From: Rebecca billardiae RCC1528 | Lineage: Eukaryota; Protista; Haptophyta | Length of the DNA stretch: 64,000 nucleotides | Reading direction: 5' to 3' | Assembly: GCA_965240325.2 (NCBI GenBank) | Contig: OZ251222.1 | Location: 1,550,001 to 1,614,000 of the forward strand | In this document: in pieces, positions 1-64,000 of the stretch | Layout: each line of letters opens with the position of its first letter | How positions within the stretch are numbered: position 1 is the first letter of the stretch | Notes under the pieces: generated by a model | What the model was told of the DNA's origin: nothing | Database searches by the model: none | Seen by the model: only the letters and a program-made list of their open reading frames with translations | Translations under genes and position numbers: made by a program

Positions 1-2
1 GC

Positions 3-3000
3 TTTGTGCGCCGGCTCGCTTGCACGCCGCATACCTCGCAGCTCGTGCTGCGCGGCTCTTACCTGCTCCGCGCGTACCTGCCGGCGCTGCCACGGCCTGT
101 GGCGGACCTTGACTTTCTCGCACTGTGCCCCAACGACGCTCCGCTGGTCGAATCCATGATCCGTGACGCGTGCGACCAGCGCGTGGCTGACGGCCTCGCG
201 TTTGCGCGCGGCGCCGTCTCCTCGCAGCGGCACTGGGAGGGCACGGAGCACCCGGGGCTCAAGCTGACGGTGGAGTGCCACGAGCTGAACGTCGGCTCCG
301 ACGCGTCGCGCGCGCCGGCGACGCATCGCTTCAGCGTCGACGTGGGCTGGGGCGATCCGCTGGTGCCGCCGCCGGGCGCGCTGCACGTGCGCGCCGCGCC
401 CGTGGCGGCAGGCGGCGCATCCGCCTGCGTTCCGCTCGCCGCACGGGCGGAGACGCTGCTGGCGTGGAAGCTTCACGGCCTCTTCGAGCACGAGAGCGCG
501 GGTCTGAGCCAAGCCGGCGTCCCCAAGGGCTACTGGCGCCCGAAGGACCTCTTCGACTGCTGCCTGCTCGCCACCGCCGGCGCGCGGCTCATGCGCGCGT
601 CCGCGCTGCGCGACGCGGTCGTCGCGGCCTTCGCCTCGCGCGGCTACCCGGTGAGCCGGCTGGTGCGGCTGGCGCACGGCCGCTTCGGGACGAGCACGAA
701 GAGCGCGCGCAATTACGCTCGTTGGCGTGCGTCCGTCCTCGCGAGCGCCCCGGCCGCCGCCGAGTCTGGCCGCCGGGGCGCGGCTGCGCCGATCCCCGAG
801 AGCGCGCAGGCATGCGTCGCAGCGCTCGCGCCGACGTGCGCCGCGGTGCTGCGCGAGCTGGGCTACGCGCCGCTGCCCGGCGAGACGCTCCCCTTCGCCC
901 CGGCGTGGCAGGTGGCCGAGCTCGAACGCACGCTCGCCTCCGCGCCGTCGCGCGTCGTCGTCGATCGCGCCGCGCCCATCACGCCGAGCACGGCGCCGCG
1001 CGCGGCGGCGCGCGAGCCGTCGGCGACCACCGCGACGGCGCCCGAGGCCCTCTTCATCGTCGGAGGCGCGAACCGTGCCAAGTGGGAGGAGACGGCCAAA
1101 GTGCTGGCCGAGTACGCCAGCCTGGTCGTGCCGTGCGCGTACACGCCGCCCGAGGAGCTGCGCTTCCCGCCCGGCCTGGCGGACGGCTCGACGCGCGCGG
1201 TGGACGTCGTGCACGCGCTCGCGCGCCACTGCCACAAGGCGCTCGGCCGCGCGTGCATCGTCGAGCTCGCGCTGCTCGAGCTGGCTGGCGGCGCGCGCCC
1301 GCTCGTGCTGCATCGGCTGCCAGCGCACGAGGAGCGCGGCTTCGCCCGCGCGCACGCCGGCCGCGCCGCGCGCTTCCACGCGCTCATCGGGTACATCGGC
1401 CCGGATGGCGGGCCGGTCGAGGTGCTCGAGGGCGATCTGGACGGCGAGATTGTGAGCCCCGTGCGCGGCGAGCGCGCGCACGGCTGGAACCGGTGCTTCC
1501 AGCCCGAGGGCCACGGGAAGACGCTGGGCGAGCTGGGCGAGTCGCTCGCGTACGTGCAGCCGCGCGTGCGCCCGCTGCTCGAGCTCGCCGCCATGCTCCG
1601 CACACCGCTCGCGTACGGCACCCTCGAGCGCAGCCGCGGGCTGTTTGAGCTGCACGTGAGCGTGCGCACGCCGAGCGAGCCGGAGGGCGGCGTGCCCACC
1701 TTCCGCGAGGCGTGCGGGCTGCTCGGCGTCAAGGCCGTCGTGATCGATAACGAGGGCGGCGCCACGCCGCGCCAGCTCATGACCGCCTCGTACACGCAGG
1801 GCTCGCTGCGCGACGCGCTCACCGCCGCGTTCGTGCTCGCGCGCCGGCTGAGCGCGCTCGGCTTCTGCGTGCTCCGAACCAAGGTGGAGGCTGGATTCCA
1901 CAACCCGGGCGTGCCGGCGACCGACGCGGAGGCCGCGGCGCTCTCGCCGCACAACTACTTCGAGGTGCACTGGAAGCTGCGCCTCCCGCGCGGTGGCGCC
2001 GAGCTGCCGGCGCTCGCGCGGCTCGCGGCGGCGCACGGTGCGCGGCTGTCGCGCTCGGCGCTCAAGCGCGCGAGCAGCGGCGGCGAGGGCGGCGTTGGGC
2101 ACGAGCAGCGCTTTGTCACGCTGCGCCTGTACGACTGCGGCCGCGAGCGCGCGGCCGAGCGCGTGCGCCGCCTGACCGACGAGCTCGCGGAGCACGGCTA
2201 CCACGTGCTCACCACCATCCGCGAGTACGCGGTGTACGACTCCAACGTGGCGATGGACGCGGGCTGGATCGATGCGCCTGGCCCCACCGCCAGGCCGGGC
2301 GGCCGCGCGAGCGGCGCGGCGCCGCAGACGCCCGCCGGCGCCGCGCGGGACGCGGCCGGCAAGCTGGGCGCCGACGCGCTCGCAACGGCTCACGAGCCGT
2401 TCGGGGCGGTAACGGTGCACTCGGGGCGAGCGAGCGCAGAGGCTCGGGGCCGAGTGCCCCCCAGAGGGTCGCAGCTCGACGCGTCGGCCGGCCGCGCGGA
2501 CGGTGCGACCGCGACGGCAGCGGTCGCGCGCACAGCCGCGCCGCCGCGCGGCGCTGCCGGCGGCCCCGCCGCCGAGGCCTCGGCCACGGCCGCGACGGAG
2601 GCACTGGGCGACCTCGTGCGTGGCGCGCTCTGGCACCGCGCGCACCCGGCGCGCGGCTGGGACCCTTCGCAGCTGCTCGGCGCTCTGCTGGCGGAGGTGG
2701 GCGCCGGCCGCGCGTCCGTGGCGTGGGAGCCCGAGCGCGGCGGCGCGGCGGCGCTCACCGGCGCCGACGGCGGCGCCGGGCGCGGCGGCGCCCGGCTCGG
2801 CCTCTTCCACTACAAGCAGAGCGTGAAGCACTGGACGCCAGCGCTGCTCCTCGCGCGCGGGCTGCTGCTGCGGCAGGACGGCCGCCATGCCACCCTCGTG
2901 GGCACGCCCTTCCCCAAGTTCTTCGAGCTCGGGCGCGACGGCGTCAGCCTCGCCGAGCTCGAGCACTGCGCGCTCCGCTGGGAGGCGACGGAGAAGCTGG

Positions 3001-4058
3001 ACGGCTCGATGGCGCTGCTCGTGTGCGACCGCGGGCGCTGGCGCGTGCTCACCAAGCGCGGCTTTGGCTCGGAGCAGGCGGCGTGGGCGGAGTCCTGGCT
3101 GCGCGCCCGCGCGGCGCACCTCCCGAGCGCGCTCGAGGCTGGGTGCACGTACGTGTGCGAGGTCGTGTCCCGCGCCAACTGGGTGGTGGTGCGCTACCCG
3201 CCAGAGCGGGAGGGCGTGTGGCTGTGCGCCGCGTACGGCCGAGACGGGGCCGAGCTCGAGCGACCGGCGCTCGAGGCGGTGGCTGCGCGCGCCGGGCTCC
3301 CCCTCGTGCCCCTCGTGGCGAGCGGCGTGCTGCGGCCCGCGCCAGCCGGTGGCGCGACCGGCCCGGAGGCGGGCGACGAGCCGGCGCGCGCGCGGCTTCG
3401 CGAGACGATCGGCGCGGCGCTCGATGCGCCGGACGGCCACCGCGCCGAGGGGCTCGTGCTGCGCTTCGTGCTGCCCGGCGGCGCAGCGCACCGCGCCAAG
3501 GTGAAGGCGCGGGCGTACGCGCGCCTGTACCGGCTGCAGGACGGGCTCACGCCGCGTGCCGCGTGGACCGCCGCCAAGGCTGGCGGCGTGGACGCGCTCG
3601 ACGCGCTGTGCGACTCGGCGCCGGAGGAGTTTGCGCACTACATGGCCGGCGTGCGCACGCTCACGCTCGCGGCGGTGTGTGACACGGCCGCCCAGGCGCA
3701 CATGGCTGTGCGCGCCGCCGCTGCCATGGGCCGCACGGATGCGCGCGGCCTCGCCGAGCTCCTGCGCGAAGCGAGCGCTTGGCCGGACGGCGCGCCCATC
3801 ACGCAGGCACAGCGCCGGTTGGCGCACAAGGCGCTCGCCGGCCGGCTCGGCGCGGCCGAGCTTGCGCTCGGCGCTGTCCAAGACGGCGGGCCCGACCGGG
3901 CGCGCGCGGCCCGCGGCGCGGCGCTTCTCGGCCAGCTCGACGCGACGGCGCGCCACGCGCTGTTCACTTTCGTGCCCGTCAGCGCACCGCAGGACGCACG
4001 CTCTCGGCATGTGCACCTGGCCGATGGCACTCGGCTACTCAATCACCAGCGGCACTAG
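3..4058 (+). CDS. Multidomain fusion (5'-partial): AbiEii/AbiGii-family nucleotidyltransferase + Ham1/ITPase-like + uncharacterised FExH-repeat domain + T4 Rnl1-like RNA ligase
   Basis: One intronless frame, open from the window edge (..FVRRLA..). AbiEii motifs LVLRGSYLL, RPVADLDF, VDVGWGDP, ETLLAWKL, RPKDLFD (~6-730). Ham1-like GGANRAKWEE..GDLDGEIVSPVRG..HGWNRCFQPEG..KTLGEL (~1050-1600). FELHVSV..YFEVHWKL..RFVTLR..EYAVYDSN..D.GW (~1640-2270). Rnl1 motifs PFPKFFE, EKLDGS (2991), YVCEVV, EGLVLRF, KVK (~2780-3560). Confidence 0.88.
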   Translation, partial: FVRRLACTPHTSQLVLRGSYLLRAYLPALPRPVADLDFLALCPNDAPLVESMIRDACDQRVADGLAFARGAVSSQRHWEGTEHPGLKLTVECHELNVGSDASRAPATHRFSVDVGWGDPLVPPPGALHVRAAPVAAGGASACVPLAARAETLLAWKLHGLFEHESAGLSQAGVPKGYWRPKDLFDCCLLATAGARLMRASALRDAVVAAFASRGYPVSRLVRLAHGRFGTSTKSARNYARWRASVLASAPAAAESGRRGAAAPIPESAQACVAALAPTCAAVLRELGYAPLPGETLPFAPAWQVAELERTLASAPSRVVVDRAAPITPSTAPRAAAREPSATTATAPEALFIVGGANRAKWEETAKVLAEYASLVVPCAYTPPEELRFPPGLADGSTRAVDVVHALARHCHKALGRACIVELALLELAGGARPLVLHRLPAHEERGFARAHAGRAARFHALIGYIGPDGGPVEVLEGDLDGEIVSPVRGERAHGWNRCFQPEGHGKTLGELGESLAYVQPRVRPLLELAAMLRTPLAYGTLERSRGLFELHVSVRTPSEPEGGVPTFREACGLLGVKAVVIDNEGGATPRQLMTASYTQGSLRDALTAAFVLARRLSALGFCVLRTKVEAGFHNPGVPATDAEAAALSPHNYFEVHWKLRLPRGGAELPALARLAAAHGARLSRSALKRASSGGEGGVGHEQRFVTLRLYDCGRERAAERVRRLTDELAEHGYHVLTTIREYAVYDSNVAMDAGWIDAPGPTARPGGRASGAAPQTPAGAARDAAGKLGADALATAHEPFGAVTVHSGRASAEARGRVPPRGSQLDASAGRADGATATAAVARTAAPPRGAAGGPAAEASATAATEALGDLVRGALWHRAHPARGWDPSQLLGALLAEVGAGRASVAWEPERGGAAALTGADGGAGRGGARLGLFHYKQSVKHWTPALLLARGLLLRQDGRHATLVGTPFPKFFELGRDGVSLAELEHCALRWEATEKLDGSMALLVCDRGRWRVLTKRGFGSEQAAWAESWLRARAAHLPSALEAGCTYVCEVVSRANWVVVRYPPEREGVWLCAAYGRDGAELERPALEAVAARAGLPLVPLVASGVLRPAPAGGATGPEAGDEPARARLRETIGAALDAPDGHRAEGLVLRFVLPGGAAHRAKVKARAYARLYRLQDGLTPRAAWTAAKAGGVDALDALCDSAPEEFAHYMAGVRTLTLAAVCDTAAQAHMAVRAAAAMGRTDARGLAELLREASAWPDGAPITQAQRRLAHKALAGRLGAAELALGAVQDGGPDRARAARGAALLGQLDATARHALFTFVPVSAPQDARSRHVHLADGTRLLNHQRH

Positions 4059-4149
4059 CAGCGCATCTGCGTAGACGATAGACGACTGTACTCACTCGGA
4101 CCGCCGCACAGTAGCGGGCACGGACGACTCGCTAAATTGCTGCTTATTT

Positions 4150-4534
4150 ATGGCGCGCGGTGTCAAGGCGGAGCGCGGTAGCGTGGAGCCCCGCTGTGTG
4201 CTCGCGCGCCTGCCGGTACGTCCCGCTGTGTGCTCGCGCGCCTGCCGGTACGTCCCTCCGCCAAGGCTCGGCCTAGCCGATCGAGGGATGCATCACCGGG
4301 ACCGGCCAAGCCCTCCGCCGGCGCCGCCGGGCCGCCCGCGCGCCGCCGCCAGCCGGTGCTGAAAAGCCCACTAGCCGCGTGCGGCTGGCTGCAGTGCGCG
4401 TGCGAGCGGCGCAATCAGCGTGGGCGGCGTTGCGCGGCGCGATGAAGGCCAGATGCATGACAGGTTCGACTCCACCGCGTCACACGCGGCCGAGCGCGCG
4501 CTACACCGGGACGGCCGTCCCGGCCAGAGCGCAT
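4150..4534 (+). mobile_element. Non-autonomous element copy 1 (Helentron/Helitron2-like family); 3' end uncertain
   Basis: 4150 ATGGCGCGCGGTGTCAAGGCGGAGCGCGGTAGCGTGGAGCCC matches the reverse complement of the ends at 47788-47827 and 61720-61758. Internal 32-bp tandem repeat (~4190-4256). CACCGCG at 4473 and palindromes at 4475-4489 and 4506-4523. Confidence 0.5.
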
Positions 4535-4559
4535 TATAATAGTGTTTAGAACAGAACGT

Positions 4560-4680
4560 GGTTACCCAGGTGGACCAGGGGACCAGCGATCAATGAGACA
4601 ATGAGCCGTGATTGATCGTTATTGCTGACCAGGGCGGCGCCAGCGCATACAGAACAACGCAGGTTACCCAGGTGGACCAG
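4560..4680. repeat. 19-bp direct repeat GGTTACCCAGGTGGACCAG (4560-4578, 4662-4680) within degenerate ~100-bp units
   Basis: Exact copies read directly; both lie just downstream of CAGAAC, with AGCGCAT further upstream. Confidence 0.8.
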
Positions 4681-5118
4681 CGGCTCTTGATATGATATAT
4701 TGAGACGTGACAGTCATCTTGAATGACGACTGAGCTTCGTCAAGGTTGGATGAGCGGTGAGCCGCCCTTCGATAGTAATTGGGTACTCATGAAACAGCTT
4801 CATCCTTCGGTGATGAGCCGCCTGCTCGCTCGTCCGGAGCCACGTGCCCCCAACCCAACTCCCCAAACCAAAACTTGGTCACTACAGGTCGCGACTCGCG
4901 TGCAAGACTCACTCGCGCGGGTGAGTAATTAATAAGCAGCCCACGTCATCTCTGATCTCTATCATACATTATCCACGTGGGCACGCCGGTCGTGGCGCCA
5001 GGCCGGGGCGGGTGCGCACCCGTGCGCAAGCGGCGGCAGCGGCGGCCGGCCGCGCACGAAGGCGACGACCCTGCAGCAAAGAGGTACCCACCCGCCCCGC
5101 GCCGCGGTGCTCATTATC

Positions 5119-8100
5119 ATGGCCTTCGCCAACGCGAGTTCGGCACGTGCTGAGGAGGTGACCGAGCCCACTCCTGACGGAACGGCTGAGCTCCTGCGCC
5201 GCCCATCGCGCGACGAGCCTGGGCGCCTCCTCTTCCCCATCGCGTCCCTCTTCTTCTTCCACCGCGTGCTGCTGCCGAGCGTGCTGCTTGGCGGCGATGA
5301 CCCGCTCGGCTGCGTCCTTCTCGTCGCGTGCGTCTGCCTGCTCGGGTGCGAGGTGGGCGCACTGGCGCGAGGCATGCGCGCACAGGGCACGTGCACGTCG
5401 CTCAGCATGCCCTCCTTCTTCGGCGGCCCACAGGTACGGCGGTGCCACCGGCACCGAGCTGCTGGCTCGTGCCCGCGAGCGCCCGCGCGCGGCGAGCGTG
5501 CTCGCCTGAGCGTGAGGCCGTTGCGGCGGCGGCGGCGCGACGAGCCCCGCCCTCCTCGGGGCGCGCCCCGAAGCGGGCCAACCCTGGCGACCCCGTGACC
5601 CCGCGCCTCCCGGCGCGCGCCCGCCCACCGCCTCGCAGCACGAGCGACGCGTGCGCGGAGGACTCGCTGCGGGCACAGCGTGCTCTCCGTCGTCTTCCTC
5701 TTCTTCGACTGCTGCCGGCGGACGTACCGGCGCCTACACGTCGGCTGCATCGCTCGCCGCTCGCCGTGGCGTGCGGTGCCCGGCCCTCGTGCTCGCGATG
5801 ATCATGGCTTTGGCGCCGGCGGCGACCGCGCAGACCTCACTGCGCACTCAGCTCATCACAGATTACCCCGAGTGCTTCCCCGGGGGCAGCTTTGACGCCG
5901 ACTACTGCTCCAACAACGTCACCGGCTCCATGTGCGCGCGCGTGTGGCGCGGCTCCGCGTCCCTGCGCGTGCGCGCACCGCGCGGTGACGCGCGGTGAGC
6001 ACCCCGTGCGCGCCTGACTTGCACGGCCGCCTGCGCCGGCAACACGCACGCCCGCGGCGACGCGCAGCATCTACGGCGCTGTGGGCGGCACGGTGCCGAC
6101 GGAGCTCGGGAACTTCCACTCGCTCGGCTCACTGTAAGCCGGCGCTGCGCATGCGCCCCGCGCGCCATCTGCGGCGTGCGCGCTTCCGCTGGCCCTCGCT
6201 CGCCGATCCATGCCGCGCCCACGCTCCCTCACCGCGCCCGCGCGCTCGCACCGCAGCACTCTGCTCGGCAACGCCCACTCGGGCACCGTCCCGACCGAGC
6301 TCGGCACGATGTCGGCGCTCGAATCTCTGTGCGTGCGTGCAGCTCACATCGCGTAGGGCTGGCGTGCCACGCGTGGTGGCGCGATCGCACCCTCACTGAG
6401 CCGGTGCCCACCGCCGGCGCGCGCGCGCGCGCGCGCGCAGGCGCCTCGAGGACAACAACTTGGTCGGCACCGTCCCGTCCGAGCTGGGCTCGCTGACGCG
6501 CTTGGACGAAAACCTGTGCGCCGCCACCCCGCGCCTTCCCCGCAGCGGCGCACCAGTCAGCGGCTGACCCGTCGCACCCGGCCCGCATGCCGTTGCTCTT
6601 TCGGCCGGCCCGACAACCCTCCCACCTGGCAGCTCCTTCCAGGGCAACTCGCTCACCGGCACGATGCCGACGCACCTCGGCCAGCTCACGAGCGTGTACC
6701 TGTTGTGCGTGGCGCGCGTGGCTCGCCCTGCGTACCGTGCTCTTCGCTCGCAGCGTGCGGCACGTGCGGCCGCTCACCGGCGCCATCGCGGCACCTCGAC
6801 GCGCGCTCCCACGCCGCGCCAGCAAATTCGACGACAACTCTTTGACCGGAACCATCCCGACCGAGTTTGGGCGGCTGGCGAATGCGTATGGCCTGTACGC
6901 GCAGCCGAGCACGCCGTGCCGCGCGCCGCGCGCCTTCGCCGCGAACATCTGCTCATGCCCGGACGTCTGCGCGCGTGCTGCTGCTCACGGCTTAGGACCC
7001 TCGACGGCAACATGCTGACTCAGACCATCCCGAGCGAGCTGGGGCAGCTGGACTCGAGCTTGCACGAGCTGTGAGCGCAGCCGACGCGCTGCGCGCCCAC
7101 GCTGCGCGCGCCCACGCTGCGCGCTGCGCGCTGCGCGCTGCGCCTCGCCGGGAGCACGCGCGCGTGCGCCGCGCGTCGCAGCCCACCCTCGGCCGCACCC
7201 CCGCCCGCCGCAGCTATTTGCACTCCAACTCTTTGGCGGGGTCGATCCCGACCCATCTCGGCCAGCTGTCCGTCCTGGATGACTTGTGCGCGCCAGAGGC
7301 GCCGCGCCCCGCGCGCGGCGGGCGACGCGCACGCAGCTCTCCTCTCACGCATGTACGTCCAACTGTGGCGCTTGCGCGCGCGCTGCTCGCTGCAGGTACC
7401 TGCATTCGAACAGTCTCGTCGGGCCCATCCCATCCGAGCTGGGTGAGCTCACCGCTGTCAAGTTGATGTGCGCGCGGCGCACGCGCAGGCCGGTGCACCG
7501 CGTGCGCGCGCGCGGCTGGCGGCCCTCTCACCAGCGTCGACGCTGCGTGCTGCCCGCTCGCGTGCCGCGTTGCGCAGGATCCTCTATGGCAACATGCTCA
7601 CTGGTGGCCTACCGGTGGCGCTGGGAACCGGCTTGACGAGCATGCGCGCGCTTCTCCTTCAATCCAACTCGCTCGTCGGCGCCATCCCGGCCTCGCTCGG
7701 TGCGTGCAGCTCCCTGACCTACCTCGGCCTGAACTTCAACTCGCTCACGGGCACGCTGCCGACCGAGCTGGCCGGCATGACAAAGCTGCAGACGTTGGAG
7801 ATGATGGGCAACTCGCTGGGCGGGAGCCTTCCGACGAGCCTCGGCGGCCTGACGCAGCTGCAGTACCTGTACCTCGCCGAGAACGCTCTCACTGGCTCGA
7901 TCCCGGCCGCACTCGGTGCCTTGACCGCGCTCATGCACCTGTGGCTGTACACCAACTCTCTGGTCGGCTCGCTGCCGACGGCGGTGGCCGACATCGGCTT
8001 GCTTCAGAGCGTGGATTTGCGTGGAAATGCGCTGACCGGCCCCATCCCCTCTGAGCTGGGCGGCGCCTTCGGCCTGACCCAACTCGCTCTCTACGACATG

Positions 8101-11100
8101 TCGCTGGCGGGCGCCATCCCCTCAGAGCTCGGCCTGTGCACTCGACTCGCGTTCCTGGACGTGTACGGCAACTCTTTCTCTGGCAGCCTGCCAACCGAAG
8201 TGGGCGCACTCACCGCCCTGGGCGACCTGGTCCTCAACGGCATGTCCTTGACCAGCACCCTCCCATCACAGCTCGGCGCGCTGACCCGGCTCACCGAGCT
8301 GGCCATCGATGGTAACGCGCTGAGCGGCACGATTCCAGCGTCGCTCGGCGGCTTGACGGCTCTCACACAGCTCGACCTCTACTCCAACTCGCTGGCGGGC
8401 GCTCTCCCCACCGAGCTGGGCGCGCTGACCCGCCTCTGGTATCTGCGCGTCGACCGCAACTCGCTGAGCGGCACGATTCCAGCGTCGCTCGGCGGCTTGA
8501 CGGCTCTCATACAGCTCGACCTCTACTCCAACTCGCTGGCGGGCGCTCTCCCCACCGAGCTGGGCGCGCTGACCCGCCTCTGGTATCTGCGCGTCGACCG
8601 CAACTCGCTGAACGGCACGGTCCCCTCGGAGCTTGGCGCGCTGACTGCACTCTCATCTCTGAAGGCGTTCACCAACGCGCTCACCGGCACGATGCCAACA
8701 TCGCTCGGCGGCTTGACGGCACTCACGGATCTGAGTGCTGCGAGCAACTCGCTGGCGGGCAGGCTCCCCACGGAGCTCGGCCATTGCACGCGCGCCTGGA
8801 GCATCGGCCTCGACTTCAACTCCCTCACTGGGCCAGTGCCCTCCGAGCTCGGCTCACTCACTGCTCTTGCCTTCCTCGACCTGAACGACATGTCGCTGAC
8901 TGGTGCCCTGCCGTCCGAGCTGGGCTCGCTGACTGTTCTCTCACGGCTGGCCGCGTCCGGCAACGCGCTGAACGGCACGCTGCCCGCTGCGCTCGGCAAT
9001 ATGTCGGCTCTCGAGACGCTCTGGTTGCACACGAACACGCTCAGCGGCACCGTGCCGTCGGCGCTCGGCCTCCTCACGAGCCTGGTGTACCTGGAGGCGC
9101 ACACGAACCAGCTGACCGGTGCCGTCCCGTCTGAGATCGGAGCGGCGACGAGCCTGGTCGAAATAGACCTGAGGGCCAACTCTTTGTCGGGCTCCCTTCC
9201 CTCAGCACTTGGCGCGCTGCAGAGCCTCACGACGCTCGACCTGCAGACCAATTCGCTGACGGGCAGCATGCCGTCCGAGCTCGGCACGATTGGAGTGCTG
9301 GCGAACCTGGCCCTCTTGGACAACTCGTTGAGCGGCACCATTCCGCCGCAGCTCTTCTCGCCCAGCCTGGAGACCCTGTACCTCGAGGGCAACTCGCTGA
9401 ACGGCAGCATTCCAACCGAGATCGGCAGTTCCACGCTCGTGCGCTTCTTGTACCTCGGCAGCAACAGCCTCACTGGCACCGTCCCGCACGAGCTTGCGCA
9501 GCTGACGCTGCTGCAGGTGGTGTCCGCCCGGCAGAACTCGCTGAGCGGCACCGTGCCGACAGAGCTCGGAGCTCTCACGCAGTTCCTCTTCCTGTACTTC
9601 GACGGGAACTCGCTGAGCAGCGCCATGCCGACGGAGCTGGGCGTGCTGACGAGCGCCCTGCAGATGACGTTTGCAGGGAACGAGCTCACTGGCACGATTC
9701 CATCCGAGCTTGGAGCGTGCACGCGCTTGACATCGATTGCCTTAGAGCTCAATTCGCTCAACGGCGCGTTCCCGACCGAGCTGCTGCAGCTGACTGCCTT
9801 GCCTGCCGGCGGCTTCACGTACGACGGCCGCACCGCCGCCAACGAGCTGACGTCGTGCTCGGACGGCGGCTGCGTATGCGCTGGCTCAGAGGCGTTCAAC
9901 ACGACCAACGGCGCTTTCAGCCCTGACATCATTGACCTCGTCGTGTGCCCATCTCCGCCGCCACCTCGCCCACCGGCGCCGCCGCCGAGTCCGCCGCCCT
10001 CGCCCCCGCCCTCGCCGCCGCCAAGCCCTCCGTCGCCGCCGCCGTCGCCTCCTGCCCCGCCCCCGTCGCCGCCGCCGCCGCCCTCGCCGCCGCCCTCGCC
10101 GCCGCCGCCCTCGCCGCCGCCCTCGCCGCCACCCTCGCCGCCGCCGCCGCCCTCGCCGCCGCCCTCGCCGCCGCCGCCCTCGCCGCCGCCCTCGCCGCCG
10201 CCGCCCTCGCCGCCGCCCTCGCCGCCGCCCTCGCCGCCACCGCCGAGCCCTCCGCCGAGCCCTCCGCCAGACCTGTCCAAGCTCAAGGCACAGATGCGTG
10301 CAGCGGTGACCGAGTGCTTCCCCGACACCGACGAATTCGACCCGGCCCTGTGCAGCGCGTACTACAACGCCACGCTCATCGACTTCTCGGGGAACGCGCT
10401 CTCTGGTCCGATCCCTACCGAAGTGGGCTATTTGACCTCGGCGCTAGGGCTGTGGCTCCACACCAACTCGCTGTCTGGCCCGGTGCCGACAGAGGTCGGC
10501 TTGCTGACTGGCATGCAGCTGCTCTACCTCCAAGACGCTGGGCTGACGGGGACGCTGCCGACAGAGCTCGCATATCTGACGAGCGTGACGTCCGTGCGTG
10601 TGGACGACAACGCGCTGAACGGCACCATTCCAGCCTGGCTGGGCAATGCCACCAGCCTTCGGACTGTCTACTTCCACAACAACCACATGACCGGCACGAT
10701 CCCGCCCGAGCTGGGGCGGTGCACCGAGATGGAGCTCATGTACTTGCACGGCAACCGGCTCACGGGGCAGGTCCCATCCGAGATCGGCGCGATGACAGGG
10801 CTCAGAGTGGTGTACGCCCACACCAACAGCCTGTCTGGCACGCTGCCCACCACGCTCGGCGCGCTCACCCGCATCGAGGAGCTCTTCTTTCACACGAACA
10901 AGCTCACCGGCGCCCTGCCCACTGAGCTGGGTGGCGCGACGAGCCTGACGTGGCTCGCCGCCCAGCAGAACTCGCTGGCTGGTCGCATCCCGTCCGAGCT
11001 CGGGATGACCGACATGTACGCGCTCTACCTCTGGACCAACGAGCTGACCAGCAGCATCCCGTCGGAGCTCTTCAGCATCCAGAGCCTGACGGCGCTGTAC

Positions 11101-14100
11101 GCGCAGGCCAACTCGCTGGTCGGCAGCATCCCCACCGTGATCGGAGTGGCCACGCGCATGCAGTACTTGTACCTCGACACCAACTCGCTCACCGGCACGC
11201 TTCCGACAGAGCTTGGCAGCCACACAGCGGCAGAAGCCCACTCATTTGCGAGGAACTCGCTGGTCGGCACGATCCCTTCTGAGATCGGGCTTGTGAGCCG
11301 GCTGCAGGTGCTGACCCTCTTTAGCAACATGCTCACCGGCACGCTCCCATCGCAGATTGGCACCCTCACAAGTGCTATCAGTGTGCAGATGCAGTCGAAC
11401 TCGGTGAGCGGAGCGCTGCCCACTGAGGTCCTGTTGCTCACCTCGTTGCTGGCGGGGCAGTTCGGGTACGACGGCCTCACGCCGAGCACGACTGCGAACT
11501 GCGTTGATGGTGGCTGCCTGTGCGCAGCCACCCCTTTCAGCTCCAACGGCGGCTTCACCCCTGACCCGGCCGACCTCGTCGCCTGCCCGTCGCCGCCCCC
11601 TTTGCCCCCGCCGAGCCCTCCGAGCCCACCCCCCAGCCCACCGCCCTCACCGTCACCACCATCGCCACCGTCCCTCCCGCCGAGCCCTCCGCCCCCGCCG
11701 GCGCCGCCGGCGCCGCCTCCCAGCCCACCGCCGCTGGCCGTTCCACCGTCGCCACCCTTTCCACCGCCCTCGCCGCCACCCACGCCGCCGCCCTCGCCTC
11801 CGCCGGCGCCAACGTTGCGCGCACAGATGCGCGCAGACTACCCCGAGTGCATCGAGGAGTCTGGCGCCTTCAACGTGGCGGCGTGCAGCAGCATCGGGGG
11901 CGGCGTCGACTACAGCAGCAGCGCGCTCTCGGGCACGGTCCCCACGGAGATCGGCTACATGTCATCGATGCTCGACTTTCGCGTGTTCACCAACGTGCTC
12001 ACGGGTCCGCTTCCGACCGAGGTCGGGTTGCTGCCCAACCTGCAGCTGCTCTACGCGCACGGCAACTCGCTGACAGGGAGCGTCCCATCGCACTTTGGTG
12101 CGGCGACGAGTCTGGTGGTTCTGTCCCTTGGCCCCAACTCGCTGAGCGGCACAGTGCCATCCGAGCTCGGGCAGCTCACGCGGCTGGGGCAGCTCTATCT
12201 CTACGCCAACACGCTGACGGGCACGGTGCCGTCCGAGCTGGGCGCGCTCACGAGCGTCTCCAACCTGTGGATGGAGTCGAACTCGCTGAGCGGGGCGATG
12301 CCGACCGAGGTGCTGCTGCTCACGTCGCTTGGGACGGGCACCTTCACGTACGACGGTCTCACCTCGGCCACGCAGGGCACGTCGTGCGCTGACGGCGGCT
12401 GCGTGTGCGCGGCATCGCCCTTCGCCAACAACACCGCGTTCTCGCCGGACCTCGCCGACCTGCTGACGTGCCCGTCGCCGCCGCCGACGCCGCCGCCTTC
12501 GCCGCCCCCGTCGCCGCCGCCGCCTCCCAACCCACCTCCACGCCCGCCGCCGAGCCCACCTCCGCCGAGCCCGCCAATGCCGCCGCCAAGCCCACCTCCC
12601 TCGCCGCCACCACCCGGCCCACCCTCGCCGCCGCCGTCGCCGCCGCCGAGTCCACCTCCACCGACAAGCCCTCCGCCCAGCTCGCCACCATCGCCTCCGC
12701 CGAGTCCACCGCCCCCACCGCCGTCTCCTCCGCCGGCGCCGACGCTGCGCGCACAGATGCGCGCAGACTACCCCGAGTGCATCGAGGAGTCTGGCGCCTT
12801 CAACGTGGCGGCGTGCAGCAGCATCGGGGGCGGCGTCGACTTCAGCAGCAGCGCGCTCTCGGGCACGGTCCCCACGGAGATCGGCTACATGTCATCGATG
12901 CTAGGCCTTTATGTGTTCACCAACGCGCTCACGGGTCCGCTTCCGACCGAGGTCGGGTTGCTGCCCAACCTGCAGCAGCTCTACGCGCACGGCAACTCGC
13001 TGACGGGGGCCGTCCCATCGCACTTTGGTGCGGCGACGAGTCTGGTGATTCTGTCCCTCGGCCCCAACTCGCTGAGCGGCACAGTGCCATCCGAGCTCGG
13101 GCAGCTCACGCGGCTGCAGGAGCTCTATCTCTACGCCAACGCGCTGACGGGCACGGTGCCGTCCGAGCTCGGCGCGCTCACGAGCGTCTCCAACCTGTGG
13201 ATGGAGTCGAACTCGCTGAGCGGGGCGATGCCGACCGAGGTGCTGCTGCTCACGTCGCTTGGGACGGGCACCTTCACGTACGACGGTCTCACCTCGGCCA
13301 CGCAGGGCACGTCGTGCGCTGACGGCGGCTGCGTGTGCGCGGCATCGCCCTTCGCCAGCAATGCAGGCTTTTCGCCGGACCTCGCCGACCTGCTGACGTG
13401 CCCGTCGCCGCCGCCGACGCCGCCGCCTTCGCCGCCCCCCACGCCGCAGCCACCCCCGTCGCCGCCGCCGCCTCCCACCCCACCTCCAAGCCCGCCGCCG
13501 AGCCCACCTCCGCCGACCCCGCCAATGCCGCCGCCAAGCCCACCTCCCTCGCCGCCACCACCCGGCCCACCCTCGCCGCCGCCCTCGCCGCCGCCGCCGC
13601 CCGCGCCGCCTCCATCCCCGCCGCCGAGCCCGCCGCCCCCCTCCCCTCCGCCGAGGCCTTCCCTGCGTGCTGTGCTGGCGTTCCTCTACCCCGAGTGCTT
13701 TGAGGAGACTGGCTCCTTCAACGAAGCCACGTGCAACGGCATTGGTCCGAGCATCGACTGGTCTGTCGCTTCGCTGACTGGCACGATCCCGACAGAGATT
13801 GGCTACATGGTCGCGCTCGACTCGATGCACATCTTCACCAACTCGCTCACCGGCACCATTCCGACCGAGATCGGAGCGCTCACAGCTCTGACCAATTTCT
13901 TCGTGAATGGAAATGATGTGATTGGTTCTCTCCCCACGGAGGTGCTACTGCTGACCTCGCTGGACCCAGGGGTTGGATTCTGGTACGACGGCATCACCGC
14001 AAGCAACCAGGGCACGGACTGCGCGGATGGCGGCTGCGTGTGCGCTGGCACAAGCTTTGCCAGCAAGGGCAACTTCATCCCAGACCCGGCTGATCTTCTG

Positions 14101-17100
14101 GCCTGCGGGTCGCCGATGCCACCTCCCTCGCCGCCGCCGCCATTGCCACCGCCATCGCCGCCACCCAAGCTGCCGCCGAGCCCGCCGCCAAGCCCGCCGC
14201 CGCCGATGCCGCCGCCGTCACCGCCGCCGCTGTTGCCACCGTCGCCGCCGCCGATGCCGCCGCCGTCGCCGCCGCCGTCGCTGCCGCCGTCGCCGCCGCC
14301 GATGCCGCCGCCGTCGCCGCCGCCGTCGCTGCCGCCGTCACCGCCGCCGATGCCGCCGCCGTCGCCGCCGCCGTCGCAGCCCCCGCTCCCGCCCCCAAGC
14401 CCGCCTCCGCCGCCAACGCCGCCGCCGTCGCCTCCGCCATCATCACCACCGTCCCCACCACCGGGGCCGAAGCCGCCGCCATCGCCGCCACCTACTCCGC
14501 CACCATCACCGCCACCGCCGCTGCCGAAGCCACCGCCGAGCCCACCGCCGCTGCCGCCAACGCCGCCGTCGCCACCGCCGTCCCCGCCACCATCGCCACC
14601 ACCAAGCCCACCACCTTCACCAAGCCCACCGCCGTCGCCACCGCCGTCCCCGCCACCGTCTCCACCACCAAGCCCACCACCTCCACCGAGCCCGCCGCCG
14701 TCACCGCCACCATCCCCGCCACCGTCTCCGCCGCCAAGCCCGCCACCCTCACCGCCGCAGCCACCGCCAAGTCCCCCGCCAAGTCCACCGCCGTCGTCAC
14801 CTCCGCCATCACCACCAGCGCCACCACCATCACCGCCGCCAAGCCCACCACCTCCACCGAGCCCACCTCCGTCACCACCACCGCCACTGCCTCCTCCCAG
14901 CCCACCACCGTCACCACCACCTTCGCCGCCGCCGGCGCCTCCTCCCAGCCCACCACCGTCACCACCACCTTCGCCGCCGCCGCCGGCACCACCTCCTCCA
15001 CCGTCGCCGACCCCATCACCGCCGCCCTCGCCGCCACCGCCCTCGCCGCCGCCGTGGGTGTCGCGTGGCGGTCCGGCGACGCCGTACAACGACACGATCG
15101 AGTACAACAGCGCGCAGAGCGACTTCCAGTCCGACCAGGCGGGCAACACGTTCGACGTGAGCATCGACCTGCTGAGCGGCGACGACACGCTGGTCGTGGG
15201 CTCGGCGGGCGACTCGTCAGCGGGCAACGGCGCGGGCGAGTCCGTGGTCGGCACGATCCTCGGCAGCGAGGGCACCGACGTGATCACCGTCGGCGGCGCC
15301 GGCGACGGCCTGAACCAACCGACGAGCGTGGGCGGCTCGATCGAGCTCACGGTCGACGGCGGCGACGGCGCGGACACGATCACGGTGGGCGGCGCGGGCA
15401 AGGGCGCGTCCAGCTCCGGCGCGCTCGGCGGCTCGAGCAACGTGACGGTGTTCGGAGGCGCCGGCAACGACACGATCAGCGTGGGCGGCGCGGGCCGTGG
15501 CGACTACGGACCCAACACCGGCGGTGACGCGAGCGTGTGGATCGACGGCGGCGACGGCGGCGACACGATCGTCGTGGGCGGCGGTGGCGTCGGCGCGAGG
15601 AGTGGATTTGGCGGCGACATCACCGTGCACGTCGACTCCGGCGCTGGCGACGACTATCTGAGCTTGGGCGGCGGTGGGTTTGGCTACTGGAGCGGCACTG
15701 GCGGCTCGGCCGAGCTGTACGTGAACGCGGGCGAGGGCGACAACACCGTGCTCGTGCCCACCGTGGGCGGTGAGGCGAAGGGCGGTGGCAAGGGCGGCGA
15801 TGGGAGCTTGCACGTGCTCGCCGGCGGCGGCGCGGACACGGTGCAGGTCGGCGGTGGCGGAGAGGGCTACATCGGTGGCCAGTTCGGAGGCGACGCCACC
15901 GTGTACGTGTCCACTGGCGGCGGGGACGATGACATCTCCGTCGGCGGGAGCGGCATGGCCCAATATGGCTCAAAGGGCGGCGGCTTGACCGCCGTGGTGG
16001 ACGCTGGTGACGGTGACAACTCGATCACGATCGGGGGCTCGGGCGGTGCCCTCAGCAGCGCTGAGTCCGGCGCATCGAACGTTGCTGTGACGGCGGGCGA
16101 CGGCGACGACGTGATCGTCGCGGGTGGCGTGGGCTACGCGACTAGTGGCGCCAAGTCAGGCGACTTCACACTTGCGGTCGACGCCGGAGGCGGGAACAAC
16201 GACATCGAGGTGGGCTCAGCGGGCGGCGGCCTAAACGCTCTCCCCGGCTCGCTCGAGGCGACGATCAGCACCCTCGGCGGGAACGACACGATCGTCGTCG
16301 GCGGCGGCGGGTACGGCTATGGCGCCACGGACGCAGGCGACGTTGTCGTGAACGTGTTTGCGGGCGACGGAGACGACAGCGTGGCGATTGGCGGCGGCGG
16401 CGACGCCTCTGCTTCTTCCGCGTGGGGAGGCAGCGTGTACGCGAATGTGAGCGCGACCGGCGGCGATAACGTCGTCGCCATCGGCGACAGCGGGAACGGC
16501 GTAAGCAGCGGCACTGGTGGCCACGTGGACGCTCGGGTCGAGCTCGGCGACGGCGCGGACGTCGTGACCATCGGCGGAGCCACCCCACAGTCTGGCCTCG
16601 GGAGAGGCGGCGATGTGACGTCGTACGTCCGTTCGGGCGGCGGCGCGGACGTCGTGACCATCGGCGACGCGGGCGATGCGGACACTGCCAGTTGGTACAC
16701 TACCAGCTTTAGTCAGGGTGGCAACACGCGCGCGTTCGTGTTTGCGGGCGAGGGCGACGACCGCGTGTACGCGGGCGACGCGGGCGACACGCTGGCTTCG
16801 ATGTTGAACTTCGGCGGCCATGCGTACGCGAACGTGCACGGCGGCGCGGGTGACGACGTTCTGCGCGGCGGCAACGGCGGCGACGCTGTCGCTGGCTCGG
16901 GCGAGGGCGGCGACGCGCTGATCAAGCTGTATGGCGACGACGGCGACGACCGGCTGTACGGCGGCGACGACGGCCTTGCCCTGGAGATGGGCGCCGACCC
17001 GGGCGAGGCGACGACGCACCTGCTCGGCGGCGGCGGCAACGACTACATCCGCGGCGGCACCGGGTACAACTACGCGGCCGGTGCGCGCGTGCGCCCCGCG

Positions 17101-20100
17101 CTGCGCCGCGCCGCACGCGCGCCCTGCGCCTCTGCGCATCCGCGTGCGCGGCACCGGCACGCGCTCACTCGCAGCGGCGCGGGCACACCGGCACACCGCG
17201 CGCTCGGCCGGCAGGCGGCGCCGGCAACGACACGATCCGCGCGGGTGACGGCGGTGCCTACAACAATGTCACCAACGCCTCCGCCACGGCGTACACCATC
17301 GCGCGTGGCGGCGATGGCGACGACATGCTCACCGGCGGCACTGCCGGCGCCGACCCGACCGGCGGCATCAGCGGCGGCACCGCTGTGAGCAAGCTCTACG
17401 GCGACGCCGGCGACGACGTGATCACCGGCGGCGCGGCCGGCGGTGCCGACCCGGGCGCGGTGACCACGTACATCTACGGTGTGCGCCGCGCGTGCAGCGG
17501 CGGGTCGCGGCACCGCCACGGCCAACGCTGAGCGCGCTTCGAGTGTGCGCGTGCGCGCTCGCGCGTGTTCCTGCCCCCGCGCGCGCCACAGGCGGCACCG
17601 GCGAAGACACGATCTACGCAGGCGAAGGCCGCGCCATCATCAGGGGTGCGTGGCCGCTGGCGCGTGCCGCGCGCTCCGCCAGTGCGCCGCCGCGCGTGCG
17701 TCGCTGAGCGCCCTCGCCGCCGCTCGCGCGTCGCGACCGCGCGCACAGGCGGACCGGGCGTGGACACGATCTACACGCGCGACAACGGCTTTGTGGACAC
17801 GCTGTACGTCGAGTGGACGGACTCGTGGGACGTGGACCCGTTCGACATCGTGATCACGCCACCCGCGCCGCCGCCCTCGCCGCCGCCGCCCTCGCCGCCG
17901 CCGTGGGTGTCGCGTGGCGGTCCGGCGACGCCGTACAACGACACGATCGAGTACAACAGCGCGCAGAGCGACTTCCAGTCCGACCAGGCGGGCAACACGT
18001 TCGACGTGAGCATCGACCTGCTGAGCGGCGACGACACGCTGGTCGTGGGCTCGGCGGGCGACTCGTCAGCGGGCAACGGCGCGGGCGAGTCCGTGGTCGG
18101 CACGATCCTCGGCAGCGAGGGCACCGACGTGATCACCGTCGGCGGCGCCGGCGACGGCCTGTACCAAGCGACGAGCGTGGGCGGCTCGATCGAGCTCACG
18201 GTCGACGGCGGCGACGGCGCGGACACGATCACGGTGGGCGGCGCGGGCAAGGGCGCGTTCAGCTCCGGCGCGCTCGGCGGCTCGAGCAACGTGACGGTGT
18301 TCGGAGGCGCCGGCAACGACACGATCAGCGTGGGCGGCGCGGGCCGTGGCGACTACGGACCCAACACCGGCGGTGACGCGAGCGTGTGGATCGACGGCGG
18401 CGACGGCGGCGACACGATCGTCGTGGGCGGCGGTGGCGTCGGCGCGAGGAGTGGATTTGGCGGCGACATCACCGTGCACGTCGACTCCGGCGCTGGCGAC
18501 GACTATCTGAGCTTGGGCGGCGGTGGGTTTGGCTACTGGAGCGGCACTGGCGGCTCGGCCGAGCTGTACGTGAACGCGGGCGAGGGCGACAACACCGTGC
18601 TCGTGCCCACCGTGGGCGGTGAGGCGAAGGGCGGTGGCAAGGGCGGCGATGGGAGCTTGCACGTGCTCGCCGGCGGCGGCGCGGATACGGTGCAGGTCGG
18701 CGGTGGCGGAAAGGTCTACGGCGGTGGCCAGTCCGGAGGCGACGCCACCGTGTACGTGTCCACTGGCGGCGGGGACGACGACATCTCCGTCGGCGGGAGC
18801 GGCATGACCCAGTCTGCTACAAAGGGCGGCGACTTGACCGCCGTGGTCGACGCTGGTGACGGTGACAACTCGATCACGATCGGGGGCTCGGGCGATGCCC
18901 TCAGCAGCGGTGAGTCCGGCGCATCGAACGTTGCTGTGACGGCGGGCGACGGCGACGACGTGATCGTCGCGGGTGGCGTGGGCTACGCGACTAGTGGCGC
19001 CAAGTCAGGCGACTTCACACTTGCGGTCGACGCCGGAGGCGGGAACAACGACATCGAGGTGGGCTCAGCGGGCGGCGGCCGAAGTGCTCGCCCCGGCTCG
19101 CTCGAGGCGACGATCAGCACCCTCGGCGGGAACGACACGATCGTCGTCGGCGGCGGCGGGTACGGCTATGGCGCCACGGACGCAGGCGACGTTGTCGTGA
19201 ACGTGTTTGCGGGCGACGGAGACGACAGCGTGTCGATTGGCGGCGGCGGCGACGCCTCTGCTTCTTCTGCGTGGGGAGGCAGCGTGTACGCGAATGTGAG
19301 CGCGACCGGCGGCGATAACGTCGTCGCCATCGGCGATGGCGGGAACGGCGTGAGCAGCGGCACTGGTGGCCACGTGGACGCTCGGGTCGAGCTCGGCGAC
19401 GGCGCGGACGTCGTGACCATCGGCGGAGCCACCCCACAGTCCGGCCTCGGGAAAGGCGGCGATGTGACGTCGTACGTCCGTTCGGGCGGCGGCGCGGACG
19501 TCGTGACCATTGGCGACGCGGGCGATGCGGACACTTCCATCTTTTTTAGTCAGGGTGGCAACACGCGCGCGTTCGTGTTTGCGGGCGAGGGCGACGACCG
19601 CGTGTACGCGGGCGACGCGGGCGACACGCTGGGTTCGATGTTGAACTACGGCGGCCATGCGTACGCGAACGTGCACGGCGGCGCGGGTGACGACGTTCTG
19701 CGCGGCGGCGATGCCGGCGACGCTGTCGCTGGCTCGGGCGAGGGCGGCGACGCGCTGATCAAGCTGTATGGCGACGACGGCGACGACCGGCTGTACGGCG
19801 GCGACGACGGCCTTGCCCTGGGCGAGGGCGCTCATCCGGGCGAGGCGACGACGCACCTGCTCGGCGGCGGCGGCAACGACTACATCCGCGGCGGCACCGG
19901 GTACAACTACGCGGCCGGTGCGCGCGTGCGCCCCGCGCTGCGCCGCGCCGCACGCGCGCCCTGCGCCTCCGCGCATCCGCGTGCGCGGCACCGGCACGCG
20001 CTCACTCGCAGCGGAGCGGGCACACCGGCACACCGCGCGCTCGGCCGGCAGGCGGCGCCGGCAACGACACGATCCGCGCGGGCGACGGCGGTGCCTACAA

Positions 20101-23100
20101 CAACTTGACCAACGCCTCCGCCACGGCGTACACCATCGCGCGTGGCGGCGATGGCGACGACATGCTCACCGGCGGCACTGCCGGCGCCGACCCGACCGGC
20201 GGCATCAGCGGCGGCACCGCTGTGAGCAAGCTCTACGGCGACGCCGGCGACGACGTGATCACCGGCGGCGCGGCCGGCGGTGCCGACCCGGGCGCGGTGA
20301 CCACGTACATCTACGGTGTGCGCCGCGCGTGCAGCGGCGTGTCGCGGCACCGCCACGGCCAACGCTGAGCGCGCTTCGAGTGTGCGCGTGCGCGCTCGCG
20401 CGTGTGCCTGCCCCCGCGCGCGCCACAGGCGGCACCGGCGAAGACACGATCTACGCAGGCGAAGGCCGCGCCATCATCAGGGGTGCGTGGCCGCTGGCGC
20501 GTGCCGCGCGCTCCGCCAGTGCGCCGCCGCGCGTGCGTCGCTGAGCGCCCTCGGCGCCGCTCGCGCGTCGCGACCGCGCGCACAGGCGGACCGGGCGTGG
20601 ACACGATCTACACGCGCGACAACGGCTTTGTGGACACGCTGTACGTCGAGTGGACGGACTCGTGGGACGTGGACCCGTTCGACATCGTGATCACGCCACC
20701 CGCGCCGCCGCCCTCGCCGCCGCCGCCCTCGCCGCCGCCCTCGCCACCACCCTCGCCGCCGCCACCATCACCGCCGCCGTCGCCACCGCAACCTCCCCCA
20801 TCCCCACCACCGTCATCTCCGCCGCCAACTCCACCGCAACCGCCGCCATCTCCGCCCTCGCCGCCTCCATCACCACCGCCATCCCCTCCTCCGTCGCCGC
20901 CGCCTTCGCCGCCACCTCCGCCTTCGCCGCCTCCATCCCCACCGCCATCCCCACCGCCCTCACCGCCGCCCTCGCCGCCTCCATCACCACCGCCAGCCCC
21001 ACCGCCCTCCCCACCGCCCTCACCGCCGCCATCGCCACCGCCATCCCCACCGCCCTCACCGCCGCCGCCGCCGCCGCCCTCGCCGCCACCTTCCCCACCG
21101 CCGCCACCATCGCCACCGCAGCCGCCAAGCCTACCGCCACCGCCCCCGTCGTCACCACCGCCGTGGGTGTCGCGTGGCGGTCCGGCGACGCCGTACAACG
21201 ACACGATCGAGTACAACAGCGCGCAGAGCGACTTCCAGTCCGACCAGGCGGGCAACACGTTCGACGTGAGCATCGACCTGCTGAGCGGCGACGACACGCT
21301 GGTCGTGGGCTCGGCGGGCGACTCGTCAGCGGGCAACGGCGCGGGCGAGTCCGTGGTCGGCACGATCCTCGGCAGCGAGGGCACCGACGTGATCACCGTC
21401 GGCGGCGCCGGCGACGGCCTGAACCAACCGACGAGCGTGGGCGGCTCGATCGAGCTCACGGTCGACGGCGGCGACGGCGCGGACACGATCACGGTGGGCG
21501 GCGCGGGCACGGGCGCGTTCAGCTCCGGCGCGCTCGGCGGCTCGAGCAACGTGACCGTGTTCGGAGGCGCCGGCAACGACACGATCAGCGTGGGCGGCGC
21601 GGGCCGTGGCGACTACGGACCCAACACCGGCGGTGACGCGAGCGTGTGGATCGACGGCGGCGACGGCGGCGACACGATCGTCGTGGGCGGCGGTGGCGTC
21701 GGCACGAGGAACGGATTTGGCGGCGACATCACCGTGCACGTCGACTCAGGCGCTGGCGACGACCACGTGACCTTGGGCGGCGGTGGGTTTGGCTACTGGG
21801 GCGGGTCTGGCGGCTCGGCCGAGCTGTACGTGAACGCGGGCGAGGGCGACAACACCGTGCTCGTGCCCACCGTGGGCGGTGAGGCTAAGTTCGCTAGCAA
21901 TGGCGGCGATGGGAGCTTGCACGTGCTCACCGGCGGCGGCGCGGACACGGTGCAGGTCGGCGGTGGGGGAGATGACAACGGAGGCAACGGTGGCGACGCC
22001 ACCGTGTACGTGTCCACTGGCGGAGGGGACGACGACATCTCCGTCGGCAGCGCCGGTGACAGCCCATTTGGCCAAGGTGGCCAGTTGTCTGCCGTGATCG
22101 ACGCCGGCGACGGTGACAACACGATCACGCTCGGCGGCGGTGGGTATGCCTCTGGCGGCGCCGCTGGCTCAGCCAGCTTTGCCGTGACGGCGGGCGACGG
22201 CGACGACGTGATCGCCACGGGCGACGCGGGGTCTGCCGTCGGGGGTTCCGTCACAGGCGGCGGCCTCACGCTCGTGGTCGACGCGGGGGGCGGGAACAAC
22301 GACATCACTGTCGGCTCGCCGGGCGACGGGACTTCCGGCGGCAGAGCTGGCTCGATCGAGGCGACGATCACCACCCTCGGCGGCAACGACACGATTGTCA
22401 TCGGCGGTGGCGGGGAGTTTGAATTCGGCAGCGCGCGCGGGGGAGGCAGGGTCGTGAACGTGTTTGCGGGCGACGGCGATGACAGCGTGACGGTCGGTGA
22501 CGCCGGCGAGGCTGCTTCGGGCGCGTTTCCCGGCGCCACGATCGTGAACGTGAGCGCGACTGGCGGTGACAACACGGTCGTCATCGGCGACGGGGGAGAG
22601 GCGCTTCGTGGGGGATCTGGCTCCGATGTGAACGCGCGCGTCGAGCTGGGCGATGGCGCGGACGACGTGACCATCGGCGACGCGGGCTACGGCCAAAATG
22701 GAGGGCGCGGCGGCGATGTGTTCTCTTATGTGCGAACTGGCGGCGGCGCGGACGTGGTGACCATCGGCGACGCGGGCGACGCGGGGGGCTCCGCTAGTTG
22801 GGGGGGTGGGAGCTCGGGCGGCAACACGCGCGCGATCGTGCTGGCGGGCGAGGGCAACGACCGCGTGTCCGTCGGCGACGCGGGCGACACGCTGGGGTCC
22901 GATGATTCGCCTGGCGTGATGTACGCGCACGTGCACGGCGGCGCGGGTGACGACGTTCTGCGCGGCGGCAACGGCGGCGACGCTGTCACTGGCTCGGGCG
23001 AGGGCGGCGACGCGCTGATCAAGCTGTATGGCGACGACGGCGACGACCGGCTGTACGGCGGCGACGACGGCCTGGCCCTGGAGATGGGCGCCGACCCGGG

Positions 23101-26100
23101 CGAGGCGACGACGCACCTGCTCGGCGGCGGCGGCAACGACTACATCCGCGGCGGCACCGGGTACAACTACGTGGCCGGTGCGCGCGTGCGCCCCACACTG
23201 CGCCGCGCTGCGCCGCGCCGCGCCGCACGCGCGCCCTGCGCCTCTGCGCATCCGCGTGCGCGGCACCGGCACGCGCTCACTCGCAGCGGCGCGGGCACAC
23301 CGGCACACCGCGCGCTCGGCCGGCAGGCGGCGCCGGCAACGACACGATCCGCGCGGGTGACGGTGGTGCCTACAACAACGTGACCAACGCCTCCGCCACG
23401 GCGTACACCATCGCGCGTGGCGGCGATGGCGACGACATGCTCACCGGCGGCACTGCCGGCGCCGACCCGACCGGCGGCATCAGCGGCGGCACCGCTGTGA
23501 GCAAGCTCTACGGCGACGCCGGCGACGACGTGATCACCGGCGGCGCGGCCGGCGGTGCCGACCCGGGCGCGGTGACCACGTACATCTACGGTGTGCGCCG
23601 CGCGTGCAGCGGCGTGTCGCGGCACCGCCACGGCCAACGCTGAGCGCGCTTCGAGTGTGCTCGCGCGTGTGCCTGCCCCCGCGCGCGCCACAGGCGGCAC
23701 CGGCGAAGACACGATCTACGCAGGCGAAGGCCGCGCCATCATCAGGGGTGCGTGGCCGCTGGCGCGTGCCGCGCGCTCCGCCAGTGCGCCGCCGCGCGTG
23801 CGTCGCTGAGCGCCCTCGCCGCCGCTCGCGCGTCGCGACCGCGCGCACAGGCGGACCGGGCGTGGACACGATCTACACGCGCGACAACGGCTTTGTGGAC
23901 ACGCTGTACGTCGAGTGGACGGACTCGTGGGACGTGGACCCGTTCGACATCGTGATCACGCCACCCGCGCCGCCGCCCTCGCCGCCGCCGCCCTCGCCGC
24001 CGCCGTGGGTGTCGCGTGGCGGTCCGGCGACGCCGTACAACGACACGATCGAGTACAACAGCGCGCAGAGCGACTTCCAGTCCGACCAGGCGGGCAACAC
24101 GTTCGACGTGAGCATCGACCTGCTGAGCGGCGACGACACGCTGGTCGTGGGCTCGGCGGGCGACTCGTCAGCGGGCAACGGCGCGGGCGAGTCCGTGGTC
24201 GGCACGATCCTCGGCAGCGAGGGCACCGACGTGATCACCGTCGGCGGCGCCGGCGACGGCCTGAACCAACCGACGAGCGTGGGCGGCTCGATCGAGCTCA
24301 CGGTCGACGGCGGCGACGGCGCGGACACGATCACGGTGGGCGGCGCGGGCAAGGGCGCGTTCAGCTCCGGCGCGCTTGGCGGCTCGAGCAACGTGACGGT
24401 GTTCGGAGGCGCCGGCAACGACACGATCAGCGTGGGCGGCGCGGGCCGTGGCGACTACGGACCCAACACCGGCGGTGACGCGAGCGTGTGGATCGACGGC
24501 GGCGACGGCGGCGACACGATCGTCGTGGGTGGCGGTGGCGTCGGCGCGAGGGATGGGTTGGGCGGCGACATCACCGTGCACGTCGACTCAGGCGCTGGCG
24601 ACGACCACGTGACCTTGGGCGGCGGTGGGCTTGGCTACTACGGTGCGTCTGGCGGCTCGGCCGAGCTGTACGTGAACGCGGGCGAGGGCGACAACACCGT
24701 GCTCGTGCCCACCGTGGGCGGTGAGGCTAGGAGCAGTGGCAATGGCGGCGATGGGAGCTTGCACGTGCTCACCGGCGGCGGCGCGGACACGGTGCAGGTC
24801 GGCGGTGGTGGAGACGCCAATTCTGGTGGCAATCTCGGAGGTGACGCCACCGTCTACGTGTCCACTGGCGGAGGGGACGACGACATCTCCGTCGGCAGCG
24901 GAGGTGACGGCACATCTGGCGGCACGGGTGGCCAGCTGTCTGCTGTGATCGACGCCGGCGACGGTGACAACACGATCACGCTCGGCGGCGCTGGGTATGC
25001 CTCTTTCAGCACCACTGGCTCAGCCAGCTTTGCCGTGACGGCGGGCGACGGCGACGACGTGATCGCCACGGGCGACGCGGGGTCTGCCGCAGGCTCCCTG
25101 TTTCCCGCCGATCTCACGCTCGTGGTCGACGCGGGGGGCGGGAACAACGACATCACTGTCGGCTCGCCGGGCGACGGGACCTTCGGCGCCAGAGCTGGCT
25201 CGATCGAGGCGACGATCACCACCCTCGGCGGCAACGACACGATTGTCATCGGCGGTGGCGGGGAGCTGAATTCTGGCTCGCGCGGGGGGGGCAGGGTCGT
25301 GAACGTGTTTGCGGGCGACGGCGATGACAGCGTGACGGTCGGTGACGCCGGCGCGGCTTATGCGGGCTCGAATGCTGGCGCCACGATCGTGAACGTGAGC
25401 GCGACTGGCGGCGACAACACGGTCGTCATCGGCGACGGGGGAGAGGCGCTTAATGGGGCATCTGGCTCCGATGTGAACGCGCGCGTCGAGCTGGGCGATG
25501 GCGCGGACGACGTGACCATCGGCGACGCGGGCTACGGCCAAAATGGAGCGCGCGGCGGCGATGTGTTTTCGTATGTGCGAACTGGCGGCGGCGCGGACGT
25601 GGTGACCATCGGCGACGCGGGCGACGCGGGGGCCTCCGCTGGCTGGGGTGGCAACACGCGCGCGATCGTGCTGGCGGGCGAGGGCGACGACCGCGTGTAC
25701 GTCGGCGACGCGGGCGACACGCTGGGGTCCGTTTTTGCGCCTGGCGTGATGTACGCGCACGTGCGCGGCGGCGCGGGTGACGACGTTCTGCGCGGCGGCA
25801 ACGGCGGCGACGCGGTCGTTGGCACGGCCGAGGGCGGCGACGCGCTGATCAAGCTGTATGGCGACGACGGCGACGACCGGCTGTACGGCGGCGACGACGG
25901 CCTGGCCCTGGAGATGGGCGCCGACCCGGGCGAGGCGACGACGCACCTGCTCGGCGGCGGCGGCAACGACTACATCCGCGGCGGCACCGGGTACAACTAC
26001 GCGGCCGGTGCGAGCGTGCGCCCCGCGCTGCGCCGCGCCGCACGCGCGCCCTGCGCCTCTGCGCATCCGCGTGCGCGGCACCGGCACGCGCTCACTCGCA

Positions 26101-29100
26101 GCGGCGCGGGCACACCGGCACACCGCGCGCTCGGCCGGCAGGCGGCGCCGGCAACGACACGATCCGCGCGGGTGACGGCGGTGCCTACAACAACTTGACC
26201 AACGCCTCCGCCACGGCGTACACCATCGCGCGTGGCGGCGATGGCGACGACATGCTCACCGGCGGCACTGCCGGCGCCGACCCGACCGGAGGCATCAGCG
26301 GCGGCACCGCTGTGAGCAAGCTCTACGGCGACGCCGGCGACGACGTGATCACCGGCGGCGCGGCCGGCGGTGCCGACCCGGGCGCGGTGACCACGTACAT
26401 CTACGGTGTGCGCCGCGCGTGCAGCGGCGTGTCGCGGCACCGCCACGGCCAACGCTGAGCGCGCTTCGAGTGTGCTCGCGCGTGTGCCTGCCCCCGCGCG
26501 CGCCACAGGCGGCACCGGCGAAGACACGATCTACGCAGGCGAAGGCCGCGCCATCATCAGGGGTGCGTGGCCGCTGGCGCGTGCCGCGCGCTCCGCCAGT
26601 GCGCCGCCGCGCGTGCGTCGCTGAGCGCCCTCGCCGCCGCTCGCGCGTCGCGACCGCGCGCACAGGCGGACCGGGCGTGGACACGATCTACACGCGCGAC
26701 AACGGCTTTGTGGACACGCTGTACGTCGAGTGGACGGACTCGTGGGACGTGGACCCGTTCGACATCGTGATCACGCCACCCGCGCCGCCGCCCTCGCCGC
26801 CGCCGCCCTCGCCGCCGCCGTGGGTGTCGCGGGGCGGTCCGGCGACGCCGTACAACGACACGATCGAGTACAACAGCGCGCAGAGCGACTTCCAGTCCGA
26901 CCAGGCGGGCAACACGTTCGACGTGAGCATCGACCTGCTGAGCGGCGACGACACGCTGGTCGTGGGCTCGGCGGGCGACTCGTCAGCGGGCAACGGCGCG
27001 GGCGAGTCCGTGGTCGGCACGATCCTCGGCAGCGAGGGCACCGACGTGATCACCGTCGGCGGCGCCGGCGACGGCCTGAACCAACCGACGAGCGTGGGCG
27101 GCTCGATCGAGCTCACGGTCGACGGCGGCGACGGCGCGGACACGATCACGGTGGGCGGCGCGGGCAAGGGCGCGTTCAGCTCCGGCGCGCTTGGCGGCTC
27201 GAGCAACGTGACGGTGTTCGGAGGCGCCGGCAACGACACGATCAGCGTGGGCGGCGCGGGCCGTGGCGACTACGGACCCAACACCGGCGGTGACGCGAGC
27301 GTGTGGATCGACGGCGGCGACGGCGGCGACACGATCGTCGTGGGTGGCGGTGGCGTCGGCGCGAGGGATGGGTTGGGCGGCGACATCACCGTGCACGTCG
27401 ACTCAGGCGCTGGCGACGACCACGTGACCTTGGGCGGCGGTGGGCTTGGCTACTACGGTGCGTCTGGCGGCTCGGCCGAGCTGTACGTGAACGCGGGCGA
27501 GGGCGACAACACCGTGCTCGTGCCCACCGTGGGCGGTGAGGCTAGGAGCGGTGGCAATGGCGGCGATGGGAGCTTGCACGTGCTCACCGGCGGCGGCGCG
27601 GACACGGTGCAGGTCGGCGGTGGTGGAGACGCCAATTCTGGTGGCAATCTCGGAGGTGACGCCACCGTCTACGTGTCCACTGGCGGAGGGGACGACGACA
27701 TCTCCGTCGGCAGCGGAGGTGACGGCACATCTGGCGGCAACGGTGGCCAGCTGTCTGCTGTGATCGACGCCGGCGACGGTGACAACACGATCACGCTCGG
27801 CGGCGCTGGGTATGCCTCTGGCGGCGCCGCTGGCTCAGCCAGCTTTGCCGTGACGGCGGGCGACGGCGACGACGTGATCGCCACGGGCGACGCGGGGTCT
27901 GCCGCCGCAAGCTCCCAGTCTCCCGGCGGTCTCACGCTCGTGGTCGACGCGGGGGGCGGGAACAACGACATCACTGTCGGCTCGCCGGGCGACGGGACTT
28001 CCGGCGCCAGAGCTGGCTCGATCGAGGCGACGATCACCACCCTCGGCGGCAACGACACGATTGTCATCGGCGGTGGCGGGGAGCTGAAGTTTGGCGCGCG
28101 CGAGGGGGGCAGGGTCGTGAACGTGTTTGCGGGCGACGGCGATGACAGCGTGACGGTCGGTGACGCCGGCGAGGCTTATTGGGGCTCGAATGCTGGCGCC
28201 ACGATCGTGAACGTGAGCGCGACTGGCGGTGACAACACGGTCATCATCGGCGACGGGGGAGAGGCGCTTGGTGGGGGATCTGGCTCCGATGTGAACGCGC
28301 GCGTCGAGCTGGGCGATGGCGCGGACGACGTGACCATCGGCGACGCGGGCTACGGCCAAAATGCAGCGCGCGGCGGCGATGTGTTCTCGTATGTGCGAAC
28401 TGGCGGCGGCGCGGACGTGGTGACCATCGGCGACGCGGGCGCCGCGGGGGCCTCCAATGGCTGGGGTGGCAACGCACGCGCGATCGTGCTGGCGGGCGAG
28501 GGCGACGACCGCGTGTACGTCGGCGACGCGGGCGACACGCTGGGGTCCGTTTTTGCGCCTGGCGTGATGTACGCGCACGTGCACGGCGGCGCGGGTGACG
28601 ACGTTCTGCGCGGCGGCAACGGCGGCGACGCGGTCGTTGGCACGGCCGAGGGCGGCGACGCGCTGATCAAGCTGTATGGCGACGACGGCGACGACCGGCT
28701 GTACGGCGGCGACGACGGCCTGGCCCTGGAGATGGGCGCCGACCCGGGCGAGGCGACGACGCACCTGCTCGGCGGCGGCGGCAACGACTACATCCGCGGC
28801 GGCACCGGGTACAACTACGCGGCCGGTGCGCGCGTGCGCCCCACACTGCGCCGCGCTGCGCCGCGCCGCGCCGCACGCGCGCCCTGCGCCTCTGCGCATC
28901 CGCGTGCGCGGCACCGGCGCGCGCTCACTCGCAGCGGAGCGGGCACACCGCGCGCTCGGCCGGCAGGCGGCGCCGGCAACGACACGATCCGCGCGGGTGA
29001 CGGTGGTGCCTACAACAACGTGACCAACGCCTCCGCCACGGCGTACACCATCGCGCGTGGCGGCGATGGCGACGACATGCTCACCGGCGGCACTGCCGGC

Positions 29101-32100
29101 GCCGACCCGACCGGCGGCATCAGCGGCGGCACCGCTGTGAGCAAGCTCTACGGCGACGCCGGCGACGACGTGATCACCGGCGGCGCGGCCGGCGGTGCCG
29201 ACCCGGGCGCGGTGACCACGTACATCTACGGTGTGCGCCGCGCGTGCAGCGGCGTGTCGCGGCACCGCCACGGCCAACGCTGAGCGCGCTTCGAGTGTGC
29301 GCGCGCGTGTGCCTGCCCCCGCGCGCGCCACAGGCGGCACCGGCGAAGACACGATCTACGCAGGCGAAGGCCGCGCCATCATCAGGGGTGCGTGGCCGCT
29401 GGCGCGTGCCGCGCGCTCTGCCAGTGCGCCGCAGCGCAGGTTGTGTCGCTGAGCGCCCTCGGCGCCGCTCGCGCGTCGCGACCGCGCGCACAGGCGGTCC
29501 GGGCGTGGACACGATCTACACGCGCGACAACGGCTTTGTGGACACGCTGTACGTCGAGTGGACGGACTCGTGGGACGTGGACCCGTTCGACATCGTGATC
29601 ACGCCACCCGCGCCGCCGCCCTCGCCGCCGCCGCCCTCGCCGCCACCACCACCATCACCGCCGCCACCATCGCCGCCGCCGTCGCCGCCGCCACCTCCGT
29701 CTCCGCCGCCATCGCCGCCGCCGCCGAGCCCACCGCCATCGCCACCCCCCTCGCCACCGCCGTCACCGCCGCCCTCGCCACCGCCATCGCCTCCGCCACC
29801 GCCACCGCCATCGCCTCCGCCTTCACCGCCGCCATCAACGCCACCGGTGCCGCCTCCATCCCCACCGCCATCGCCGCCGCCATCTCCTCCGCCATCGCCG
29901 CCGCCATCGCCACCTCCGCCAAGCCCACCGCCATCGCCACCTCCCTCGCCTCCGCCGTCACCGCCGCCATCACCGCCGCCATCACCGCCGCCCTCGCCAC
30001 CGCCTTCGCCACCTCCGCCGAGCCCACCGCCATCGCCACCTCCCTCGCCTCCGCCGTCACCGCCGCCCTCGCCACCGCCATCGGCGCCGCCCTCACCACC
30101 GCCATCGCCCCCGCCATCGCCACCGCCATCACCGCCGCCCTCGCCACCGCCACCGCCTCCGCCTTCACCGCCGCCATCGCCGCCACCGCTGCCGCCTCCA
30201 TCACCACCGCCATCCCCGCCGCCATCGCCTCCGCCCTCGCCGCCGCCCTCGCCACCGCCACCGAGCCCACCGCCTTCGCCACCGCCATCACCACCGCCAT
30301 CGCCTCCGCCCTCGCCGCCCCCACCCAGCCCGCCCCCGCCCCCGCCGCCCTCGCCGCCACCATCGCCGCCGCCCTCGCCGCCGCCGAGCCCACCGCCGCC
30401 GCCGCCGCCATTGCCACCGCCATCACCACCGCCATCACCTCCGCCCTCGCCGCCCCCACCCAGCCTGCCTCCGCCCCCGCCGCCCTCGCCGCCACCATCG
30501 CCGCCGCCCTCGCCGCCGCCGAGCCCACCGCCGCTGCCACCGCCATCGCCACCGCCATCGCCACCACCATCGCCTCCGCCTTCACCGCCGCCGCCACCGC
30601 CGTCGCCACCGCCATCGCCACCGCCATCGCCGCCGCCGTCGCCGCCCCCGCCCAGCCCGCCACCGCCACCGCCACCGTCGCCGCCGCCATCGCCGCCGCC
30701 ATCGCCGCCGCCGAGCCCACCGCCGCCGCCACCGCCATCGCCTCCGCCATCGCCGCCGCCATCGCCGCCGCCATCGCCGCCCCCGCCCAGCCCGCCTCCG
30801 CCCCCGCCGCCATCGCCGCCGCCATCGCCGCCGCCATCGCCGCCGCCGAGCCCTCCGCCGCTGCCACCGCCATCGCCACCGCCATCGCCACCGCCATCGC
30901 CTCCGCCTTCACCGCCGCCGCCACCGCCGTCGCCGCCGCCATCGCCGCCGCCATCGCCGCCGCCATCGCCGCCCCCGCCCAGCCCGCCCCCGCCCCCGCC
31001 GCCCTCGCCGCCACCATCGCCGCCGCCATCGCCACCGCCGAGCCCTCCGCCGCTGCCACCGCCATCGCCACCGCCATCGCCTCCGCCATCGCCTCCGCCA
31101 TCGCCGCCCCCACCCAGCCCGCCCCCGCCCCCGCCACCCTCGCCGCCGCCATCGCCGCCACCATCGCCTCCGCCAAGCCCACCACCGCCGCCACCGCCAT
31201 CGCCACCGCCATCGCCTCCGCCCTCGCCGCCCCCACCCAGCCCGCCACCGCCGCCGCCGCCGTCGCCGCCGCCTTCACCGCCACCATCGCCGCCCCCGCC
31301 GAGCCCACCGCCCTCTCCGCCGCCCTCACCGCCACCTAGTCCGCCGCCACCGAGTCCCCCACCCAGCCCGCCACCCACGCCGCCGCCGTTCCCACCTCCT
31401 AGCCCGCCTCCACCGAGCCCGCCGCCATCTCCACCGCCGGCGCCGCCGCCCTCGCCGCCGCCCAGCCCGCCACCACCGAGCGCACCACCGAGCCCACCCC
31501 CGTTGCCGCCACCAGCCCCCCCACCATCGCCTCCACCATCGCCCCCGCCGTCGCCAATGCCTCCACCGTTCCCCGCGGGCCGACCGCGCCCACCGCCTTC
31601 GCCGCCACCCACGCCTCCGCCCAGCCCGCCTCCGCCCAGCCCACCGCCGTCGCCACCGCCACCATCCTTCCCTCCCAGCCCTCCGCCAAGCCCACCACCG
31701 GTCGTCGGGTGCGCGGACCCGGGTGCGCTCAACTACAACTCGCTCGCGCGCGAGTGCAACCAGCGCACGTGCTGCCAGTACCCCATCTTCGGCTGCCTCG
31801 ACCCGAACGCCACCAACTTCCGCTCGGACGCGACCTCGCAGCCCGCGGACGTCGAGTGCCTGTACACGTATCCGGGCTGCACGGACAGCTGGGCGGCGGA
31901 CTACGACTCGACCGCGACCGTGTACAACGGCTGCGCGCCGTACACGCTCGGCTGCACAGACCCCACGGCGAGGAACTTCGACTCGATCGCGGACACGGAC
32001 GACGGCACGTGCGTGTACGACGTGCTCGGCTGCACCATCTCGACCGCGTGCGACTTCGACCCGAGCGCGACCGTGTTCACCGCGTGCGACACAACGAGCT

Positions 32101-35100
32101 GCCGCGGCTGCACCGACCCGTCGGCCGGCAACTACGACTCGAACGCGACGCGCGACGACGGGGGCTGCGTCTACCTGGGGTGCACGAGCCCCTCCGCAAC
32201 CAACTACGACTCGACGGCGACGCGCTTCAGCTCGTGCGTGTTCGCGCGCGTGGGCTGCACGGACACGCGCGCGTTCAACTACGACCCCGCCGCGAGCGTG
32301 GACTCTGGCGAGTGCGTCATCTTCGGGTGCAACGTGCCCTCCGCGCTGAACTACGACGTGGACGCGACGGCGAACGACGGGAACTGCACCTTTGCGGTGC
32401 GCGGCTGCCTCGACTCGAGCGCGCTCAACTTCCGCTCGGACGCCGAGGTCGAGAGCTTTGGGTGCGAGTACGCCATCCTCGGCTGCACGTCCTCGCTCGC
32501 GGCCAACTACAACCCGAACGCCACCGTGTACGACGGCAGCTGCCAGTTCACCGAGAAGAAGTGCGGCAACGAGGACGCGCTCAACTACGACTCGCGCGCC
32601 GCGGCCGGTCAGATCGACCCGAGCGTGTGCGTGATGCCCGCGCCCGGCTGCCGCAACCCCGCCGCCGTCAACTACGACTCGACGGCCAACGTACAGCCTG
32701 CCGGCGCAGCTTACCGCTGCGTGCTGCCGCGCGTCGGCTGCACCGACCCAGGCGCCGTGAACTACGACTCGCGCGCGACCGTCGAGGCCGTGCCGAGCAC
32801 GTGCGTCGTCGCGCTCGAGGGCTGCACCGACCCGAGCGCGCTCAACTACGACTCGAGCGCGAACACGCTGCGCGCGGGCTCGTGCGTGCGCGCCGTCGTC
32901 GGCTGCGTCGACAGCAGCGCGCTCAACTTCCGGAGCGACGCCAACGTGGGCTCGGCCGACTGCATCTATCCGCGGCTCGGCTGCATGTCGTCGCGCGCGA
33001 TCAACTACGACTCGCTCGCGACGGTGAGGGACGGCAGCTGCATCTTTGTGGTCGACGGCTGCACCGACTCTGCCGCGCTCAACTTCAACCCGGCCGCGAC
33101 GGCTGACGACGGCAGCTGCACGCTGCCTGTGCCGGGCTGCATGTCGACGAGGGCGATCAACTACAACTCGCTCGCGACCGTCGACGACCGCACGTGCGTC
33201 TTCCCGGTGGTGGGCTGCACCGACTCGAGGGCGCTCAACTACCGCCCCGCCGCGACGGTGGACTCTGGCGGCTGCATCGCCGCGCGCCGCGGCTGCACCT
33301 CGCGCAACGCGCTCAACTACGCGCCGACTGCCAACGTGGACGACGGCAGCTGCGTCGCCAAGGTGTTCGGGTGCACCAAGACGGCCGCGACGAACTACAA
33401 CTCGGCTGCCAACGTCGAGTCCAGCCCGAGCACGTGCCTCGTCGAGGGGTGCACCGACCCCAACGCGCGCAACTTCAACGCGCGCGCCACGGTCAACGAC
33501 GGCTCGTGCGTCGCCAAGCTGCGCGGCTGCTCGGACCCGCAGGCGGTGAACTACATCCCGGGCGCCGAGCTGTACGCGCGGTGCGACTACAAGGGGTGCA
33601 CGCGCACGGACGCGCTCAACTACGACGCGCGCGCCAACATCGCGAGCCCGACCGACTGCAGGTTCGCCTCGGCGAGCGGCGTCGTGCAGGTGGTCGCGCA
33701 GCACCGCTCGTGCGCCGTGCAGGCGGTGCGCGCCGACGGCGTCGTCGTCGGCTCCGGCACGACGCTCCAGTCCGGCGTGTTCGCGATGCTGTACTCGGAC
33801 GCGTTCGAGACGCTGCGCGTGCGCCCGTCGGCGCAGTGCCGCGACACGATCAACGGCGCGGCGCTCCGCTTCACCTTGCTCGCGCCCTTCGGCTCGCAGG
33901 TCGTGTCTCCGCTCACGACGATGTACATGCGCATGCTCGAGCGCGGGCTGAGCGAGGAGGGCGCGCAGCTCAACCTGTGGCGCTGCTTCGACGTGTACCC
34001 GCTGATCGACATCACGACGTACCGGCCGATCAAGCAGTACCTCGACGGCGACCCGAACGCGCTGCACGCCGTGCGCGCGTCCGTGCTGATCAGCGAGCTC
34101 CTCAACCGGCTGCTCGCGCTGCTCGCTCCGTACGTGCAGCTCGCGGCGGACGTCGAGCGGAGCGCGAGCGCGGCGCTGATCGACCGCTGCCTCGCGGCGC
34201 CGGACGACCTGGTGGCGCCGGTGCTCGCGAACGCGACAGCGGCGCTCGAGCTCGCGCTCGCCGTGCGCGACGGCGCGGGCCTCACGCCCGGCACCGGGCC
34301 CAACGCCGGCGCCATGCTCGACATGGCTCAGGCGCTCGTGTCGCGCGTGCAGGAGCTCGCCACCATCTGGGACGGCCCCGGCTACTTTGAGCTGCCGCCG
34401 GAGTCGGCGGCGGCATCGGCGGCGGCAGCGCGGCGCGCGGCGGCCGTGGCCTCGTCCGCCCTTCTCCGCGCGCCGCAGGTCTCGGCGGCCTCGACCGAGT
34501 GCTTCTCGAGCGCGCTGCAGGAGACGTACCAGGCGTCGGCGTGCCCCGTCGCCGGCTGCACCGACGACGAGGCGCAGAACTTCGCGCCCGACGCGACGGT
34601 GAGCGACGACAGCTGCGAGTACACGGGCTGCACCAACATCAACGCGACCAACTACGTGCCGCGCGCGACGATCGACGACGGCAGCTGCGTCGTCGAGGTG
34701 ATCGGCTGCCGCGACCCGCTCGCGACCAACTACAACGCCAACGCGACGTCGCAGGGGAGCGCGGCGTGCGACTACACCGTGCTCGGCTGCACGCTCTCGT
34801 CCGCGGCCAACTTCGTGCCCGAGGCGACGAAGAACGACGGCTCGTGCACGTTCGTCGCGCTCGGTTGCATCGACCCGACCGCGCTCAACTACGACCCGAC
34901 CGCCAACCGCGACGACGGCACGTGCGTCGCGCCGGCGCGCGGCTGCACCGACTCCCGTGCGGACAACTACGACCCGAGCGCCGCGCTCGACGACGGCTCG
35001 TGCGTGCTCGGCGGCTGCCGCAACTCGCTCGCAGACAACTACAACTCGGCCGCCACGATCAATGACGGCAGCTGCAGCTTTGGCGTGAGCGGCTGCGTCG

Positions 35101-38100
35101 ACTCGCGCGCCGACAACTACAACTCGGACGCCGCCGTCGACGACGGCTCGTGCGTGCTCCGCGGCTGCACGATCGAGGGCGCCGACAACTACGACTCTGC
35201 CGCCACCGCCAACGACGGCAGCTGCACCGGCGCCCTCCCCGGATGCACGAGCCCCGCCGCGGAGAACTACGAGTCGTTTGCCACCGTCGACGATGGCACG
35301 TGCACGATCAGCGGGTGCACGCTCACGTCGGCGCTCAACTACGACAGCACGGCCAACGCCAACGACGGCAGCTGCGTGTACCCGCGCCTCGGCTGCGCCG
35401 ACCCGGCCGCGCTCAACTTCCTGTCCACCGCCGACACGGACGACGGCTCGTGCCAGTACTTAGGCTGCCGCTCGTCGCTCGCGAGCAACTACGACTCGAG
35501 CGCCACCATCAGCGACGCGGCGTCGTGCGTGTTCCCGATCGCCGGCTGCACCGACTCGACCGCCGAGAACTACGACCCGCTCGCGCAGATCGACGACGGC
35601 GCGTGCACCATCACCGGCTGCCTGGATCCGCTCGCGAGCAACTACAACTCGCGCGCGACGGTCGACTCGGGCGACTGCGTCGAGCTCGCCGTCGTCGGCT
35701 GCCTCGACCCCGCCGCCGACAACTTCAACTCGCTCGCCGAGGCGAACGGCAACTGCGCCTACTTCGGCTGCCAGAACCCGCTCGCCTTCAACTACGACTC
35801 GACGGCGAACGCGCCGGACGGCGCGTGCGTGCTGCCCGCGCTCGGCTGCACGGACGAGACGGCGCAGAACTACGACTCTGGGGCCACCGTCGACGACGGC
35901 AGCTGCTCCTTCCCCGGCTGCACCTCGGCCGAGTGCGTCGGGTACGACCCGACGGCTACGATCGACGACGGCAGCTGCGTGTGCGCGGTGCTTGGGTGCA
36001 CCGATCCGCTCGCGGCCAACTTCGACTCGGCGGCGGAGGCGGACGACGGCAGCTGCGTCCGCGCGGGCTGCGTCGACGTCGCCGCGGCCAACTTCGACTC
36101 GCGCGCGACCCTGGACGACGGCAGCTGTCTGCCCGAGGTCGTCGGCTGCTCCGTGCTCAGCGCATCGAACTACGACTCGAGCGTGACGCAGCTCGACTTT
36201 GGCACGTGCATCTTCACCGGCTGCCTCAGCCCGCTCGCCTCCAACTTCGACTCGACGGCCAACACGCCGGACGACTCGTGCGTCTTCCCGACTGCGGGGT
36301 GCATGGACTCGCGCGCGGTCAACTTCCGCTCCGCGGCGACGGTCGACTCCGGCAACTGCCAGTTCGTCGGCTGCACCGACTCCACGGCGTCGAATTACGA
36401 CCCGACGGCGACCGTGCGCGACGCATGCGACTTCAACTTCCCCGGCTGCACCGACTCGCTCGCGGACAACTTCGACTCACTCGCCACCGTCGACGACGGG
36501 CGGTGCGCGCGCGGCGGGTGCACGGCCGTCGGCGCTCGCAACTACGATCCGCTGGCTACGTACAACGACGGCACGTGCGACTTCTTCGCGCCGCCGCCGT
36601 TCCCGCCCTCGCCGCCGAGCCAGCCGCCGAGCAGCCCGCCGAGCCCACCGAGCAGCCCGCCGCCGCCGCCGCCGACCCCGCCGCCCTCGCCTGCGCCGCC
36701 GCCGAGACCACCTGTGCCGCCGACGCCGCCGCCGAATCCGCCGACGCCGCCGAGCCCGCCCCCGAGCCCAGGGCCGCCGCCACCGCCGCCGGGGCAACCG
36801 CCCCCGCAGCCACCGCCATCGGCGCCAGCGTCGCCACCGCCCCGCCCGCAGCTCATCCTCGGGGCAGGCACCGATGTGTCGTACGCCGGCGAGGTGCGCG
36901 GCCGCGCGCTCCGTCCCCGCTGCCCAGACGCGATCTCTCGAGTGTCCATGCAGCGCACTGCGCGAGGCTCGCGCGAGCTGACGCCGCCCCCTCCGCCCCC
37001 CGGCCTGTACAGGTGAGCATGGTCGCCGCGATGGCCCTCTGCTGCTGCTGCATCCTTTCCGCCATCCTCATCCTCTGCCTCCGCCGCCGGAAGGTGCGAT
37101 GCTCGCCCGTCGCCGCAGCGCCGCAGCGCCGCGCCGCAGCCCGGCCCGCGCGAGTGCGTTCCAGCGTGCGCAGAGCGCTGACGTGCGTCCCCGTGTGCGC
37201 GCATGCGCGGCCCTCTGCGCGCGCGCGCGCGCTCTCCCGTGGATGGCTCGCTCCCTCCGCACGTCGCAGAACAAGCAGCGCGACGGGGAGGCCGAGGCGG
37301 AGCGCGAGCGCGCGCGTGAGCTCGAGGAGCAGCGCGCGCGCGAGGCGGAGGAGCAGCGGCGGCGGGAGGAGGAGGCGCGGCGGGCACGGGAGCTGGAGGA
37401 GCAGCAGGCGGCGGAGCAGGCGCGGCAGGCGCGCCCGTCACGCCCGTCCAACCTGCTCGAGTCGCTGGAGGCCTCGATTGCGGGCACGATGGCCGCGCTC
37501 GCCGGCGGCTCGCCCGTTCGCGCCGCGCGCCGCTCGGCAACGCAGGCTGCTGAGCAGCGGCAGGCGCTCGAGCAAGCAGAGCAGGCGCGGGAGGCGCGCC
37601 CGTCGCGCCCCTCGTCGCAGCTCGCGCAGGTCTCGGTCGCGGGTGCACTGGCCGCGCTCCCCGCAGGCAGCCCTGCTCGCAGCCCGACGCATCGCCCGGC
37701 GCCTCGCCCGGCGCCCCGCAGCCCGCCGCCCCGCAGCCAGCCGGGCGCACAAGCCGAGGCTGCAGAACAGCGGCAGGCGCGCCCGTCGCGCCCCTCGTCG
37801 CAGCTCGCGCAGGTCTCGGTCGCAGGCACACTGGCCATGCTCCCCGGAGGCAGCCCTGCGCGCAGCCCACGAGGCAGCGCGCCGCCCCGCAGCCCGCCGC
37901 CTCGCAGCCAGCTGGGCGCACAAGCCGAGGCCGCGGAGCGGCGGCAGCCGCGCTCGTCGCGCCCCTCGTCGCAGCTCGCGCAGGTCTCGGTCGCGGGCGC
38001 ACTGGCCACGCCCCCCGGAAGCAGCCCTGCTCGCAGCCCACGAGGCAGCCCGCCGCCTCGCAGCCCGCCGCTTCGCAGCCAGCTGGGCGCACAAGCCCAG

Positions 38101-38370
38101 GCTGCTCCGCAGCAGCCGGCGCGCGCGCAAGCAGAGCAGGAGCCGCAAGCACCTCCGTCGCGTCCTGTGTCCCTGCTCGAGTCTGTGCAGATCGGGATAG
38201 CTGGCACGATCGCCTCGCTCACCGGCCGCAGCACGCCCACTCCACCGGCGGACACGAGCAGCGCGGTTGGAGCCTCCGGTGGCGCCCAGGCGACGACCGG
38301 CACGCAGTACCGCCAACCATACGCCAGCGGCGACGCGGCAGGCCGCCAAGGGGCGGAGGAGCGCGTGTGA
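5119..38370 (+). CDS. Giant (~9,800-10,000 aa) single-pass cell-surface protein: LRR blocks, Ser-Pro(n) linkers, RTX-like Gly/Asp modules, Cys-rich GCTD repeats, TM, cytoplasmic tail
   Basis: Hand-spliced with GT..AG introns that keep the frame. Optional exon 5119-5433 joins 5639 in frame; alternative start ATG 5798 (MIMALAPAATAQ). Exon ends 5931; micro-exons 6068-6133, 6257-6328, 6441-6515, 6633-6704, 6823-6894, 6996-7070, 7214-7285, 7396-7467; exon 7578-17080; five repeats of a three-intron unit (first: exons 17215-17478, 17592-17645, then 17749 onward); exons 29494-36893, 37013-37093 (TM VSMVAAMALCCCCILSAILILCL-RRRK) and 37270-38370 (stop). Confidence 0.8.
5830..14110 (+). repeat. Five capped plant-type LRR blocks (LxxLxLxxNxLxGxxPxELG, 24 aa) separated by SPPP linkers
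   Basis: Each block opens with L(R/K)..(Y/T)(P)EC....F....C and closes with PTE.L.LT.L..G.F.YDG.T..C.DGGC.CA. Blocks at ~5830-9950, 10270-11590, 11810-12475, 12740-13400 and 13660-14110; blocks 3 and 4 are near-identical. Confidence 0.92.
15055..29605 (+). repeat. Five tandem ~2.8-kb RTX-like (GxGxD) modules, each including three introns
   Basis: Units start with WVSRGGPATPYND at 15055, 17904, 21164, 24006 and 26821 and end WDVDPFDIVITP. Internal ~32-aa repeats of the form VxxGxGDDxIxVGxxG. Confidence 0.95.
29605..31700 (+). repeat. ~700-residue Ser-Pro(3-6) extensin-like tract
   Basis: Continuous CCN/TCN/AGC codons translating as (SPPP)n. Confidence 0.95.
31700..36590 (+). repeat. About 50 Cys-rich GCTDPxAxNYDxxAxxDDGSC repeats in two arrays around a unique ~300-aa domain (~33660-34550)
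   Basis: Repeat consensus is visible throughout the translation of 29244..37016; the count is approximate. Confidence 0.92.
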
Positions 38371-38614
38371 TGATTGCGTCGCGTGGCCGTCAGTCACGCC
38401 ACAGCTAGCTTTGCCACTTATTTGGCCCGCGCCCCCGCCTATGTAGCAGCAGTCGTCTCACGGCAGTTTATTCGTCTTAACATGACAGTCATCATCGTCG
38501 TCAGCACATCATATTGATGCCTGCGATTGCGCGCGCCTGCTGATGCTGATCACCTGATGACGACACTGCCGAGCCTCTCGTCCTCACTGCCAAGTGCCAG
38601 ACTCACGGTGGCAC

Positions 38615-41600
38615 TCACCAGAGCGAGTGGAGCGCCGCGCTGCGGATCAGCTCGGTGACATCGCGCCGCGTGATGATGCCGACCACCGCGTTCTGCGAGT
38701 CCACCACCGTGAGGTGGCGCAGCCCGAGGTTGCGGAAGAACAGGTGCACGCGGCCGAGGTAGGTCGAGTGGTGGATCGTCGTCGCGCTCACGTTCATGTA
38801 GGGCGTGAGGTCGAGCCACTGCTCGCACTCGTCGTCGCTGAGCATGATGTCTTCCACCGCCAGCTCGACGTTGAAGTGCTTGGCAAATGTCTGCCAGCCC
38901 AGCACAGGCTGCGGCAGATGCGGGCGCGCGGGGAGCGGGGCGGCAGTGGCGGGGATGGGGCGCGCGGACTCAGCGCGCGCGCCGGAGCGCGCGCACGCGC
39001 GCGCGCTCGGGGGCAGCGACGCTGCAGGCCGGCTGCCCCGCACGCACGCCGCGCGCGCTCGGCGTGGCCGCGCACCGGCTGGTCGTCTGCGCGCAGCTGC
39101 AGCTCGGTCTCGTGCTCCGTGGCGACGCGCCGGCGCGCTGGATTTCGCGCGTGCGAGCCCGCGGAGCCAGCGGACGTGACGCTCCCCGTGCGGCACAGCG
39201 GCGAGGGCGGCGCCGGCATTGCCCCGGCCGCCGTGCTGCCGCCCAGGCCGCTCGCGTCCGTCGCGCTGGGCGGCACCTCGCCGCCCGACTCGCCGTGCGG
39301 GTGCGCCGGGTCCGAGTCGGCGCTGACCGACGACTCGTACCGATCGATCTCGTCACCGTCCACGGAGGCGAAAGCCGCCGCCTCGCTGGCCGCCGAGCTC
39401 GCGGACAGCAGCTTGGAGCGGAGCACCTTGCGCGGCTCCTCTGCGAGGGGCGGCGGCGGCGGCGGCGGCGTCGGCGCGTCGAGCGAGGTGATGCTGTCTG
39501 CGCGGACACCGCCGCCCACGTCCGTCATCACGCCGTCGGCCGGCGCGGTGTGCGGCAGGCCGCCGCGCGTGGGCAGCTGGTCCGCGTCGCGCGCGCCGCG
39601 CTTGGCGGGGCGCTCGCCGCGCACGGCCGCGAAGCGCTTCGTCTTGAGCAAGATGAGCAGCTGCTGCCGCAGGATGAGACCGGAAAACTTGCGTCCGGGC
39701 TCGCCCGCGATGGCGTACGTGACGGGGAAGCCGTTGTGCGGCGAGTTGCGCAGCGCCTGCAGCACGCGGCGCACGCGCACCACCTCGGGGAAGCACATGA
39801 CCGGCGCGGTCGCCACGTCGGACGCGCGCAGGTAGCGGAGCGGGTCGGGCATCTCGTCGTACAGGAAGCAGATGCCCTGCAGCGCGATGTGCTCGTCGTA
39901 GAGGCCGCCGTTGAAGAGGTCGCCGACGTGCTTGGAGACGAGGATCGCGATGGCGACCGGGATGGCGTAGTTGATGTTCGACGTCGTCTGCGCGGCGCGC
40001 GAGCGGCGGCGCGGCGGCGCGCGGGCGGCCGACGGCGCGTGAGCGGCCGACGGCGCGCGCCGCCGCCGGGCGCGCGCGGCGGCAGACGCTGCGCGCGGCG
40101 CGCCGCGCGCGCGCGCGCGCCTGCCGCCGCGCCGGCGGGCGGGGCTGGGCGCATGGCACGCACCTCGATCACGATCACCACCGCCGAGATGGTCACGCGC
40201 GTCACGCCCGCGAGGAACGACGCCGCGCCGACGAGCGCCATCGCGCCCGGGTCGACCGAGTCGTCGCCGAGCAGCAGCGCGAGGATCTGGCCGACCAGTC
40301 GGCCGCCAAACGCGCCGACCAGGATGGCTGGCACGAACAGGCCGGAGGGGATGGAGATGCCGTAGGTGATGAGCGCGGTGAAGAAGTAGAGCGCGCAGCC
40401 GCCGCACAGCCCCGAGAGCGGCAGCCAGCCCGGCGCGTGGAACAGCGTCTTCACCGCCTCGTCCAGCTGCTCGAGCGTGAGCGAGCCCAGAATGCTCACC
40501 TCGCCCTCGGGGCAGTTGAGCCGCAGCCGCAGGCCGTCCGACTCGCGCGACTCGAAGGGCATGCCCGCCGACTCGACGCAGGGCCAGAGGTACGGCGCGT
40601 AGAAGAGGAGCGTCGAGGTGAGCGCCGACACCGCGAGCGCGTCGAACAGCTTCGCCCACCGGCTCGACACGCGCGCCATCCGCCACTTGGTCAGGATCAC
40701 GTTGGTGCCGTTGAACGCCGCGCCCGCCAGCCCGCCGAGCACGCCGAGCAGGATGAACGCGGGCAGCTCGTACAGCCCCCACGGCTTCTCGTCGGCGTAC
40801 GTGACCGGCTTGGACGCGCCCTCGAACGAGCCGAACGACACGAGCGCCGACTGCGAGAGGTTCCCCCAGTCCGACGTGCGCAGCGAGGCGGCCGCGGAGA
40901 CGGCGACCGCGGTGACGCACGCGCCAAAGAAGGCGGCCGAGGTGAGCGCCACGTGCCAGTGCTGCACCGTCGCGGCCTCCTCGAGGACGAAGAGCACGCC
41001 GCCGATCGGCGCGGCGAAGGCGCCGGCGACGCCGCACGCGCAGCCGATCGAGACGAAGTCGCGCTCCACGCTCGTCGTCCACAGCCCGTACAGCGAGCTG
41101 TGCGCCGGCAGCCAGCGGCCGAGCGCGGCCGGCAGCATCGAGCCAAAGATGGCGCCCGAGTGGATCATCGGACCCTCCTTGCCCACGTTGAGGTTGGCGC
41201 ACACGCCGAAGACGAGCCCGGCCATCTTGGAGATGAGCGTGCGCGACGAGATCACGTTCGGGATCCGCCGGCCGTTCAGGTACGACTTCACCTCCGGGAT
41301 GCCCGAGCCCTTGGCGCGCTGCTCGACCCACACGACCATGCCGCACGCGCCCGCGACGAGCGCGAGGTTCAGGCTGAGCAGCGTCAGCCAGCCGCGGATG
41401 CCGTGCGGGTCGTCCTCGGCGGCGCGCTCGACGAGCGCGAGCTTGTGCGAGAAGATGAACTCGATCGAGCGCGAGAGCACCGTCGCGATCACCGCCGTGC
41501 ACGCGGCGATCGCGACGGTGAGCAGCAGCATCAGCGCGGCGGGCGGGCGGCTCTCGGCGCCGCCCCACGCGAGCGCGCGCTCCGACACCTCGTTCTCGAT

Positions 41601-43121
41601 CTCGTCAAAGTCGATGCCCGCGTCGGGCTCGGCTCGGCCGCTCGGCGCGTGCTCGCCGTCGCCCTCCTGCCACCAGTGGTTGTCGTACACGCCGAGCTCG
41701 CCGTCGTGCGGCTGCGAGCCCTGCGGGTGGTCGGTCCAGCCGCGCGGGCCAAGGGTGTGGTCGTGGTCGTGGTGGCGGTGGTGGCTCTCCTCGCCCACGC
41801 CGCCCGTGAGCGGGGTCGAGTCGAACTCGCTGGACGAGCCGTCGGGCTTGGGCAGGTGCAGCCCCGAGATGGTGTGCCCGCGCAGCAGCTTGCGCGCGGC
41901 CGGCAGCGTCGCCTTGTCCTTGTCCTTGATCGAGCGGCGCGGCAGCCGGCCGCCGCGCGGGACGACGGTCGGCCCGGGCATCGGGTTCTTCTGCGGGGCG
42001 CCGCCGTCGCTCTGGCTCGACGCCGGCTTGGTGCCGAAGCCCGAGCAGCACGCCATCATGCCGAGCGCCGACGGGCGGATCGACGCCCGCATCTTCGGGC
42101 CCGAGCCTCCGCCGCCGCCGCCGCCATGCGCGCCGCGGCCGCCGCCGCCCGACTCCTCGACCGCAGCGGAGGCGGAGAGCGCGGCCGTCGGCGTGAGCCC
42201 CCGGCGCCGGCCGTGCGCGCTGTGGCCGTGCGCGCTGTGGCCGCCGCCGACGACGGGCGTCGGGATCGGCTCTCCGCGCCCGACGAGGAAGGAGGTGGCC
42301 GCGTTGGGCGCGCGCTCGCACGAGAAGCGCTTGGGCTGCGTGCGCGGGCCCGTGGGCACCGGCCCAGACAGCGGCAGCATGGCCAGGTCCGGCTCGGAGG
42401 GCGGCGGCGAGGGCGTGCTCGAGGCGGCGGGCGCGCGCGAGTCCGCCTGCGGCGACCGCGCTCGCTCCACGCCGCCCGCCGCCGGCGGCCTGCCCTCTGC
42501 GGCCGGCGCGTGCTGCGGCTGTTGCGGCTCAGGCGACTGCTCCCCCGACGAGCCGTGACGGCGGCTCTCGTCGATGCTCATGATCGACTGTTGCGAGCCC
42601 CTGCGGTGCGTGGCACGGGGCGGGTCCGCCCGCCGAGGTGGGCTCGCTAGTGGCGGTATGATCAGCTCGTGCGCGCTCGCGCGCCGCCCCTTCGCGACGG
42701 CGATTGCCGCGGCGCGCCGCTCGGCCGTGGTGAAGCTGCCGCGGCGGCGCATGAGCATGCCCGAGCGGTCGGCGACGACGTCGCCCGGGTCGCACCCGGA
42801 CGGAGCCATCCGTCCTCTCGCCGCCACGAGCGCCGCCGCTCGTCGCTCGCTCGTCGTAAAGCTGCTCTGCCGGCGCGGCTGGCCCGGGGCCGTGCCATCG
42901 CGCGGGACCTCGATGCCCATGTCGCTCCGCCGGGCGTCGAGCCCAAAAGCGCGCGGGTCGGCTGCCGAGCCCACCGAGCTGATTCGGCTTCGGTTGCGCA
43001 TCTCGCGCAGCTGTTCTTCAATCTGTCGCGTGGCCTCCTCCGCCTCCGCAACCTCGCGCTCGGCTGCACTCAGCAACCCCTTCGGGCCGTCGCCCCGGGG
43101 GTCGTCCTCGTCGTTGGCCAT
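38615..43121 (-). CDS. CLC: CLC-family Cl-/H+ antiporter (CLC-6/7-like) with CBS domains
   Basis: Motifs GSGIPE, GKEGPMIH, GGVLFVLEE, IPSGLFVP, GLYD; CBS segments HNGFPV and LGLRHLTVVD..VGIITRRD. Exons 43121-40164, 39987-39076 and 38908-38615 with GT..AG introns. Confidence 0.92.
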
Positions 43122-43619
43122 CTCACCCACGAGAAGATGTCGGGCGAGAAGATGCGTCGAATGATCAGCAATCCACACCCCGCCCGAGACAGGGCTGGTC
43201 GTGAACCAGCACGATCCTCACCCACCAGTGGCACTGCGGTACAAGACGAAGACGACGAAGATTCGTCGTCAAAAAGTGGCGGCTAATCGGGATGAGATCC
43301 CAGGTAAACTCACGTCGTAATGGATCACTTCACGGGATCCTCCCTGATCAACAGGTGATATGGACCCTGTTCATGAGCGAGTACAGTTTTTCATATTGAA
43401 TAATTGAGCCACGCGGAGCTCGTCAACCAGCAGCTTACTACTCTTATAAGCTCAACTACCGCAGATCGCATCTCGTTCATTCGTACTTAGTCTCAAAGGC
43501 GGGTACTGTATGATAGAAACCACAGCCAACCGTCGTCGTCAGTCAAGTCGTCAGCCCAGCCGGAACAATTGTTTGCCGCCCTTCAGAACAAGGGCGCAAG
43601 GTCAACTGTTCAAAGAGCT

Positions 43620-44795
43620 CTAGGCCTCCGCCGCGGGCAGCAGCTCGACGAGGTACATTGTGGGCCACAGCTTGCCGCTGAGGTACAGCTCGCCGGTCGT
43701 GTCGTCATAGGCAATCCCGTTGAGGCACGCACCGCCTCGCCGCCCGAACTGGTTGAGCGCGGTGGCGTTCAGCCATGAGTGCATGCACCGGCTGCGCATG
43801 TCGTACACGCCGATCAGGTCCGAGAACCACACGTTGAAGAGGAGCAGGCCGTTGGGCAGCATCTCCAGCTCGTTCAGCAGGCGCAAGGCCCGCGGGCTGA
43901 TCGGTGCCGGCCGGCTCGCCACCGGCGAGCGCCGCGGCAGGGTCGACGACACCGAGCGCGCCGTGGTGTGGGCGGCGTGCGAGCGCGGCCTGCGCGCCAC
44001 CTCGGCATCGGCGGCGCGCGGCGCGGCGAGCAGGCGGTGGCCTGGCCTGCGAGATGCTGCCCGCGGGAGCATCGCGCTCGCGAGCGAGATGGTCTCCACA
44101 ACGCGCAGCGTGTCCGGATCCACCACGTACACGTTACTCGAGCCATCCGTCACGTACATGCGCGACTCGTCGTTGGTGATGCCCCAGCCCTCACGGCGCT
44201 CGAGCTGGTTGGCAAAGTCGGGCCTCTCCTCGAGCAGCTCGAGCGTGCGCGCGTCGTAGACGAGCATCGAGCCCTCCCGCCACGTGAGCTGGTACAGCTT
44301 GCCGCCCCAGTAGGTGACGCCCTCGCCAAAGTACCGCCTCGCCGGCCGCCGGAGCGTCACTCCCGGCAGGCTGCCGCGAGGTTCCTCGCCTGCGAGACGG
44401 TTCGCTCGCACAATCTCGCCTGTCTTCACGTCCACGACGCGCATGCTCGACCTGCCATACAGGCCGCTCGACTCGTAGAGCGTGCCCGCGTGGAAGGCGA
44501 AGCCTTGCAGGAACGACTCTCGGTCGTGCTTGATCCGCTTCACGACGCGAGTGCGCACTACTCGGGGGCGCGCCGGGCACACCGCGTTGCGCATGAGCAG
44601 CGGGTGCTTCTGCACGAGCACAGCTTCGAGCGCGGGGGGTGTCGAGAGCATCCGACCAGGTGGACTGGCTCGGGCGCCAGCAATCGAGCCGTGGAACGAC
44701 AGGAACGACAGCAAGCATGCCCCCACGATCACGAGGGCCACGCCGATTTTGATGAGCTCGCGGCGGAGCGAACGCTGCGCGGCAAGCGGCGCCAT
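43620..44795 (-). CDS. Glutaminyl-peptide cyclotransferase (plant/bacterial beta-propeller type) with N-terminal signal anchor
   Basis: HD..SFLQGF, LYESSGLYG.S, YFGEGVT, LYQLTWRE, EGWGIT, VTDGSS, LNELE, NVW, LNGIAYD. Confidence 0.9.
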   Translation of the reverse strand: MAPLAAQRSLRRELIKIGVALVIVGACLLSFLSFHGSIAGARASPPGRMLSTPPALEAVLVQKHPLLMRNAVCPARPRVVRTRVVKRIKHDRESFLQGFAFHAGTLYESSGLYGRSSMRVVDVKTGEIVRANRLAGEEPRGSLPGVTLRRPARRYFGEGVTYWGGKLYQLTWREGSMLVYDARTLELLEERPDFANQLERREGWGITNDESRMYVTDGSSNVYVVDPDTLRVVETISLASAMLPRAASRRPGHRLLAAPRAADAEVARRPRSHAAHTTARSVSSTLPRRSPVASRPAPISPRALRLLNELEMLPNGLLLFNVWFSDLIGVYDMRSRCMHSWLNATALNQFGRRGGACLNGIAYDDTTGELYLSGKLWPTMYLVELLPAAEA

Positions 44796-44945
44796 GCCGT
44801 GGAGAGGCAGCGTCCGGAATATGAGAAATCCCGGACTGTGTCACGGACGGTCGGCAATCGACGCAAAATAATCTCCAACCTTCTACACCTTCCCGCTCGC
44901 CAAGCGGGCGTGTTACGCGCATCCGCACGTGGCAGCGGTGACGCG
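44796..44945. promoter_or_regulatory. Putative bidirectional promoter (glutaminyl cyclase / Fpg)
   Basis: 150 bp between divergent start codons, locally AT-richer. Confidence 0.55.
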
Positions 44946-46274
44946 ATGCCCGAGCTCCCTGAGGTTGAGGCGCAGCGCCGGATGCTCGAACGGCTGTGCG
45001 TTGGCCGGACGATCGACGCAGTCGTGTGCCACGAGCAAGGTGGGGGCCCCCGTGACGGGCTTTTCGACGACAAGGTCATCGCCGAGGGCGTGGATGCGGA
45101 CGCGCTTGCAAAGGCCATCCGCGGAAAGATGCTGCGTGCCGCCCATCGGCGCGGCAAGCAGCTATGGCTCGAGCTGTGCGACACGCCAGCAGCATCCTCC
45201 AAACAGCCTGCGAGCTTGCTCATCCACCTCGGCATGACGGGCGCGCTTGTCGCCTCAGATGGCACGACGGAGGACGCGCCCAAGTACAAGCGCTTCGCCG
45301 TGGACACCGACTCGTGGCCGCCCAGATTCTGCAAGCTCGAGCTCAAGCTCGGCGGTGGTGGTCAGCAGAGCAGTGCGCGCCCGATCTCGCTCGTCTACGT
45401 GGACAGCCGTCGCTTCGGCCGGATCCTCCTGCGTGGGCCCGACCCGACGGTTGCGCCTCCCATCTCCGCGCTCGCGCCCGATCCGCTCACGTCGATGCCT
45501 CCGCTCGACGACTTTGCGGCGATGCTCGCAAAGACCGCAGTGGCCGTCAAGGCCGCGCTGCTGGACCAAGGCCGCGTCGTGTGCGGCGTCGGCAACTGGA
45601 TGGCCGATGAGGTCCTCTACCAGTCCAAAATCCTGCCCGCAGCCCCGTGCAACGCCCTCGGCGAGCACCAGGTGCGAGCGCTGCATGCGGCCATCGTGAG
45701 CGTGTGCGCGGTCGCCTGTGACGCGGACGCCGACAGCGAGCGCTTCCCGACGACGTGGCTCTTTCACCACCGGTGGGCGAACCAGACGAGCGGCTCGATG
45801 TCGTCGCCGCTCGGCCGAATCCACTTCGACACGGTGGGCGGGAGGACCTCCGCGTTCATCCCCGCGGTGCAGAAGGGGCCATCCGCGGCCGACAAGCTGG
45901 CCGTGCGCGCATCCTCTGCGGCCAAGCCGAGCCCTGCTCCCGATGCGAGCGACGTTCTGGCAGCGAGGCGCGGCCGGAAGCGCTCTGCCGAGCCGAGCGC
46001 GCCCAAGAGCGGGAGCAAACGCTCGCGCGGCGCCGCAGATTCAGTGAGCACAGCTGCGCCTGCTCCCAAGAAGAGCAGCGGCAGTCGGACAAACTCGACA
46101 AAGGCCGCACCAAGCGCGGCTGCGCAGCCAGCAGCGGCGCGAAGGCCCTCCAGGCGGACGTCAGCAACGCTGCCGTCGCAGGCGGATGCCCCCTCTTCCA
46201 AAGGCATTAAGCAAGCAGTGCCCCAGCCGCGGGCTCGACGCGTTCCAAGTCCACGCCCACGATTGGCACGGTGA
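44946..46274 (+). CDS. mutM: Formamidopyrimidine-DNA glycosylase (Fpg/MutM, plant/fungal zincless type) with basic C-terminal tail
   Basis: N-terminal MPELPEVE, RRGKQLW, HLGMTG, DSRRFGRI, H2TH motif KAALLDQ..GVGNWMADEVLY, GGRTSAF; no Cys4 finger; RRGRKR NLS-like motif. Confidence 0.95.
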   Translation: MPELPEVEAQRRMLERLCVGRTIDAVVCHEQGGGPRDGLFDDKVIAEGVDADALAKAIRGKMLRAAHRRGKQLWLELCDTPAASSKQPASLLIHLGMTGALVASDGTTEDAPKYKRFAVDTDSWPPRFCKLELKLGGGGQQSSARPISLVYVDSRRFGRILLRGPDPTVAPPISALAPDPLTSMPPLDDFAAMLAKTAVAVKAALLDQGRVVCGVGNWMADEVLYQSKILPAAPCNALGEHQVRALHAAIVSVCAVACDADADSERFPTTWLFHHRWANQTSGSMSSPLGRIHFDTVGGRTSAFIPAVQKGPSAADKLAVRASSAAKPSPAPDASDVLAARRGRKRSAEPSAPKSGSKRSRGAADSVSTAAPAPKKSSGSRTNSTKAAPSAAAQPAAARRPSRRTSATLPSQADAPSSKGIKQAVPQPRARRVPSPRPRLAR

Positions 46275-46539
46275 CGGGCAATCGCCAGGCGCAACTTCGG
46301 TCAGTCCGGGTAATTGATCTTCGGAGCAGCTGCTGCTACTGCGCCCATGTATACAGCATTCGTGCTATCCTACGACTAGAAGATAGCTAGCTATAGCTAC
46401 CAGTCCGGCCGAGAATGAAGTCGGTATAGTATTTTGTCGTATTAAGTATATAAATACGACGACCGTATTATCATACGACCGTTTCCGCCGCGCGTCGTAT
46501 TGAGTCTGAGACGTATTGTCATCATTACATCATTAAATA

Positions 46540-47827
46540 ATGACCGCGTTCCGCGGTCCTTTTCTGCATAGAATCAACGCAGTTGGGGGCCCGCGGTGGC
46601 CGTGCAATCGCGGCTCTCCGCCGTAGTGGCAGTTCGCCAGTTGAAGTCGGTTCTGAGATGACTGAAGCTATATTAGTCCGACCGTCGCCCTGCCTGCGCG
46701 ACCGCGAGACTCATTCACACTTCACACAATCACAGCAGCGGACCTGAGACCGCACCCGGCACCGGTCGTCAAATCGGACGTCCGTCTGACAACTAGCTGC
46801 CAAATGTCCAACTGGCTGATCAGCTCGGATCCGACCCGTCCGCGATCGTGCCATCGGCATCGGAATTACTACTAGTAGCTGCCAAACTGTGTCCAACTCT
46901 GGCTGATCAGCTCGGATCCGACCCGTCCGCGATCGTGCCGAGTGAGTCGTGCCGCGGAGCTCGGAGTACTGAAGGAGTCGGGTGTGACAGCAGGGTGCTT
47001 TAGCGCTGCGGCCCGTGCCAGCCAACGACCAGACGTACTCTGGCCACTTGACCCGTTGCACGGGTGAGTGACCGTACGCCCTGCCTAGTGCCTACCGCGC
47101 GCGCCGCGCGACCGGCGACTCGGGGTGATGGAGAGCGGATGGCGACAGCAGCAGCAGTCCTCATGAAGACGATGAAACTGGCGGCACGGGTGCACGAGGT
47201 GGCAGGCGAAAGCGCGCCGACGAGACCGCATTTGACACACCTGAGCCGCACGCGCGTGCCGTCGCCGAGCGCCGAGCGCTGCAAACGCGCAACCGTACCG
47301 CGCGCGCCACGACGGCGCGGCACTAGCTGATGCAGGCCGTACTGCCGGCACTGCTTCTGCGATCATGCGCCACGGTCGCAGCTGACTGCGTGAGCAGCAA
47401 GCGGGAGGCGGGTCCGGAGGCACGTGCAGGCGCCGTCCCGCATATCCGCCATCGCCCATCGTGCCGGGGCACGTCACCTCCGACGATCCGGATGTGGCCC
47501 AGTCCGGACGTCACGCGATCCGGGAAGACGAGTACGATTCGCTCGTAACGAACCGTTACACTAATGTCACGTCCAGCTGACGTCCAGATCGCACTTTACT
47601 TAAGGGAATCAGCTGGGCGCGGTTTTTTTTGGCCTGATAGACCTCTCAATGCGATCTCAAAAACTCGAAACTCGGTCTCCGCCAGCCCTAAATAAAAATC
47701 GCCCCCCGTCCCTTTTTTTCCGCCGCCCCCCGTCCCTTTTTTCTTGATCAAAGATCTTTTTGAAACGTGGTTCGGGCCCGCTGGTGCGGGCTCCACGCTG
47801 CGCGCTCCGCCCTGCACCGCGGGCCAT
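46540..47827 (-). mobile_element. Non-autonomous Helentron/Helitron2-like element copy 2
   Basis: Asymmetric inverted repeats GGCCCGCGGTG (46588-46598) / CACCGCGGGCC (47815-47825). Terminal hairpin GACCGCG-TTC-CGCGGTC (46542-46558). Partial inverted copy of the terminal repeat near 47775-47787. Internal ~70-bp duplication (~46790-46940). Both ends are shared with 59821-61758. Confidence 0.7.
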
Positions 47828-48290
47828 GATCATGATATCATTATACGACTACAGCTAGTAAGTCACTACGGCTGGCACAGTGTAGCACTGGCTGCCGTAG
47901 CGCCCGTCAGCGGAACACGTACGTATGATACGCTGCGTGTGTCCGCCGGTATGTTATATTCTCATCAATTCTGGGCATTCATCACTTTTGACAGTGGCGC
48001 GTCACCCGTGACCGTGTCCGTGTCTCCGATGAGTCCGACTCCGCGCACGGGTGCCAGCAGTAGTGAGTAGGCTCACGGTCACGGGCCCGCGCATACCTTG
48101 TCTGCGCCACTAGCATGCCCGATGGCCGATGGCATCGCCGGCCGCCAATGCGCCACTGATCGACTCAGACTGCATGAGAGCTGCTGCTGATCTCACTGCG
48201 GACGACGTTGTCGACGGTGACGGGTGAGCGTTCCGGAATCCGGGCAGGGCCGTGACCCGTGAGGCGTGACTGGCGCCCACACGCGCCTCG

Positions 48291-49148
48291 TCACGAGGTG
48301 ATGGGAGCCTTGCACCGCGGGCACTCGCCCGCACTCTCGGGCTCCAGGAGCCAGCGCGTGGCGCACTGCTTGTGGAAGACGTGCATGCACGGCAGCGTGA
48401 GCAGCAGCTCGCCCTGCTCGTACTCCTGCAGGCAGATGGAGCACTCCGTGTGCGCCTGCTTGCCGTGCGAGCCTGCGCGCCTCTCAGGCAGCGCGTCGAT
48501 GGCGCGGAGCCGGGCGACGAGCCGCGCCTCGGGGTTCGGCCCGCCGGGGATCGGAGTGGCGGAGGGCCGCATCCCAGCCGGCGGCTCGAAGGCCAGAGCG
48601 ATTTCGCGCATCTCGCGCTCCTGCGCTCTCCTGCGCGCGCCGAGCCGCCAGCGCACGAAGAGCTTGACGCCGACGACGAGCAGGCACAGAAACACCAGGA
48701 TCGCACTCGCCCAGGCGAAGAACATCTCGAGGGAGATGTCGATTGTGAGCCGGTCGCCCCCCGAAGGGCACTCGTCTAGTCGTTGCCGCGGGTCGTCGCA
48801 CTCGAGCGAGCGCCCGCGGCGCTCAAAGCTGGCCGTGCAGAAGCCCTCGCTCCCGCAGCCGTCCTCGCTCGTCGACGCGCACCACATGCAGCCCTGGTCC
48901 GCAGCTTGCAGGCAGGCGCGGCACGACGAGCGCACATTGTCGCGGTAGCATGGGATCGTGTCCTCCGGCGAATCCGAGCTCCACTTGTCCAGGCAGCAGC
49001 AGTCCTCGTCGCTAGCCTGCCCGCAGCACGAGCTGACGCACTCCCGCGTGCTGGCGCACCAGGCGCACCCGCTGAGGCGACCGCAGTCGCCGTCGTCATT
49101 GACGCTCTCACAGTCGACTGCGCTGCTGGAGTTCCCGCCGCATGACAT
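48291..49148 (-). CDS. Transmembrane RING-H2 E3 ubiquitin ligase with Cys-rich (PSI-like) ectodomain
   Basis: C..GCAWC..C and SCRACL..GCMWC..C repeats; TM FFAWASAILVFLCLLVVGV; RING-H2 CSICL..LPCMHVFHKQC..W..CPRCK. Start taken at MSCGGN (49148). Confidence 0.88.
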   Translation of the reverse strand: MSCGGNSSSAVDCESVNDDGDCGRLSGCAWCASTRECVSSCCGQASDEDCCCLDKWSSDSPEDTIPCYRDNVRSSCRACLQAADQGCMWCASTSEDGCGSEGFCTASFERRGRSLECDDPRQRLDECPSGGDRLTIDISLEMFFAWASAILVFLCLLVVGVKLFVRWRLGARRRAQEREMREIALAFEPPAGMRPSATPIPGGPNPEARLVARLRAIDALPERRAGSHGKQAHTECSICLQEYEQGELLLTLPCMHVFHKQCATRWLLEPESAGECPRCKAPITS

Positions 49149-49366
49149 GTGAAGCCTCACAACGTGTCCGCGCCCGCAGCGATAGGTCACGCGCCGCTCT
49201 CGCCCCCCGGCCACCAGAAGATCTTGATCGCCGGCACCCGGGAGATCGCTTCCGCTGCGCGCAGCTTCGTCAACGATGAATGCTGATGTGAAAACTGATG
49301 AAAACTGAAAAGATCGCGTCAAAAGAACGGCCTCCGGCCGTCGTCGCGTCGGTGTCGGCCGTGAGC

Positions 49367-50434
49367 ATGCCGCAGCTTCGGCCTGCGCACCGCGTGTTCG
49401 CCCTGTCGCTCGGCGCATCCGTGGCGTGCGCCTTCCGGGCGCCGCTGGCGCTTCGTGTCACGCCACTCGGGGCGGCTTCGCCCTCACCGGCGCTCATGAC
49501 GCTCACCAGGCTGCGCGGCGGCGGGCGCGCACTCGGCTCGCTCACAGGTGTCGCGCAGCGTCCGCGCGCCACTCCGAGCATGCTCTCCGGCCTCGGCATC
49601 TCTGCCGCTGTCATCGGAGGCTTCAACGCCCTCGGCTGCGCGATCACGCTCGTCTCCCCCGAGCGGGGCGAGAAGCTGACAGACCTGCTGGGCACTGGAT
49701 CGATCGCCCTCTCCGCCCTCGCTGTCCATGCGGCGAGTCCCGCTGGGATGGCGGCGAGGCCGCTGCTGGTGACGGCCTGCATCGTCACGTGGGGCGCTCG
49801 GCTTGCAAGTTTCCTCTTCTATCGCGTCCTCTCCGTCGGCTCCGACACACGCCTCACCGCCTACTTCGAGACGCCGGGCGGTGTCGCAGCCTTCTGGTCC
49901 GTGAGTGCCGTCTGGGGCTGGATGAACGCGCTGCCGCACTCGCTGCTCTGCTTCTCGCCCGCGGCGGCGACGCCGCTTGGCGCGTGCGGGTACGCCGCCG
50001 CGGCGCTCTTCGGCGTGGGATTCGGCGTCGAGGCCGTCGCCGACTGGCAAAAGTGGCAGTTCAAGGGCGACCCCGCCAACAAGGGGCGCTGGTGCGACGT
50101 CGGGCTGTGGTCTCAGTGCAGGCACCCAAACTATGCCGGCGAGATTGTCGTCTGGACGTCCGTGTTCCTGCTCTGCGCGCCCGCCCTCGTCGGCGCGCCC
50201 GGCGTCGGCTCGGTCTTCGCCCAGTATGCGCGCGTGCTCGCTGCAGCCAGCACGCCGGCTTTCGTCACGGGGCTGCTGCTCGGCGTCTCCGGCGTGCCGC
50301 TCGCCGAGGCACGGAATGAGGAGCGGTTCGGCTCGCTCGAGGCGTACAAGGCGTACAAGCGCGACACGCCGCTGCTCGTGCCGCGCATTTCGGTTGGAGC
50401 GGGCGGCTCGCGGGGTGTTGGTGGGCCGCAGTAG
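49367..50434 (+). CDS. DUF1295 / steroid 5-alpha-reductase-like membrane protein, probably plastid-targeted
   Basis: EKLTDLLG, WGARLASFLFYR, DTRL, EAVADWQKWQFK, GLWSQCRHPNYAGE, SGVPLAE, Y..YKR.TP.LVP. Signal peptide ending ACA-F followed by an Arg/Ser/Thr-rich transit-like stretch. Confidence 0.88.
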   Translation: MPQLRPAHRVFALSLGASVACAFRAPLALRVTPLGAASPSPALMTLTRLRGGGRALGSLTGVAQRPRATPSMLSGLGISAAVIGGFNALGCAITLVSPERGEKLTDLLGTGSIALSALAVHAASPAGMAARPLLVTACIVTWGARLASFLFYRVLSVGSDTRLTAYFETPGGVAAFWSVSAVWGWMNALPHSLLCFSPAAATPLGACGYAAAALFGVGFGVEAVADWQKWQFKGDPANKGRWCDVGLWSQCRHPNYAGEIVVWTSVFLLCAPALVGAPGVGSVFAQYARVLAAASTPAFVTGLLLGVSGVPLAEARNEERFGSLEAYKAYKRDTPLLVPRISVGAGGSRGVGGPQ

Positions 50435-51017
50435 TGGATCGCGAATGTCACCGATCGGACGAGCCGTCACGACTCCGCATTGTCACCGAGTTCACGCGAT
50501 GCGAGACAAGGGACTGGGAGGCTTCAATGGCGGTCTTACTTATGCTGAGTGCGTGAGACTGTTTATGTTTAACCGTGCAATGCTGCGTGCAATTTGGCCC
50601 TTTGTACTACGCGCACGCATATTGAAAAGACGACAATGAGCGCGCGCGCATGCAGAGGATTCTTAAATCGTCGTCGACTCGTCTGAATCGCCGGCCTCGC
50701 AGCACCCGGAGCACTCTGACTCTCAGGCGGCAGCAGTTATCCGGGCAACGGCGGTACGTAGTAGCTAGCAGCCTTCGGAGTGCTCTGCAAGGCAATATTG
50801 AGTCGCGGTTACCAGTGTCGATAGTGATCGATCTGACGACGATCATATGCGATGCGCCCCGATGCGGATGCGCCATGCGCCGGATTGCGCCGTTATTTAT
50901 TTATATTGCGCCGCGCGCCATTCGTCATCATTATTAGAATGTCGTATGCGGGCGCGGACGATGATACTTAGCGTTGATACCGCGACTAACAGTATTACAG
51001 TAGCAGCTTACGACTGC

Positions 51018-52541
51018 TCACATCTTAGCAGCAGGCCGACTACTATTACTACGAAATCGCAGCCGCCATCTCGCGCAACGGGCGGCGAGCAGCGCGAGCC
51101 CGGCCGCGACGCCGATCGCGGCCACGATGCCCCTCGCCCACAGCCACGCCGCCACACGGCGGACGAGCTCGTGCGGTCGCGTGCTGTAGATTGCTGCGCG
51201 CGCGCGGTGGCGCTTGGCGGAGACGGGCAGCTTGGGCGGGCGCTCGCGGCCCTTGAGCCGCTGGATCTCGCTCCATCCGATCTTGCGCGCGCGCGCCGGC
51301 AGCTTGCGCGAGAGGAGCGTCGCGCTCGCCGACCACGCCTCGCCCGCCGGCGCCGCGCAGCTCTGCCGCAGCGCCTCCGACTCGGCGCGCACTCGCTCCG
51401 TGAAGCCGCGCAGCGATGCCATCGGGATCTCGAGCTGCACGAGCCGCGAGTCTGTCAGCGCGGACGAGTTGTGGCGGGCGGTCGTCAGCCCGGGCACGTC
51501 CGCGTGGATGTACGCGTACACGACCCCGCCGTCGGCACCCACGACGAGCCCATCCACGGCGTGGTCCGCCGTCCGCCCGCCGTACGCGGGCGGCGAGCTC
51601 GCAAGCACCTCGAGCGCCGAGAAGCGAGCGCCGTCGCACGAGATGGCGATGCCGACAAAGCAGTCCCGCCCGTCGGCCCGGGACGTGGGGAAGAGGCCGA
51701 GGAGCGTGCGCCCGCCGTCGGCGGGGTTGGGCTTGACCACGCCGAAGTACACGTTGTCCGCCTCGACGCGGTGCCCCTCGATTTCGAGCAGCCGGAACGG
51801 CGACCACGGACCGTCAAACGACGGGGCGCGCGTCACCTGCACGAACCGGCCCTTGTCTCGTAGCGGCGACGTGTTGGCGCGGGCGTACAGGAGCGCGGCG
51901 TCGCGGTGGAGCGCGAGCGAGAGGAAGCCATCGAATTCACACGCGAGCTGCCCGTGGCGCCTGTCGTACAGCCGCGGGATCAGCCTCGCCTCGAAGCATC
52001 CGCGCGCGTCGCCCCTCAGCACCGACGCGGGCGTGAGCCGGCCAAAATCGCCGCCGTCCACCTGCGAGCGGCGGAGCGCCCGACGGACGTGCACGCCGGT
52101 GGGCCTGCCGGATGCACTCGCGTTGTACTGCGCCGGAAGCGTGCCCCAGTACTCGCCGCCGGCGCCGACAAACGTGCCGAGCGCCGGCTCGAAGATGGGC
52201 GCAAAGTTGTGCGCACTGCTGTGGTCGCGCACAAACGTGTGGCGCGGGCCTCGGACGAGCGCGTGCGGCGTGGCGTGCGTCCAGAGCGCGGTAGTCGCCT
52301 CGTTCTGCGAGTTGGCGCGCGATGCTCTCCGCGCGAACACCCACAGCTCATCCGCAGGCTTGGGCTCAAACGATTCGTGCACGCGCACGACTGAGAAATA
52401 CCGCGCGCTGTCGCCGGGGGGCAGCCGGTCGATGACGCGAGTGTGGGCGATGATGGGGTGGTACTGGCGGCTGAATGGCTCACGCGAACCAGCCGACGAC
52501 GCCGCGACCGCGCCGCACGAGGCGTGGATTGCCAGGAACAT
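51018..52541 (-). CDS. Uncharacterised secreted, C-terminally membrane-anchored protein (possible glycoside-hydrolase-like beta-propeller)
   Basis: 507-aa intronless ORF with natural composition, short N-terminal hydrophobic segment, HNFAPIF, CEFDGFLSL..LLYARAN..GRFVQV, and a C-terminal TM (GIVAAIGVAAGLALLAA). The fold call is inference. Confidence 0.7.
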   Translation of the reverse strand: MFLAIHASCGAVAASSAGSREPFSRQYHPIIAHTRVIDRLPPGDSARYFSVVRVHESFEPKPADELWVFARRASRANSQNEATTALWTHATPHALVRGPRHTFVRDHSSAHNFAPIFEPALGTFVGAGGEYWGTLPAQYNASASGRPTGVHVRRALRRSQVDGGDFGRLTPASVLRGDARGCFEARLIPRLYDRRHGQLACEFDGFLSLALHRDAALLYARANTSPLRDKGRFVQVTRAPSFDGPWSPFRLLEIEGHRVEADNVYFGVVKPNPADGGRTLLGLFPTSRADGRDCFVGIAISCDGARFSALEVLASSPPAYGGRTADHAVDGLVVGADGGVVYAYIHADVPGLTTARHNSSALTDSRLVQLEIPMASLRGFTERVRAESEALRQSCAAPAGEAWSASATLLSRKLPARARKIGWSEIQRLKGRERPPKLPVSAKRHRARAAIYSTRPHELVRRVAAWLWARGIVAAIGVAAGLALLAARCARWRLRFRSNSSRPAAKM

Positions 52542-53113
52542 CAGAGGAGTTGTGCATCACCTCTCGAGCGGTGCGACCGGCGACGGGCCGCCATCGTCGT
52601 TCGCCATACGTGGGGCCGTGCACGGCGTGCGAGGCGATTTCGTCCGCGGGCTGCTTCCGCCTGCCTGGAATCTTGCGCTTGATTCTCGCGTCCGCTCGGG
52701 TCGCGAGTGGCGCCAGTCGCAACTCGCTCGAGACAGCCGGTCTCACTTTCAACTTCTGCGCGTCCAGACTGTCGACGAGTCTGTCGACAGGCCGGCGGAG
52801 GAGCCGTCATCGAGCCACGAGAAGTGGACACTGAGAATACTGGGCCAGTTCGGCAGATTCGGCTGCGCCTGCGATGCCGACGGCTGCTCATGTCACTGTA
52901 CGGCAGGCTGCTTCAAAACACTAGTTACAGTACTCACACGCGCAGCGTAGTGGCTCCTACGGCAGAGTCGGAGCCATCCGCCCCGGCCGGCAGTTCCGAC
53001 GGTACGATGTCGCCGTGCTGACCGACGGATGCAGGCGGAGACATCAGCGAGGCCGGGAGGTCGCGGTGCTGGCACGTTGCACGGCGTGTGCGGCACACAG
53101 CGCCGTCGGGCGC

Positions 53114-54491
53114 TTACGCGCTCGACAGCGCCGCAATGCCGGGCAGCTCCTTGCCCTCGAGCAGCTCGAGCGACGCGCCGCCGCCCGTCGACACGTGTGT
53201 CATCTTCTCCTCCGTGTCGTACTTCTTGCAGCACGTCGCCGTGTCGCCGCCGCCGATCACCGTGACGATGCCCGCCTTGGTCGCCTCGCACATCGTGGTC
53301 ATCATGGTCTTCGTGCCCGTCTCGAACTTGGTCATCTCGAACACGCCCATCGGGCCGTTCCAGATGATGGTCTGCGCCCAAGGAGGCGGGGGCCGGCGCG
53401 GGGCGCGGGCGCGCGTGGAGTCGTGAGGCGGGCGGAGGGGGCGAACGGCGCACGTGGCAGCGGCGCGGCGGCGGCGGCGGCGGCACTGCGCGCACCTTCG
53501 ACTCCATGATCACCTTGGAGAAGAGCTCGTTCGACTTGGCGCCGCAGTCGAGGCCCATCATGCCGTCCGGGATGCCGCTCTCGAGCGTCGCCGCGCCGAT
53601 CTCGCCGTCCTCGCCGAACTTGGACGAGGTGATGAAGTCGCAGGGCAGGTAGATCTCGACGTTCTTCGCCTTCGCCATCTCCATGATCTCGGGCACGATC
53701 TTCGCGCCCTCCTCGTCGAACAGCGACGTGCCGATCGCCATGCCGTGGTTCACCTTGAGGAACGTGTACGCCATCCCGCCGCCGACAATCATCTTGTCAA
53801 CCTTGTCCAGCATGTTCTTGATGAGCTGGATCTTGTCGGAGACCTTGGCGCCGCCGAGGATGGCGAGCACCGGCCGCGCCGGGCTGTTCAGCACCTTGGC
53901 GAACGCGTCGAGCTCCTTCGCCACCAGGAAGCCCGACGCCTTCACGTCGTAGCCATCGCCGACCATCGACGAGTGCGCGCGGTGCGCGGTGCCAAACGCG
54001 TCGTTGACGTAGATGTCGGCGAGCTTGGCGAGCGAGGCGCGGAACGCGGTGACGGCGTCCTTCTCCGCCTTGATCTTCTCGCCCGCCGCGTTCACGCCCT
54101 TGCCCTCCTCCTCCACATGGAAGCGCAGGTTCTCGAGCAGAATGACCGAGCCATCGGCCGGCGAGGCGCACGCCGCCTCGACCTCGGGACCGGCGCAGTC
54201 CTTGAGGAAGGTGACGGGCTTCCCGAGCAGCGTCTCGAGCGCCTTCGCCACCGGCGCCATCGAGTACTTCTCCACCACCGAGCCATCCGGCCGGCCGAGG
54301 TGCGAGCAGAGCACGACCGACTTTGCGCCCTTGTCGAGGCAGTGCTTAATCGTGGGCAGGGCGCCCTCGATGCGCGCGGTGTTGGTGATCTTCGTCGGAT
54401 CAGCCTTGTCCTGCGGCACGTTGAAGTCCACACGGATGAGCACGCGCTTGCCAGCGACGTCCACGTTCGAGAGCTGCAGCTTGCTGAGCAT
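53114..54491 (-). CDS. PGK: Phosphoglycerate kinase (cytosolic)
   Basis: [80 protein letters not shown]. Exons 54491-53496 and 53371-53114; no presequence. Confidence 0.98.
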
Positions 54492-54674
54492 GGCGACGGA
54501 AGATGACGCGGATGGGCGGAGGATGCGAGGGCACGATGCGAGGCCCGGGATGCGCGGGCGAAGATGATGTGCGCGAGGTCCGGACAAGCACTGTCTTGGG
54601 ACAGCTTTGGTAAATCCGCCGCAACGAAGCAAATGCGAAACTCGCAGCATCAAATCAGACCACATCCATTCACA
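54492..54674. promoter_or_regulatory. Putative bidirectional promoter (PGK / JmjC-ankyrin)
   Basis: 183 bp between divergent start codons. Confidence 0.55.
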
Positions 54675-56009
54675 ATGGCGGCCGCGCGCGTGATCGAGTG
54701 TGCCCACGTGGGACCCTCAGCCCTCGCGGACGCGGTGCGCGCCGCGGGCGCGCCGTGCGTGCTACGTGGCCTCAGCTGGCCTGCACTCGATCGTCTGGGC
54801 TGGACCACCGGCTCTGTGGATGCCACCGAGCGCATGCTGGGCCATGCGCGCATCGCGCTCCGCGACGCGCGCGCCGTCGAGCGCAGCGGCGGTGCGTTTG
54901 CAACGGCGCGAAGCGCCCGCGCGGACGAGCTCGCGGCGTCGGCGGCTCTGGCGTTCTCGACGTCATACGACGACGAGCTCGTGCGGCGGCTCAAGCCCGC
55001 GCTCGACCAGCCTCCGACCGCGCTGCGCCCGACCGCCAGCCGGCCCATCGTCTCGGTCGGCGGATCCGGACTCGGCCTCGGCTTCCACCAGCACGACGAG
55101 AGCTGGCTGTACCTGGTGTGCGGGCGCAAGCGCTGGGGCTTCGGCGCGCCCGAGCGCTCCTCCCTCCGCGGCCGCCGCCTCGCCGCGGATCAACGCGCCG
55201 CGGCCGACGAGCTGCCGGCGGCGGACGCGGACGTGCGGTGCGAGCAGCGGCCGGGCGAAGTCGTGGTCGTGCCGCGCGGCTGGTGGCACGCGACGCGCAA
55301 CTGCGAGGAGGAGCGGCTCACGCTTGGGCTCGGCGGGCTCGGCCCTTCGCCGGGGCTCCACTTCGCCGCGGCGCGCGGCCAGCTGCCCGAGCTGCACGCG
55401 GCGGCCGACGCGCGGCTGCTCGCGCGCGCCGCGGACGGCCTGGCCCGCTCGCTGCTGCACACGGCGGCCGAGCACGGCCAGCTCGACGTGGCGCGCGAGC
55501 TGGACTGGCGAGAGACGCGCGCGGGCGGGGCGGCGGCGCGCAGCGGCGCGGGCGAGGCCTGGCTCCACGCCGCGCGCGACGCCGCCGGCGCGACGCCGCT
55601 CCACTGGGCGGCCGGCGGCGGCGGGTGCGCCGGGCTGGACGCGGCCGCGCGCACGTGCGAGTGGCTGCTGCTGGCACACCCGCGCGCCGTGCGCGCGACC
55701 GACCGCTGGGGCACGACGGCGCTGCACTGGGTGGCGCGGACGGGCGACGTGCGCACGGCGCAGCTGCTCGTGCGCGCGGGCGCGGACCCAGACGCGCAGG
55801 ACGCGCGCGGCTGCCGCCTCGCGCACCTCGCGGCGGCGGAGGGCCACGTGCCTCTGCTGCGCTGGCTCGCGGGCACGGCGGCGGCAGATGTGCGCGCGCC
55901 CGACGGCGCGGGCCGGACGCCGCTTGAGTGGGCGGTCGCCAGTGGCGCGCGCGACACGGCGGACTGGCTCACGGCGAACGGCGTCGCTCCCGCCAGAGTC
56001 GCTGGCTGA
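54675..56009 (+). CDS. JmjC (JMJD8-like, HxH..H) oxygenase fused to ankyrin repeats
   Basis: [35 protein letters not shown], then ankyrin repeats [34 protein letters not shown]. Confidence 0.88.
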
Positions 56010-56415
56010 AGCAGATCTATCTTCTCATTCCAGTCGGTCAGCCTGGGCCAGTCAGCCTGCGGTGCCGACGCTCCGTCGGGCGTAAGTCTCGCGGTGACTC
56101 TCAGTCGGCGAGTCGCGCAGCTCGAGAGTCGAGACTCCGACGATGAGAGTCCGACGGGCGGCGGAGCGGTGCGGCTGTGAGGCGTGATGTGGGACGCGCA
56201 AGCTAGTGAAATGGCGGACCGTGACGATCCCGAGGCTCCCCGAGTCCCACGCCGTGTGAAAGCCTGAAAGGCACGTCGAACCGGCACGAACTGATATGGA
56301 AATGCCGCGCACCATAAGTGATAAGAGGCGGTTACACTTACTTACGTACGCGCTGGATGGACGCCCCACCCGGACAGGACGGCGGTCGGCGGCGTCATCG
56401 CCACCCCTCCACGTG

Positions 56416-57150
56416 ATGTCGACGGCGGCCAGGCTGGGCAAACGGCGCGAACGGGAGCCGGGCTCCCGCCCGACGGTGTGCTTGTGCGTGTGCGGCTCGG
56501 TCGCGGCTGTCAAGCTCCCCGAGCTTGTCGCCGAACTCGCTGACGCGGGCATCGGCATGCACATCGTTCTGACGGCGGCCGCGCGCCACTTTGTCGAGGG
56601 CGTCGTGTACAAGGGGCGCACCGGCATGGAGGCGCTCCGCGCGGTTCGCGAGGACCGCGCCGCATCGATCGAGACGTGGATTGACTCTGACGAGTGGGAC
56701 GGGTACGCCGCCGTCGGTGTCGACCCCGTGCTCCACGTGGAGCTCGCGACGCGGAGCGACGCATTGCTCCTCGCGCCGCTCGACGCGCACACGCTCGCCA
56801 AGGCGGCGCTCGGGCTGTGCGACAACCTGGCGAGCTGCGTCGTGCGCGCATGGCCGTACGGGCTCGACACGACCGCGGTCGGCGCCCCGCGCCCCAAGCC
56901 CATCCTCGCCGCGCCCGCGATGAACACGGTGATGTGGCACCAGTCCCTGACACACTCGCACCTCAGCACGCTGCGCGCGCGCGGCGTGCGCGTCGTCGAG
57001 CCGATCAGCAAGCTGCTCGCGTGCGGCGACAGGGGCGTTGGGGCGATGGCAGACGTGGCCGACATCGCTGCTGCCGTGCAAAGCGCGCTCGCTGACGCCG
57101 ATGCTGCAGCGCCAGCCCCGGCGGCTGAGCGCCGCATGGAGTGCAGGTAG
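56416..57150 (+). CDS. PPCDC: Phosphopantothenoylcysteine decarboxylase (HAL3/CoaC flavoprotein)
   Basis: GSVAAVK, VLHVELA, APLDAHTLAK..GLCDNL, PAMNTVMW, KLLACGDRGVG. Confidence 0.93.
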   Translation: MSTAARLGKRREREPGSRPTVCLCVCGSVAAVKLPELVAELADAGIGMHIVLTAAARHFVEGVVYKGRTGMEALRAVREDRAASIETWIDSDEWDGYAAVGVDPVLHVELATRSDALLLAPLDAHTLAKAALGLCDNLASCVVRAWPYGLDTTAVGAPRPKPILAAPAMNTVMWHQSLTHSHLSTLRARGVRVVEPISKLLACGDRGVGAMADVADIAAAVQSALADADAAAPAPAAERRMECR

Positions 57151-57365
57151 CCCGCTTCACTGCGCCGAAGAGTAATAGAGTTCAATCGAGTACAATCTGA
57201 AATCAGTAATGCTTTGACACGGGCTCCGGCCGGGCCACTCTCAGGAACCACTCGCCCCGCCGCCACCGGCCGGGCGTGACCGAATAAAGGCGATCGCATT
57301 TCGGCCCATCAGGCATCAGCGCAATTGGCCTGACTGATGAGGGCGGGCGAGCGGGGTCCGACTCC

Positions 57366-59717
57366 ATGATGCGGCCCGAGCGGATGAGGGCGCACCTCGG
57401 CCGGCGCGTGCGCGCCGGCGTGGCGGCGGCCGTGGGGGCCAGCACGCTCCTGGCACTGGTGCTGGTGTTCCGCGACCGCTCGTTCGCCGCCCCCGCCGCG
57501 ATTCGCCACCGCCGCTCGCGCGCATCCTCGTCGCGCGCCAGGCGTGTGGGCTCTGGCGAGCTGCCGACGTGTGACGGCGAGGAGGACTGGCCTAAGGCGT
57601 TCATGGCTGGCGAGGAGGCGAACACATGCCTGCAGCTGTGCATAGCCCCCGAGTGGGTGCGCCTCGCGCGTGCGCACGGCGCGCGCTTCGGCAAGACGTG
57701 CACGGCAGACTACGCATGCGACGAGTTCCTGCGCACCGAGTACCACTCAGCCGTGCGCACGCTCGTCTTCGCGTGCCCGGAGCCGATCCCGCCGGAGACC
57801 CCGGACCCGCCGCCGCCGCCGCCCTCGCCGCCTCCACCGCCGCCACCCTCGCCGCCCCTGGCACCCCCGCCCACCTCGCCGCCACCGCCGCCGCCGATCA
57901 CGTGCATGCCGGCGCGCACGGGCGACGCGCGGCTCACCGCGTACCCCACGGGCATCGTCGAGGTGTTCCGGGAGGCGGAGGGCGCGAAGGCGGAGGGTCC
58001 GCGCCCCGGCGAGTGGGGCTCGCTGTGCGGCGTGTTCTTCCGCGAGGACACCAACGGCGCCGACGTCGTCTGCCGCCAGCTCGGGTACGCGCGCTCCTCC
58101 GCGCAGCTCCCGCTGACAGTGGACCGCTCGCGCGACCACGACGCGAGGCTGGACCCCGTGCCGATGCTGGGCGCGGCGTGCGCGAGCGGGAACGAGAGCT
58201 CGCTCGCGCAGTGCGCGGAGCGCGCGCCCGACGGGCCCACCGAGCGCCGCTGCTACCACCACAACTACGACGTGCAGATCACGTGCGTCGGCACGATCCG
58301 GCCGCACCGGAAGGCCCCCAGGGAGTACTGCGACGTGCCTTCGCCGATGCTCACGCACAGCGAGCACCCCGCCGCGCCGAGCAGCGGCGACAGCGGGCAC
58401 CACGACCGGGGCAGGAGGCACCGAGGGCACGACGACCACCACGACGACCACCACGACGACCACCGCTCGGCGCCGACCGCGCCGGCGCCGCGCGCCCGGG
58501 AGACGTGCGACGGCGCCGCACGGCTGACGGCCTACCCCAAAGGCTTTGTCCAGACGTACGACTTCGAGGCGGGCGGCTGGGGCGACGTGTGCGGGGTGCG
58601 CTTCAAGGAGGGCCTGCGCGGCGCGTCGGTGGTCTGCCGCGAGCTGGGGTACCCCCAGGGCGCGCTCGCGGTCAAGACCCACGACCGCTCGCACAACCGC
58701 TGGGTGAAGCACCTGCCCGTGCACGTGATGGCGCCCGTGTGCAACGGCACCGAGGCGGCCGTGCTCGAGTGCCCGCGCGACGCGGAGGTGAAGGAGGGCG
58801 CGTGCAAGGACCACAAGTACGACGCGGAGGTGACGTGCAAGGGTCCCCGCACGCCGCTCGCCCGCGCCGACGCCGCCAACCCGCCCCGCTTCGCCAACCA
58901 CTCCGACTGCGCCGTGGTCGCCATGGCCGCCGAGCGGCTGCAGGATCGGATCGACGCCGAGCTCTCGGCGCGCGCGCGCGCGGGCAAGATGAAGGCGGAC
59001 GACTTCGACTTCCACGTCGACCAGTGCATGGGCTTCGAGCGCACGACGCCGTGGTACGCGCGCGCGTGGTCACCAGCGCCGCCGCGCCGAGCGCCGAGCG
59101 CGCGCGCGTCGACACGGCTGCGCGCCCACACGCGATCGCTCCACGCCACGCACCGCGCGCGCGCCGCCCGCGCAGGACGGGCGACTACGAGGGCGAGGAC
59201 TGGTACTGCCCGCCCATCGACATCGAGCCGACGCCAGAGGACCACAACCCGTGGTGTCCGGATGTGCGCGCGCGGGGTGTGTGCCCCTTGGGAGGGCTGG
59301 CGGGGAGTGGCGGAGCCGTTACACCAAGGGCGGCCCAGCGCTGCTCCGCCCGCCCACGCCTCGCGCAGCTGGCCGGTCTGACCGCTCTCGCCCGGGCACT
59401 CCCTCCCCCGACACGCACGCGCCCCGGCTGCTCTGCGACTGGCTGAGCAGAAGTTCCTGCAGGACGCGTGGATGTTCTGGCCCTTTGTGCCGCAGAACCG
59501 AACGCTGCGCCAGCCCGAGTGCAGGAATGTCTGCCTGCCCGCGATGTTCCAGAAGATCGCGTACAAGCACGGCCTGAGCTACGGGACCACCTGCTACGAC
59601 TTGGGCTGCAGGCGCGCGATCGGCGGCTTCACCAAGCTGGGCGTGCACGCTTATCGTTTCGCTTGCGACGATGTCGAGGATGAGCAGTGGCCCGAGGGCG
59701 TCGAGCCCGAGGACTAG
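57366..59717 (+). CDS. Type II membrane protein with two SRCR-like domains, Pro linker, His/Asp linker and paired Cys-rich end domains
   Basis: TM VAAAVGASTLLALVLVF. SRCR motifs GIVEVF..WGSLCG..ADVVCRQLGY..C.GNE..L.QC and WGDVCG..ASVVCRELGY..CNGTE..LEC. Exons to 59053, then 59176-59263 and 59451-59717, with GT..AG introns that keep the frame. Confidence 0.82.
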
Positions 59718-59820
59718 CCACGCCCATCATCAGCCTTAGGGCCTTGCTGATGGTGTGGCCGCGAGCCGTACAGCAGAGTGACAGCAGTCGACCGATGAAG
59801 CCCGTGCCGTTGCCAACGGT

Positions 59821-61758
59821 ATGACCGCGTTCCGCGGTCCTTCCGTAGAACCAACGTAGTTAGGGGCCCGCGGTGCACCCTCCGTCGGCTGCTGTCTCAG
59901 TCTGGTCAACATGGCGGGCCGATGAGGACTGTCGCCGCGGGCCCGCCGCGGCGTGAAGAAGAGTACGGACGGCGGCCGGGGCAGCGGCGCGCGCGCGCAG
60001 GGCGAGCCTGCCTTGAGGTGCTCGCGCTGCGCCACGCGCTCGACGACGGGCCGCTGGTCGCTCAGCCGGCGCGCCTCGTGCCGGCAGAGCGAGAGCGCGC
60101 ACCACTCTGCTGGCCCCACCCCCAGCGGCCCCAGCCTGCGCTCACGGCGCTGCGCAGCCGCGCACCGAGAGGCGAGACCGAGCGGAGCTCGGGGTGGAAC
60201 GAGGCGAGCGGCGGGTCGCGCCTGCCGCCGCGCGTGCGCGCCTGCTCCACCGCGCCACCGTGCTCGCCCGCCGCCTCCTCCGCCGCGTCGGCCTCGAAGC
60301 CACGGCGGCGGCCAGCCAGCCTCCGACCGAGGCGGAGCCCGTGCGTGCTCACTACTCACCCGGCGCGGTGGCGCCCTCGAGTCGACGGCCGTCTACTCCA
60401 CAGCTGGCTGCTCGAGCTGCTGCACGGGGCGTCGCGACGAGGGCGCCGCGCGCGCCCAGCGCGTCCGTCGCCGCGTCGCGCAGCGCGTCGAGCTCGGCGC
60501 CGCGCTTCGCCAGCTCGGCGCCCAGCGCCTCCGTGCGCACTCGTGCTCATTCGATAGTCGTCATCGCGCTCGTCGGCTCCGTGGCGAGCCCGCGGGGCGG
60601 ACGAGCGGACTACTGCGCGCCGCAGCAGGAGCAGCGCGCGGCGCGCAGCGCTCCGCGCGCAGCAGGGCCGTCTCCTCATCCACCGAGTGCACGGCCTGCG
60701 CGGCGGCGACGGCGGCGCGCGCCGCCGCGGGGGGACGGACGCGCTGCGGGCCGAGATGAGTCCGGCCGCCGAGCCGCGATGGCGGCGTCGGCGTGCGCGC
60801 CGGGCGAGGTGGGCGAGCTCACGCGCCCCGGGCTCAGCACGCCCGTGCACAGCGCCGGCCGCGGTGGCGAGCGCGCACCGCTCGGCCGCGGTGGCAACCG
60901 GCTGAGCGGTTGATGTTTGAAGCCGCGAGGTCAGCGACGTCTCCGATGACTCGGCCATGATTGTGGTCCTCCTTCGCCCACGGGTGCTTTGTCGACCATC
61001 CGCTGGAGGCGCGCCAACGTCGGTACGGACAGCGCCTGCTTGAGCGTCGTGATGTGCATCAGCTCGAGCCGGCCGAAGATGGGCCCGCCGACGGCGATGC
61101 CGATGATCATGCCATGTGCGTGTTTGCCGCTTGGGCACCCGTCCTCGTCGCGAGACGCTGGCGGGCGGGTAACCCATTTTTATTCTTTCATATGGCAAAG
61201 GAGGTTCATCCATCGAGGCAGGCGGGTAACTTGGTTTAACCAGCGCTATTCAAAATGTCAATCCCTTCATTATGACACTAGGAGGTTCATCCATCGAGAT
61301 AGACGGGTAACTTGGTTGACAAGCGCTATTGAAAAGAATCTCTTTTAATATGACGAGGCGGTTCATCCATCGAGGCAGGCGGGTAACGTATTTGAACAAG
61401 CACTATCAAAAAGAATCTGGCCTCATAGCTGTTTTCGACCCAAAACAATCAAACGTCGCTCGGCAAACTCGTACTTCAGCATACAAGAGGGGTAGGAATA
61501 CTCACTTGTTTCACCCCCGGGGTATCTGATCCCACGTCCGTCCATAGTAGATACAAGAATTGCAGCGGGCGCGGCCTTTTAAGCTGTGATGGACAGCATA
61601 CCCCCCCCCCCTCAAAAAGTCGAAAACTCACCCTCCAACTACAGCCCTCAAAATCGTCCCCCGTCCCCTTTTCTTTGATCAAAAGATCTTTTTGACAACG
61701 TAGTGAGGGCCCCCGGCGGGGCTCCACGCTACGCGCTCCGCCCTGCACCGCGGGCCAT
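59821..61758 (-). mobile_element. Non-autonomous Helentron/Helitron2-like element copy 3 with internal cargo
   Basis: 13-bp inverted repeats GGCCCGCGGTGCA (59865-59877) / TGCACCGCGGGCC (61744-61756). Same terminal hairpin (59823-59839). About 200 bp at the other end aligns by eye with 47600-47827. Internal tandem repeats. Confidence 0.7.
61195..61420. repeat. Three ~80-bp degenerate tandem repeats (core GGTTCATCCATCGAG..CGGGTAAC)
   Basis: Cores at about 61203, 61284 and 61359, with a partial CGGGTAAC near 61166. Confidence 0.85.
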
Positions 61759-61951
61759 AATGACTGCTATATAAGTAGGCGTTGCATCGCGGTTGCATGG
61801 CAACGATTCTTAGGAGTTAGCAGGGGCGGCATCATCATCATTCAGAAGAGCAGCGCCGTCGCCGCGGCTCGTCAGTGTCTAGGATCGTCAGATGATGGTC
61901 TACGGCCAGACCTTGATGATGGACTGGCGGTCGCTCTGTCACGCTGACAAT

Positions 61952-62762
61952 TTAGGACGAGAACAGGCTCTCGAGGATGCCCTTGTTCGTCGCCAGCTCC
62001 TGGCCGCACAGCCCGGCCGCCGCAAACATCGCGAGCCGACCGTTCGAGAGCTCACGCTCCTGCATGGCCTTGAACTCGGCCGCGTCCTTCGGCTTCATGC
62101 CGAGCGGGTCAAAGCCAATGTCACCGGGGTAGTAGTTCTCGCGGATGGTGAAGGCCGACTCCGTCGGCGGAACCCAGCCGACGAGCGCGCGGTACAGCTC
62201 GCCGACGCCGATCGCGATCGTCAGGACCGAGAACGCAAAGATGTTCTGCTGGGCGAGGTGCGAGTTGGCCGGGCCGCTGATGGCCGTCGGCGCGAGGAAG
62301 CTGCCGCCAAGCAGCGGCGCGACCGCCTCGCCAACAAAGTAGCCGATAACCGCGAGCATGGCGACGCGGCCGTGCATGACCTCCGACTCGCGAAGCCGCT
62401 TGATCTCGCTCATCGACTTGTCGCTGCTGAAGCCCGCGGGGTCGAACTGGCCGAGCGGCGCGATGGAGCCCGGAAGGCCACCGCAGAACGCGTTCTTGTC
62501 GTAAGTCCACCTGCACGCACAGGGGGTGAGCGCGACACAGGGGGTGAGCGCGACACGCGCGAGCGCCGAGCGCCGAGCACCGCACGCCCCCGCGCACTGC
62601 GCGCGCGCACCCGTTGAGCGAGGGGACCGCCGGCGCCACCGGCTCCGCCGGCGCCGCCGCGGGCTCGTCACTCATCCGCACGGACGCCGACAGCTGGCGG
62701 CGCGTCGACGTCTGCCGAAGCGGCGCCACGAGGGAGAGCACGCCGACGGTGAGCGCGAACAT
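61952..62762 (-). CDS. LHCX: Light-harvesting complex stress-related protein (Lhcx/LI818 family)
   Basis: RESEVMHGRVAMLA, ISGPANSH, ELYRALVGWVPP, YYPGDIGFDPLG, ELSNGRLAM, QEL..KGILE. Signal plus transit peptide. Exons 62762-62611 and 62510-61952. Confidence 0.92.
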
Positions 62763-63082
62763 CGTGTTTGACCGGGATGATGCGGTGATAGGTTCCGGTT
62801 GAGTGCCCAGTGCCCGCCAAGATGCGGGCATCTCGAAGGTACAGGTACCTACCCGCGTTCGCCTGTACTTACGGTGCGAATATATCAGCAAACGTGCGAT
62901 TCGGCCTATCAAGCGGGTACATTTACTCAGTTACTCACTGCTGTAAGACCCAAGTCCGGGAAGCTGTACGTTAGAAATCGTGCATAGTACCGGACTGGTC
63001 ATAGTGTGACCGACGACCGTTGGTTCACTGCTGCGCGAGTTGAACGTGCCGCGCGGGGCCCCCTTTGGCTGCGCGGGGGACG

Positions 63083-64000
63083 ATGCTCTCGCACGTGTTC
63101 CAGTCGCCGTACGTCAACCTGCTCAAGCTCCTGGACAAGTCGCACGTTCAGCTCCACGGCGATGCCAAGGAGTCGATCGACCGCACGATCGGCAAGAAGG
63201 TGTACGCGGTGCGCGGCCGTGTCGCGCCGGACAATTACATCCAGATCCCGACCGACCGCTCGCAGTCGCTCGGGCTGAAGGGGCGCTTCGTGTACGTGCA
63301 GCTCAAGCCGACGGCGGGCAAGCACTTCGTGCTCAACCTGACCTTCATGACCATCGGCCACGGCTCGCTGCACGTCTCGCTCTCGAACGCGTACAAGTCT
63401 CGCAAGCTGCTCGGCTCGGTGCTGCAGCTGCCGTACCCGGAGCCGAGCGACCGGTGGGCGACGATCGCGATCGATGGGCCGCGGCTCATCAAGGAGGTGT
63501 ACCCGTCGATCGCCGGCGACGGCTCGCTCGAGTACGTCTGCTTCAAGGCCCTGCACGGCACGGCGAGCTTCTCGCTGCGCGCCGTGTTCACCTCGGACGT
63601 CGCGTTCACGCCGAGCATTCTGCCGCGCGACGTCATCTTCCCGCTGCCGCGCAACGCGAGCTGGGAGCACCTGTACGCGTGGCAGTGGCTGCCCGCGGCG
63701 CCCGCGCCCGCGCTCGACGCCGCCGCCGACTCGCCCGACACCGCCGCGTCGCTGGGCGCGACGCAGCTGCTCAGCCCGGCGAGCACGGCCGGCCGCGCGT
63801 CGAACCGGCACGGCTCGCGCGCGCCGCGCGCGCGCAGCGGCAGCCCGTCGCCACGGCCCAAGTCGCGCGGGGGGACGGCGGGCGCCGAGAGCGAGAACGT
63901 CGCGCCGAAGCCCCACGCCTTCTCCGGCGGGCGCGTGCCCACGTGGGCCACGCCCGCCGAGCGGCCGGCGCCGACGCCGCGGCCGAAGCTCGACCCGACG
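63083..64000 (+). CDS. WDR90: WDR90/POC16-like centriolar protein, N-terminal CFA20 (DUF667) domain; 3'-partial
   Basis: Absent from the ORF track because there is no stop. Translates MLSHVFQSPYVNLLK..GKKVYAVRG..NYIQIP..QSLGLKGRFVYV..KHFV..VSLSNAYK..VFTSD..LPRDVIFPLP..SWEHLY, matching the WDR90 N-terminus as I recall it. Confidence 0.82.
   Translation, partial: MLSHVFQSPYVNLLKLLDKSHVQLHGDAKESIDRTIGKKVYAVRGRVAPDNYIQIPTDRSQSLGLKGRFVYVQLKPTAGKHFVLNLTFMTIGHGSLHVSLSNAYKSRKLLGSVLQLPYPEPSDRWATIAIDGPRLIKEVYPSIAGDGSLEYVCFKALHGTASFSLRAVFTSDVAFTPSILPRDVIFPLPRNASWEHLYAWQWLPAAPAPALDAAADSPDTAASLGATQLLSPASTAGRASNRHGSRAPRARSGSPSPRPKSRGGTAGAESENVAPKPHAFSGGRVPTWATPAERPAPTPRPKLDPT

Follow-up and report, generated by a model that had tools for sequence, protein, structure and literature searches.

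What might a single algal protein do with an AbiEii-family nucleotidyltransferase (NTase), a Ham1-fold domain, an uncharacterised domain (D3) and an RNA ligase, all joined in one chain? The question is raised by a gene at the beginning of the window, by which we mean the whole 64,000-nucleotide stretch of the Rebecca billardiae RCC1528 genome that was analysed. The answer that we hold with moderate confidence is that this one-chain fusion of bacterial operon modules mends RNA breaks, probably in tRNA: it would clean the broken ends, refill them and join them again. Such a clean-refill-seal module, which we infer at every step, is undescribed, and RNA repair is likely to be its role rather than the toxin role carried by database labels.

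A four-module frame in a haptophyte genome

A single stop-free frame of 1351 codons is open at the 5′ edge of the window and contains the following features.

3..4058, + strand: four-module protein open reading frame (ORF); 5′ end outside the window; the full-length form, P0002, has 1398 aa
3..755, + strand: AbiEii/DUF1814-family NTase (Pfam AbiEii, aa 3-251, E 1e-15)
93-113, + strand: NTase R-x-x-x-D-x-D motif, intact (DxD at nt 105-113)
336-356, + strand: NTase third acidic strand, intact
450-479, + strand: NTase lysine motif, intact
534-557, + strand: NTase K-D-x-x-D motif, intact
1041..1595, + strand: Ham1/ITPase-fold domain (Pfam Ham1p_like, aa 452-513, E 1.5e-9)
1062-1091, + strand: Ham1 N-x-x-K-x-x-E nucleotide-binding triad (aa 357, 360, 363), kept
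1623..2276, + strand: D3, uncharacterised tandem ferredoxin-like domain of ~220 residues (aa 541-758; alignment A3, 129 rows)
2277..2609, + strand: Ala/Gly/Pro-rich linker, not conserved among relatives
2610..3647, + strand: T4-Rnl1-type ATP-dependent RNA ligase (Pfam RNA_lig_T4_1, aa 951-1078, E 1.3e-8)
3648..4058, + strand: C-terminal helical-looking extension, common to the closest relatives P0003, P0022 and P0023
4056-4058, + strand: stop codon, end of the ORF

An earlier sequence-only reading had described four modules in one uninterrupted, intronless frame of host-like GC inside an algal genome, and most of this description holds. The frame is real, the AbiEii, Ham1 and Rnl1 assignments each exceed the curated Pfam cut-off, and the codon-position GC of 0.79/0.59/0.92 gives the ORF a GC3 within the span of 0.83-0.98 seen in four host genes of the window; the adjoining genes are eukaryotic. 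"Intronless" is true of the window as read but not of a relative on metagenome contig L119, whose frame is interrupted by apparent GT-AG introns. The upstream 5′ end is found in P0002, which adds 47 N-terminal residues outside the window, a hydrophobic anchor and then a run of arginines, and this segment is predicted to be signal-anchor- or membrane-anchor-like. Contamination is ruled out because the neighbours are eukaryotic, GC3 is host-like and relatives occur in named haptophytes. A 1344-codon minus-strand frame is most likely the shadow frame usual at 77% GC.

The four-module gene is not a one-off and is common to distant haptophyte relatives: the same fusion exists in Emiliania huxleyi, and a partial Prymnesium protein has it from the Ham1 domain onward. 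Three-domain forms occur in other eukaryote-like proteins, 33 of the collected relatives consist of Ham1 and D3 only, and many eukaryote-like D3 proteins, including one from Cavenderia, have no NTase in the same chain. This eukaryotic four-module range is a lower bound, in that word-index searches missed long relatives such as P0167. Trees did not resolve the bacterial donor, and a search of the Atlas returned unnamed clusters only. We found no paper that joins these modules; the RNA repair survey of Burroughs and Aravind (NAR, 2016), its supplements or those of a jumbo-phage survey may list the neighbourhood.

Two modules with complete motifs and one that is predicted to be dead

The NTase scores 58.8 bits against a Pfam cut-off of 22.5 and matches the PADLOC model PDLC02319 at E 2e-45; against a solved AbiEii structure (9hlo_B), a myxobacterial relative gives E 2e-11 and the window domain alone E 1.2. 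Its motifs are well conserved, with DxD in 92/100 alignment rows, the preceding R in 92/92, the lysine motif in 96/100 and K-D-x-x-D in 92/100. The phospho-acceptor, defined as a Ser/Thr two residues before DxD (reference sites T65, S78 and T39), is Val in the window protein, and this toxin-silencing Ser/Thr is present in only 5/92 rows. It should be noted, against the repair reading, that the characterised AbiEii/MenT relatives are all translation-blocking toxins. The profile of another NTase family, RlaP (PF10127), finds no match on the window protein, and RlaP genes in the planctomycete locus L124 score E 1e-41 to 1e-50.

The ligase matches PHROG 562 (E 7e-28), and its profile (A4) aligns with T4 Rnl1 at E 4e-34 through motifs I, Ia, III, IV and V and the helical C-domain, the start of which is present in the window protein. 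Together with the NTase DxD, the motif I lysine (2994), motif IV (3447) and motif V (3495) lie where the sequence-only reading had placed them, and by its sequence this is an Rnl1 ligase with a complete catalytic motif set. In the window protein, kinase, HAD/calcineurin phosphatase and 2H phosphodiesterase domains all went undetected, as did any nuclease of known family. That no kinase is fused here is an observation that counts against repair.

The Ham1 domain, which a local profile widens to aa 347-520, is by contrast predicted from its residues to be catalytically dead. The catalytic Asp is Leu and the SHR motif is QPR in the window protein, and the Asp is missing in 48/48 alignment rows. 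With these losses, and with 30 bits against an NCBIfam cut-off of 145, an intact housekeeping Ham1/ITPase pyrophosphatase is ruled out. The N/K/E triad is kept in the window domain and its closest relatives, and partly across the family (N 22/48, K 26/48, E 32/48). Among the best PDB sequence matches of the myxobacterial Ham1 domain is KomB (8zsg, E 6e-13), the dead HAM1 sensor of dITP in the Kongming system, and human ITPase follows at E 8e-11; a KomB sequence search among plasmids gave short matches only.

D3, an uncharacterised class of domain

D3 matches no Pfam family, Pfam AbiEi included. It does match PHROG 25995, PHROG 1247 (over the C-terminal half of the latter) and two PADLOC models that bear the name AbiEi (one of them PDLC02277, E 4e-47), a label that is probably positional. 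Alignment A3 has invariant charged residues (R, K, E, Y, E, H, R, E, D), with a near-invariant E-x-H in the first repeat, and the structure model (pLDDT 93.8) is a tandem ferredoxin-like fold. Run against PDB sequences, the D3 profile gave no match (best E 0.08), Foldseek gave TM <= 0.33 among the matches listed, and the best VIA match (Z 7.9, rmsd 4.4 A) falls in the range of common arrangements, with no relative of known function. A weak fold likeness to SAM lyase (Z 5.2) and SAM-AMP lyase (Z 4.3) is in the range of chance arrangement, and neither 2H phosphodiesterases nor CYTH/TTM enzymes have a row among the Foldseek and VIA matches listed. A D3-NTase complex prediction made with no alignments scored 0.00, which speaks neither for nor against an interaction. 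D3 is predicted to be an enzyme, a putative metal-dependent phosphoesterase, the assignment of this chemistry being a guess.

Bacterial operons and viral carriers

In 73 of 80 GTDB loci (the best 80 of 152), the NTase gene comes next after D3 on the same strand; among the same 80, an Rnl2-type ligase is found in 14, Ham1 in 9 and all four modules in 8. The myxobacterial gene order is ligase > Ham1-D3 > NTase, the ligase being Rnl2-type, and D3 is present in 32/301 genomes of the Myxococcota sample. Within +/-1.5 kb of 30 Myxococcota loci, many from close kin, an NTase is found in 28, a ligase in 19 and all four modules in 15. A metagenome scan yielded one locus, whose sequence stops short of where a ligase could show. 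That the modules would be operon neighbours in prokaryotes, as had been suspected, is thus the case. The further idea of a conflict neighbourhood collapsed into one protein stands in part: the bacterial operon exists, but since the algal ligase is of Rnl1 type and that of the operon of Rnl2 type, a straightforward collapse of the myxobacterial operon does not account for the gene, and the module has therefore recruited different ligases repeatedly.

Fusions tell of the same association, with NTase joined to Rnl1 (P0096, P0098), D3 to Rnl2 (P0107), NTase to Rnl2 directly after D3 (L125, L126) and D3 to RNase Z (P0120), and a second Rnl2 gene adjoins the operon in L008. The planctomycete locus L124 reads, on one strand, Hen1 > RlaP > D3 > NTase > small ORF > RlaP > HEAT > Pnkp; this context comes from a single genome, and insertion into a repair cluster is possible, which weakens it for the repair reading. 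D3 is also carried by phages and giant viruses. In four phages, it lies 0.8 kb from an Rnl1, 0.4 kb from an RtcB, 2.4 kb from an Rnl2-type gene and 8 kb from another such gene (rough combined p 0.002 over these four), a fifth has no ligase match, and the NTase is found in 0/5 of these unrelated D3-bearing phages. An RNA-end role, as the earlier reading had inferred, is supported by the way in which Rnl1, Rnl2, RtcB, Hen1/RlaP/Pnkp and RNase Z recur in association with the module.

Several counts weigh the other way. No ligase lies within the flanks of 66/80 GTDB D3 loci, including all of the actinobacterial ones, so a neighbouring ligase is not needed for the core D3-NTase pair to work; inspection of three giant-virus contigs and of two additional phage regions also revealed none. 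D3 is patchy (32/301, 2/301, 1/401 and 3/301 genomes, with the seed genome counted each time), which fits a conflict system of any kind.

How broken RNA might be repaired, and the alternatives

According to the reading that we prefer, D3 would strip the block from a broken end, be it a cyclic phosphate, a 3′ phosphate or an NMP cap from failed ligation. The AbiEii-fold NTase would then restore one or a few nucleotides on the 3′-OH, much as RlaP puts 1-2 NMP on damaged RNA 3′-OH (PMC12776372), and the Rnl1 domain would join the 3′-OH to a 5′-phosphate supplied by the cut itself or by a kinase encoded elsewhere. Binding of a purine nucleotide by the dead Ham1 domain may serve to tune D3, unless the domain is a relic spacer, and the N-terminal anchor would hold the enzyme at the cytosolic face of a membrane. 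Two points sit poorly with this scheme: next to Pnkp a 3′-phosphatase activity of D3 would be superfluous, and next to RtcB of no help, and the fusions of D3 to MazG and Ham1 are just as suggestive of a task in the nucleotide pool.

Less probable than RNA repair, and on balance unlikely, is a toxin-antitoxin or antiviral role. The one chain would then be a toxin-antitoxin or abortive-infection system: the NTase would poison the 3′ ends of tRNA and D3 act as an enzymatic antitoxin by taking the added nucleotides off again, while the dead Ham1 domain would detect a nucleotide made by the infection and switch D3 off, and viral D3 would serve as counter-defence. The two-gene layout at 73/80 loci, the filing of the D3-NTase pair as AbiEi/AbiEii in PADLOC, the phages and giant viruses that have D3 but lack the NTase, and a Ham1 domain that counts KomB among its best solved relatives, has lost its Asp in 48/48 rows and retains in the window the triad that KomB needs, are all consistent with it. 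MenA antitoxins are diverse, so that D3 might be an antitoxin of a type other than winged-helix. However, the His found at the KomB catalytic site is seen in 0/48 rows and the triad is only partial family-wide, it is hard to see what a ligase would do in a suicide system, and many eukaryote-like D3 proteins (the 33 Ham1-D3 forms included) have no NTase in the chain. The 127/208 flanking ORFs scanned with PADLOC at 28 loci, with no background control, show no defence-island pattern; the matches are generic (kinases, HEAT, TnpB-like proteins and transcription factors) and the neighbours mostly housekeeping. The antiviral or toxin role that had been proposed from the sequence so far finds no support in the flanks, in a phospho-acceptor that is mostly absent, or in a D3 that phages and giant viruses themselves carry.

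Rather improbable is an excision pathway for damaged or deaminated RNA bases, in which a partner nuclease (endonuclease-V-like DUF99, PIN or RNase Z) would cut, D3 trim, the NTase refill and the ligase seal, with Ham1 reading inosine or xanthosine nucleotide levels. Endonuclease-V-like, PIN and RNase Z enzymes are metal-dependent nucleases that leave 3′-OH and 5′-phosphate ends, and this would account for the lack of a kinase; deaminated purines are known ligands of Ham1 folds. Endo_dU genes (PF01949) lie next to the operon in two Myxococcales loci, L003 and L008, and in L125 from another phylum sample, and an Alexandrium protein (P0101) fuses the NTase to a PIN nuclease, as P0120 joins D3 to RNase Z. 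Yet Endo_dU occurs in only 2/80 and 1/5 loci, the window protein has no such nuclease, and the residues of the Ham1 pocket that we take to recognise the base (the GWD aspartate and SHR) are changed in the window.

Least probable of the alternatives is a role in nucleotide-pool or signal metabolism, in which D3 would hydrolyse or degrade some non-canonical nucleotide in its free form, perhaps a product of the NTase, and the association with ligases would be loose co-location of stress genes: D3 is indeed fused to two pyrophosphatase folds, Ham1 and MazG (PHROG 1247 and L123, the latter at E 7e-4 and beside folate and kinase genes), and has its weak likeness to the two lyases, but this leaves unexplained the in-frame fusions to two ligase families and RNase Z and the position inside Hen1-RlaP-Pnkp, and the fold matches themselves are at chance level.

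Relation to known systems

Among the closest parallels is RlaP, likewise a template-free NTase tied genetically to varied RNA ligases and proposed to replace nucleotides lost from damaged tRNA ahead of sealing (PMC12776372). Locus L124 carries both RlaP and the D3-NTase module. Unlike RlaP, the NTase here is AbiEii/DUF1814 and not PF10127, occurs with D3 and a dead Ham1, is fused to a ligase and occurs in eukaryotes. Should this protein indeed clean, refill and seal broken RNA, a function would be gained for the widespread unnamed D3 enzyme family of bacteria, jumbo phages, giant viruses and protists.

AbiE/MenAT systems share the NTase family, the catalytic motifs and the two-gene layout with the partner upstream, and this NTase clade as well as D3, under the label AbiEi, is covered by PADLOC models. 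They differ in that the D3 partner is tandem ferredoxin-like and not winged-helix of AbiEi/MenA3 type, the phospho-acceptor is mostly absent, and ligase and Ham1 partners are present here. Part of the AbiE toxin-antitoxin pairs catalogued in defence lists would then be RNA repair. Kongming offers a likeness in KomB, with the catalytic Asp lost, SHR altered and the N/K/E triad kept (in the window). KomB-type sensors invariably have His in place of the catalytic Asp (bioRxiv 10.1101/2024.12.20.629578); the Ham1 domain here has no such His and is fused to D3, and neither SIR2 (KomC) nor deaminase (KomA) partners were seen in the parts of the flanks scanned, where neither ORF clustering nor the PADLOC/NCBIfam scans brought up SIR2 as a repeated neighbour. 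It would be a second, independent case of a dead Ham1.

T4 Pnkp-Rnl1, fungal and plant Trl1 (a single chain) and bacterial Hen1-Pnkp resemble this protein in combining an Rnl1-type ATP-dependent ligase with end-processing modules, and differ from it in that NTase and D3 here replace kinase, phosphatase or 2H domains and a membrane anchor is predicted. On the repair reading, the fusion would represent a eukaryotic RNA ligase system separate from Trl1 and RtcB, sitting in algae that form blooms and whose numbers giant viruses keep in check. A far more ambitious version, which we regard as speculative and unlikely, is an RNA excision-and-rebuild machine made of an AbiEii "toxin" clade turned gap-filler, a new end-processing class (D3), a ligase and an inosine-nucleotide sensor, which would have passed from bacteria to protists, become membrane-fixed in haptophytes, and had its D3 copied by jumbo phages and giant viruses to guard their own translation. 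Each module is small and directly testable by point mutants.

The four-module protein

The frame at 3..4058 (+) comprises 1351 stop-free codons, its 5′ side being open at the window edge, and carries four modules, three of them above the Pfam cut-off:

aa 3-251 of the frame, plus strand: AbiEii nucleotidyltransferase (NTase), Pfam E 1e-15
plus strand: Ham1p_like, Pfam E 1.5e-9
between Ham1 and the ligase, plus strand: D3, 220 residues, without a Pfam family
plus strand: RNA_lig_T4_1, Pfam E 1.3e-8

The ligase is of the Rnl1 type (profile comparison with T4 Rnl1, E 4e-34, all motifs aligned), the NTase catalytic motifs are intact, and on rechecking of coordinates the motifs that the sequence-only reading had placed in the frame all lie where it put them. 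Its description of the gene as host-like in composition also holds (GC3 0.92, against 0.83-0.98 in four host genes), and the window encodes eukaryotic proteins elsewhere (LRR proteins, a CLC channel, an Fpg glycosylase, PGK, a JmjC-ankyrin protein and SRCR).

The full-length algal protein (P0002, 1398 aa, on a 4466-base contig) has 47 residues more than the window frame, among them a hydrophobic segment whose hydropathy averages 2.0 over 19 residues and, after it, a net seven basic residues. A 19-residue hydropathy peak of at least 1.68 precedes the NTase in eight of nine eukaryote-like proteins checked (the ninth reaches 1.51), three of the nine having long leaders in which a chance peak is likelier; a comparable peak occurs in none of 65 bacterial NTases within the 45 residues upstream. 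Two giant-virus D3 proteins (L081:4881-5612 and L083:4779-5654) likewise begin with a predicted membrane anchor and basic residues.

Emiliania huxleyi EOD33607 has all four modules in unchanged order at 55% identity, with parts of the ligase missing from the gene model, and in a partial protein from Prymnesium sp. the sequence begins in the NTase tail, continues over Ham1 and D3 and reaches into the ligase, one cluster member showing more of the NTase. These nearest relatives make it probable that the host is a haptophyte. P0020 together with P0023 (longest contig 13,547 bases for both), P0022 and P0027 appear to represent pieces of further copies. Others carry NTase-Ham1-D3 without a visible ligase (P0021, P0026, P0035 from EukProt, P0167 and the truncated P0079), and one three-module gene, at L119, has apparent GT-AG introns. 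The N-terminal part of a Cavenderia D3 protein is Ham1-like but degenerate, and an Alexandrium protein joins PIN to the NTase. In the NTase tree, the window sequence groups with Emiliania and three other rows (support 100/97). In the D3 tree, it groups with Emiliania and Prymnesium (100/100), a set nested in eight mostly NTase-fused rows (99/98), with every named bacterial row beyond one supported branch (99/99). With open backbones, neither tree points to a donor.

The bacterial operon

Whether the fused domains adjoin in prokaryotic operons had been put forward as a check, and they do: all four occur together in 8 of the best 80 of 152 loci found by a GTDB search with the D3 alignment, and in 15 of 30 Myxococcota loci. 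By local profiles, 73 of those best 80 have an NTase downstream of D3 in the same orientation (two of the other seven end at a contig edge), 9 have Ham1 fused to D3, and 14 carry an Rnl2-type ligase (PF09414), none being visible at the other 66. D3 was found in 32 of 301 Myxococcota genomes, evenly sampled, and within 1.5 kb the 30 loci contain NTase in 28, Ham1 in 21 and ligase in 19, counts that are not independent because many are close relatives. Other phylum samples gave D3 in only 2/301, 1/401 and 3/301 genomes, seeds included.

The myxobacterial ligase is of the Rnl2 type, whereas that of the alga is Rnl1. Among non-fused proteins, three eukaryotic-looking, stand-alone Rnl1-type ligases (P0040, P0054, P0124) are closest to that of the alga and may form an unrecognised protist family. 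Actinobacterial NTases (L027 and other loci) form a separate clade with ~90 extra N-terminal residues, and no ligase was seen in their fetched flanks.

The D3 and Ham1 domains

D3 has nine invariant residues in a 129-row alignment (R85, K87, E89, Y112, E114, H116, R168, E201 and D206, domain numbering), with H11 in 100% of filled rows and E9 in 97%. The predicted model (pLDDT 93.8) has two ferredoxin-like repeats, each with E-x-H on its starting strand, and an alternating placement of most conserved polar residues on the strands, a pattern that suggests a metal and phosphate-binding site. Solved structures gave generic matches only; uncharacterised phage and giant-virus proteins matched at TM 0.55-0.83, and profile comparison matched D3 to PHROG 25995 and to the C-terminal half of the MazG-like PHROG 1247. 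PADLOC contains two D3 models, which it labels AbiEi, so the D3-NTase pair is already catalogued, although the D3 fold differs from the winged-helix AbiEi described in PMC11375011.

None of 48 Ham1 rows, near-duplicates among them, keeps the catalytic aspartate, and the SHR motif is changed. The top PDB matches of a myxobacterial copy, 9v0g and KomB 8zsg, each carry His at the catalytic site and rank ahead of human ITPase. The Kongming preprint (bioRxiv 10.1101/2024.12.20.629578) reports that in KomB a His replaces this Asp, that the protein leaves dITP unhydrolysed and that it depends on Asn9, Lys12 and Glu15. The window domain keeps this triad and, by analogy, may work like KomB; it has Leu in place of His, however, and Asn, Lys and Glu are kept in just 22, 26 and 32 of the 48 rows, so this Ham1 is not a KomB member. 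In many of the rows, the domain may be no more than a degenerating relic.

Proposed RNA repair and competing explanations

The simplest account, and the one towards which we lean, is that the module repairs broken RNA; we infer every functional step. D3 would clear the broken end, the NTase would refill it and the ligase would seal it, and RlaP offers a precedent for refill-and-seal repair (PMC12776372, PMC7824862). This account is favoured because a 3′-nucleotide adder is combined with a ligase swapped between families, and an enzyme-like D3 accompanies three classes of ligase into phages.

The 150 best representatives include NTase-Rnl1 (P0096, P0098), Rnl2-D3 (P0107) and RNase Z-D3 (P0120) fusions, as well as five fusions in the order D3-NTase and one in the reverse order. 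In two genomes of the Cyanobacteriota sample (L125, L126), D3 precedes an NTase-Rnl2 fusion, the ligase being called by local profile in both and confirmed by Pfam in L126. One Planctomycetota genome (L124) encodes consecutively Hen1, RlaP, D3, NTase, a small ORF, RlaP, a HEAT protein and Pnkp; the small ORF (L124:4440-4835, minus strand, 132 aa) has no Pfam match.

D3 is encoded in 21 phage records of about six lineages, and the NTase model matched none of five D3 phages examined. D3 lies 0.8 kb from Rnl1 in phiM12, where a CCA-adding enzyme is encoded 3.7 kb further along; the distance is 0.4 kb to RtcB in Arash, and 2.4 kb and 8 kb to Rnl2-type genes in XacN1 and LAh_8; RP13 has tRNA genes near D3 and no ligase match. 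A rough placement p for proximity in the four phages with a ligase is ~0.002, leaving RP13 out and ignoring clustering of accessory genes. Counting against repair are the 66 of 80 bacterial loci at which no ligase is seen; nor did inspection reveal one near D3 on three giant-virus contigs, in RAS14 or beside a MazG-D3 phage fusion. That fusion (L123:4683-5672, plus strand, 635-kb phage) sits amid FolD-, DHFR- and nucleotide-kinase-like genes. In a 360-kb viral contig (L082:4983-5629), D3 is split over two frames and the adjoining DNA polymerase B gene is also apparently frameshifted, which may be sequencing error.

We regard as unlikely a toxin-antitoxin or antiviral switch in which the dead Ham1 domain acts as the gate. 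In AbiEii and MenT toxins, the antitoxin induces auto-phosphorylation at T65/S78/T39 and thereby silences the toxin (PMC11375011; bioRxiv 10.64898/2026.01.19.700257), and the latter reports T65A to be less toxic in vivo. At the corresponding site the window has Val, and just 5 of 92 NTase rows have Ser/Thr, so phospho-silencing cannot be general in this family. The flanks of 28 loci, scanned without a background control, show no defence-island pattern, the matches being generic or housekeeping (PADLOC, 127 of 208 ORFs; NCBIfam, 49). A pathway in which an endonuclease-V-like partner helps to excise deaminated bases, for which Endo_dU adjoining three loci (L003, L008, L125) speaks, seems to us improbable, and free-nucleotide metabolism more doubtful still.

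Our literature search returned no publication that joins the modules or mentions either the Emiliania or the Cavenderia protein, and PMC13454610 and a Ciliophrys preprint contributed nothing further; the RNA-repair survey of Burroughs and Aravind 2016 fell outside its scope, so prior mention is possible.

Other features of the window

A 3313-codon stop-free frame (7447-17388, plus strand) encodes many leucine-rich repeats spaced by proline-rich runs and a Gly-rich, RTX-like repeat end, and is followed up to ~38,000 by more long frames without Pfam annotation. Just 3′ of the fusion gene, a lower-GC (62%) stretch holds a 20-base direct repeat (4560-4580 and 4660-4680), and a 29-base tandem duplication lies in the same downstream area, at ~4190-4258.

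Follow-up and report, generated by a model that had tools for sequence, protein, structure and literature searches.

The closest described relatives of the locus examined here are the AbiE and MenAT modules, two-gene operons in which a nucleotidyltransferase (NTase) of the AbiEii/DUF1814 family lies downstream of its partner. The characterized AbiEi and MenA antitoxins block the toxin by binding and by induced autophosphorylation. A report on AbiEii gives phosphorylation of T65 as the sole antitoxin route in vivo, and the same residue is also important for AbiEii activity (10.64898/2026.01.19.700257); a separate study describes the same phosphorylation mechanism for MenT1 and MenT3 (PMC11375011). 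Trimming by RNase PH is reported to suppress MenT3, whose tRNA mark is not reversed by MenA3 (PMC7450476); the RNase PH trimming is a precedent for reversing an NTase mark. Kongming KomB is an inactive HAM1 sensor of dITP with its catalytic Asp replaced by His (10.1101/2024.12.20.629578).

Here we describe a variant AbiE-type module whose partner, the FExH domain, is unrelated and enzyme-like; the variant is real, conserved, and widespread. The FExH domain studied here is part of an algal fusion protein encoded in the window (the whole 64,000-nucleotide stretch of Rebecca billardiae RCC1528 DNA that was analyzed).

Results

Architecture of the window protein

The features of the fusion protein are collected in Table 1. 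Pfam searches with the 1,351-residue ORF product matched AbiEii at residues 3 to 251, Ham1 at residues 452 to 513, and an Rnl1-type RNA ligase at residues 951 to 1078, and gave no match for residues 541 to 759. The motif I lysine of the ligase (EKLDG) is intact at window positions 2994-2996, and a 5' kinase domain is absent from the fusion. The database copy of the protein (P0127) carries 47 extra N-terminal residues in comparison to the 5'-open ORF. Its closest named homologues sharing the domain order are Emiliania P0130, with the same order and an FExH domain 57% identical, and Prymnesium P0129, with partially the same order and an FExH domain 58% identical. Another homologue, P0128, lacks the ligase: its AbiEii and Ham1-like regions are followed by FExH, where the protein stops. 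Residues 1-47 of P0127 (upstream of window base 1) and the starts of P0130 and P0128 contain a run of hydrophobic residues and then basic ones, resembling a membrane anchor; one giant-virus copy (L002:5779-6654) has the same start as these eukaryote-type fusions. Elsewhere in the window, positions 5100-17388 form an intron-containing gene region for a very long leucine-rich-repeat, proline-rich protein, which marks the window as eukaryotic.

Table 1. Features of the fusion protein and their window coordinates
Feature	Position	Strand	Size or evidence
5'-open ORF: AbiEii-type NTase, Ham1-like, FExH, and Rnl1-like RNA ligase	3..4058	+	1,351 aa
AbiEii/DUF1814-type nucleotidyltransferase	9..755	+	PF08843 E 1e-15; PADLOC AbiEii E 7.5e-45
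Ham1/ITPase-like domain, Leu at the catalytic Asp position	1041..1601	+	PF01725 E 1.5e-9, alignment
FExH domain	1638..2273	+	
FExH half 1, predicted ferredoxin-like: E9-x-H11-x-S/T13, K37, R85-x-K87-x-E89	1638..1895	+	
Linker joining the FExH halves, conserved G-V-P-x-x-D-x-E	1896..1955	+	
FExH half 2, predicted ferredoxin-like: Y112-F-E114-x-H116, S143, T166-x-R168, E201, D206	1956..2240	+	
C-terminal D212-x-G-W215 motif, half 2 only	2241..2273	+	D212 147/148, W215 146/148
Rnl1-like RNA ligase core	2853..3464	+	PF09511 E 1.3e-8, PF09414 E 2.8e-7

Duplication and predicted fold of the FExH domain

All of the motifs quoted in the initial annotation (1640..2270) are in frame in the ORF: FELHVSV (1644-1664) and LSALGFCVLRTKVE (1848-1889) in half 1, and YFEVHWKL (1956-1979), LAEHGYHVLTTIRE (2184-2225), and YDSN..D.GW (2235-2267) in half 2. 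The internal duplication proposed there was borne out by alignment of the half-1 and half-2 profiles, for which hhalign gave a probability of 97.0, an E value of 8.8e-11, and a score of 56 over 82 columns. A reversed profile reached 1.7 and the best of 40 column shuffles reached 16.3 (score 20.9); the half-versus-half score is far above these controls, so the duplication goes beyond chance.

The AlphaFold2 model built with 119 sequences (pLDDT 93.2, pTM 0.89) comprises two beta-alpha-beta-beta-alpha-beta units from residue 5, one in each half, in agreement with the pseudo-symmetric fold that had been suggested. Each half adopts the common ferredoxin-like fold (half 2 versus 1vi7_A: Z 7.0, rmsd 2.5, 66 aligned). 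For the whole domain, Foldseek found no match in the PDB (TM at most ~0.34, rmsd 8-17), and the wide VIA fold search gave a best Z of 7.6 for a single half, with Z of at least 8 in none of 48,161 chains. The second VIA look gave a best Z of 8.4 (rmsd 8.2, 145 aligned), its best rows being ACT/AHAS regulatory domains. No 2H, CYTH, or AbiEi structure was among the fold matches listed, which leaves room for such folds. No RNA holder was among the entries listed. The BFVD matches to the whole domain were exclusively to 10 uncharacterized phage and Klosneuvirinae proteins (TM 0.52-0.79).

Conserved residues and a putative active site

Conservation was assessed in an alignment of 148 members at <70% identity, dereplicated from 261 (98 bacterial, 40 phage, 5 eukaryote-type, 4 metagenome, and 1 giant-virus). 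Seven residues (R85, K87, E89, E114, H116, E201, and D206) are present in 148/148 rows, H11 and D212 in 147, R168, S143, and W215 in 146, and T13 in 145; E9 (143), T166 (142), N145 (141, Ser in the query), and K37 (136) follow. The residue after H116 is K, G, P, or N, and K118 is lost in phages. The paired Glu/His residues singled out in the initial annotation are thus conserved in homologues, and the metal-binding or phosphoesterase site proposed for them is plausible on this pattern of conservation, with R85, K87, E89, E201, D206, and D212 as further invariants. A set of 4 Glu, 2 His, 2 Asp, and 4 basic residues is the expected make-up of a metal-dependent phosphate-handling enzyme, and the ten near-invariant residues (143-148 of 148) suggest a metal/phosphate active site.

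In the AlphaFold2 model, the conserved charged residues alternate along the strands and face opposite the helices. Covariation analysis (398 sequences, Meff 326, 203 columns) coupled L10 with A65/A69, V115 with V181, and W117 with T185/L188, all hydrophobic neighbors packed on the helices; because these neighbors are set against the helices, the charged residues are turned to the open face of each sheet. Couplings between the halves were weak and mixed with noise (F8-V204, z 6.4; A38-L147, 6.3, also V39-L147; M53-H116, 4.1; E89-E201, 3.7), and suggest that the open faces of the two halves may meet. From the strand register and this weak covariation, we infer one shared pocket for the conserved residues.

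The motifs differ from those of known phosphate-handling folds. A 2H phosphoesterase has two conserved HxT/S motifs. Half 1 of FExH has H11-x-T13, but this is the only conserved HxT: at the candidate second motif, H141-x-S143, His is found in 119/148 rows and Arg or Lys in all five eukaryote-type rows, the query included. The ExExK motif of the CYTH/triphosphate tunnel metalloenzymes is likewise absent, FExH having ExHxT and ExHxK.

Extent and annotation of the family

The description of the domain as unnamed holds for Pfam, NCBIfam, and PDB sequences, which returned no family for it, and for the ESM Atlas, which gave only unnamed clusters (the named ones yielding nothing useful, 0.80); it does not hold for PADLOC and PHROGs. 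The PADLOC AbiEi models span the whole domain (PDLC02277, E 8.6e-49, residues 8-217; PDLC02279, E 1.2e-38), and PADLOC's operational definition, an AbiEi-model match beside AbiEii, applies here with AbiEii in the same polypeptide. Pfam AbiEi, by comparison, matched none of 119 members at E 0.1, nor the query at E 1, and the N-terminal winged helix-turn-helix of AbiEi/MenA is absent from the FExH model (pLDDT 93). On these two grounds, we read the PADLOC label as positional. In PHROGs the domain corresponds to phrog_25995, of unknown function, and to the C-terminal part of phrog_1247 (MazG-like pyrophosphatase), where the MazG label fits the N-terminal domain only and the FExH part is unannotated. 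"Ankyrin" names attached to some homologues in UniRef had no Pfam support and were rejected. A description of FExH was not found in the literature searched on the AbiEii/DUF1814 context, although the supplements of PMC5062991 (Burroughs and Aravind 2016) or PMC7824862 may list it. Given the PADLOC matches and this literature result, FExH is catalogued, though not characterized in any of the papers listed.

Neither the query by itself nor A6 picked up a relative in the viral scans. The profile search found 833 proteins among 7,995 scored candidates, and the full library comprises 2,385 FExH clusters at 50% identity. Members occur in bacteria, large phages, algae, and giant-virus contigs, those of bacteria being mostly stand-alone proteins of ~210 residues. 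Some FExH genes show an apparent frameshift or a break at a contig end (L134, L139 at 4572-5600, L001 at 5815-6629, and L140).

The NTase partner in bacteria

The constant partner of FExH is the AbiEii-type transferase, not a ligase. An NTase of this type was present at 76 of the best 80 of 517 confirmed bacterial loci (16 fused, 59 directly downstream, and 1 upstream), and of the four without one in this best-80 set, two lie on contigs that end within 640 bases. Among 201 evenly sampled Actinomycetes genomes, FExH occurred in 8. The NTase subfamily occurred in those 8 as well, next to FExH in 7 of them, and no genome of the 201 had the subfamily without FExH; one of the 8 is the center genome, picked because it has the pair. 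A scan of 41 long representatives detected AbiEii in 21, Ham1 in 6, an RNA ligase in 1, a HipA-N hit in 1, and nothing in 12. No recurring DNA-binding regulator or defense-island neighbor was seen at FExH loci. Four loci (L026, L041, L043, and L080, at about 6600-9100) have a single FExH gene followed by two tandem AbiEii-type NTases.

The partner NTases keep the RGS, DxD, K, and KDxxD motifs, which are also intact in the window NTase; the closest solved structure is 9hlo_B (E 6.9e-10). At the phosphoacceptor position, two residues before DxD and equivalent to T65 of Streptococcus AbiEii, the 76 NTases have Pro (71), Ala (3), Val (1), or Ser (1), and the window NTase has Val. Since 75/76 lack Thr or Ser, these partners are not controllable by the phosphoacceptor route, and another control is needed. 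An ESMFold2 complex of the FExH-NTase pair from the Planctomycete locus L019 scored 0.48, compared with 0.19 for the best of three controls (contacts agreeing by at least 86% between runs, partner pLDDT at least 79, alignments unused, and Mn included unlike in the calibration). In the calibration, 51 of 78 solved pairs passed the mark, against 2 of 108 mismatched ones, but passes at 0.60 or under came from only 5 of the 78 solved pairs and from all 4 of the 180 mismatches that passed; the L019 result is therefore weak and adds little on binding.

Viral copies, the Ham1-like module, and RNA ligases

At 57 phage loci, an N-terminal MazG domain with EExGEL accompanies FExH in 39, of which 38 also have the second acidic motif. 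No NTase neighbor recurs across these loci, and neighbors other than the MazG fusion mostly reflect clade synteny. In a midpoint-rooted tree of 153 of 413 sequences, the 31 phage tips group together as a single clade (support 0.92). Two giant-virus contigs have FExH alone. The available part of PMC7824862 treats jumbo-phage MazG in general terms only. Immediately upstream of the MazG-FExH gene of one phage is a gene for the anti-CBASS protein Acb1 (L113:4157-4675).

Neither the catalytic Asp nor the His of KomB was present in the Ham1-like domain (0/15 rows for each), and KomB 8zsg was among its best PDB sequence matches (E 3.4e-11); from its sequence, the module is likely nucleotide-binding and inactive. 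This subfamily, with neither residue, may represent a second kind of inactive HAM1 nucleotide sensor. In the tree, all 14 Ham1-fused members, including that of the window, group with the ligase fusion P0258 in one 27-tip clade (support 0.96).

Ligases were infrequent neighbors. They were found near 1/80 bacterial loci (best 80 of 517), 6/57 phage loci (three of these from one phage group), 2 near-identical loci of 10 from metagenomes, and one Deinococcus plasmid, as counted with ligase profiles that divergent ligases could escape. A bacterial operon (L146:1-2526 and L147:330-3698) encodes all four window domains as three genes (RNA ligase, Ham1-FExH, and AbiEii), and this arrangement lends genuine weight to the idea that members of that subfamily act on RNA; the operon's ligase is PF09414-type, a subfamily that differs from the algal Rnl1-like one. 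Genes for HAD_PNKP and an AAA_33 kinase (L135/L137) and an HD-kinase (L023) also occur near ligases. DUF6915 is encoded near FExH and an RNA ligase on the Deinococcus plasmid (L006:7397-7747) and in a phage (L137:2910-3305).

Discussion

Our tentative preference is that FExH is a metal-dependent, phosphate-cleaving enzymatic counter-partner of the AbiEii-type NTase, a reading that we consider possible but somewhat short of probable. Its two ferredoxin-like halves would enclose one putative metal-dependent phosphate-cleaving site, with Glu9, Glu89, Glu114, Glu201, His11, His116, Asp206, and Asp212 as candidate metal ligands and Arg85, Lys87, Lys37, and Arg168 as candidate phosphate holders. The site would hydrolyze the nucleotide linkage made by the NTase, or its free nucleotide product; the linkage could be extra NMPs on an RNA 3' end, such as the AbiEii/MenT toxins add to tRNA. 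Phages would keep orphan FExH to undo such damage or to clear nucleotides, and the algal fusion would have arisen when an RNA ligase and an inactive Ham1-like module that binds nucleotides joined the NTase-FExH core. A counter-partner would explain the strict pairing, the upstream position, the loss of the phosphoacceptor, and the orphan phage copies. Against it, the NTase may not be toxic: T65 matters for AbiEii activity, and NTase and FExH form a single protein at 16 of the best 80 of 517 loci. The lack of a recurring DNA-binding regulator or defense-island neighbor and the weakness of the couplings between the halves also count against it. In addition, the fusions with MazG and Ham1 favor free nucleotides over RNA ends, and cooperative repair would account just as well for the two independent recruitments of a ligase. 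The most specific form of the proposal, a new metalloenzyme family with a two-ferredoxin site that erases NTase-toxin marks from tRNA 3' ends, acting as a DUF1814 "eraser" antitoxin, as a MazG-fused anti-defense factor of jumbo phages, and in an algal membrane-anchored RNA-repair protein, is rather improbable as a whole.

The initial annotation was right about the symmetry and the likely active site, and it over-weighted the ligase: end-healing for the Rnl1 ligase finds little support in the occasional presence of ligases (1 of the best 80 of 517 bacterial and 6/57 phage loci) and their absence from P0128. We regard cooperative RNA end repair more broadly, in which FExH would remove a 2',3'-cyclic or 3'-phosphate and the NTase would rebuild the 3' end or the ligase seal it, as unlikely. 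Two ligase subfamilies have joined FExH separately, Rnl1-like in haptophytes and PF09414-type at L146/L147, in P0258, and on the Deinococcus plasmid; the ligase-linked and Ham1-fused members fall within the window protein's 27-tip clade; and in phage phiM12, genes for Rnl1 and a CCA-adding enzyme lie within 5 kb. The rarity of ligases, however, counts against end repair, as do the separate HAD_PNKP/AAA_33 and HD-kinase genes where ligases are near, the fusion's lack of a 5' kinase, the replacement of the second 2H-like His in every eukaryote-type row, and the MazG fusion, which repair leaves unexplained. Less probable still is a toxic or defensive effector, nucleotide-depleting or RNA-cutting, that the NTase would inactivate as in MNT-HEPN or for which it would make a signal read by the Ham1-like sensor as in KomB-dITP. 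The phage MazG fusion suits nucleotide depletion, and the missing catalytic Asp and the match to KomB recall that sensor, but the KomB-defining His is missing as well, most bacterial loci lack Ham1 (6/41 long representatives have one), FExH stands alone in phages and giant-virus contigs, and a gene upstream of the NTase occupies the usual antitoxin position.

The NTase, RNA ligase, MazG, and Ham1 folds all split NTP into NMP and PPi, a chemistry common to the four partner folds that would suit an FExH acting as an inorganic pyro- or triphosphatase or nucleotidase and driving or finishing such reactions. By analogy, its acidic and basic strand lining may also resemble that of the triphosphate tunnel enzymes (compare PMC8233210). 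This role ranks lower again in our estimate: the Ham1 partner looks inactive, cells already possess pyrophosphatases, and strict pairing with one NTase subfamily suggests a specific substrate. The counter-partner, end-repair, effector, and pyrophosphatase readings would all make FExH a phosphate-handling enzyme. A role without catalysis, whether as an antitoxin that binds its toxin or as a ligand-binding regulator of the ACT kind, is what the PADLOC "AbiEi" label implies, and it is the least probable of the readings considered; it draws on the AbiEi model matches, the ACT/AHAS rows among the structural matches, and the L019 complex, and it is opposed by the ~10 invariant charged residues that persist in the 40 phage rows with no adjoining NTase, by the absence of Pfam AbiEi from the 119 members, and by a partner NTase that lacks the phosphoacceptor.

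Comparison with known systems

The window Ham1-like domain resembles Kongming KomB in being a Ham1 fold that lacks the catalytic Asp and is fused or coupled to another enzyme, whereas it lacks the Asp-to-His change and its coupled partners are FExH and an NTase, not Sir2 and a deaminase. FExH is like Pnkp and the 2H CPDases in its association with RNA ligases at a minority of loci and in the HxT of half 1, and unlike them in having one conserved HxT, a ferredoxin-like order, and an NTase as its main partner. Strands lined by alternating Glu and Arg/Lys would liken it to the CYTH/triphosphate tunnel metalloenzymes, but it has ExH(x)K and RxKxE in place of ExExK and is built of two ferredoxin-like repeats. 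If FExH is catalytic, it would constitute a new class of enzymes that can be tested in a simple two-gene system, as well as a candidate phage counter-defense and a rare bacterial conflict module retained in eukaryotes; if it proves to be an eraser, DUF1814 toxins would gain their first dedicated "eraser" antitoxin.

The closest likeness is to AbiE and MenAT, with which the FExH loci share an AbiEii-family NTase with intact catalytic motifs, a two-gene operon with the partner upstream, and a partner that PADLOC calls AbiEi. They differ in that the place of the winged helix-turn-helix AbiEi/MenA is taken by FExH, whose two ferredoxin-like halves carry enzyme-like residues, and in that the linked NTase lacks the Thr/Ser phosphoacceptor and is often fused; FExH also has orphan copies in phages and members in eukaryotes. 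A large NTase subfamily without the phosphoacceptor is tied to an enzyme-like partner that PADLOC counts as an ordinary AbiEi.

What the first reader, a model, noticed from the sequence alone, without database searches (positions are those of the whole stretch)
5119..38370. One ~33-kb gene encodes a ~10,000-aa surface protein combining LRR, extensin, RTX-like and Cys-repeat modules
Seen: the separate long ORFs in the track splice into one frame. My exon sum from ATG 5798 is about 29.5 kb (~9,800 codons), ending in a single TM, an RRRK stop-transfer and a 366-aa tail. Known: plant-type LRRs are recognition modules, SP(n) tracts are hydroxyproline-glycosylated rods, and GGxGxD repeats form Ca2+-binding beta-rolls in bacterial RTX adhesins. 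Inference: a giant adhesin or receptor projecting far from the cell, for prey, partner or pathogen recognition or as a scale/hair component. Automated annotation would probably fragment it.
Basis: partly seen in the sequence, partly recalled or inferred. Interest (0 to 1): 0.85.

Follow-up and report, generated by a model that had tools for sequence, protein, structure and literature searches.

The report
Giant multi-headed algal surface protein gene
A GC-rich alga, probably a haptophyte, has one intact 27-exon gene for a 9,820-residue membrane protein that holds ten likely binding heads on stiff proline rods up to about half a micrometre from the cell, so it looks like a eukaryotic counterpart of giant bacterial adhesins, though no expression data were available.

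Summary
Confirmed. From ATG 5798 to TGA 38370, 26 GT-AG introns join 27 exons into 29,463 nt and 9,820 residues with no internal stop. Order from the N-terminus: five capped plant-type LRR blocks; five ~815-aa beta-solenoids with one RTX-type turn per ~30-aa coil; about 52 'GCTD' cysteine repeats split by a bacterial-adhesin-type domain; one transmembrane helix; a ~370-aa tail. About 1,660 Ser-Pro residues (~0.5 micrometre if extended) space the modules. The membrane-proximal base (Ser-Pro, GCTD, central domain, GCTD, TM) recurs in at least 11 other proteins, one a Prymnesium MAG protein; this family has no Pfam or NCBIfam model. The solenoid copies keep their cores (dN/dS ~0.2) while their loops vary (~1.0): relaxed constraint, positive selection not shown. 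Best reading: a multivalent surface adhesin or recognition filament. It is not a true RTX protein, extensin, receptor kinase or MST3 homologue. The start codon is unsettled (5119 is an alternative). No reads or RNA could be laid, and the joined protein was not sent to any search. Earlier scan notes (unchecked) list similar giants and GCTD/RTX paralogues elsewhere in this genome.

The parts
5119..5433 (+). Possible alternative first exon (ATG 5119, 105 codons, two hydrophobic segments). It joins in frame through intron 5434-5638, or it belongs to a separate small gene.
   Evidence: Coding-like codon use in this frame; acceptor 5638 scores 11.0, like the true acceptors, donor 5434 only 3.5. Unresolved.
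5798..38370 (+). Whole gene: 27 exons, 29,463-nt CDS, 9,820 aa, about 0.97 MDa before glycosylation
5834..9948 (+). LRR block 1 (aa 13-1027): about 40 plant-type 24-aa LRRs with Cys caps; the first repeats lie one per micro-exon (nine phase-2 introns, 5932-7577)
9949..10269 (+). Ser-Pro rod 1 (107 aa)
10270..14106 (+). LRR blocks 2-5 (10270-11586, 11812-12471, 12742-13401, 13660-14106; about 15, 6, 6 and 3 repeats), separated by Ser-Pro rods of 75-90 aa. Blocks 3 and 4 are a recent duplicate (14 aa differences in 223).
14107..15054 (+). Ser-Pro rod of 316 aa
15055..17858 (+). RTX-like beta-solenoid unit 1 (aa 2730-3547, three introns); coil = strand, GxGxD/N turn, strand, variable loop
17904..20695 (+). 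Beta-solenoid unit 2 (96% aa identity to unit 1)
20696..21163 (+). Ser-Pro rod of 156 aa
21164..23960 (+). Beta-solenoid unit 3 (83% to units 1-2, 93% to units 4-5)
24006..26775 (+). Beta-solenoid unit 4
26821..29603 (+). Beta-solenoid unit 5 (97% to unit 4)
29604..31700 (+). Longest Ser-Pro rod (699 aa, 77% Pro, 20% Ser)
31701..33674 (+). GCTD cysteine-repeat array 1 (about 25 repeats of 24-30 aa, two Cys each)
33675..34544 (+). Central domain (aa 8355-8644): transthyretin/CnaB-like beta-sandwich plus helical bundle with an SPLTT motif. Homologues lie in bacterial type I-secreted surface proteins. Dibasic site at 34431-34436, where relatives have RRRL.
34545..36587 (+). GCTD cysteine-repeat array 2 (about 27 repeats)
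36588..36842 (+). Juxtamembrane proline-rich tract (85 aa)
37013..37093 (+). Exon for the single transmembrane helix (with a CCCC cluster) and the RRRK stop-transfer
37270..38370 (+). Last exon: 366-aa cytoplasmic tail; charged coiled-coil-like start, then 171-nt tandem repeats rich in Ser/Pro/Arg; no known domain

Best explanation
One gene encodes a ~1-MDa single-pass surface glycoprotein that works as a multivalent adhesin or recognition filament. Shown: the open frame, module order, single TM, and copy-to-copy variation. Inferred: it enters the ER, its Ser-Pro tracts are hydroxylated and glycosylated into stiff polyproline-II rods (~0.5 micrometre in all), and disulfide-closed GCTD repeats plus the central domain form a stalk at the membrane. 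Five beta-solenoids, probably stiffened by seawater Ca2+ at their Asp/Asn turns, and five LRR blocks are held in series away from the cell. LRR concave faces and solenoid loops, which differ between copies, bind glycans or proteins of bacteria, partner cells or surfaces, and avidity comes from many weak heads. The tail anchors the protein rather than signalling enzymatically. The gene grew from a conserved haptophyte GCTD base by adding and tandemly duplicating modules; gene conversion homogenised the unit ends.
For: Intact 9,820-aa frame with conserved intron positions and phases. Plant-type LRR consensus with 12-16 residue types at the concave-face positions, rich in Tyr, His and Asp. Solenoid model: pLDDT 61, pTM 0.68, two strands per ~30-aa coil. 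Among its top structural matches is the ice-binding solenoid of the Marinomonas RTX adhesin (3P4G, Z 17.1, rmsd 3.6, 26% identity); 8 of 10 Atlas rows carry PF00353 (best TM 0.57). The central domain has 22 homologues, mostly in large bacterial surface proteins, one named a type I secretion target. Its beta-sandwich matches CnaB, pilin and SdrD modules at Z 6-8.7. The same base with a TM occurs in P0003/P0026, P0047 (Prymnesium MAG), P0039, P0040 and others. Variation is concentrated in loops: 127/277 columns against 43/362 in the core, p=4e-22. The rise of 0.31 nm per residue and the glycosylation rule come from PMC11015965.
Against: No RNA, protein or read evidence (one search listed no run), and no matching product in public protein sets. 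Loop dN/dS is about 1.0 and not different from neutral, so variable loops need not be binding sites. The solenoid model is from a single sequence, with low-confidence loops; its top match is curli CsgA (Z 24.6, rmsd 8.7), and three-sided beta-helices score almost as well as 3P4G. Z 6-8.7 may reflect only a common fold. The signal peptide from ATG 5798 is short. No ligand is known.
Confidence: 0.5

Rival explanations
1. A structural coat, scale or hair component: the chain, perhaps cut near the central domain and shed, builds the cell covering or a flagellar hair. The solenoids and rods are mechanical parts that self-associate, and the loops drift.
For: Loop omega near 1 fits relaxed constraint. 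The best structural match is curli CsgA. MST3 is an 8,572-aa proline-rod hair core (PMC11015965). Most relatives carry an RRL-type basic motif after the central domain (9 of 11 by pattern, a tenth visible in the alignment).
Against: About 70 LRRs with varied concave faces are binding modules. There is no PKD-type anchor, and Ser-Pro runs reach only SP7. The window protein keeps only RR of that motif.
Confidence: 0.25
2. A sensing receptor (receptor-like protein): LRRs and solenoids detect microbial or partner ligands and signal through a co-receptor or the 370-aa tail.
For: Plant-type LRRs with one-repeat exons, one TM, and a Ser/Arg/Pro-rich tail with repeated RPS motifs.
Against: No kinase, TIR or other signalling domain and no YxxL/NPxY motif in the tail. 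Long rods between heads and membrane make allosteric coupling unlikely (inference).
Confidence: 0.12
3. Not one product: the region is two or more genes or alternative transcripts, is silent, or the copy number of the solenoid units is mis-assembled.
For: No transcript or read evidence, no public product, unclear 5' end, and units with near-identical ends.
Against: No stop in 29.5 kb, no intergenic-like DNA inside, purifying selection on solenoid cores (omega ~0.2, p<1e-11). The longest exact repeat is 717 nt. The closest units differ by about 2%, against about 0.04% between this assembly and independent Logan contigs nearby, so they are unlikely to be alleles placed in tandem.
Confidence: 0.13

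Closest known systems
Bacterial RTX adhesins (Marinomonas primoryensis MpAFP/MpIBP, Pseudomonas LapA, Aeromonas AhLap; PMC4083281, PMC12077191)
   Same: One giant chain that holds ligand-binding domains far from the cell; RTX-type turns in a beta-solenoid (fold match to the MpAFP region IV structure 3P4G); a central domain shared with bacterial type I-secreted proteins.
   Different: Eukaryotic gene with introns. The anchor is a C-terminal TM helix, not an N-terminal retention domain; there is no type I secretion signal. Spacers are proline rods and GCTD repeats, not Ig-like extenders. Coils are ~30 aa with variable loops; no PF00353 hit.
Chlamydomonas mastigoneme core MST3 and algal hydroxyproline-rich glycoproteins (PMC11015965)
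   Same: Giant (8,572 aa) membrane-anchored chain with long Ser/Pro rods and folded heads, poorly annotated.
   Different: No PKD2-like channel domain; the rod is split into 11 tracts, not 42 regular repeats; heads are LRR and RTX-like solenoids rather than C-type lectins.
Plant LRR receptor-like proteins and LRR-extensins (own knowledge)
   Same: 24-aa plant-specific LRR consensus, one-LRR exons, LRR joined to Ser-Pro tracts, single TM.
   Different: About ten times longer, five separate LRR blocks, caps with no homologue found, no kinase, no Tyr cross-link motifs.
Unnamed haptophyte GCTD-repeat membrane proteins (P0003/P0026, P0047 Prymnesium sp. KAL3929928.1, P0035, P0038-P0040; related P0058 Chrysochromulina parva)
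   Same: Ser-Pro tract, two GCTD arrays around the SPLTT domain, Ser-Pro tract, TM, low-complexity tail; their central domains form one side of a supported branch against bacterial copies (98/95).
   Different: Relatives are 1,500-2,800 aa as called and often carry FG-GAP domains; none seen has LRR blocks or solenoids. Several are probably incomplete at the N-terminus.

Membership tests
RTX proteins / RTX adhesins | Tandem GGxGxDxUx nonapeptides (Pfam PF00353) | tested here: not met
   50 canonical motifs, but one turn per 29-38-aa coil, not tandem; no Pfam or NCBIfam hit
RTX proteins / RTX adhesins | Parallel beta-roll or beta-solenoid fold | tested here: met
   AF2 model pLDDT 61, pTM 0.68; 3P4G Z 17.1; Atlas TM 0.57 to a PF00353 cluster. 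Moderate confidence.
RTX proteins / RTX adhesins | Export by type I secretion through a C-terminal signal, N-terminal retention domain | tested here: not met
   Spliced eukaryotic gene; C-terminus is a TM helix and a 370-aa tail
RTX proteins / RTX adhesins | Ca2+-dependent folding | not testable with these tools
   Asp/Asn turns are present in every coil; binding needs an experiment
Plant LRR receptor kinases / receptor-like proteins | 24-aa plant-specific LRR with N-x-L-x-G-x-I/L/V-P | tested here: met
   65 motifs, 54 of 64 spacings exactly 24 aa; consensus; Pfam LRR hits
Plant LRR receptor kinases / receptor-like proteins | Single TM helix | tested here: met
   one peak of 2.83 at aa 9431
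Plant LRR receptor kinases / receptor-like proteins | Cytoplasmic kinase domain (kinases) or plant LRRNT cap | tested here: not met
   no family in the tail; no LRRNT hit in any block
Extensins | Repeated Ser-Pro3-5 | tested here: met
   200 SP3, 41 SP4, 13 SP5
Extensins | Tyr/Lys cross-linking motifs in the rod | tested here: not met
   no Tyr and 5 Lys in about 1,800 residues of proline tracts
Extensins | Proline hydroxylation and O-glycosylation | not testable with these tools
   inferred from PMC11015965 for a green alga; not shown for this lineage
MST3-type mastigoneme core | PKD2-like multi-pass membrane domain | tested here: not met
   one TM only, no PKD hit
MST3-type mastigoneme core | Regular P13/P11(XXP)3 repeats | tested here: not met
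   Ser-Pro runs reach at most SP7; tracts are irregular
Unnamed haptophyte GCTD-SPLTT membrane family | Two GCTD arrays around the SPLTT central domain | tested here: met
Unnamed haptophyte GCTD-SPLTT membrane family | Flanking Ser-Pro tracts and C-terminal TM | tested here: met
Unnamed haptophyte GCTD-SPLTT membrane family | RRL-type basic motif after the central domain | tested here: inconclusive
   one Arg is invariant in all 12 sequences, but the window has RR followed by Ala, not Leu

The most novel reading that the evidence does not exclude
Haptophytes took adhesin modules from bacteria (RTX-like solenoid, SPLTT domain, GCTD repeat) and rebuilt them into ER-exported, membrane-anchored giant adhesins. 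In these, an expanded RTX coil serves as a fixed scaffold for about 20 variable loops per unit under diversifying selection: a one-chain recognition repertoire for prey, symbionts or viruses.
Probability: 0.2. Interest if true: 0.85.

Novelty: new variant of a known kind. Interest (0 to 1): 0.62.

Why it matters
From my own knowledge, the proteins that make up the surface of haptophytes, and that let these mixotrophic algae bind bacteria, surfaces or each other, are poorly known; my paper searches found no description of this architecture, the GCTD repeat or the family (the library is limited). The gene gives a defined candidate and separable units to test. It points to an unmodelled haptophyte family built from bacterial-type modules, and to an expanded RTX coil that tolerates variable loops, a possible binding scaffold. 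It also shows that such giants can be missing from protein databases: no product covering the central domain was found among 1.84 billion representatives.

Tried and rejected
The look-up of sequencing runs listed no run. Run ids seen later through the look-up of encoding contigs did not come from that tool and were not sent. No sequence homologue was found for the solenoid unit (one search gave only ordinary bacterial RTX proteins) or for the LRR C-cap. Pfam, NCBIfam and PDB sequence searches were blank for the GCTD arrays and the central domain. The structural hit of the central domain to the PgcA non-heme domain (Foldseek E 0.03; Z 7.1) is too weak to use. Positive selection on loops was not established: MG-model omega ~1.0, p 0.18-0.97; the GY tests were discarded because kappa was fixed. 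An ice-binding role was not pursued: the turns lack a regular Thr row. An RTX toxin reading was rejected: no toxin domain, TM-anchored. The species was not identified. The tree places the window row on a long branch and has no root, so no donor is claimed.

Full report
Observation. The window is about 72% GC eukaryotic DNA. I rebuilt the gene from the sequence. From ATG 5798, 26 GT-AG introns of 101-176 nt give 27 exons, 29,463 nt and 9,820 residues with a single stop at 38368-38370. The junctions were chosen by me, but they are constrained. The nine 5' introns are all phase 2 at the same LRR position; the three introns of the solenoid unit recur in phase 1 in all five copies, each before a GGxGxD-type turn; retaining any but one of the 26 breaks or shifts the frame. 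No intron resembles the AT-rich flanks.

The 5' end is open. ATG 5798 gives only 11 residues before a likely cleavage site. An exon from ATG 5119 to 5433 is coding-like and joins in frame through an acceptor at 5638 that scores like the true ones, adding 158 residues with two or three hydrophobic segments. But 5680-5780 reads best in another frame. A separate small gene or a one-base assembly error cannot be excluded.

Anatomy. Five LRR blocks with lineage-specific Cys caps occupy aa 13-2413: 65 clear repeats, nearly all 24 aa, of the plant-specific type, with highly variable concave-face positions. Five units of 810-818 aa follow. A single-sequence AF2 model shows a solenoid whose ~30-aa coil is strand, GxGxD/N turn, strand, loop (pLDDT 61, pTM 0.68). 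Its matches are curli CsgA (Z 24.6, rmsd 8.7), the ice-binding RTX solenoid 3P4G (Z 17.1, rmsd 3.6, 26% identity) and bacterial PF00353 clusters. Pfam gives no RTX hit and no sequence homologue was found. Eleven proline tracts total 1,659 residues, mainly SP3 and free of Tyr; at 0.31 nm per residue (PMC11015965) they would span about 0.5 micrometre. About 52 GCTD repeats flank a 290-aa central domain, then come one TM helix, RRRK and a low-complexity tail.

Relatives. The GCTD repeat is common: 3,549 hits, largely proteins with the Bacteroidota secretion-tail domain PF18962 or with FG-GAP domains, including Prymnesium and Chrysochromulina entries; Atlas neighbours are unnamed, partly haptophyte clusters. 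The central domain has 22 weak homologues (E 4e-9 to 1e-3), mostly large bacterial surface proteins, one named a type I secretion target. It folds well (pLDDT 79) into a transthyretin/CnaB-like sandwich plus helical bundle and has no family model. Eleven distinct proteins carry it between GCTD arrays, several with Ser-Pro tracts and a C-terminal TM. With the window row they form one side of a branch against 15 bacterial-type rows (98/95; unrooted, long branches). Most have an RRL-type motif after the domain, a possible processing site; the window keeps only RR. So the base is a conserved, unnamed haptophyte-type family, and this gene adds about 7,000 residues of heads and rods. The haptophyte assignment of the window rests on these relatives and on GC content (compare 73% in Diacronema lutheri, PMC8379373); the species was not identified.

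Evolution of the copies. Units 1/2 and 4/5 are 96-97% identical, the two groups 83%; the first ~170 and last ~190 residues and the introns are almost the same in all five. An intron insertion shared by units 3 and 5 but not 4 conflicts with the coding tree, as expected of gene conversion. Changes fall in loops (127/277 columns against 43/362, p=4e-22). Core omega is about 0.2; loop omega is about 1.0 overall and about 1.4 for units 3-5, not significantly above 1. Pairwise counts show a 2- to 5-fold excess of loop replacements over local silent change (units 4-5: 4.8-fold, p=0.001), but that count is biased upward where silent sites in multiply changed codons are left out. The fair reading is relaxed constraint, with selection possible at some sites.

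Artefact check. The longest exact repeat in the gene is 717 nt, each unit is distinct, and the closest pairs differ by about 2%, whereas independent Logan contigs of a nearby gene differ from the window by about 0.04%. This argues against alleles placed in tandem. No run was listed for read mapping, so neither copy number nor expression was tested directly.

Mechanism and verdict. The most likely function is a multivalent adhesin or recognition filament (0.5), ahead of a structural coat or hair part (0.25), a signalling receptor (0.12) and a split, silent or mis-assembled locus (0.13). It works like a bacterial RTX adhesin (PMC4083281, PMC12077191) built on an algal proline-rod plan, but fails the membership tests for RTX proteins, extensins, receptor kinases and MST3. 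Earlier notes of this scan report other giants and GCTD or RTX-like paralogues in the same genome; I did not check those loci. Class: new variant of a known kind; interest 0.62.

Noticed in passing
window 3-4055 (+): Intron-free frame of over 1,350 aa with AbiEii, Ham1-like and RNA ligase Pfam hits; already noted by the scan.
   Followed up: no
window 5119-5898 (+): Two coding-like, hydrophobic stretches (5119-5433 and 5680-5780) in one frame just upstream; either the true start of the giant gene, a small overlapping membrane-protein gene, or a sign of a one-base error near 5780.
   Followed up: partly
window 38560-43217 (-): CLC chloride channel gene (PF00654) ending tail-to-tail within about 200 nt of the giant gene's stop.
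   Followed up: no
window 43623-44840 (-), 43779-46271, 52896-54716 (-), 57288-59378 (+), 63044-64000 (+): Ordinary neighbours: glutamine cyclotransferase, Fpg glycosylase, phosphoglycerate kinase, an SRCR-domain protein and a CFA20-domain protein.
   Followed up: no
window 37706-38102 (+): The cytoplasmic tail holds 2.3 copies of a 171-nt (57-aa) repeat with RPS-rich motifs, possible phosphorylation or partner sites.
   Followed up: partly
window 8314-8619 (+): A near-perfect 144-nt (two-LRR) duplication inside LRR block 1 shows ongoing expansion.
   Followed up: no
L008 1-5375, L009, L010 (window 47804-53178): Logan contigs of runs ERR14847148, ERR14847150 and ERR14847151 match the window at 99.9% and are unspliced, so public DNA runs of this organism exist; they could name the species.
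   Followed up: partly
P0035, P0038, P0047, P0080 and others (alignment A1, after the central domain): An RRL-type basic motif is conserved in the haptophyte-type proteins and absent from the bacterial homologues: a candidate protease site gained in eukaryotes.
   Followed up: partly
L003 (LNFM01000134.1): A stop-free frame of at least 7,281 codons with RTX repeats runs through the whole 21.8-kb locus: a giant bacterial-type RTX protein.
   Followed up: no

Follow-up and report, generated by a model that had tools for sequence, protein, structure and literature searches.

Five RTX-like modules of predicted beta-solenoid fold, with near-identical introns and divergent loop tips, in a giant gene of the haptophyte Rebecca billardiae RCC1528

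In the RTX beta-roll, every 18-aa turn is built from two nonapeptides (PMC3034196). Between the primate red and green opsin genes, introns are more alike than exons and divergence peaks around presumed selected sites, a published signature known as the 'peak of divergence' (PMC3924837). The repeats of the fungal HNWD NLRs het-d and het-e evolve in concert, and a single predicted interaction surface holds their variation (PMC1805685); the ROCO-LRR and NB-ARC-TPR candidate receptors of Ectocarpus, repeat proteins of an alga, are diversified at the positions that face the ligand (PMC3341825); and spider silk genes are giant genes of repeated exon-intron units with introns about 98% alike (PMC9779670). 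The evolutionary process considered below is already known; the scaffold, a looped 30-residue RTX-like solenoid, appears undescribed, and a literature search of incomplete coverage found no haptophyte RTX proteins.

The module array and its host gene

Five modules (U1–U5), about 2.8 kb apiece with three introns, lie inside one giant protein of more than about 9,200 aa, encoded in the 64-kb stretch of DNA analysed here (the window); the sample is these five copies in a single assembly. In every module the three introns are phase-1 GT-AG introns and the exons are open. Positions are those of the window.

5799–5932, + strand: candidate start of the host gene, with a signal-peptide-like sequence as read by eye
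7580–15054, + strand: plant-type LRR arrays and Ser-Pro linkers, in the same exon as U1
11812–12465 and 12742–13395, + strand: duplicated LRR cassette
15055–17858, + strand: module U1 (core class A); exon part 15055–17080; introns 17081–17214, 17479–17591, 17646–17748
17904–20695, + strand: module U2 (core class A); exon part to 19917; introns 19918–20051, 20316–20428, 20483–20585
20696–21163, + strand: Ser-Pro linker of 156 aa, longer than the other three, where classes A and B adjoin
21164–23960, + strand: module U3 (core class B; class-A-like at core edges); exon part to 23177; introns 23178–23326, 23591–23693, 23748–23850
24006–26775, + strand: module U4 (core class B; its exon 1 part is the one modelled); exon part to 26007; introns 26008–26141, 26406–26508, 26563–26665
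26821–29603, + strand: module U5 (core class B); exon part to 28825; introns 28826–28966, 29231–29333, 29388–29493
17859–17903, 23961–24005 and 26776–26820, + strand: the three other linkers between modules, identical 15-aa peptides
29604–36893, + strand: long Ser-Pro stalk, then about 41 Cys-containing repeats of the GCxD..A.NY type
37013–37093, + strand: predicted transmembrane exon, a hydrophobic stretch followed by RRRK
37270–38370, + strand: exon predicted to encode the cytoplasmic tail; low-complexity, repeated sequence with the stop codon at its end

Judged from its sequence, the product is probably a type I membrane protein with the modules in its ectodomain; a possible upstream exon from 5119 makes the 5' end of the gene uncertain. 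The two copies of the LRR cassette differ mostly at or beside exposed strand positions, the Cys repeats are of a type common to marine bacterial and haptophyte proteins (haptophyte matches: two, distant), and no toxin or pore-forming domain was seen. The host alga and this gene region are very GC-rich.

A Pfam scan of module exon 1 gave no hit, and none to PF00353 at E 0.001. Homologue searches found no orthologue of the modules; what they returned was confined to distantly related RTX-type proteins of bacteria, most of them spaced at 9 or 18 residues, and every named sequence match was a bacterial protein of RTX or calcium-binding type. The scaffold had no close relative among 1.8 billion representative proteins (best homologue E 4e-12). 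One relative, P0047, has some 30-residue spacings and was set aside, its spacers resembling degenerate nonapeptide turns and not the GxG...GG loop. Atlas searches gave RTX clusters of low recognition, which serve as leads only.

Predicted fold and the surface formed by the loop tips

The model of U4 exon 1, with confident scores (pLDDT 82), predicts a parallel beta-solenoid in which 21 coils of about 30 aa follow one another; each coil would run through a long strand, an RTX-type Gly/Asp turn and a short strand into a single loop. The loops recur at the same register from coil to coil and would thus stack along one edge of the solenoid. The model agrees with the original prediction of a beta-solenoid scaffold whose variation is concentrated in loop tips, and in it most within-class variable sites share the one loop per coil. 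Within classes, 81 of 96 variable columns are in loop tips, which make up 181 of 678 columns (27%), and 89 of the 96 are in loops, their placement on one surface being deduced from topology; gap columns fall in tips in 16 of 17 cases. The first 180 codons hold just four variable amino-acid columns (87, 89, 116 and 119), each in a loop tip. The loops had been described as rich in Y/W/F/S/G: the aromatic part holds for the tips (Y/W/F 7–11% vs 2–3%; p 0.001–0.054 per copy), but overall Gly/Ser/Ala make up the bulk of the loops. Each exon 1 carries 5–7 strict and 20–23 relaxed RTX-type motifs, with four more in exons 2–4, and the turn Asp/Asn and next Gly are invariant among copies in coils 5–19. 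Calcium may be bound at these RTX-type turns, to go by their motifs.

Divergence, exchange and selection among the copies

Between copies, introns are 0.6–3.3% different, plus small indels, exons 2–4 are 0.2–0.9% different, with one variable residue, and non-loop module ends are less than 1% different; the near-constancy of the first ~170 codons, last exons and introns in all five copies, reported earlier, was borne out by this comparison, and all fifteen loop strings quoted with it are present as written in the translation. In the core loop tips, 8–43% of non-degenerate sites differ. The mean non-degenerate divergence of the 10 pairs is 0.318 in core tips, 0.062 in the rest of the core and 0.017 in introns, so that a peak in the coding core stands above the flanking introns and loop divergence exceeds intron divergence, as had been anticipated; the rest of the core overall spans 0.062–0.123, and the observed value for silent framework sites is 0.12. 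The cores form two classes, U1–2 (A) and U3–5 (B), separated by dS ~0.43 and dN ~0.25 over columns 181–600. Because these classes also differ in strands, the core framework is not constant: the picture of an unchanged framework with variable loops fits the ends and introns, but not the core, whose framework splits into two old classes. Within a class, tips differ at 8–25% of non-degenerate sites, compared with 0.4–3.6% of silent sites 20–40 bp off and 0.6–3% in introns; silent divergence is also raised in tips.

Sequence exchange has taken place between the module copies, in keeping with the recombination proposed earlier: mosaic tracts and incompatible site patterns are present, and ends and introns differing by 0–3% adjoin the strongly diverged core. 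U3 is class A-like at the core edges and class B-like in the centre (17:16 vs 20:218 sites, with the edge/centre boundary picked after seeing the data), and U5 shares sites of coils 9–17 with U3 (p<=0.005; mosaic significance is given as permutation p-values). Shared 16-mers revealed no coils shuffled out of register between modules.

The framework is under purifying selection (omega 0.2–0.5 in a purpose-written MG94 fit). Tip omega from the same fit is about 1.9 in two close pairs, which is borderline (LRT p 0.055–0.066); it is 1.3–1.9 within classes, near 1 for U1–U2 and U3–U4, and about 0.8 between classes. In close pairs, 0-fold tip sites differ at 44/495 vs 5/142 at 4-fold tip sites (p 0.033) and 15/682 in introns (p 3e-7), while 4-fold framework sites differ at 2/445. 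Restricted to single-change codons, the tip test gives p 0.10–0.25; omega >1 loses significance once codons with several changes are removed, and the likelihood test does not reach significance either. U4–U5 have an excess of adjacent double changes, a kind of change that can mimic selection (10.1101/165969). Silent sites of the GC-rich host gene are not neutral: GC at 4-fold sites is 0.71–0.75 in core loops, 0.90 in core framework and 0.89–1.0 in the ends. Diversifying selection, as originally proposed, draws on the tip omega of the close pairs, against borderline p-values (0.03–0.25) and the between-class value; it is likely for the loop tips, but not proven.

The explanation that we favour, and think probable, is that gene conversion makes the modules alike except at the loop tips, where selection maintains differences, giving a five-surface recognition product. 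On this reading a giant type I membrane protein would display in its ectodomain a series of RTX-like parallel beta-solenoids joined by proline linkers; introns, ends and much of the framework would stay alike through ordinary gene conversion and unequal crossing-over; tracts that erase tip differences in coils 5–19 would be selected against, and fresh tip changes would probably be favoured. Silent sites beside tips would be carried along, leaving a broad core divergence island with a sharper peak at each tip. The likely product would present five binding surfaces in a row, each with its own specificity, perhaps for microbes, viruses, prey or partner cells. In a toy simulation with core-only protection built in and arbitrary parameters, fitting only without mismatch-dependent tract termination, protected tips and ~100-bp tracts gave 0.38 for tips, 0.20 for silent framework, 0.057 for constrained framework and 0.02 for introns, close to the observed 0.32, 0.12, 0.062 and 0.017; with neutral tips, at least fivefold intron divergence arose in 0/90 runs (maximum 2.9). 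The pattern also fits the opsin-type 'peak of divergence' signature, and the differences between the two LRR cassette copies at or beside exposed strand positions point the same way.

History with no ongoing selection for difference is the rather unlikely but most serious alternative: the A and B cores would have diverged at separate loci or as alleles, and crossovers or long conversions within the shared ends would then have joined them; the tips would be free of constraint and would mutate more readily (G-richness, slippage, double mutations). Tip omega near 1 for U1–U2, U3–U4 and between classes speaks for it, as do doublets and a low transition bias in tips and the higher silent divergence of tips than framework (5/142 vs 2/445, p 0.011). 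A one-off import accounts for A vs B, however, and not for within-class tip divergence of 8–25% beside silent divergence of 0.4–3.6%; moreover, the simulated neutral tips behaved like introns, loops in coils 1–4 are equally G-rich yet hardly vary, and tip changes have no CpG excess. An assembly artefact, in which consensus collapse or polishing made the ends identical or two haplotypes were concatenated, is extremely improbable. The repeats are long, near-identical and very GC-rich, both classes stand side by side and no read spans the array, but the ends of every copy carry private SNPs and indels, by which collapse is unlikely, all exons stay in frame over 16 indel columns, and two haplotypes of one copy are ruled out because five distinct cores exist. 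Contigs from one public low-depth run reproduce copy-specific alleles: one matches bases 25207–25429 of U4 exactly, U4-specific loops are exact, and U1/U2-type and U1–3-type alleles also occur; copy order and number rest on the assembly.

Targeted diversification, in which conserved ends would be recombination handles and loop-sized patches would come from silent donors elsewhere, as in msp2 and possibly within a clone, is very unlikely in our estimation. It would explain a variable core between conserved flanks, changes clustered by loop (dispersion p 0.002–0.045 in 3/4 pairs) and silent changes that travel with the tips. Against it, a search for donor cassettes by blastn and tblastn found nothing related in the 64-kb window, no off-register shared 16-mers involve tips, the spectrum is not adenine-directed, loop variants resemble stepwise descendants of each other, and the few contigs from the public run show only alleles already in the window; the targeted recombination suggested originally thus gained no positive support. 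A eukaryotic system of receptors or surface antigens on a bacterial-type beta-roll, with this gene as its expression site, donor patches directed into loops and cell-to-cell variation, seems to us just as doubtful. A diversity-generating retroelement target was also considered and rejected, all six substitution types being present with no adenine bias and no template in the window.

If gene conversion and selection act together as we favour, the array would be a clear case of the two at a 90-bp period within one exon. Should the tips set binding specificity, the modules would amount to a naturally occurring beta-roll scaffold of antibody-like kind, and recognition of viruses, bacteria, prey or mates by a unicellular alga would have in them a candidate mechanism open to testing.

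Comparison with known systems

The modules share with RTX proteins (PF00353) the Gly/Asp-rich nonapeptide repeats, the GGxGxDxUx-type turns and the modelled parallel beta-solenoid. They differ in having one nonapeptide per ~30-aa coil, with a long loop at the other edge, and so lack two consecutive nonapeptides per turn; nor is type I secretion with C-terminal repeats indicated in a spliced eukaryotic gene with internal modules, a signal-peptide-like start and a transmembrane exon, whose product is predicted to be membrane-anchored. The top structural match of the modelled module is curli CsgA (Z 27.5, rmsd 8.3), owing to the overall outline of a two-sheet solenoid; PDB 3P4G, a Ca2+-dependent beta-helical ice-binding domain, matches with Z 21.3, rmsd 3.4, 276 aligned residues and 25% identity.

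Anaplasma msp2/p44 likewise has conserved flanks round a variable core, and the donor pseudogenes or single expression site of that system were not found here within the window. The Ectocarpus receptors differ from the modules, in which 21 coils share one exon with no one-repeat-per-exon shuffling and with no GTPase or NB-ARC domain. Concerted evolution and variation on one surface are common to HNWD and the modules; HNWD varies at four WD40 positions, whereas the modules would vary in extracellular beta-solenoid loops with indels, exchange a 2.8-kb four-exon unit without shuffling coils out of register, and give borderline evidence of the positive selection that is established in HNWD. In spider silk the coding repeats are homogenised too, whereas the module coding core stays divergent. 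With the opsins the modules share the pattern of divergence peaks, here between domains of one gene, over ~1.3 kb and as about 15 peaks at 90-bp spacing.

The host gene and its modules

All five RTX-like modules (U1 to U5) lie in a single plus-strand gene. Every module exon is open, each module has its three phase-1 GT-AG introns, and all 15 loop strings quoted in the original prediction were found.

Near 5799 (+): signal-peptide-like start; 5' end of the gene uncertain
5932-7580 (+): N-terminal tip of the gene, a run of small LRR exons, each very short and holding about one repeat
Upstream of the modules (+): large exon that carries LRR arrays of plant type together with Ser-Pro linkers
15055-17858, 17904-20695, 21164-23960, 24006-26775, 26821-29603 (+): modules U1 to U5, strung on Ser-Pro linkers, then a long Ser-Pro stalk
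31701-36581 (+): Cys-containing repeats of the GCxD..A.NY type, about 41
37013-37093 (+): predicted transmembrane exon
End at 38370 (+): predicted cytoplasmic tail

About 9,190 codons separate position 7580 from the exon preceding the membrane segment; no toxin, pore-forming or enzyme domain was seen in the host gene. The sole long inter-module linker (20696-21163, 156 aa; the three others are identical 15-aa linkers) lies exactly at the boundary between the two module classes, A (U1, U2) and B (U3-U5), and may mark the crossover by which they were brought together. The Cys repeats have no Pfam match but homologues in the thousands, many in proteins with PF18962 or FG-GAP domains and two haptophyte entries included; a tandem repeat (37706-38102; 171 bp, 2.3 copies) lies in the predicted cytoplasmic tail. 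Elsewhere in the window, a long ORF (6-4058) carries AbiEii-like, Ham1-like and RNA-ligase domains, and a minus-strand gene (38600-43200) resembles, as judged by eye, a CLC-type chloride channel or transporter with CBS domains.

The copy-specific sequences, though not the array order, are supported by a public sequencing run of one sample (depth 2-5, in contig form only), which may be related to the source of the assembly. One contig matches U4 exactly across 25207-25429, where U5 differs from U4 at 9 bases, U3 at 18 and class A at 62; one contig carries the intron-2 insert of U1/U2, and one the U1-3 allele at 24377.

Variation between the copies

Loop tips were delimited by sequence motif, as the residues lying between the conserved glycines found at the base of every loop, independently of variability. 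Of the 678 columns 181 belong to tips, and these contain 81 of the 96 columns that vary within a class, as well as 16 of the 17 columns with gaps. In the tips, mean divergence over ten pairs is 0.318 for non-degenerate sites and 0.262 for 4-fold sites; the corresponding values are 0.062 and 0.123 in the remaining core and 0.001 and 0.008 in non-tip ends, and introns stand at 0.017. In coils 5-19 no copy departs from the others at the turn Asp/Asn or at the Gly that ends the short strand. Aromatic residues, part of the enrichment originally described, are two to four times as frequent in tips as elsewhere in the core, but about 40% of tip composition is Gly/Ser.

Pairwise differences are 0.6-3.3% in introns and 0.2-0.9% in exons 2-4, and codons 1-180 contain four variable residues, every one within a loop tip. 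Columns 181-600 divide the copies into classes A and B (dS about 0.43, dN about 0.25 between classes; smaller within them), so that, set against the near-identical ends and introns, the core is old and the ends are young. The feature is real; the original prediction had left this contrast of old core and young ends unseparated from the loop pattern. Most intron divergence of U5 is a cluster of private changes with a 3-bp insert in intron 3 (29415-29450), as if a short stretch had come from a different source.

The two copies of a duplicated LRR cassette in the same gene (11812-12465 and 12742-13395) differ by 14 amino acids, mostly in or next to the exposed strand positions of their first LRRs, and a long identical stretch follows; this bias to exposed positions is like the tip pattern of the modules.

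Predicted fold of the modules

Homologue search and structure modelling covered module exon 1, which can be parsed into 21 coils of about 30 residues each (long strand, Gly/Asp turn, short strand, loop). The predicted beta-solenoid scaffold was recovered as a parallel beta-solenoid both from the single sequence (pLDDT 63) and from the five copies (pLDDT 82, pTM 0.85). Since every coil's loop comes after the same strand, topology, rather than coordinates, requires all loops of the modelled solenoid to line up along a single edge. Top structural matches were curli CsgA (Z 27.5, rmsd 8.3) and 3P4G, a Ca2+-dependent RTX-derived ice-binding beta-helix (Z 21.3, rmsd 3.4, 25% identity); in Foldseek the CyaA RTX domain was the sole match under E 0.001, with a poor TM-score. 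Homologue searches returned distant bacterial RTX-type proteins only (best E 4e-12). Canonical RTX rolls have two nonapeptides per turn (PMC3034196), whereas the modules have an RTX turn at one edge and a long loop at the other.

Selection, exchange and known systems

The pattern is probably best explained by gene conversion together with selection keeping the loop tips different: conversion would homogenise the copies, and selection would retain the tip differences. The main rival, copy history with relaxed, mutable loops, is considered less likely. Framework omega is 0.2-0.5, indicating purifying selection. In two independent close pairs, divergence at non-degenerate tip sites (44/495) clearly exceeds that in introns (15/682) and at framework 4-fold sites (2/445), and narrowly that at 4-fold sites within the tips themselves (5/142, p 0.033). 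The diversifying selection originally proposed is borderline by likelihood (tip omega 1.9 in close pairs, p 0.055-0.066; 1.3-1.4 once U3 is included; 0.8 between classes), and the targeted recombination proposed beside it gained no positive evidence: no donor cassettes were found within the 64-kb window, no off-register templates for the tips, and no adenine or CpG bias among the changes. There is some excess of adjacent double changes; with multi-change codons dropped, the tip ratio is still near 2 and not significant (p 0.10-0.25). Neutral tips would be expected to behave like introns, and in 90 runs of a toy simulation they reached at most 2.9 times intron divergence. With mismatch-sensitive conversion the introns were first to escape; with protected core tips and short tracts the observed ordering of divergence was recovered. 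The simulation supports conversion with selection without proving it: core-only protection is assumed, a fit was reached only when conversion was insensitive to mismatches, and import of a foreign core in a single event lies outside the model.

Informative sites mostly favour the tree ((U1,U2),U3,(U4,U5)); eleven conflict with it, 5 of them in introns and exon 2, and intron indels conflict too (insert common to U3 and U5). U3 is a mosaic with A-like core edges and a B-like centre, and U5, across coils 9-17, has tip sites in common with it. At 4-fold sites the GC content declines from 0.89-1.0 in the ends to 0.90 in the core framework and 0.71-0.75 in core loops, a gradient that would fit GC-biased conversion acting most weakly on loops.

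The homogenised, iterated introns of the modules have a precedent in silk genes (PMC9779670). The module pattern resembles that of fungal HNWD repeats (PMC1805685) and of brown-algal candidate receptors (PMC3341825), and is the same as the peak-of-divergence signature already published (PMC3924837); the distinctive element here is the looped beta-roll scaffold.
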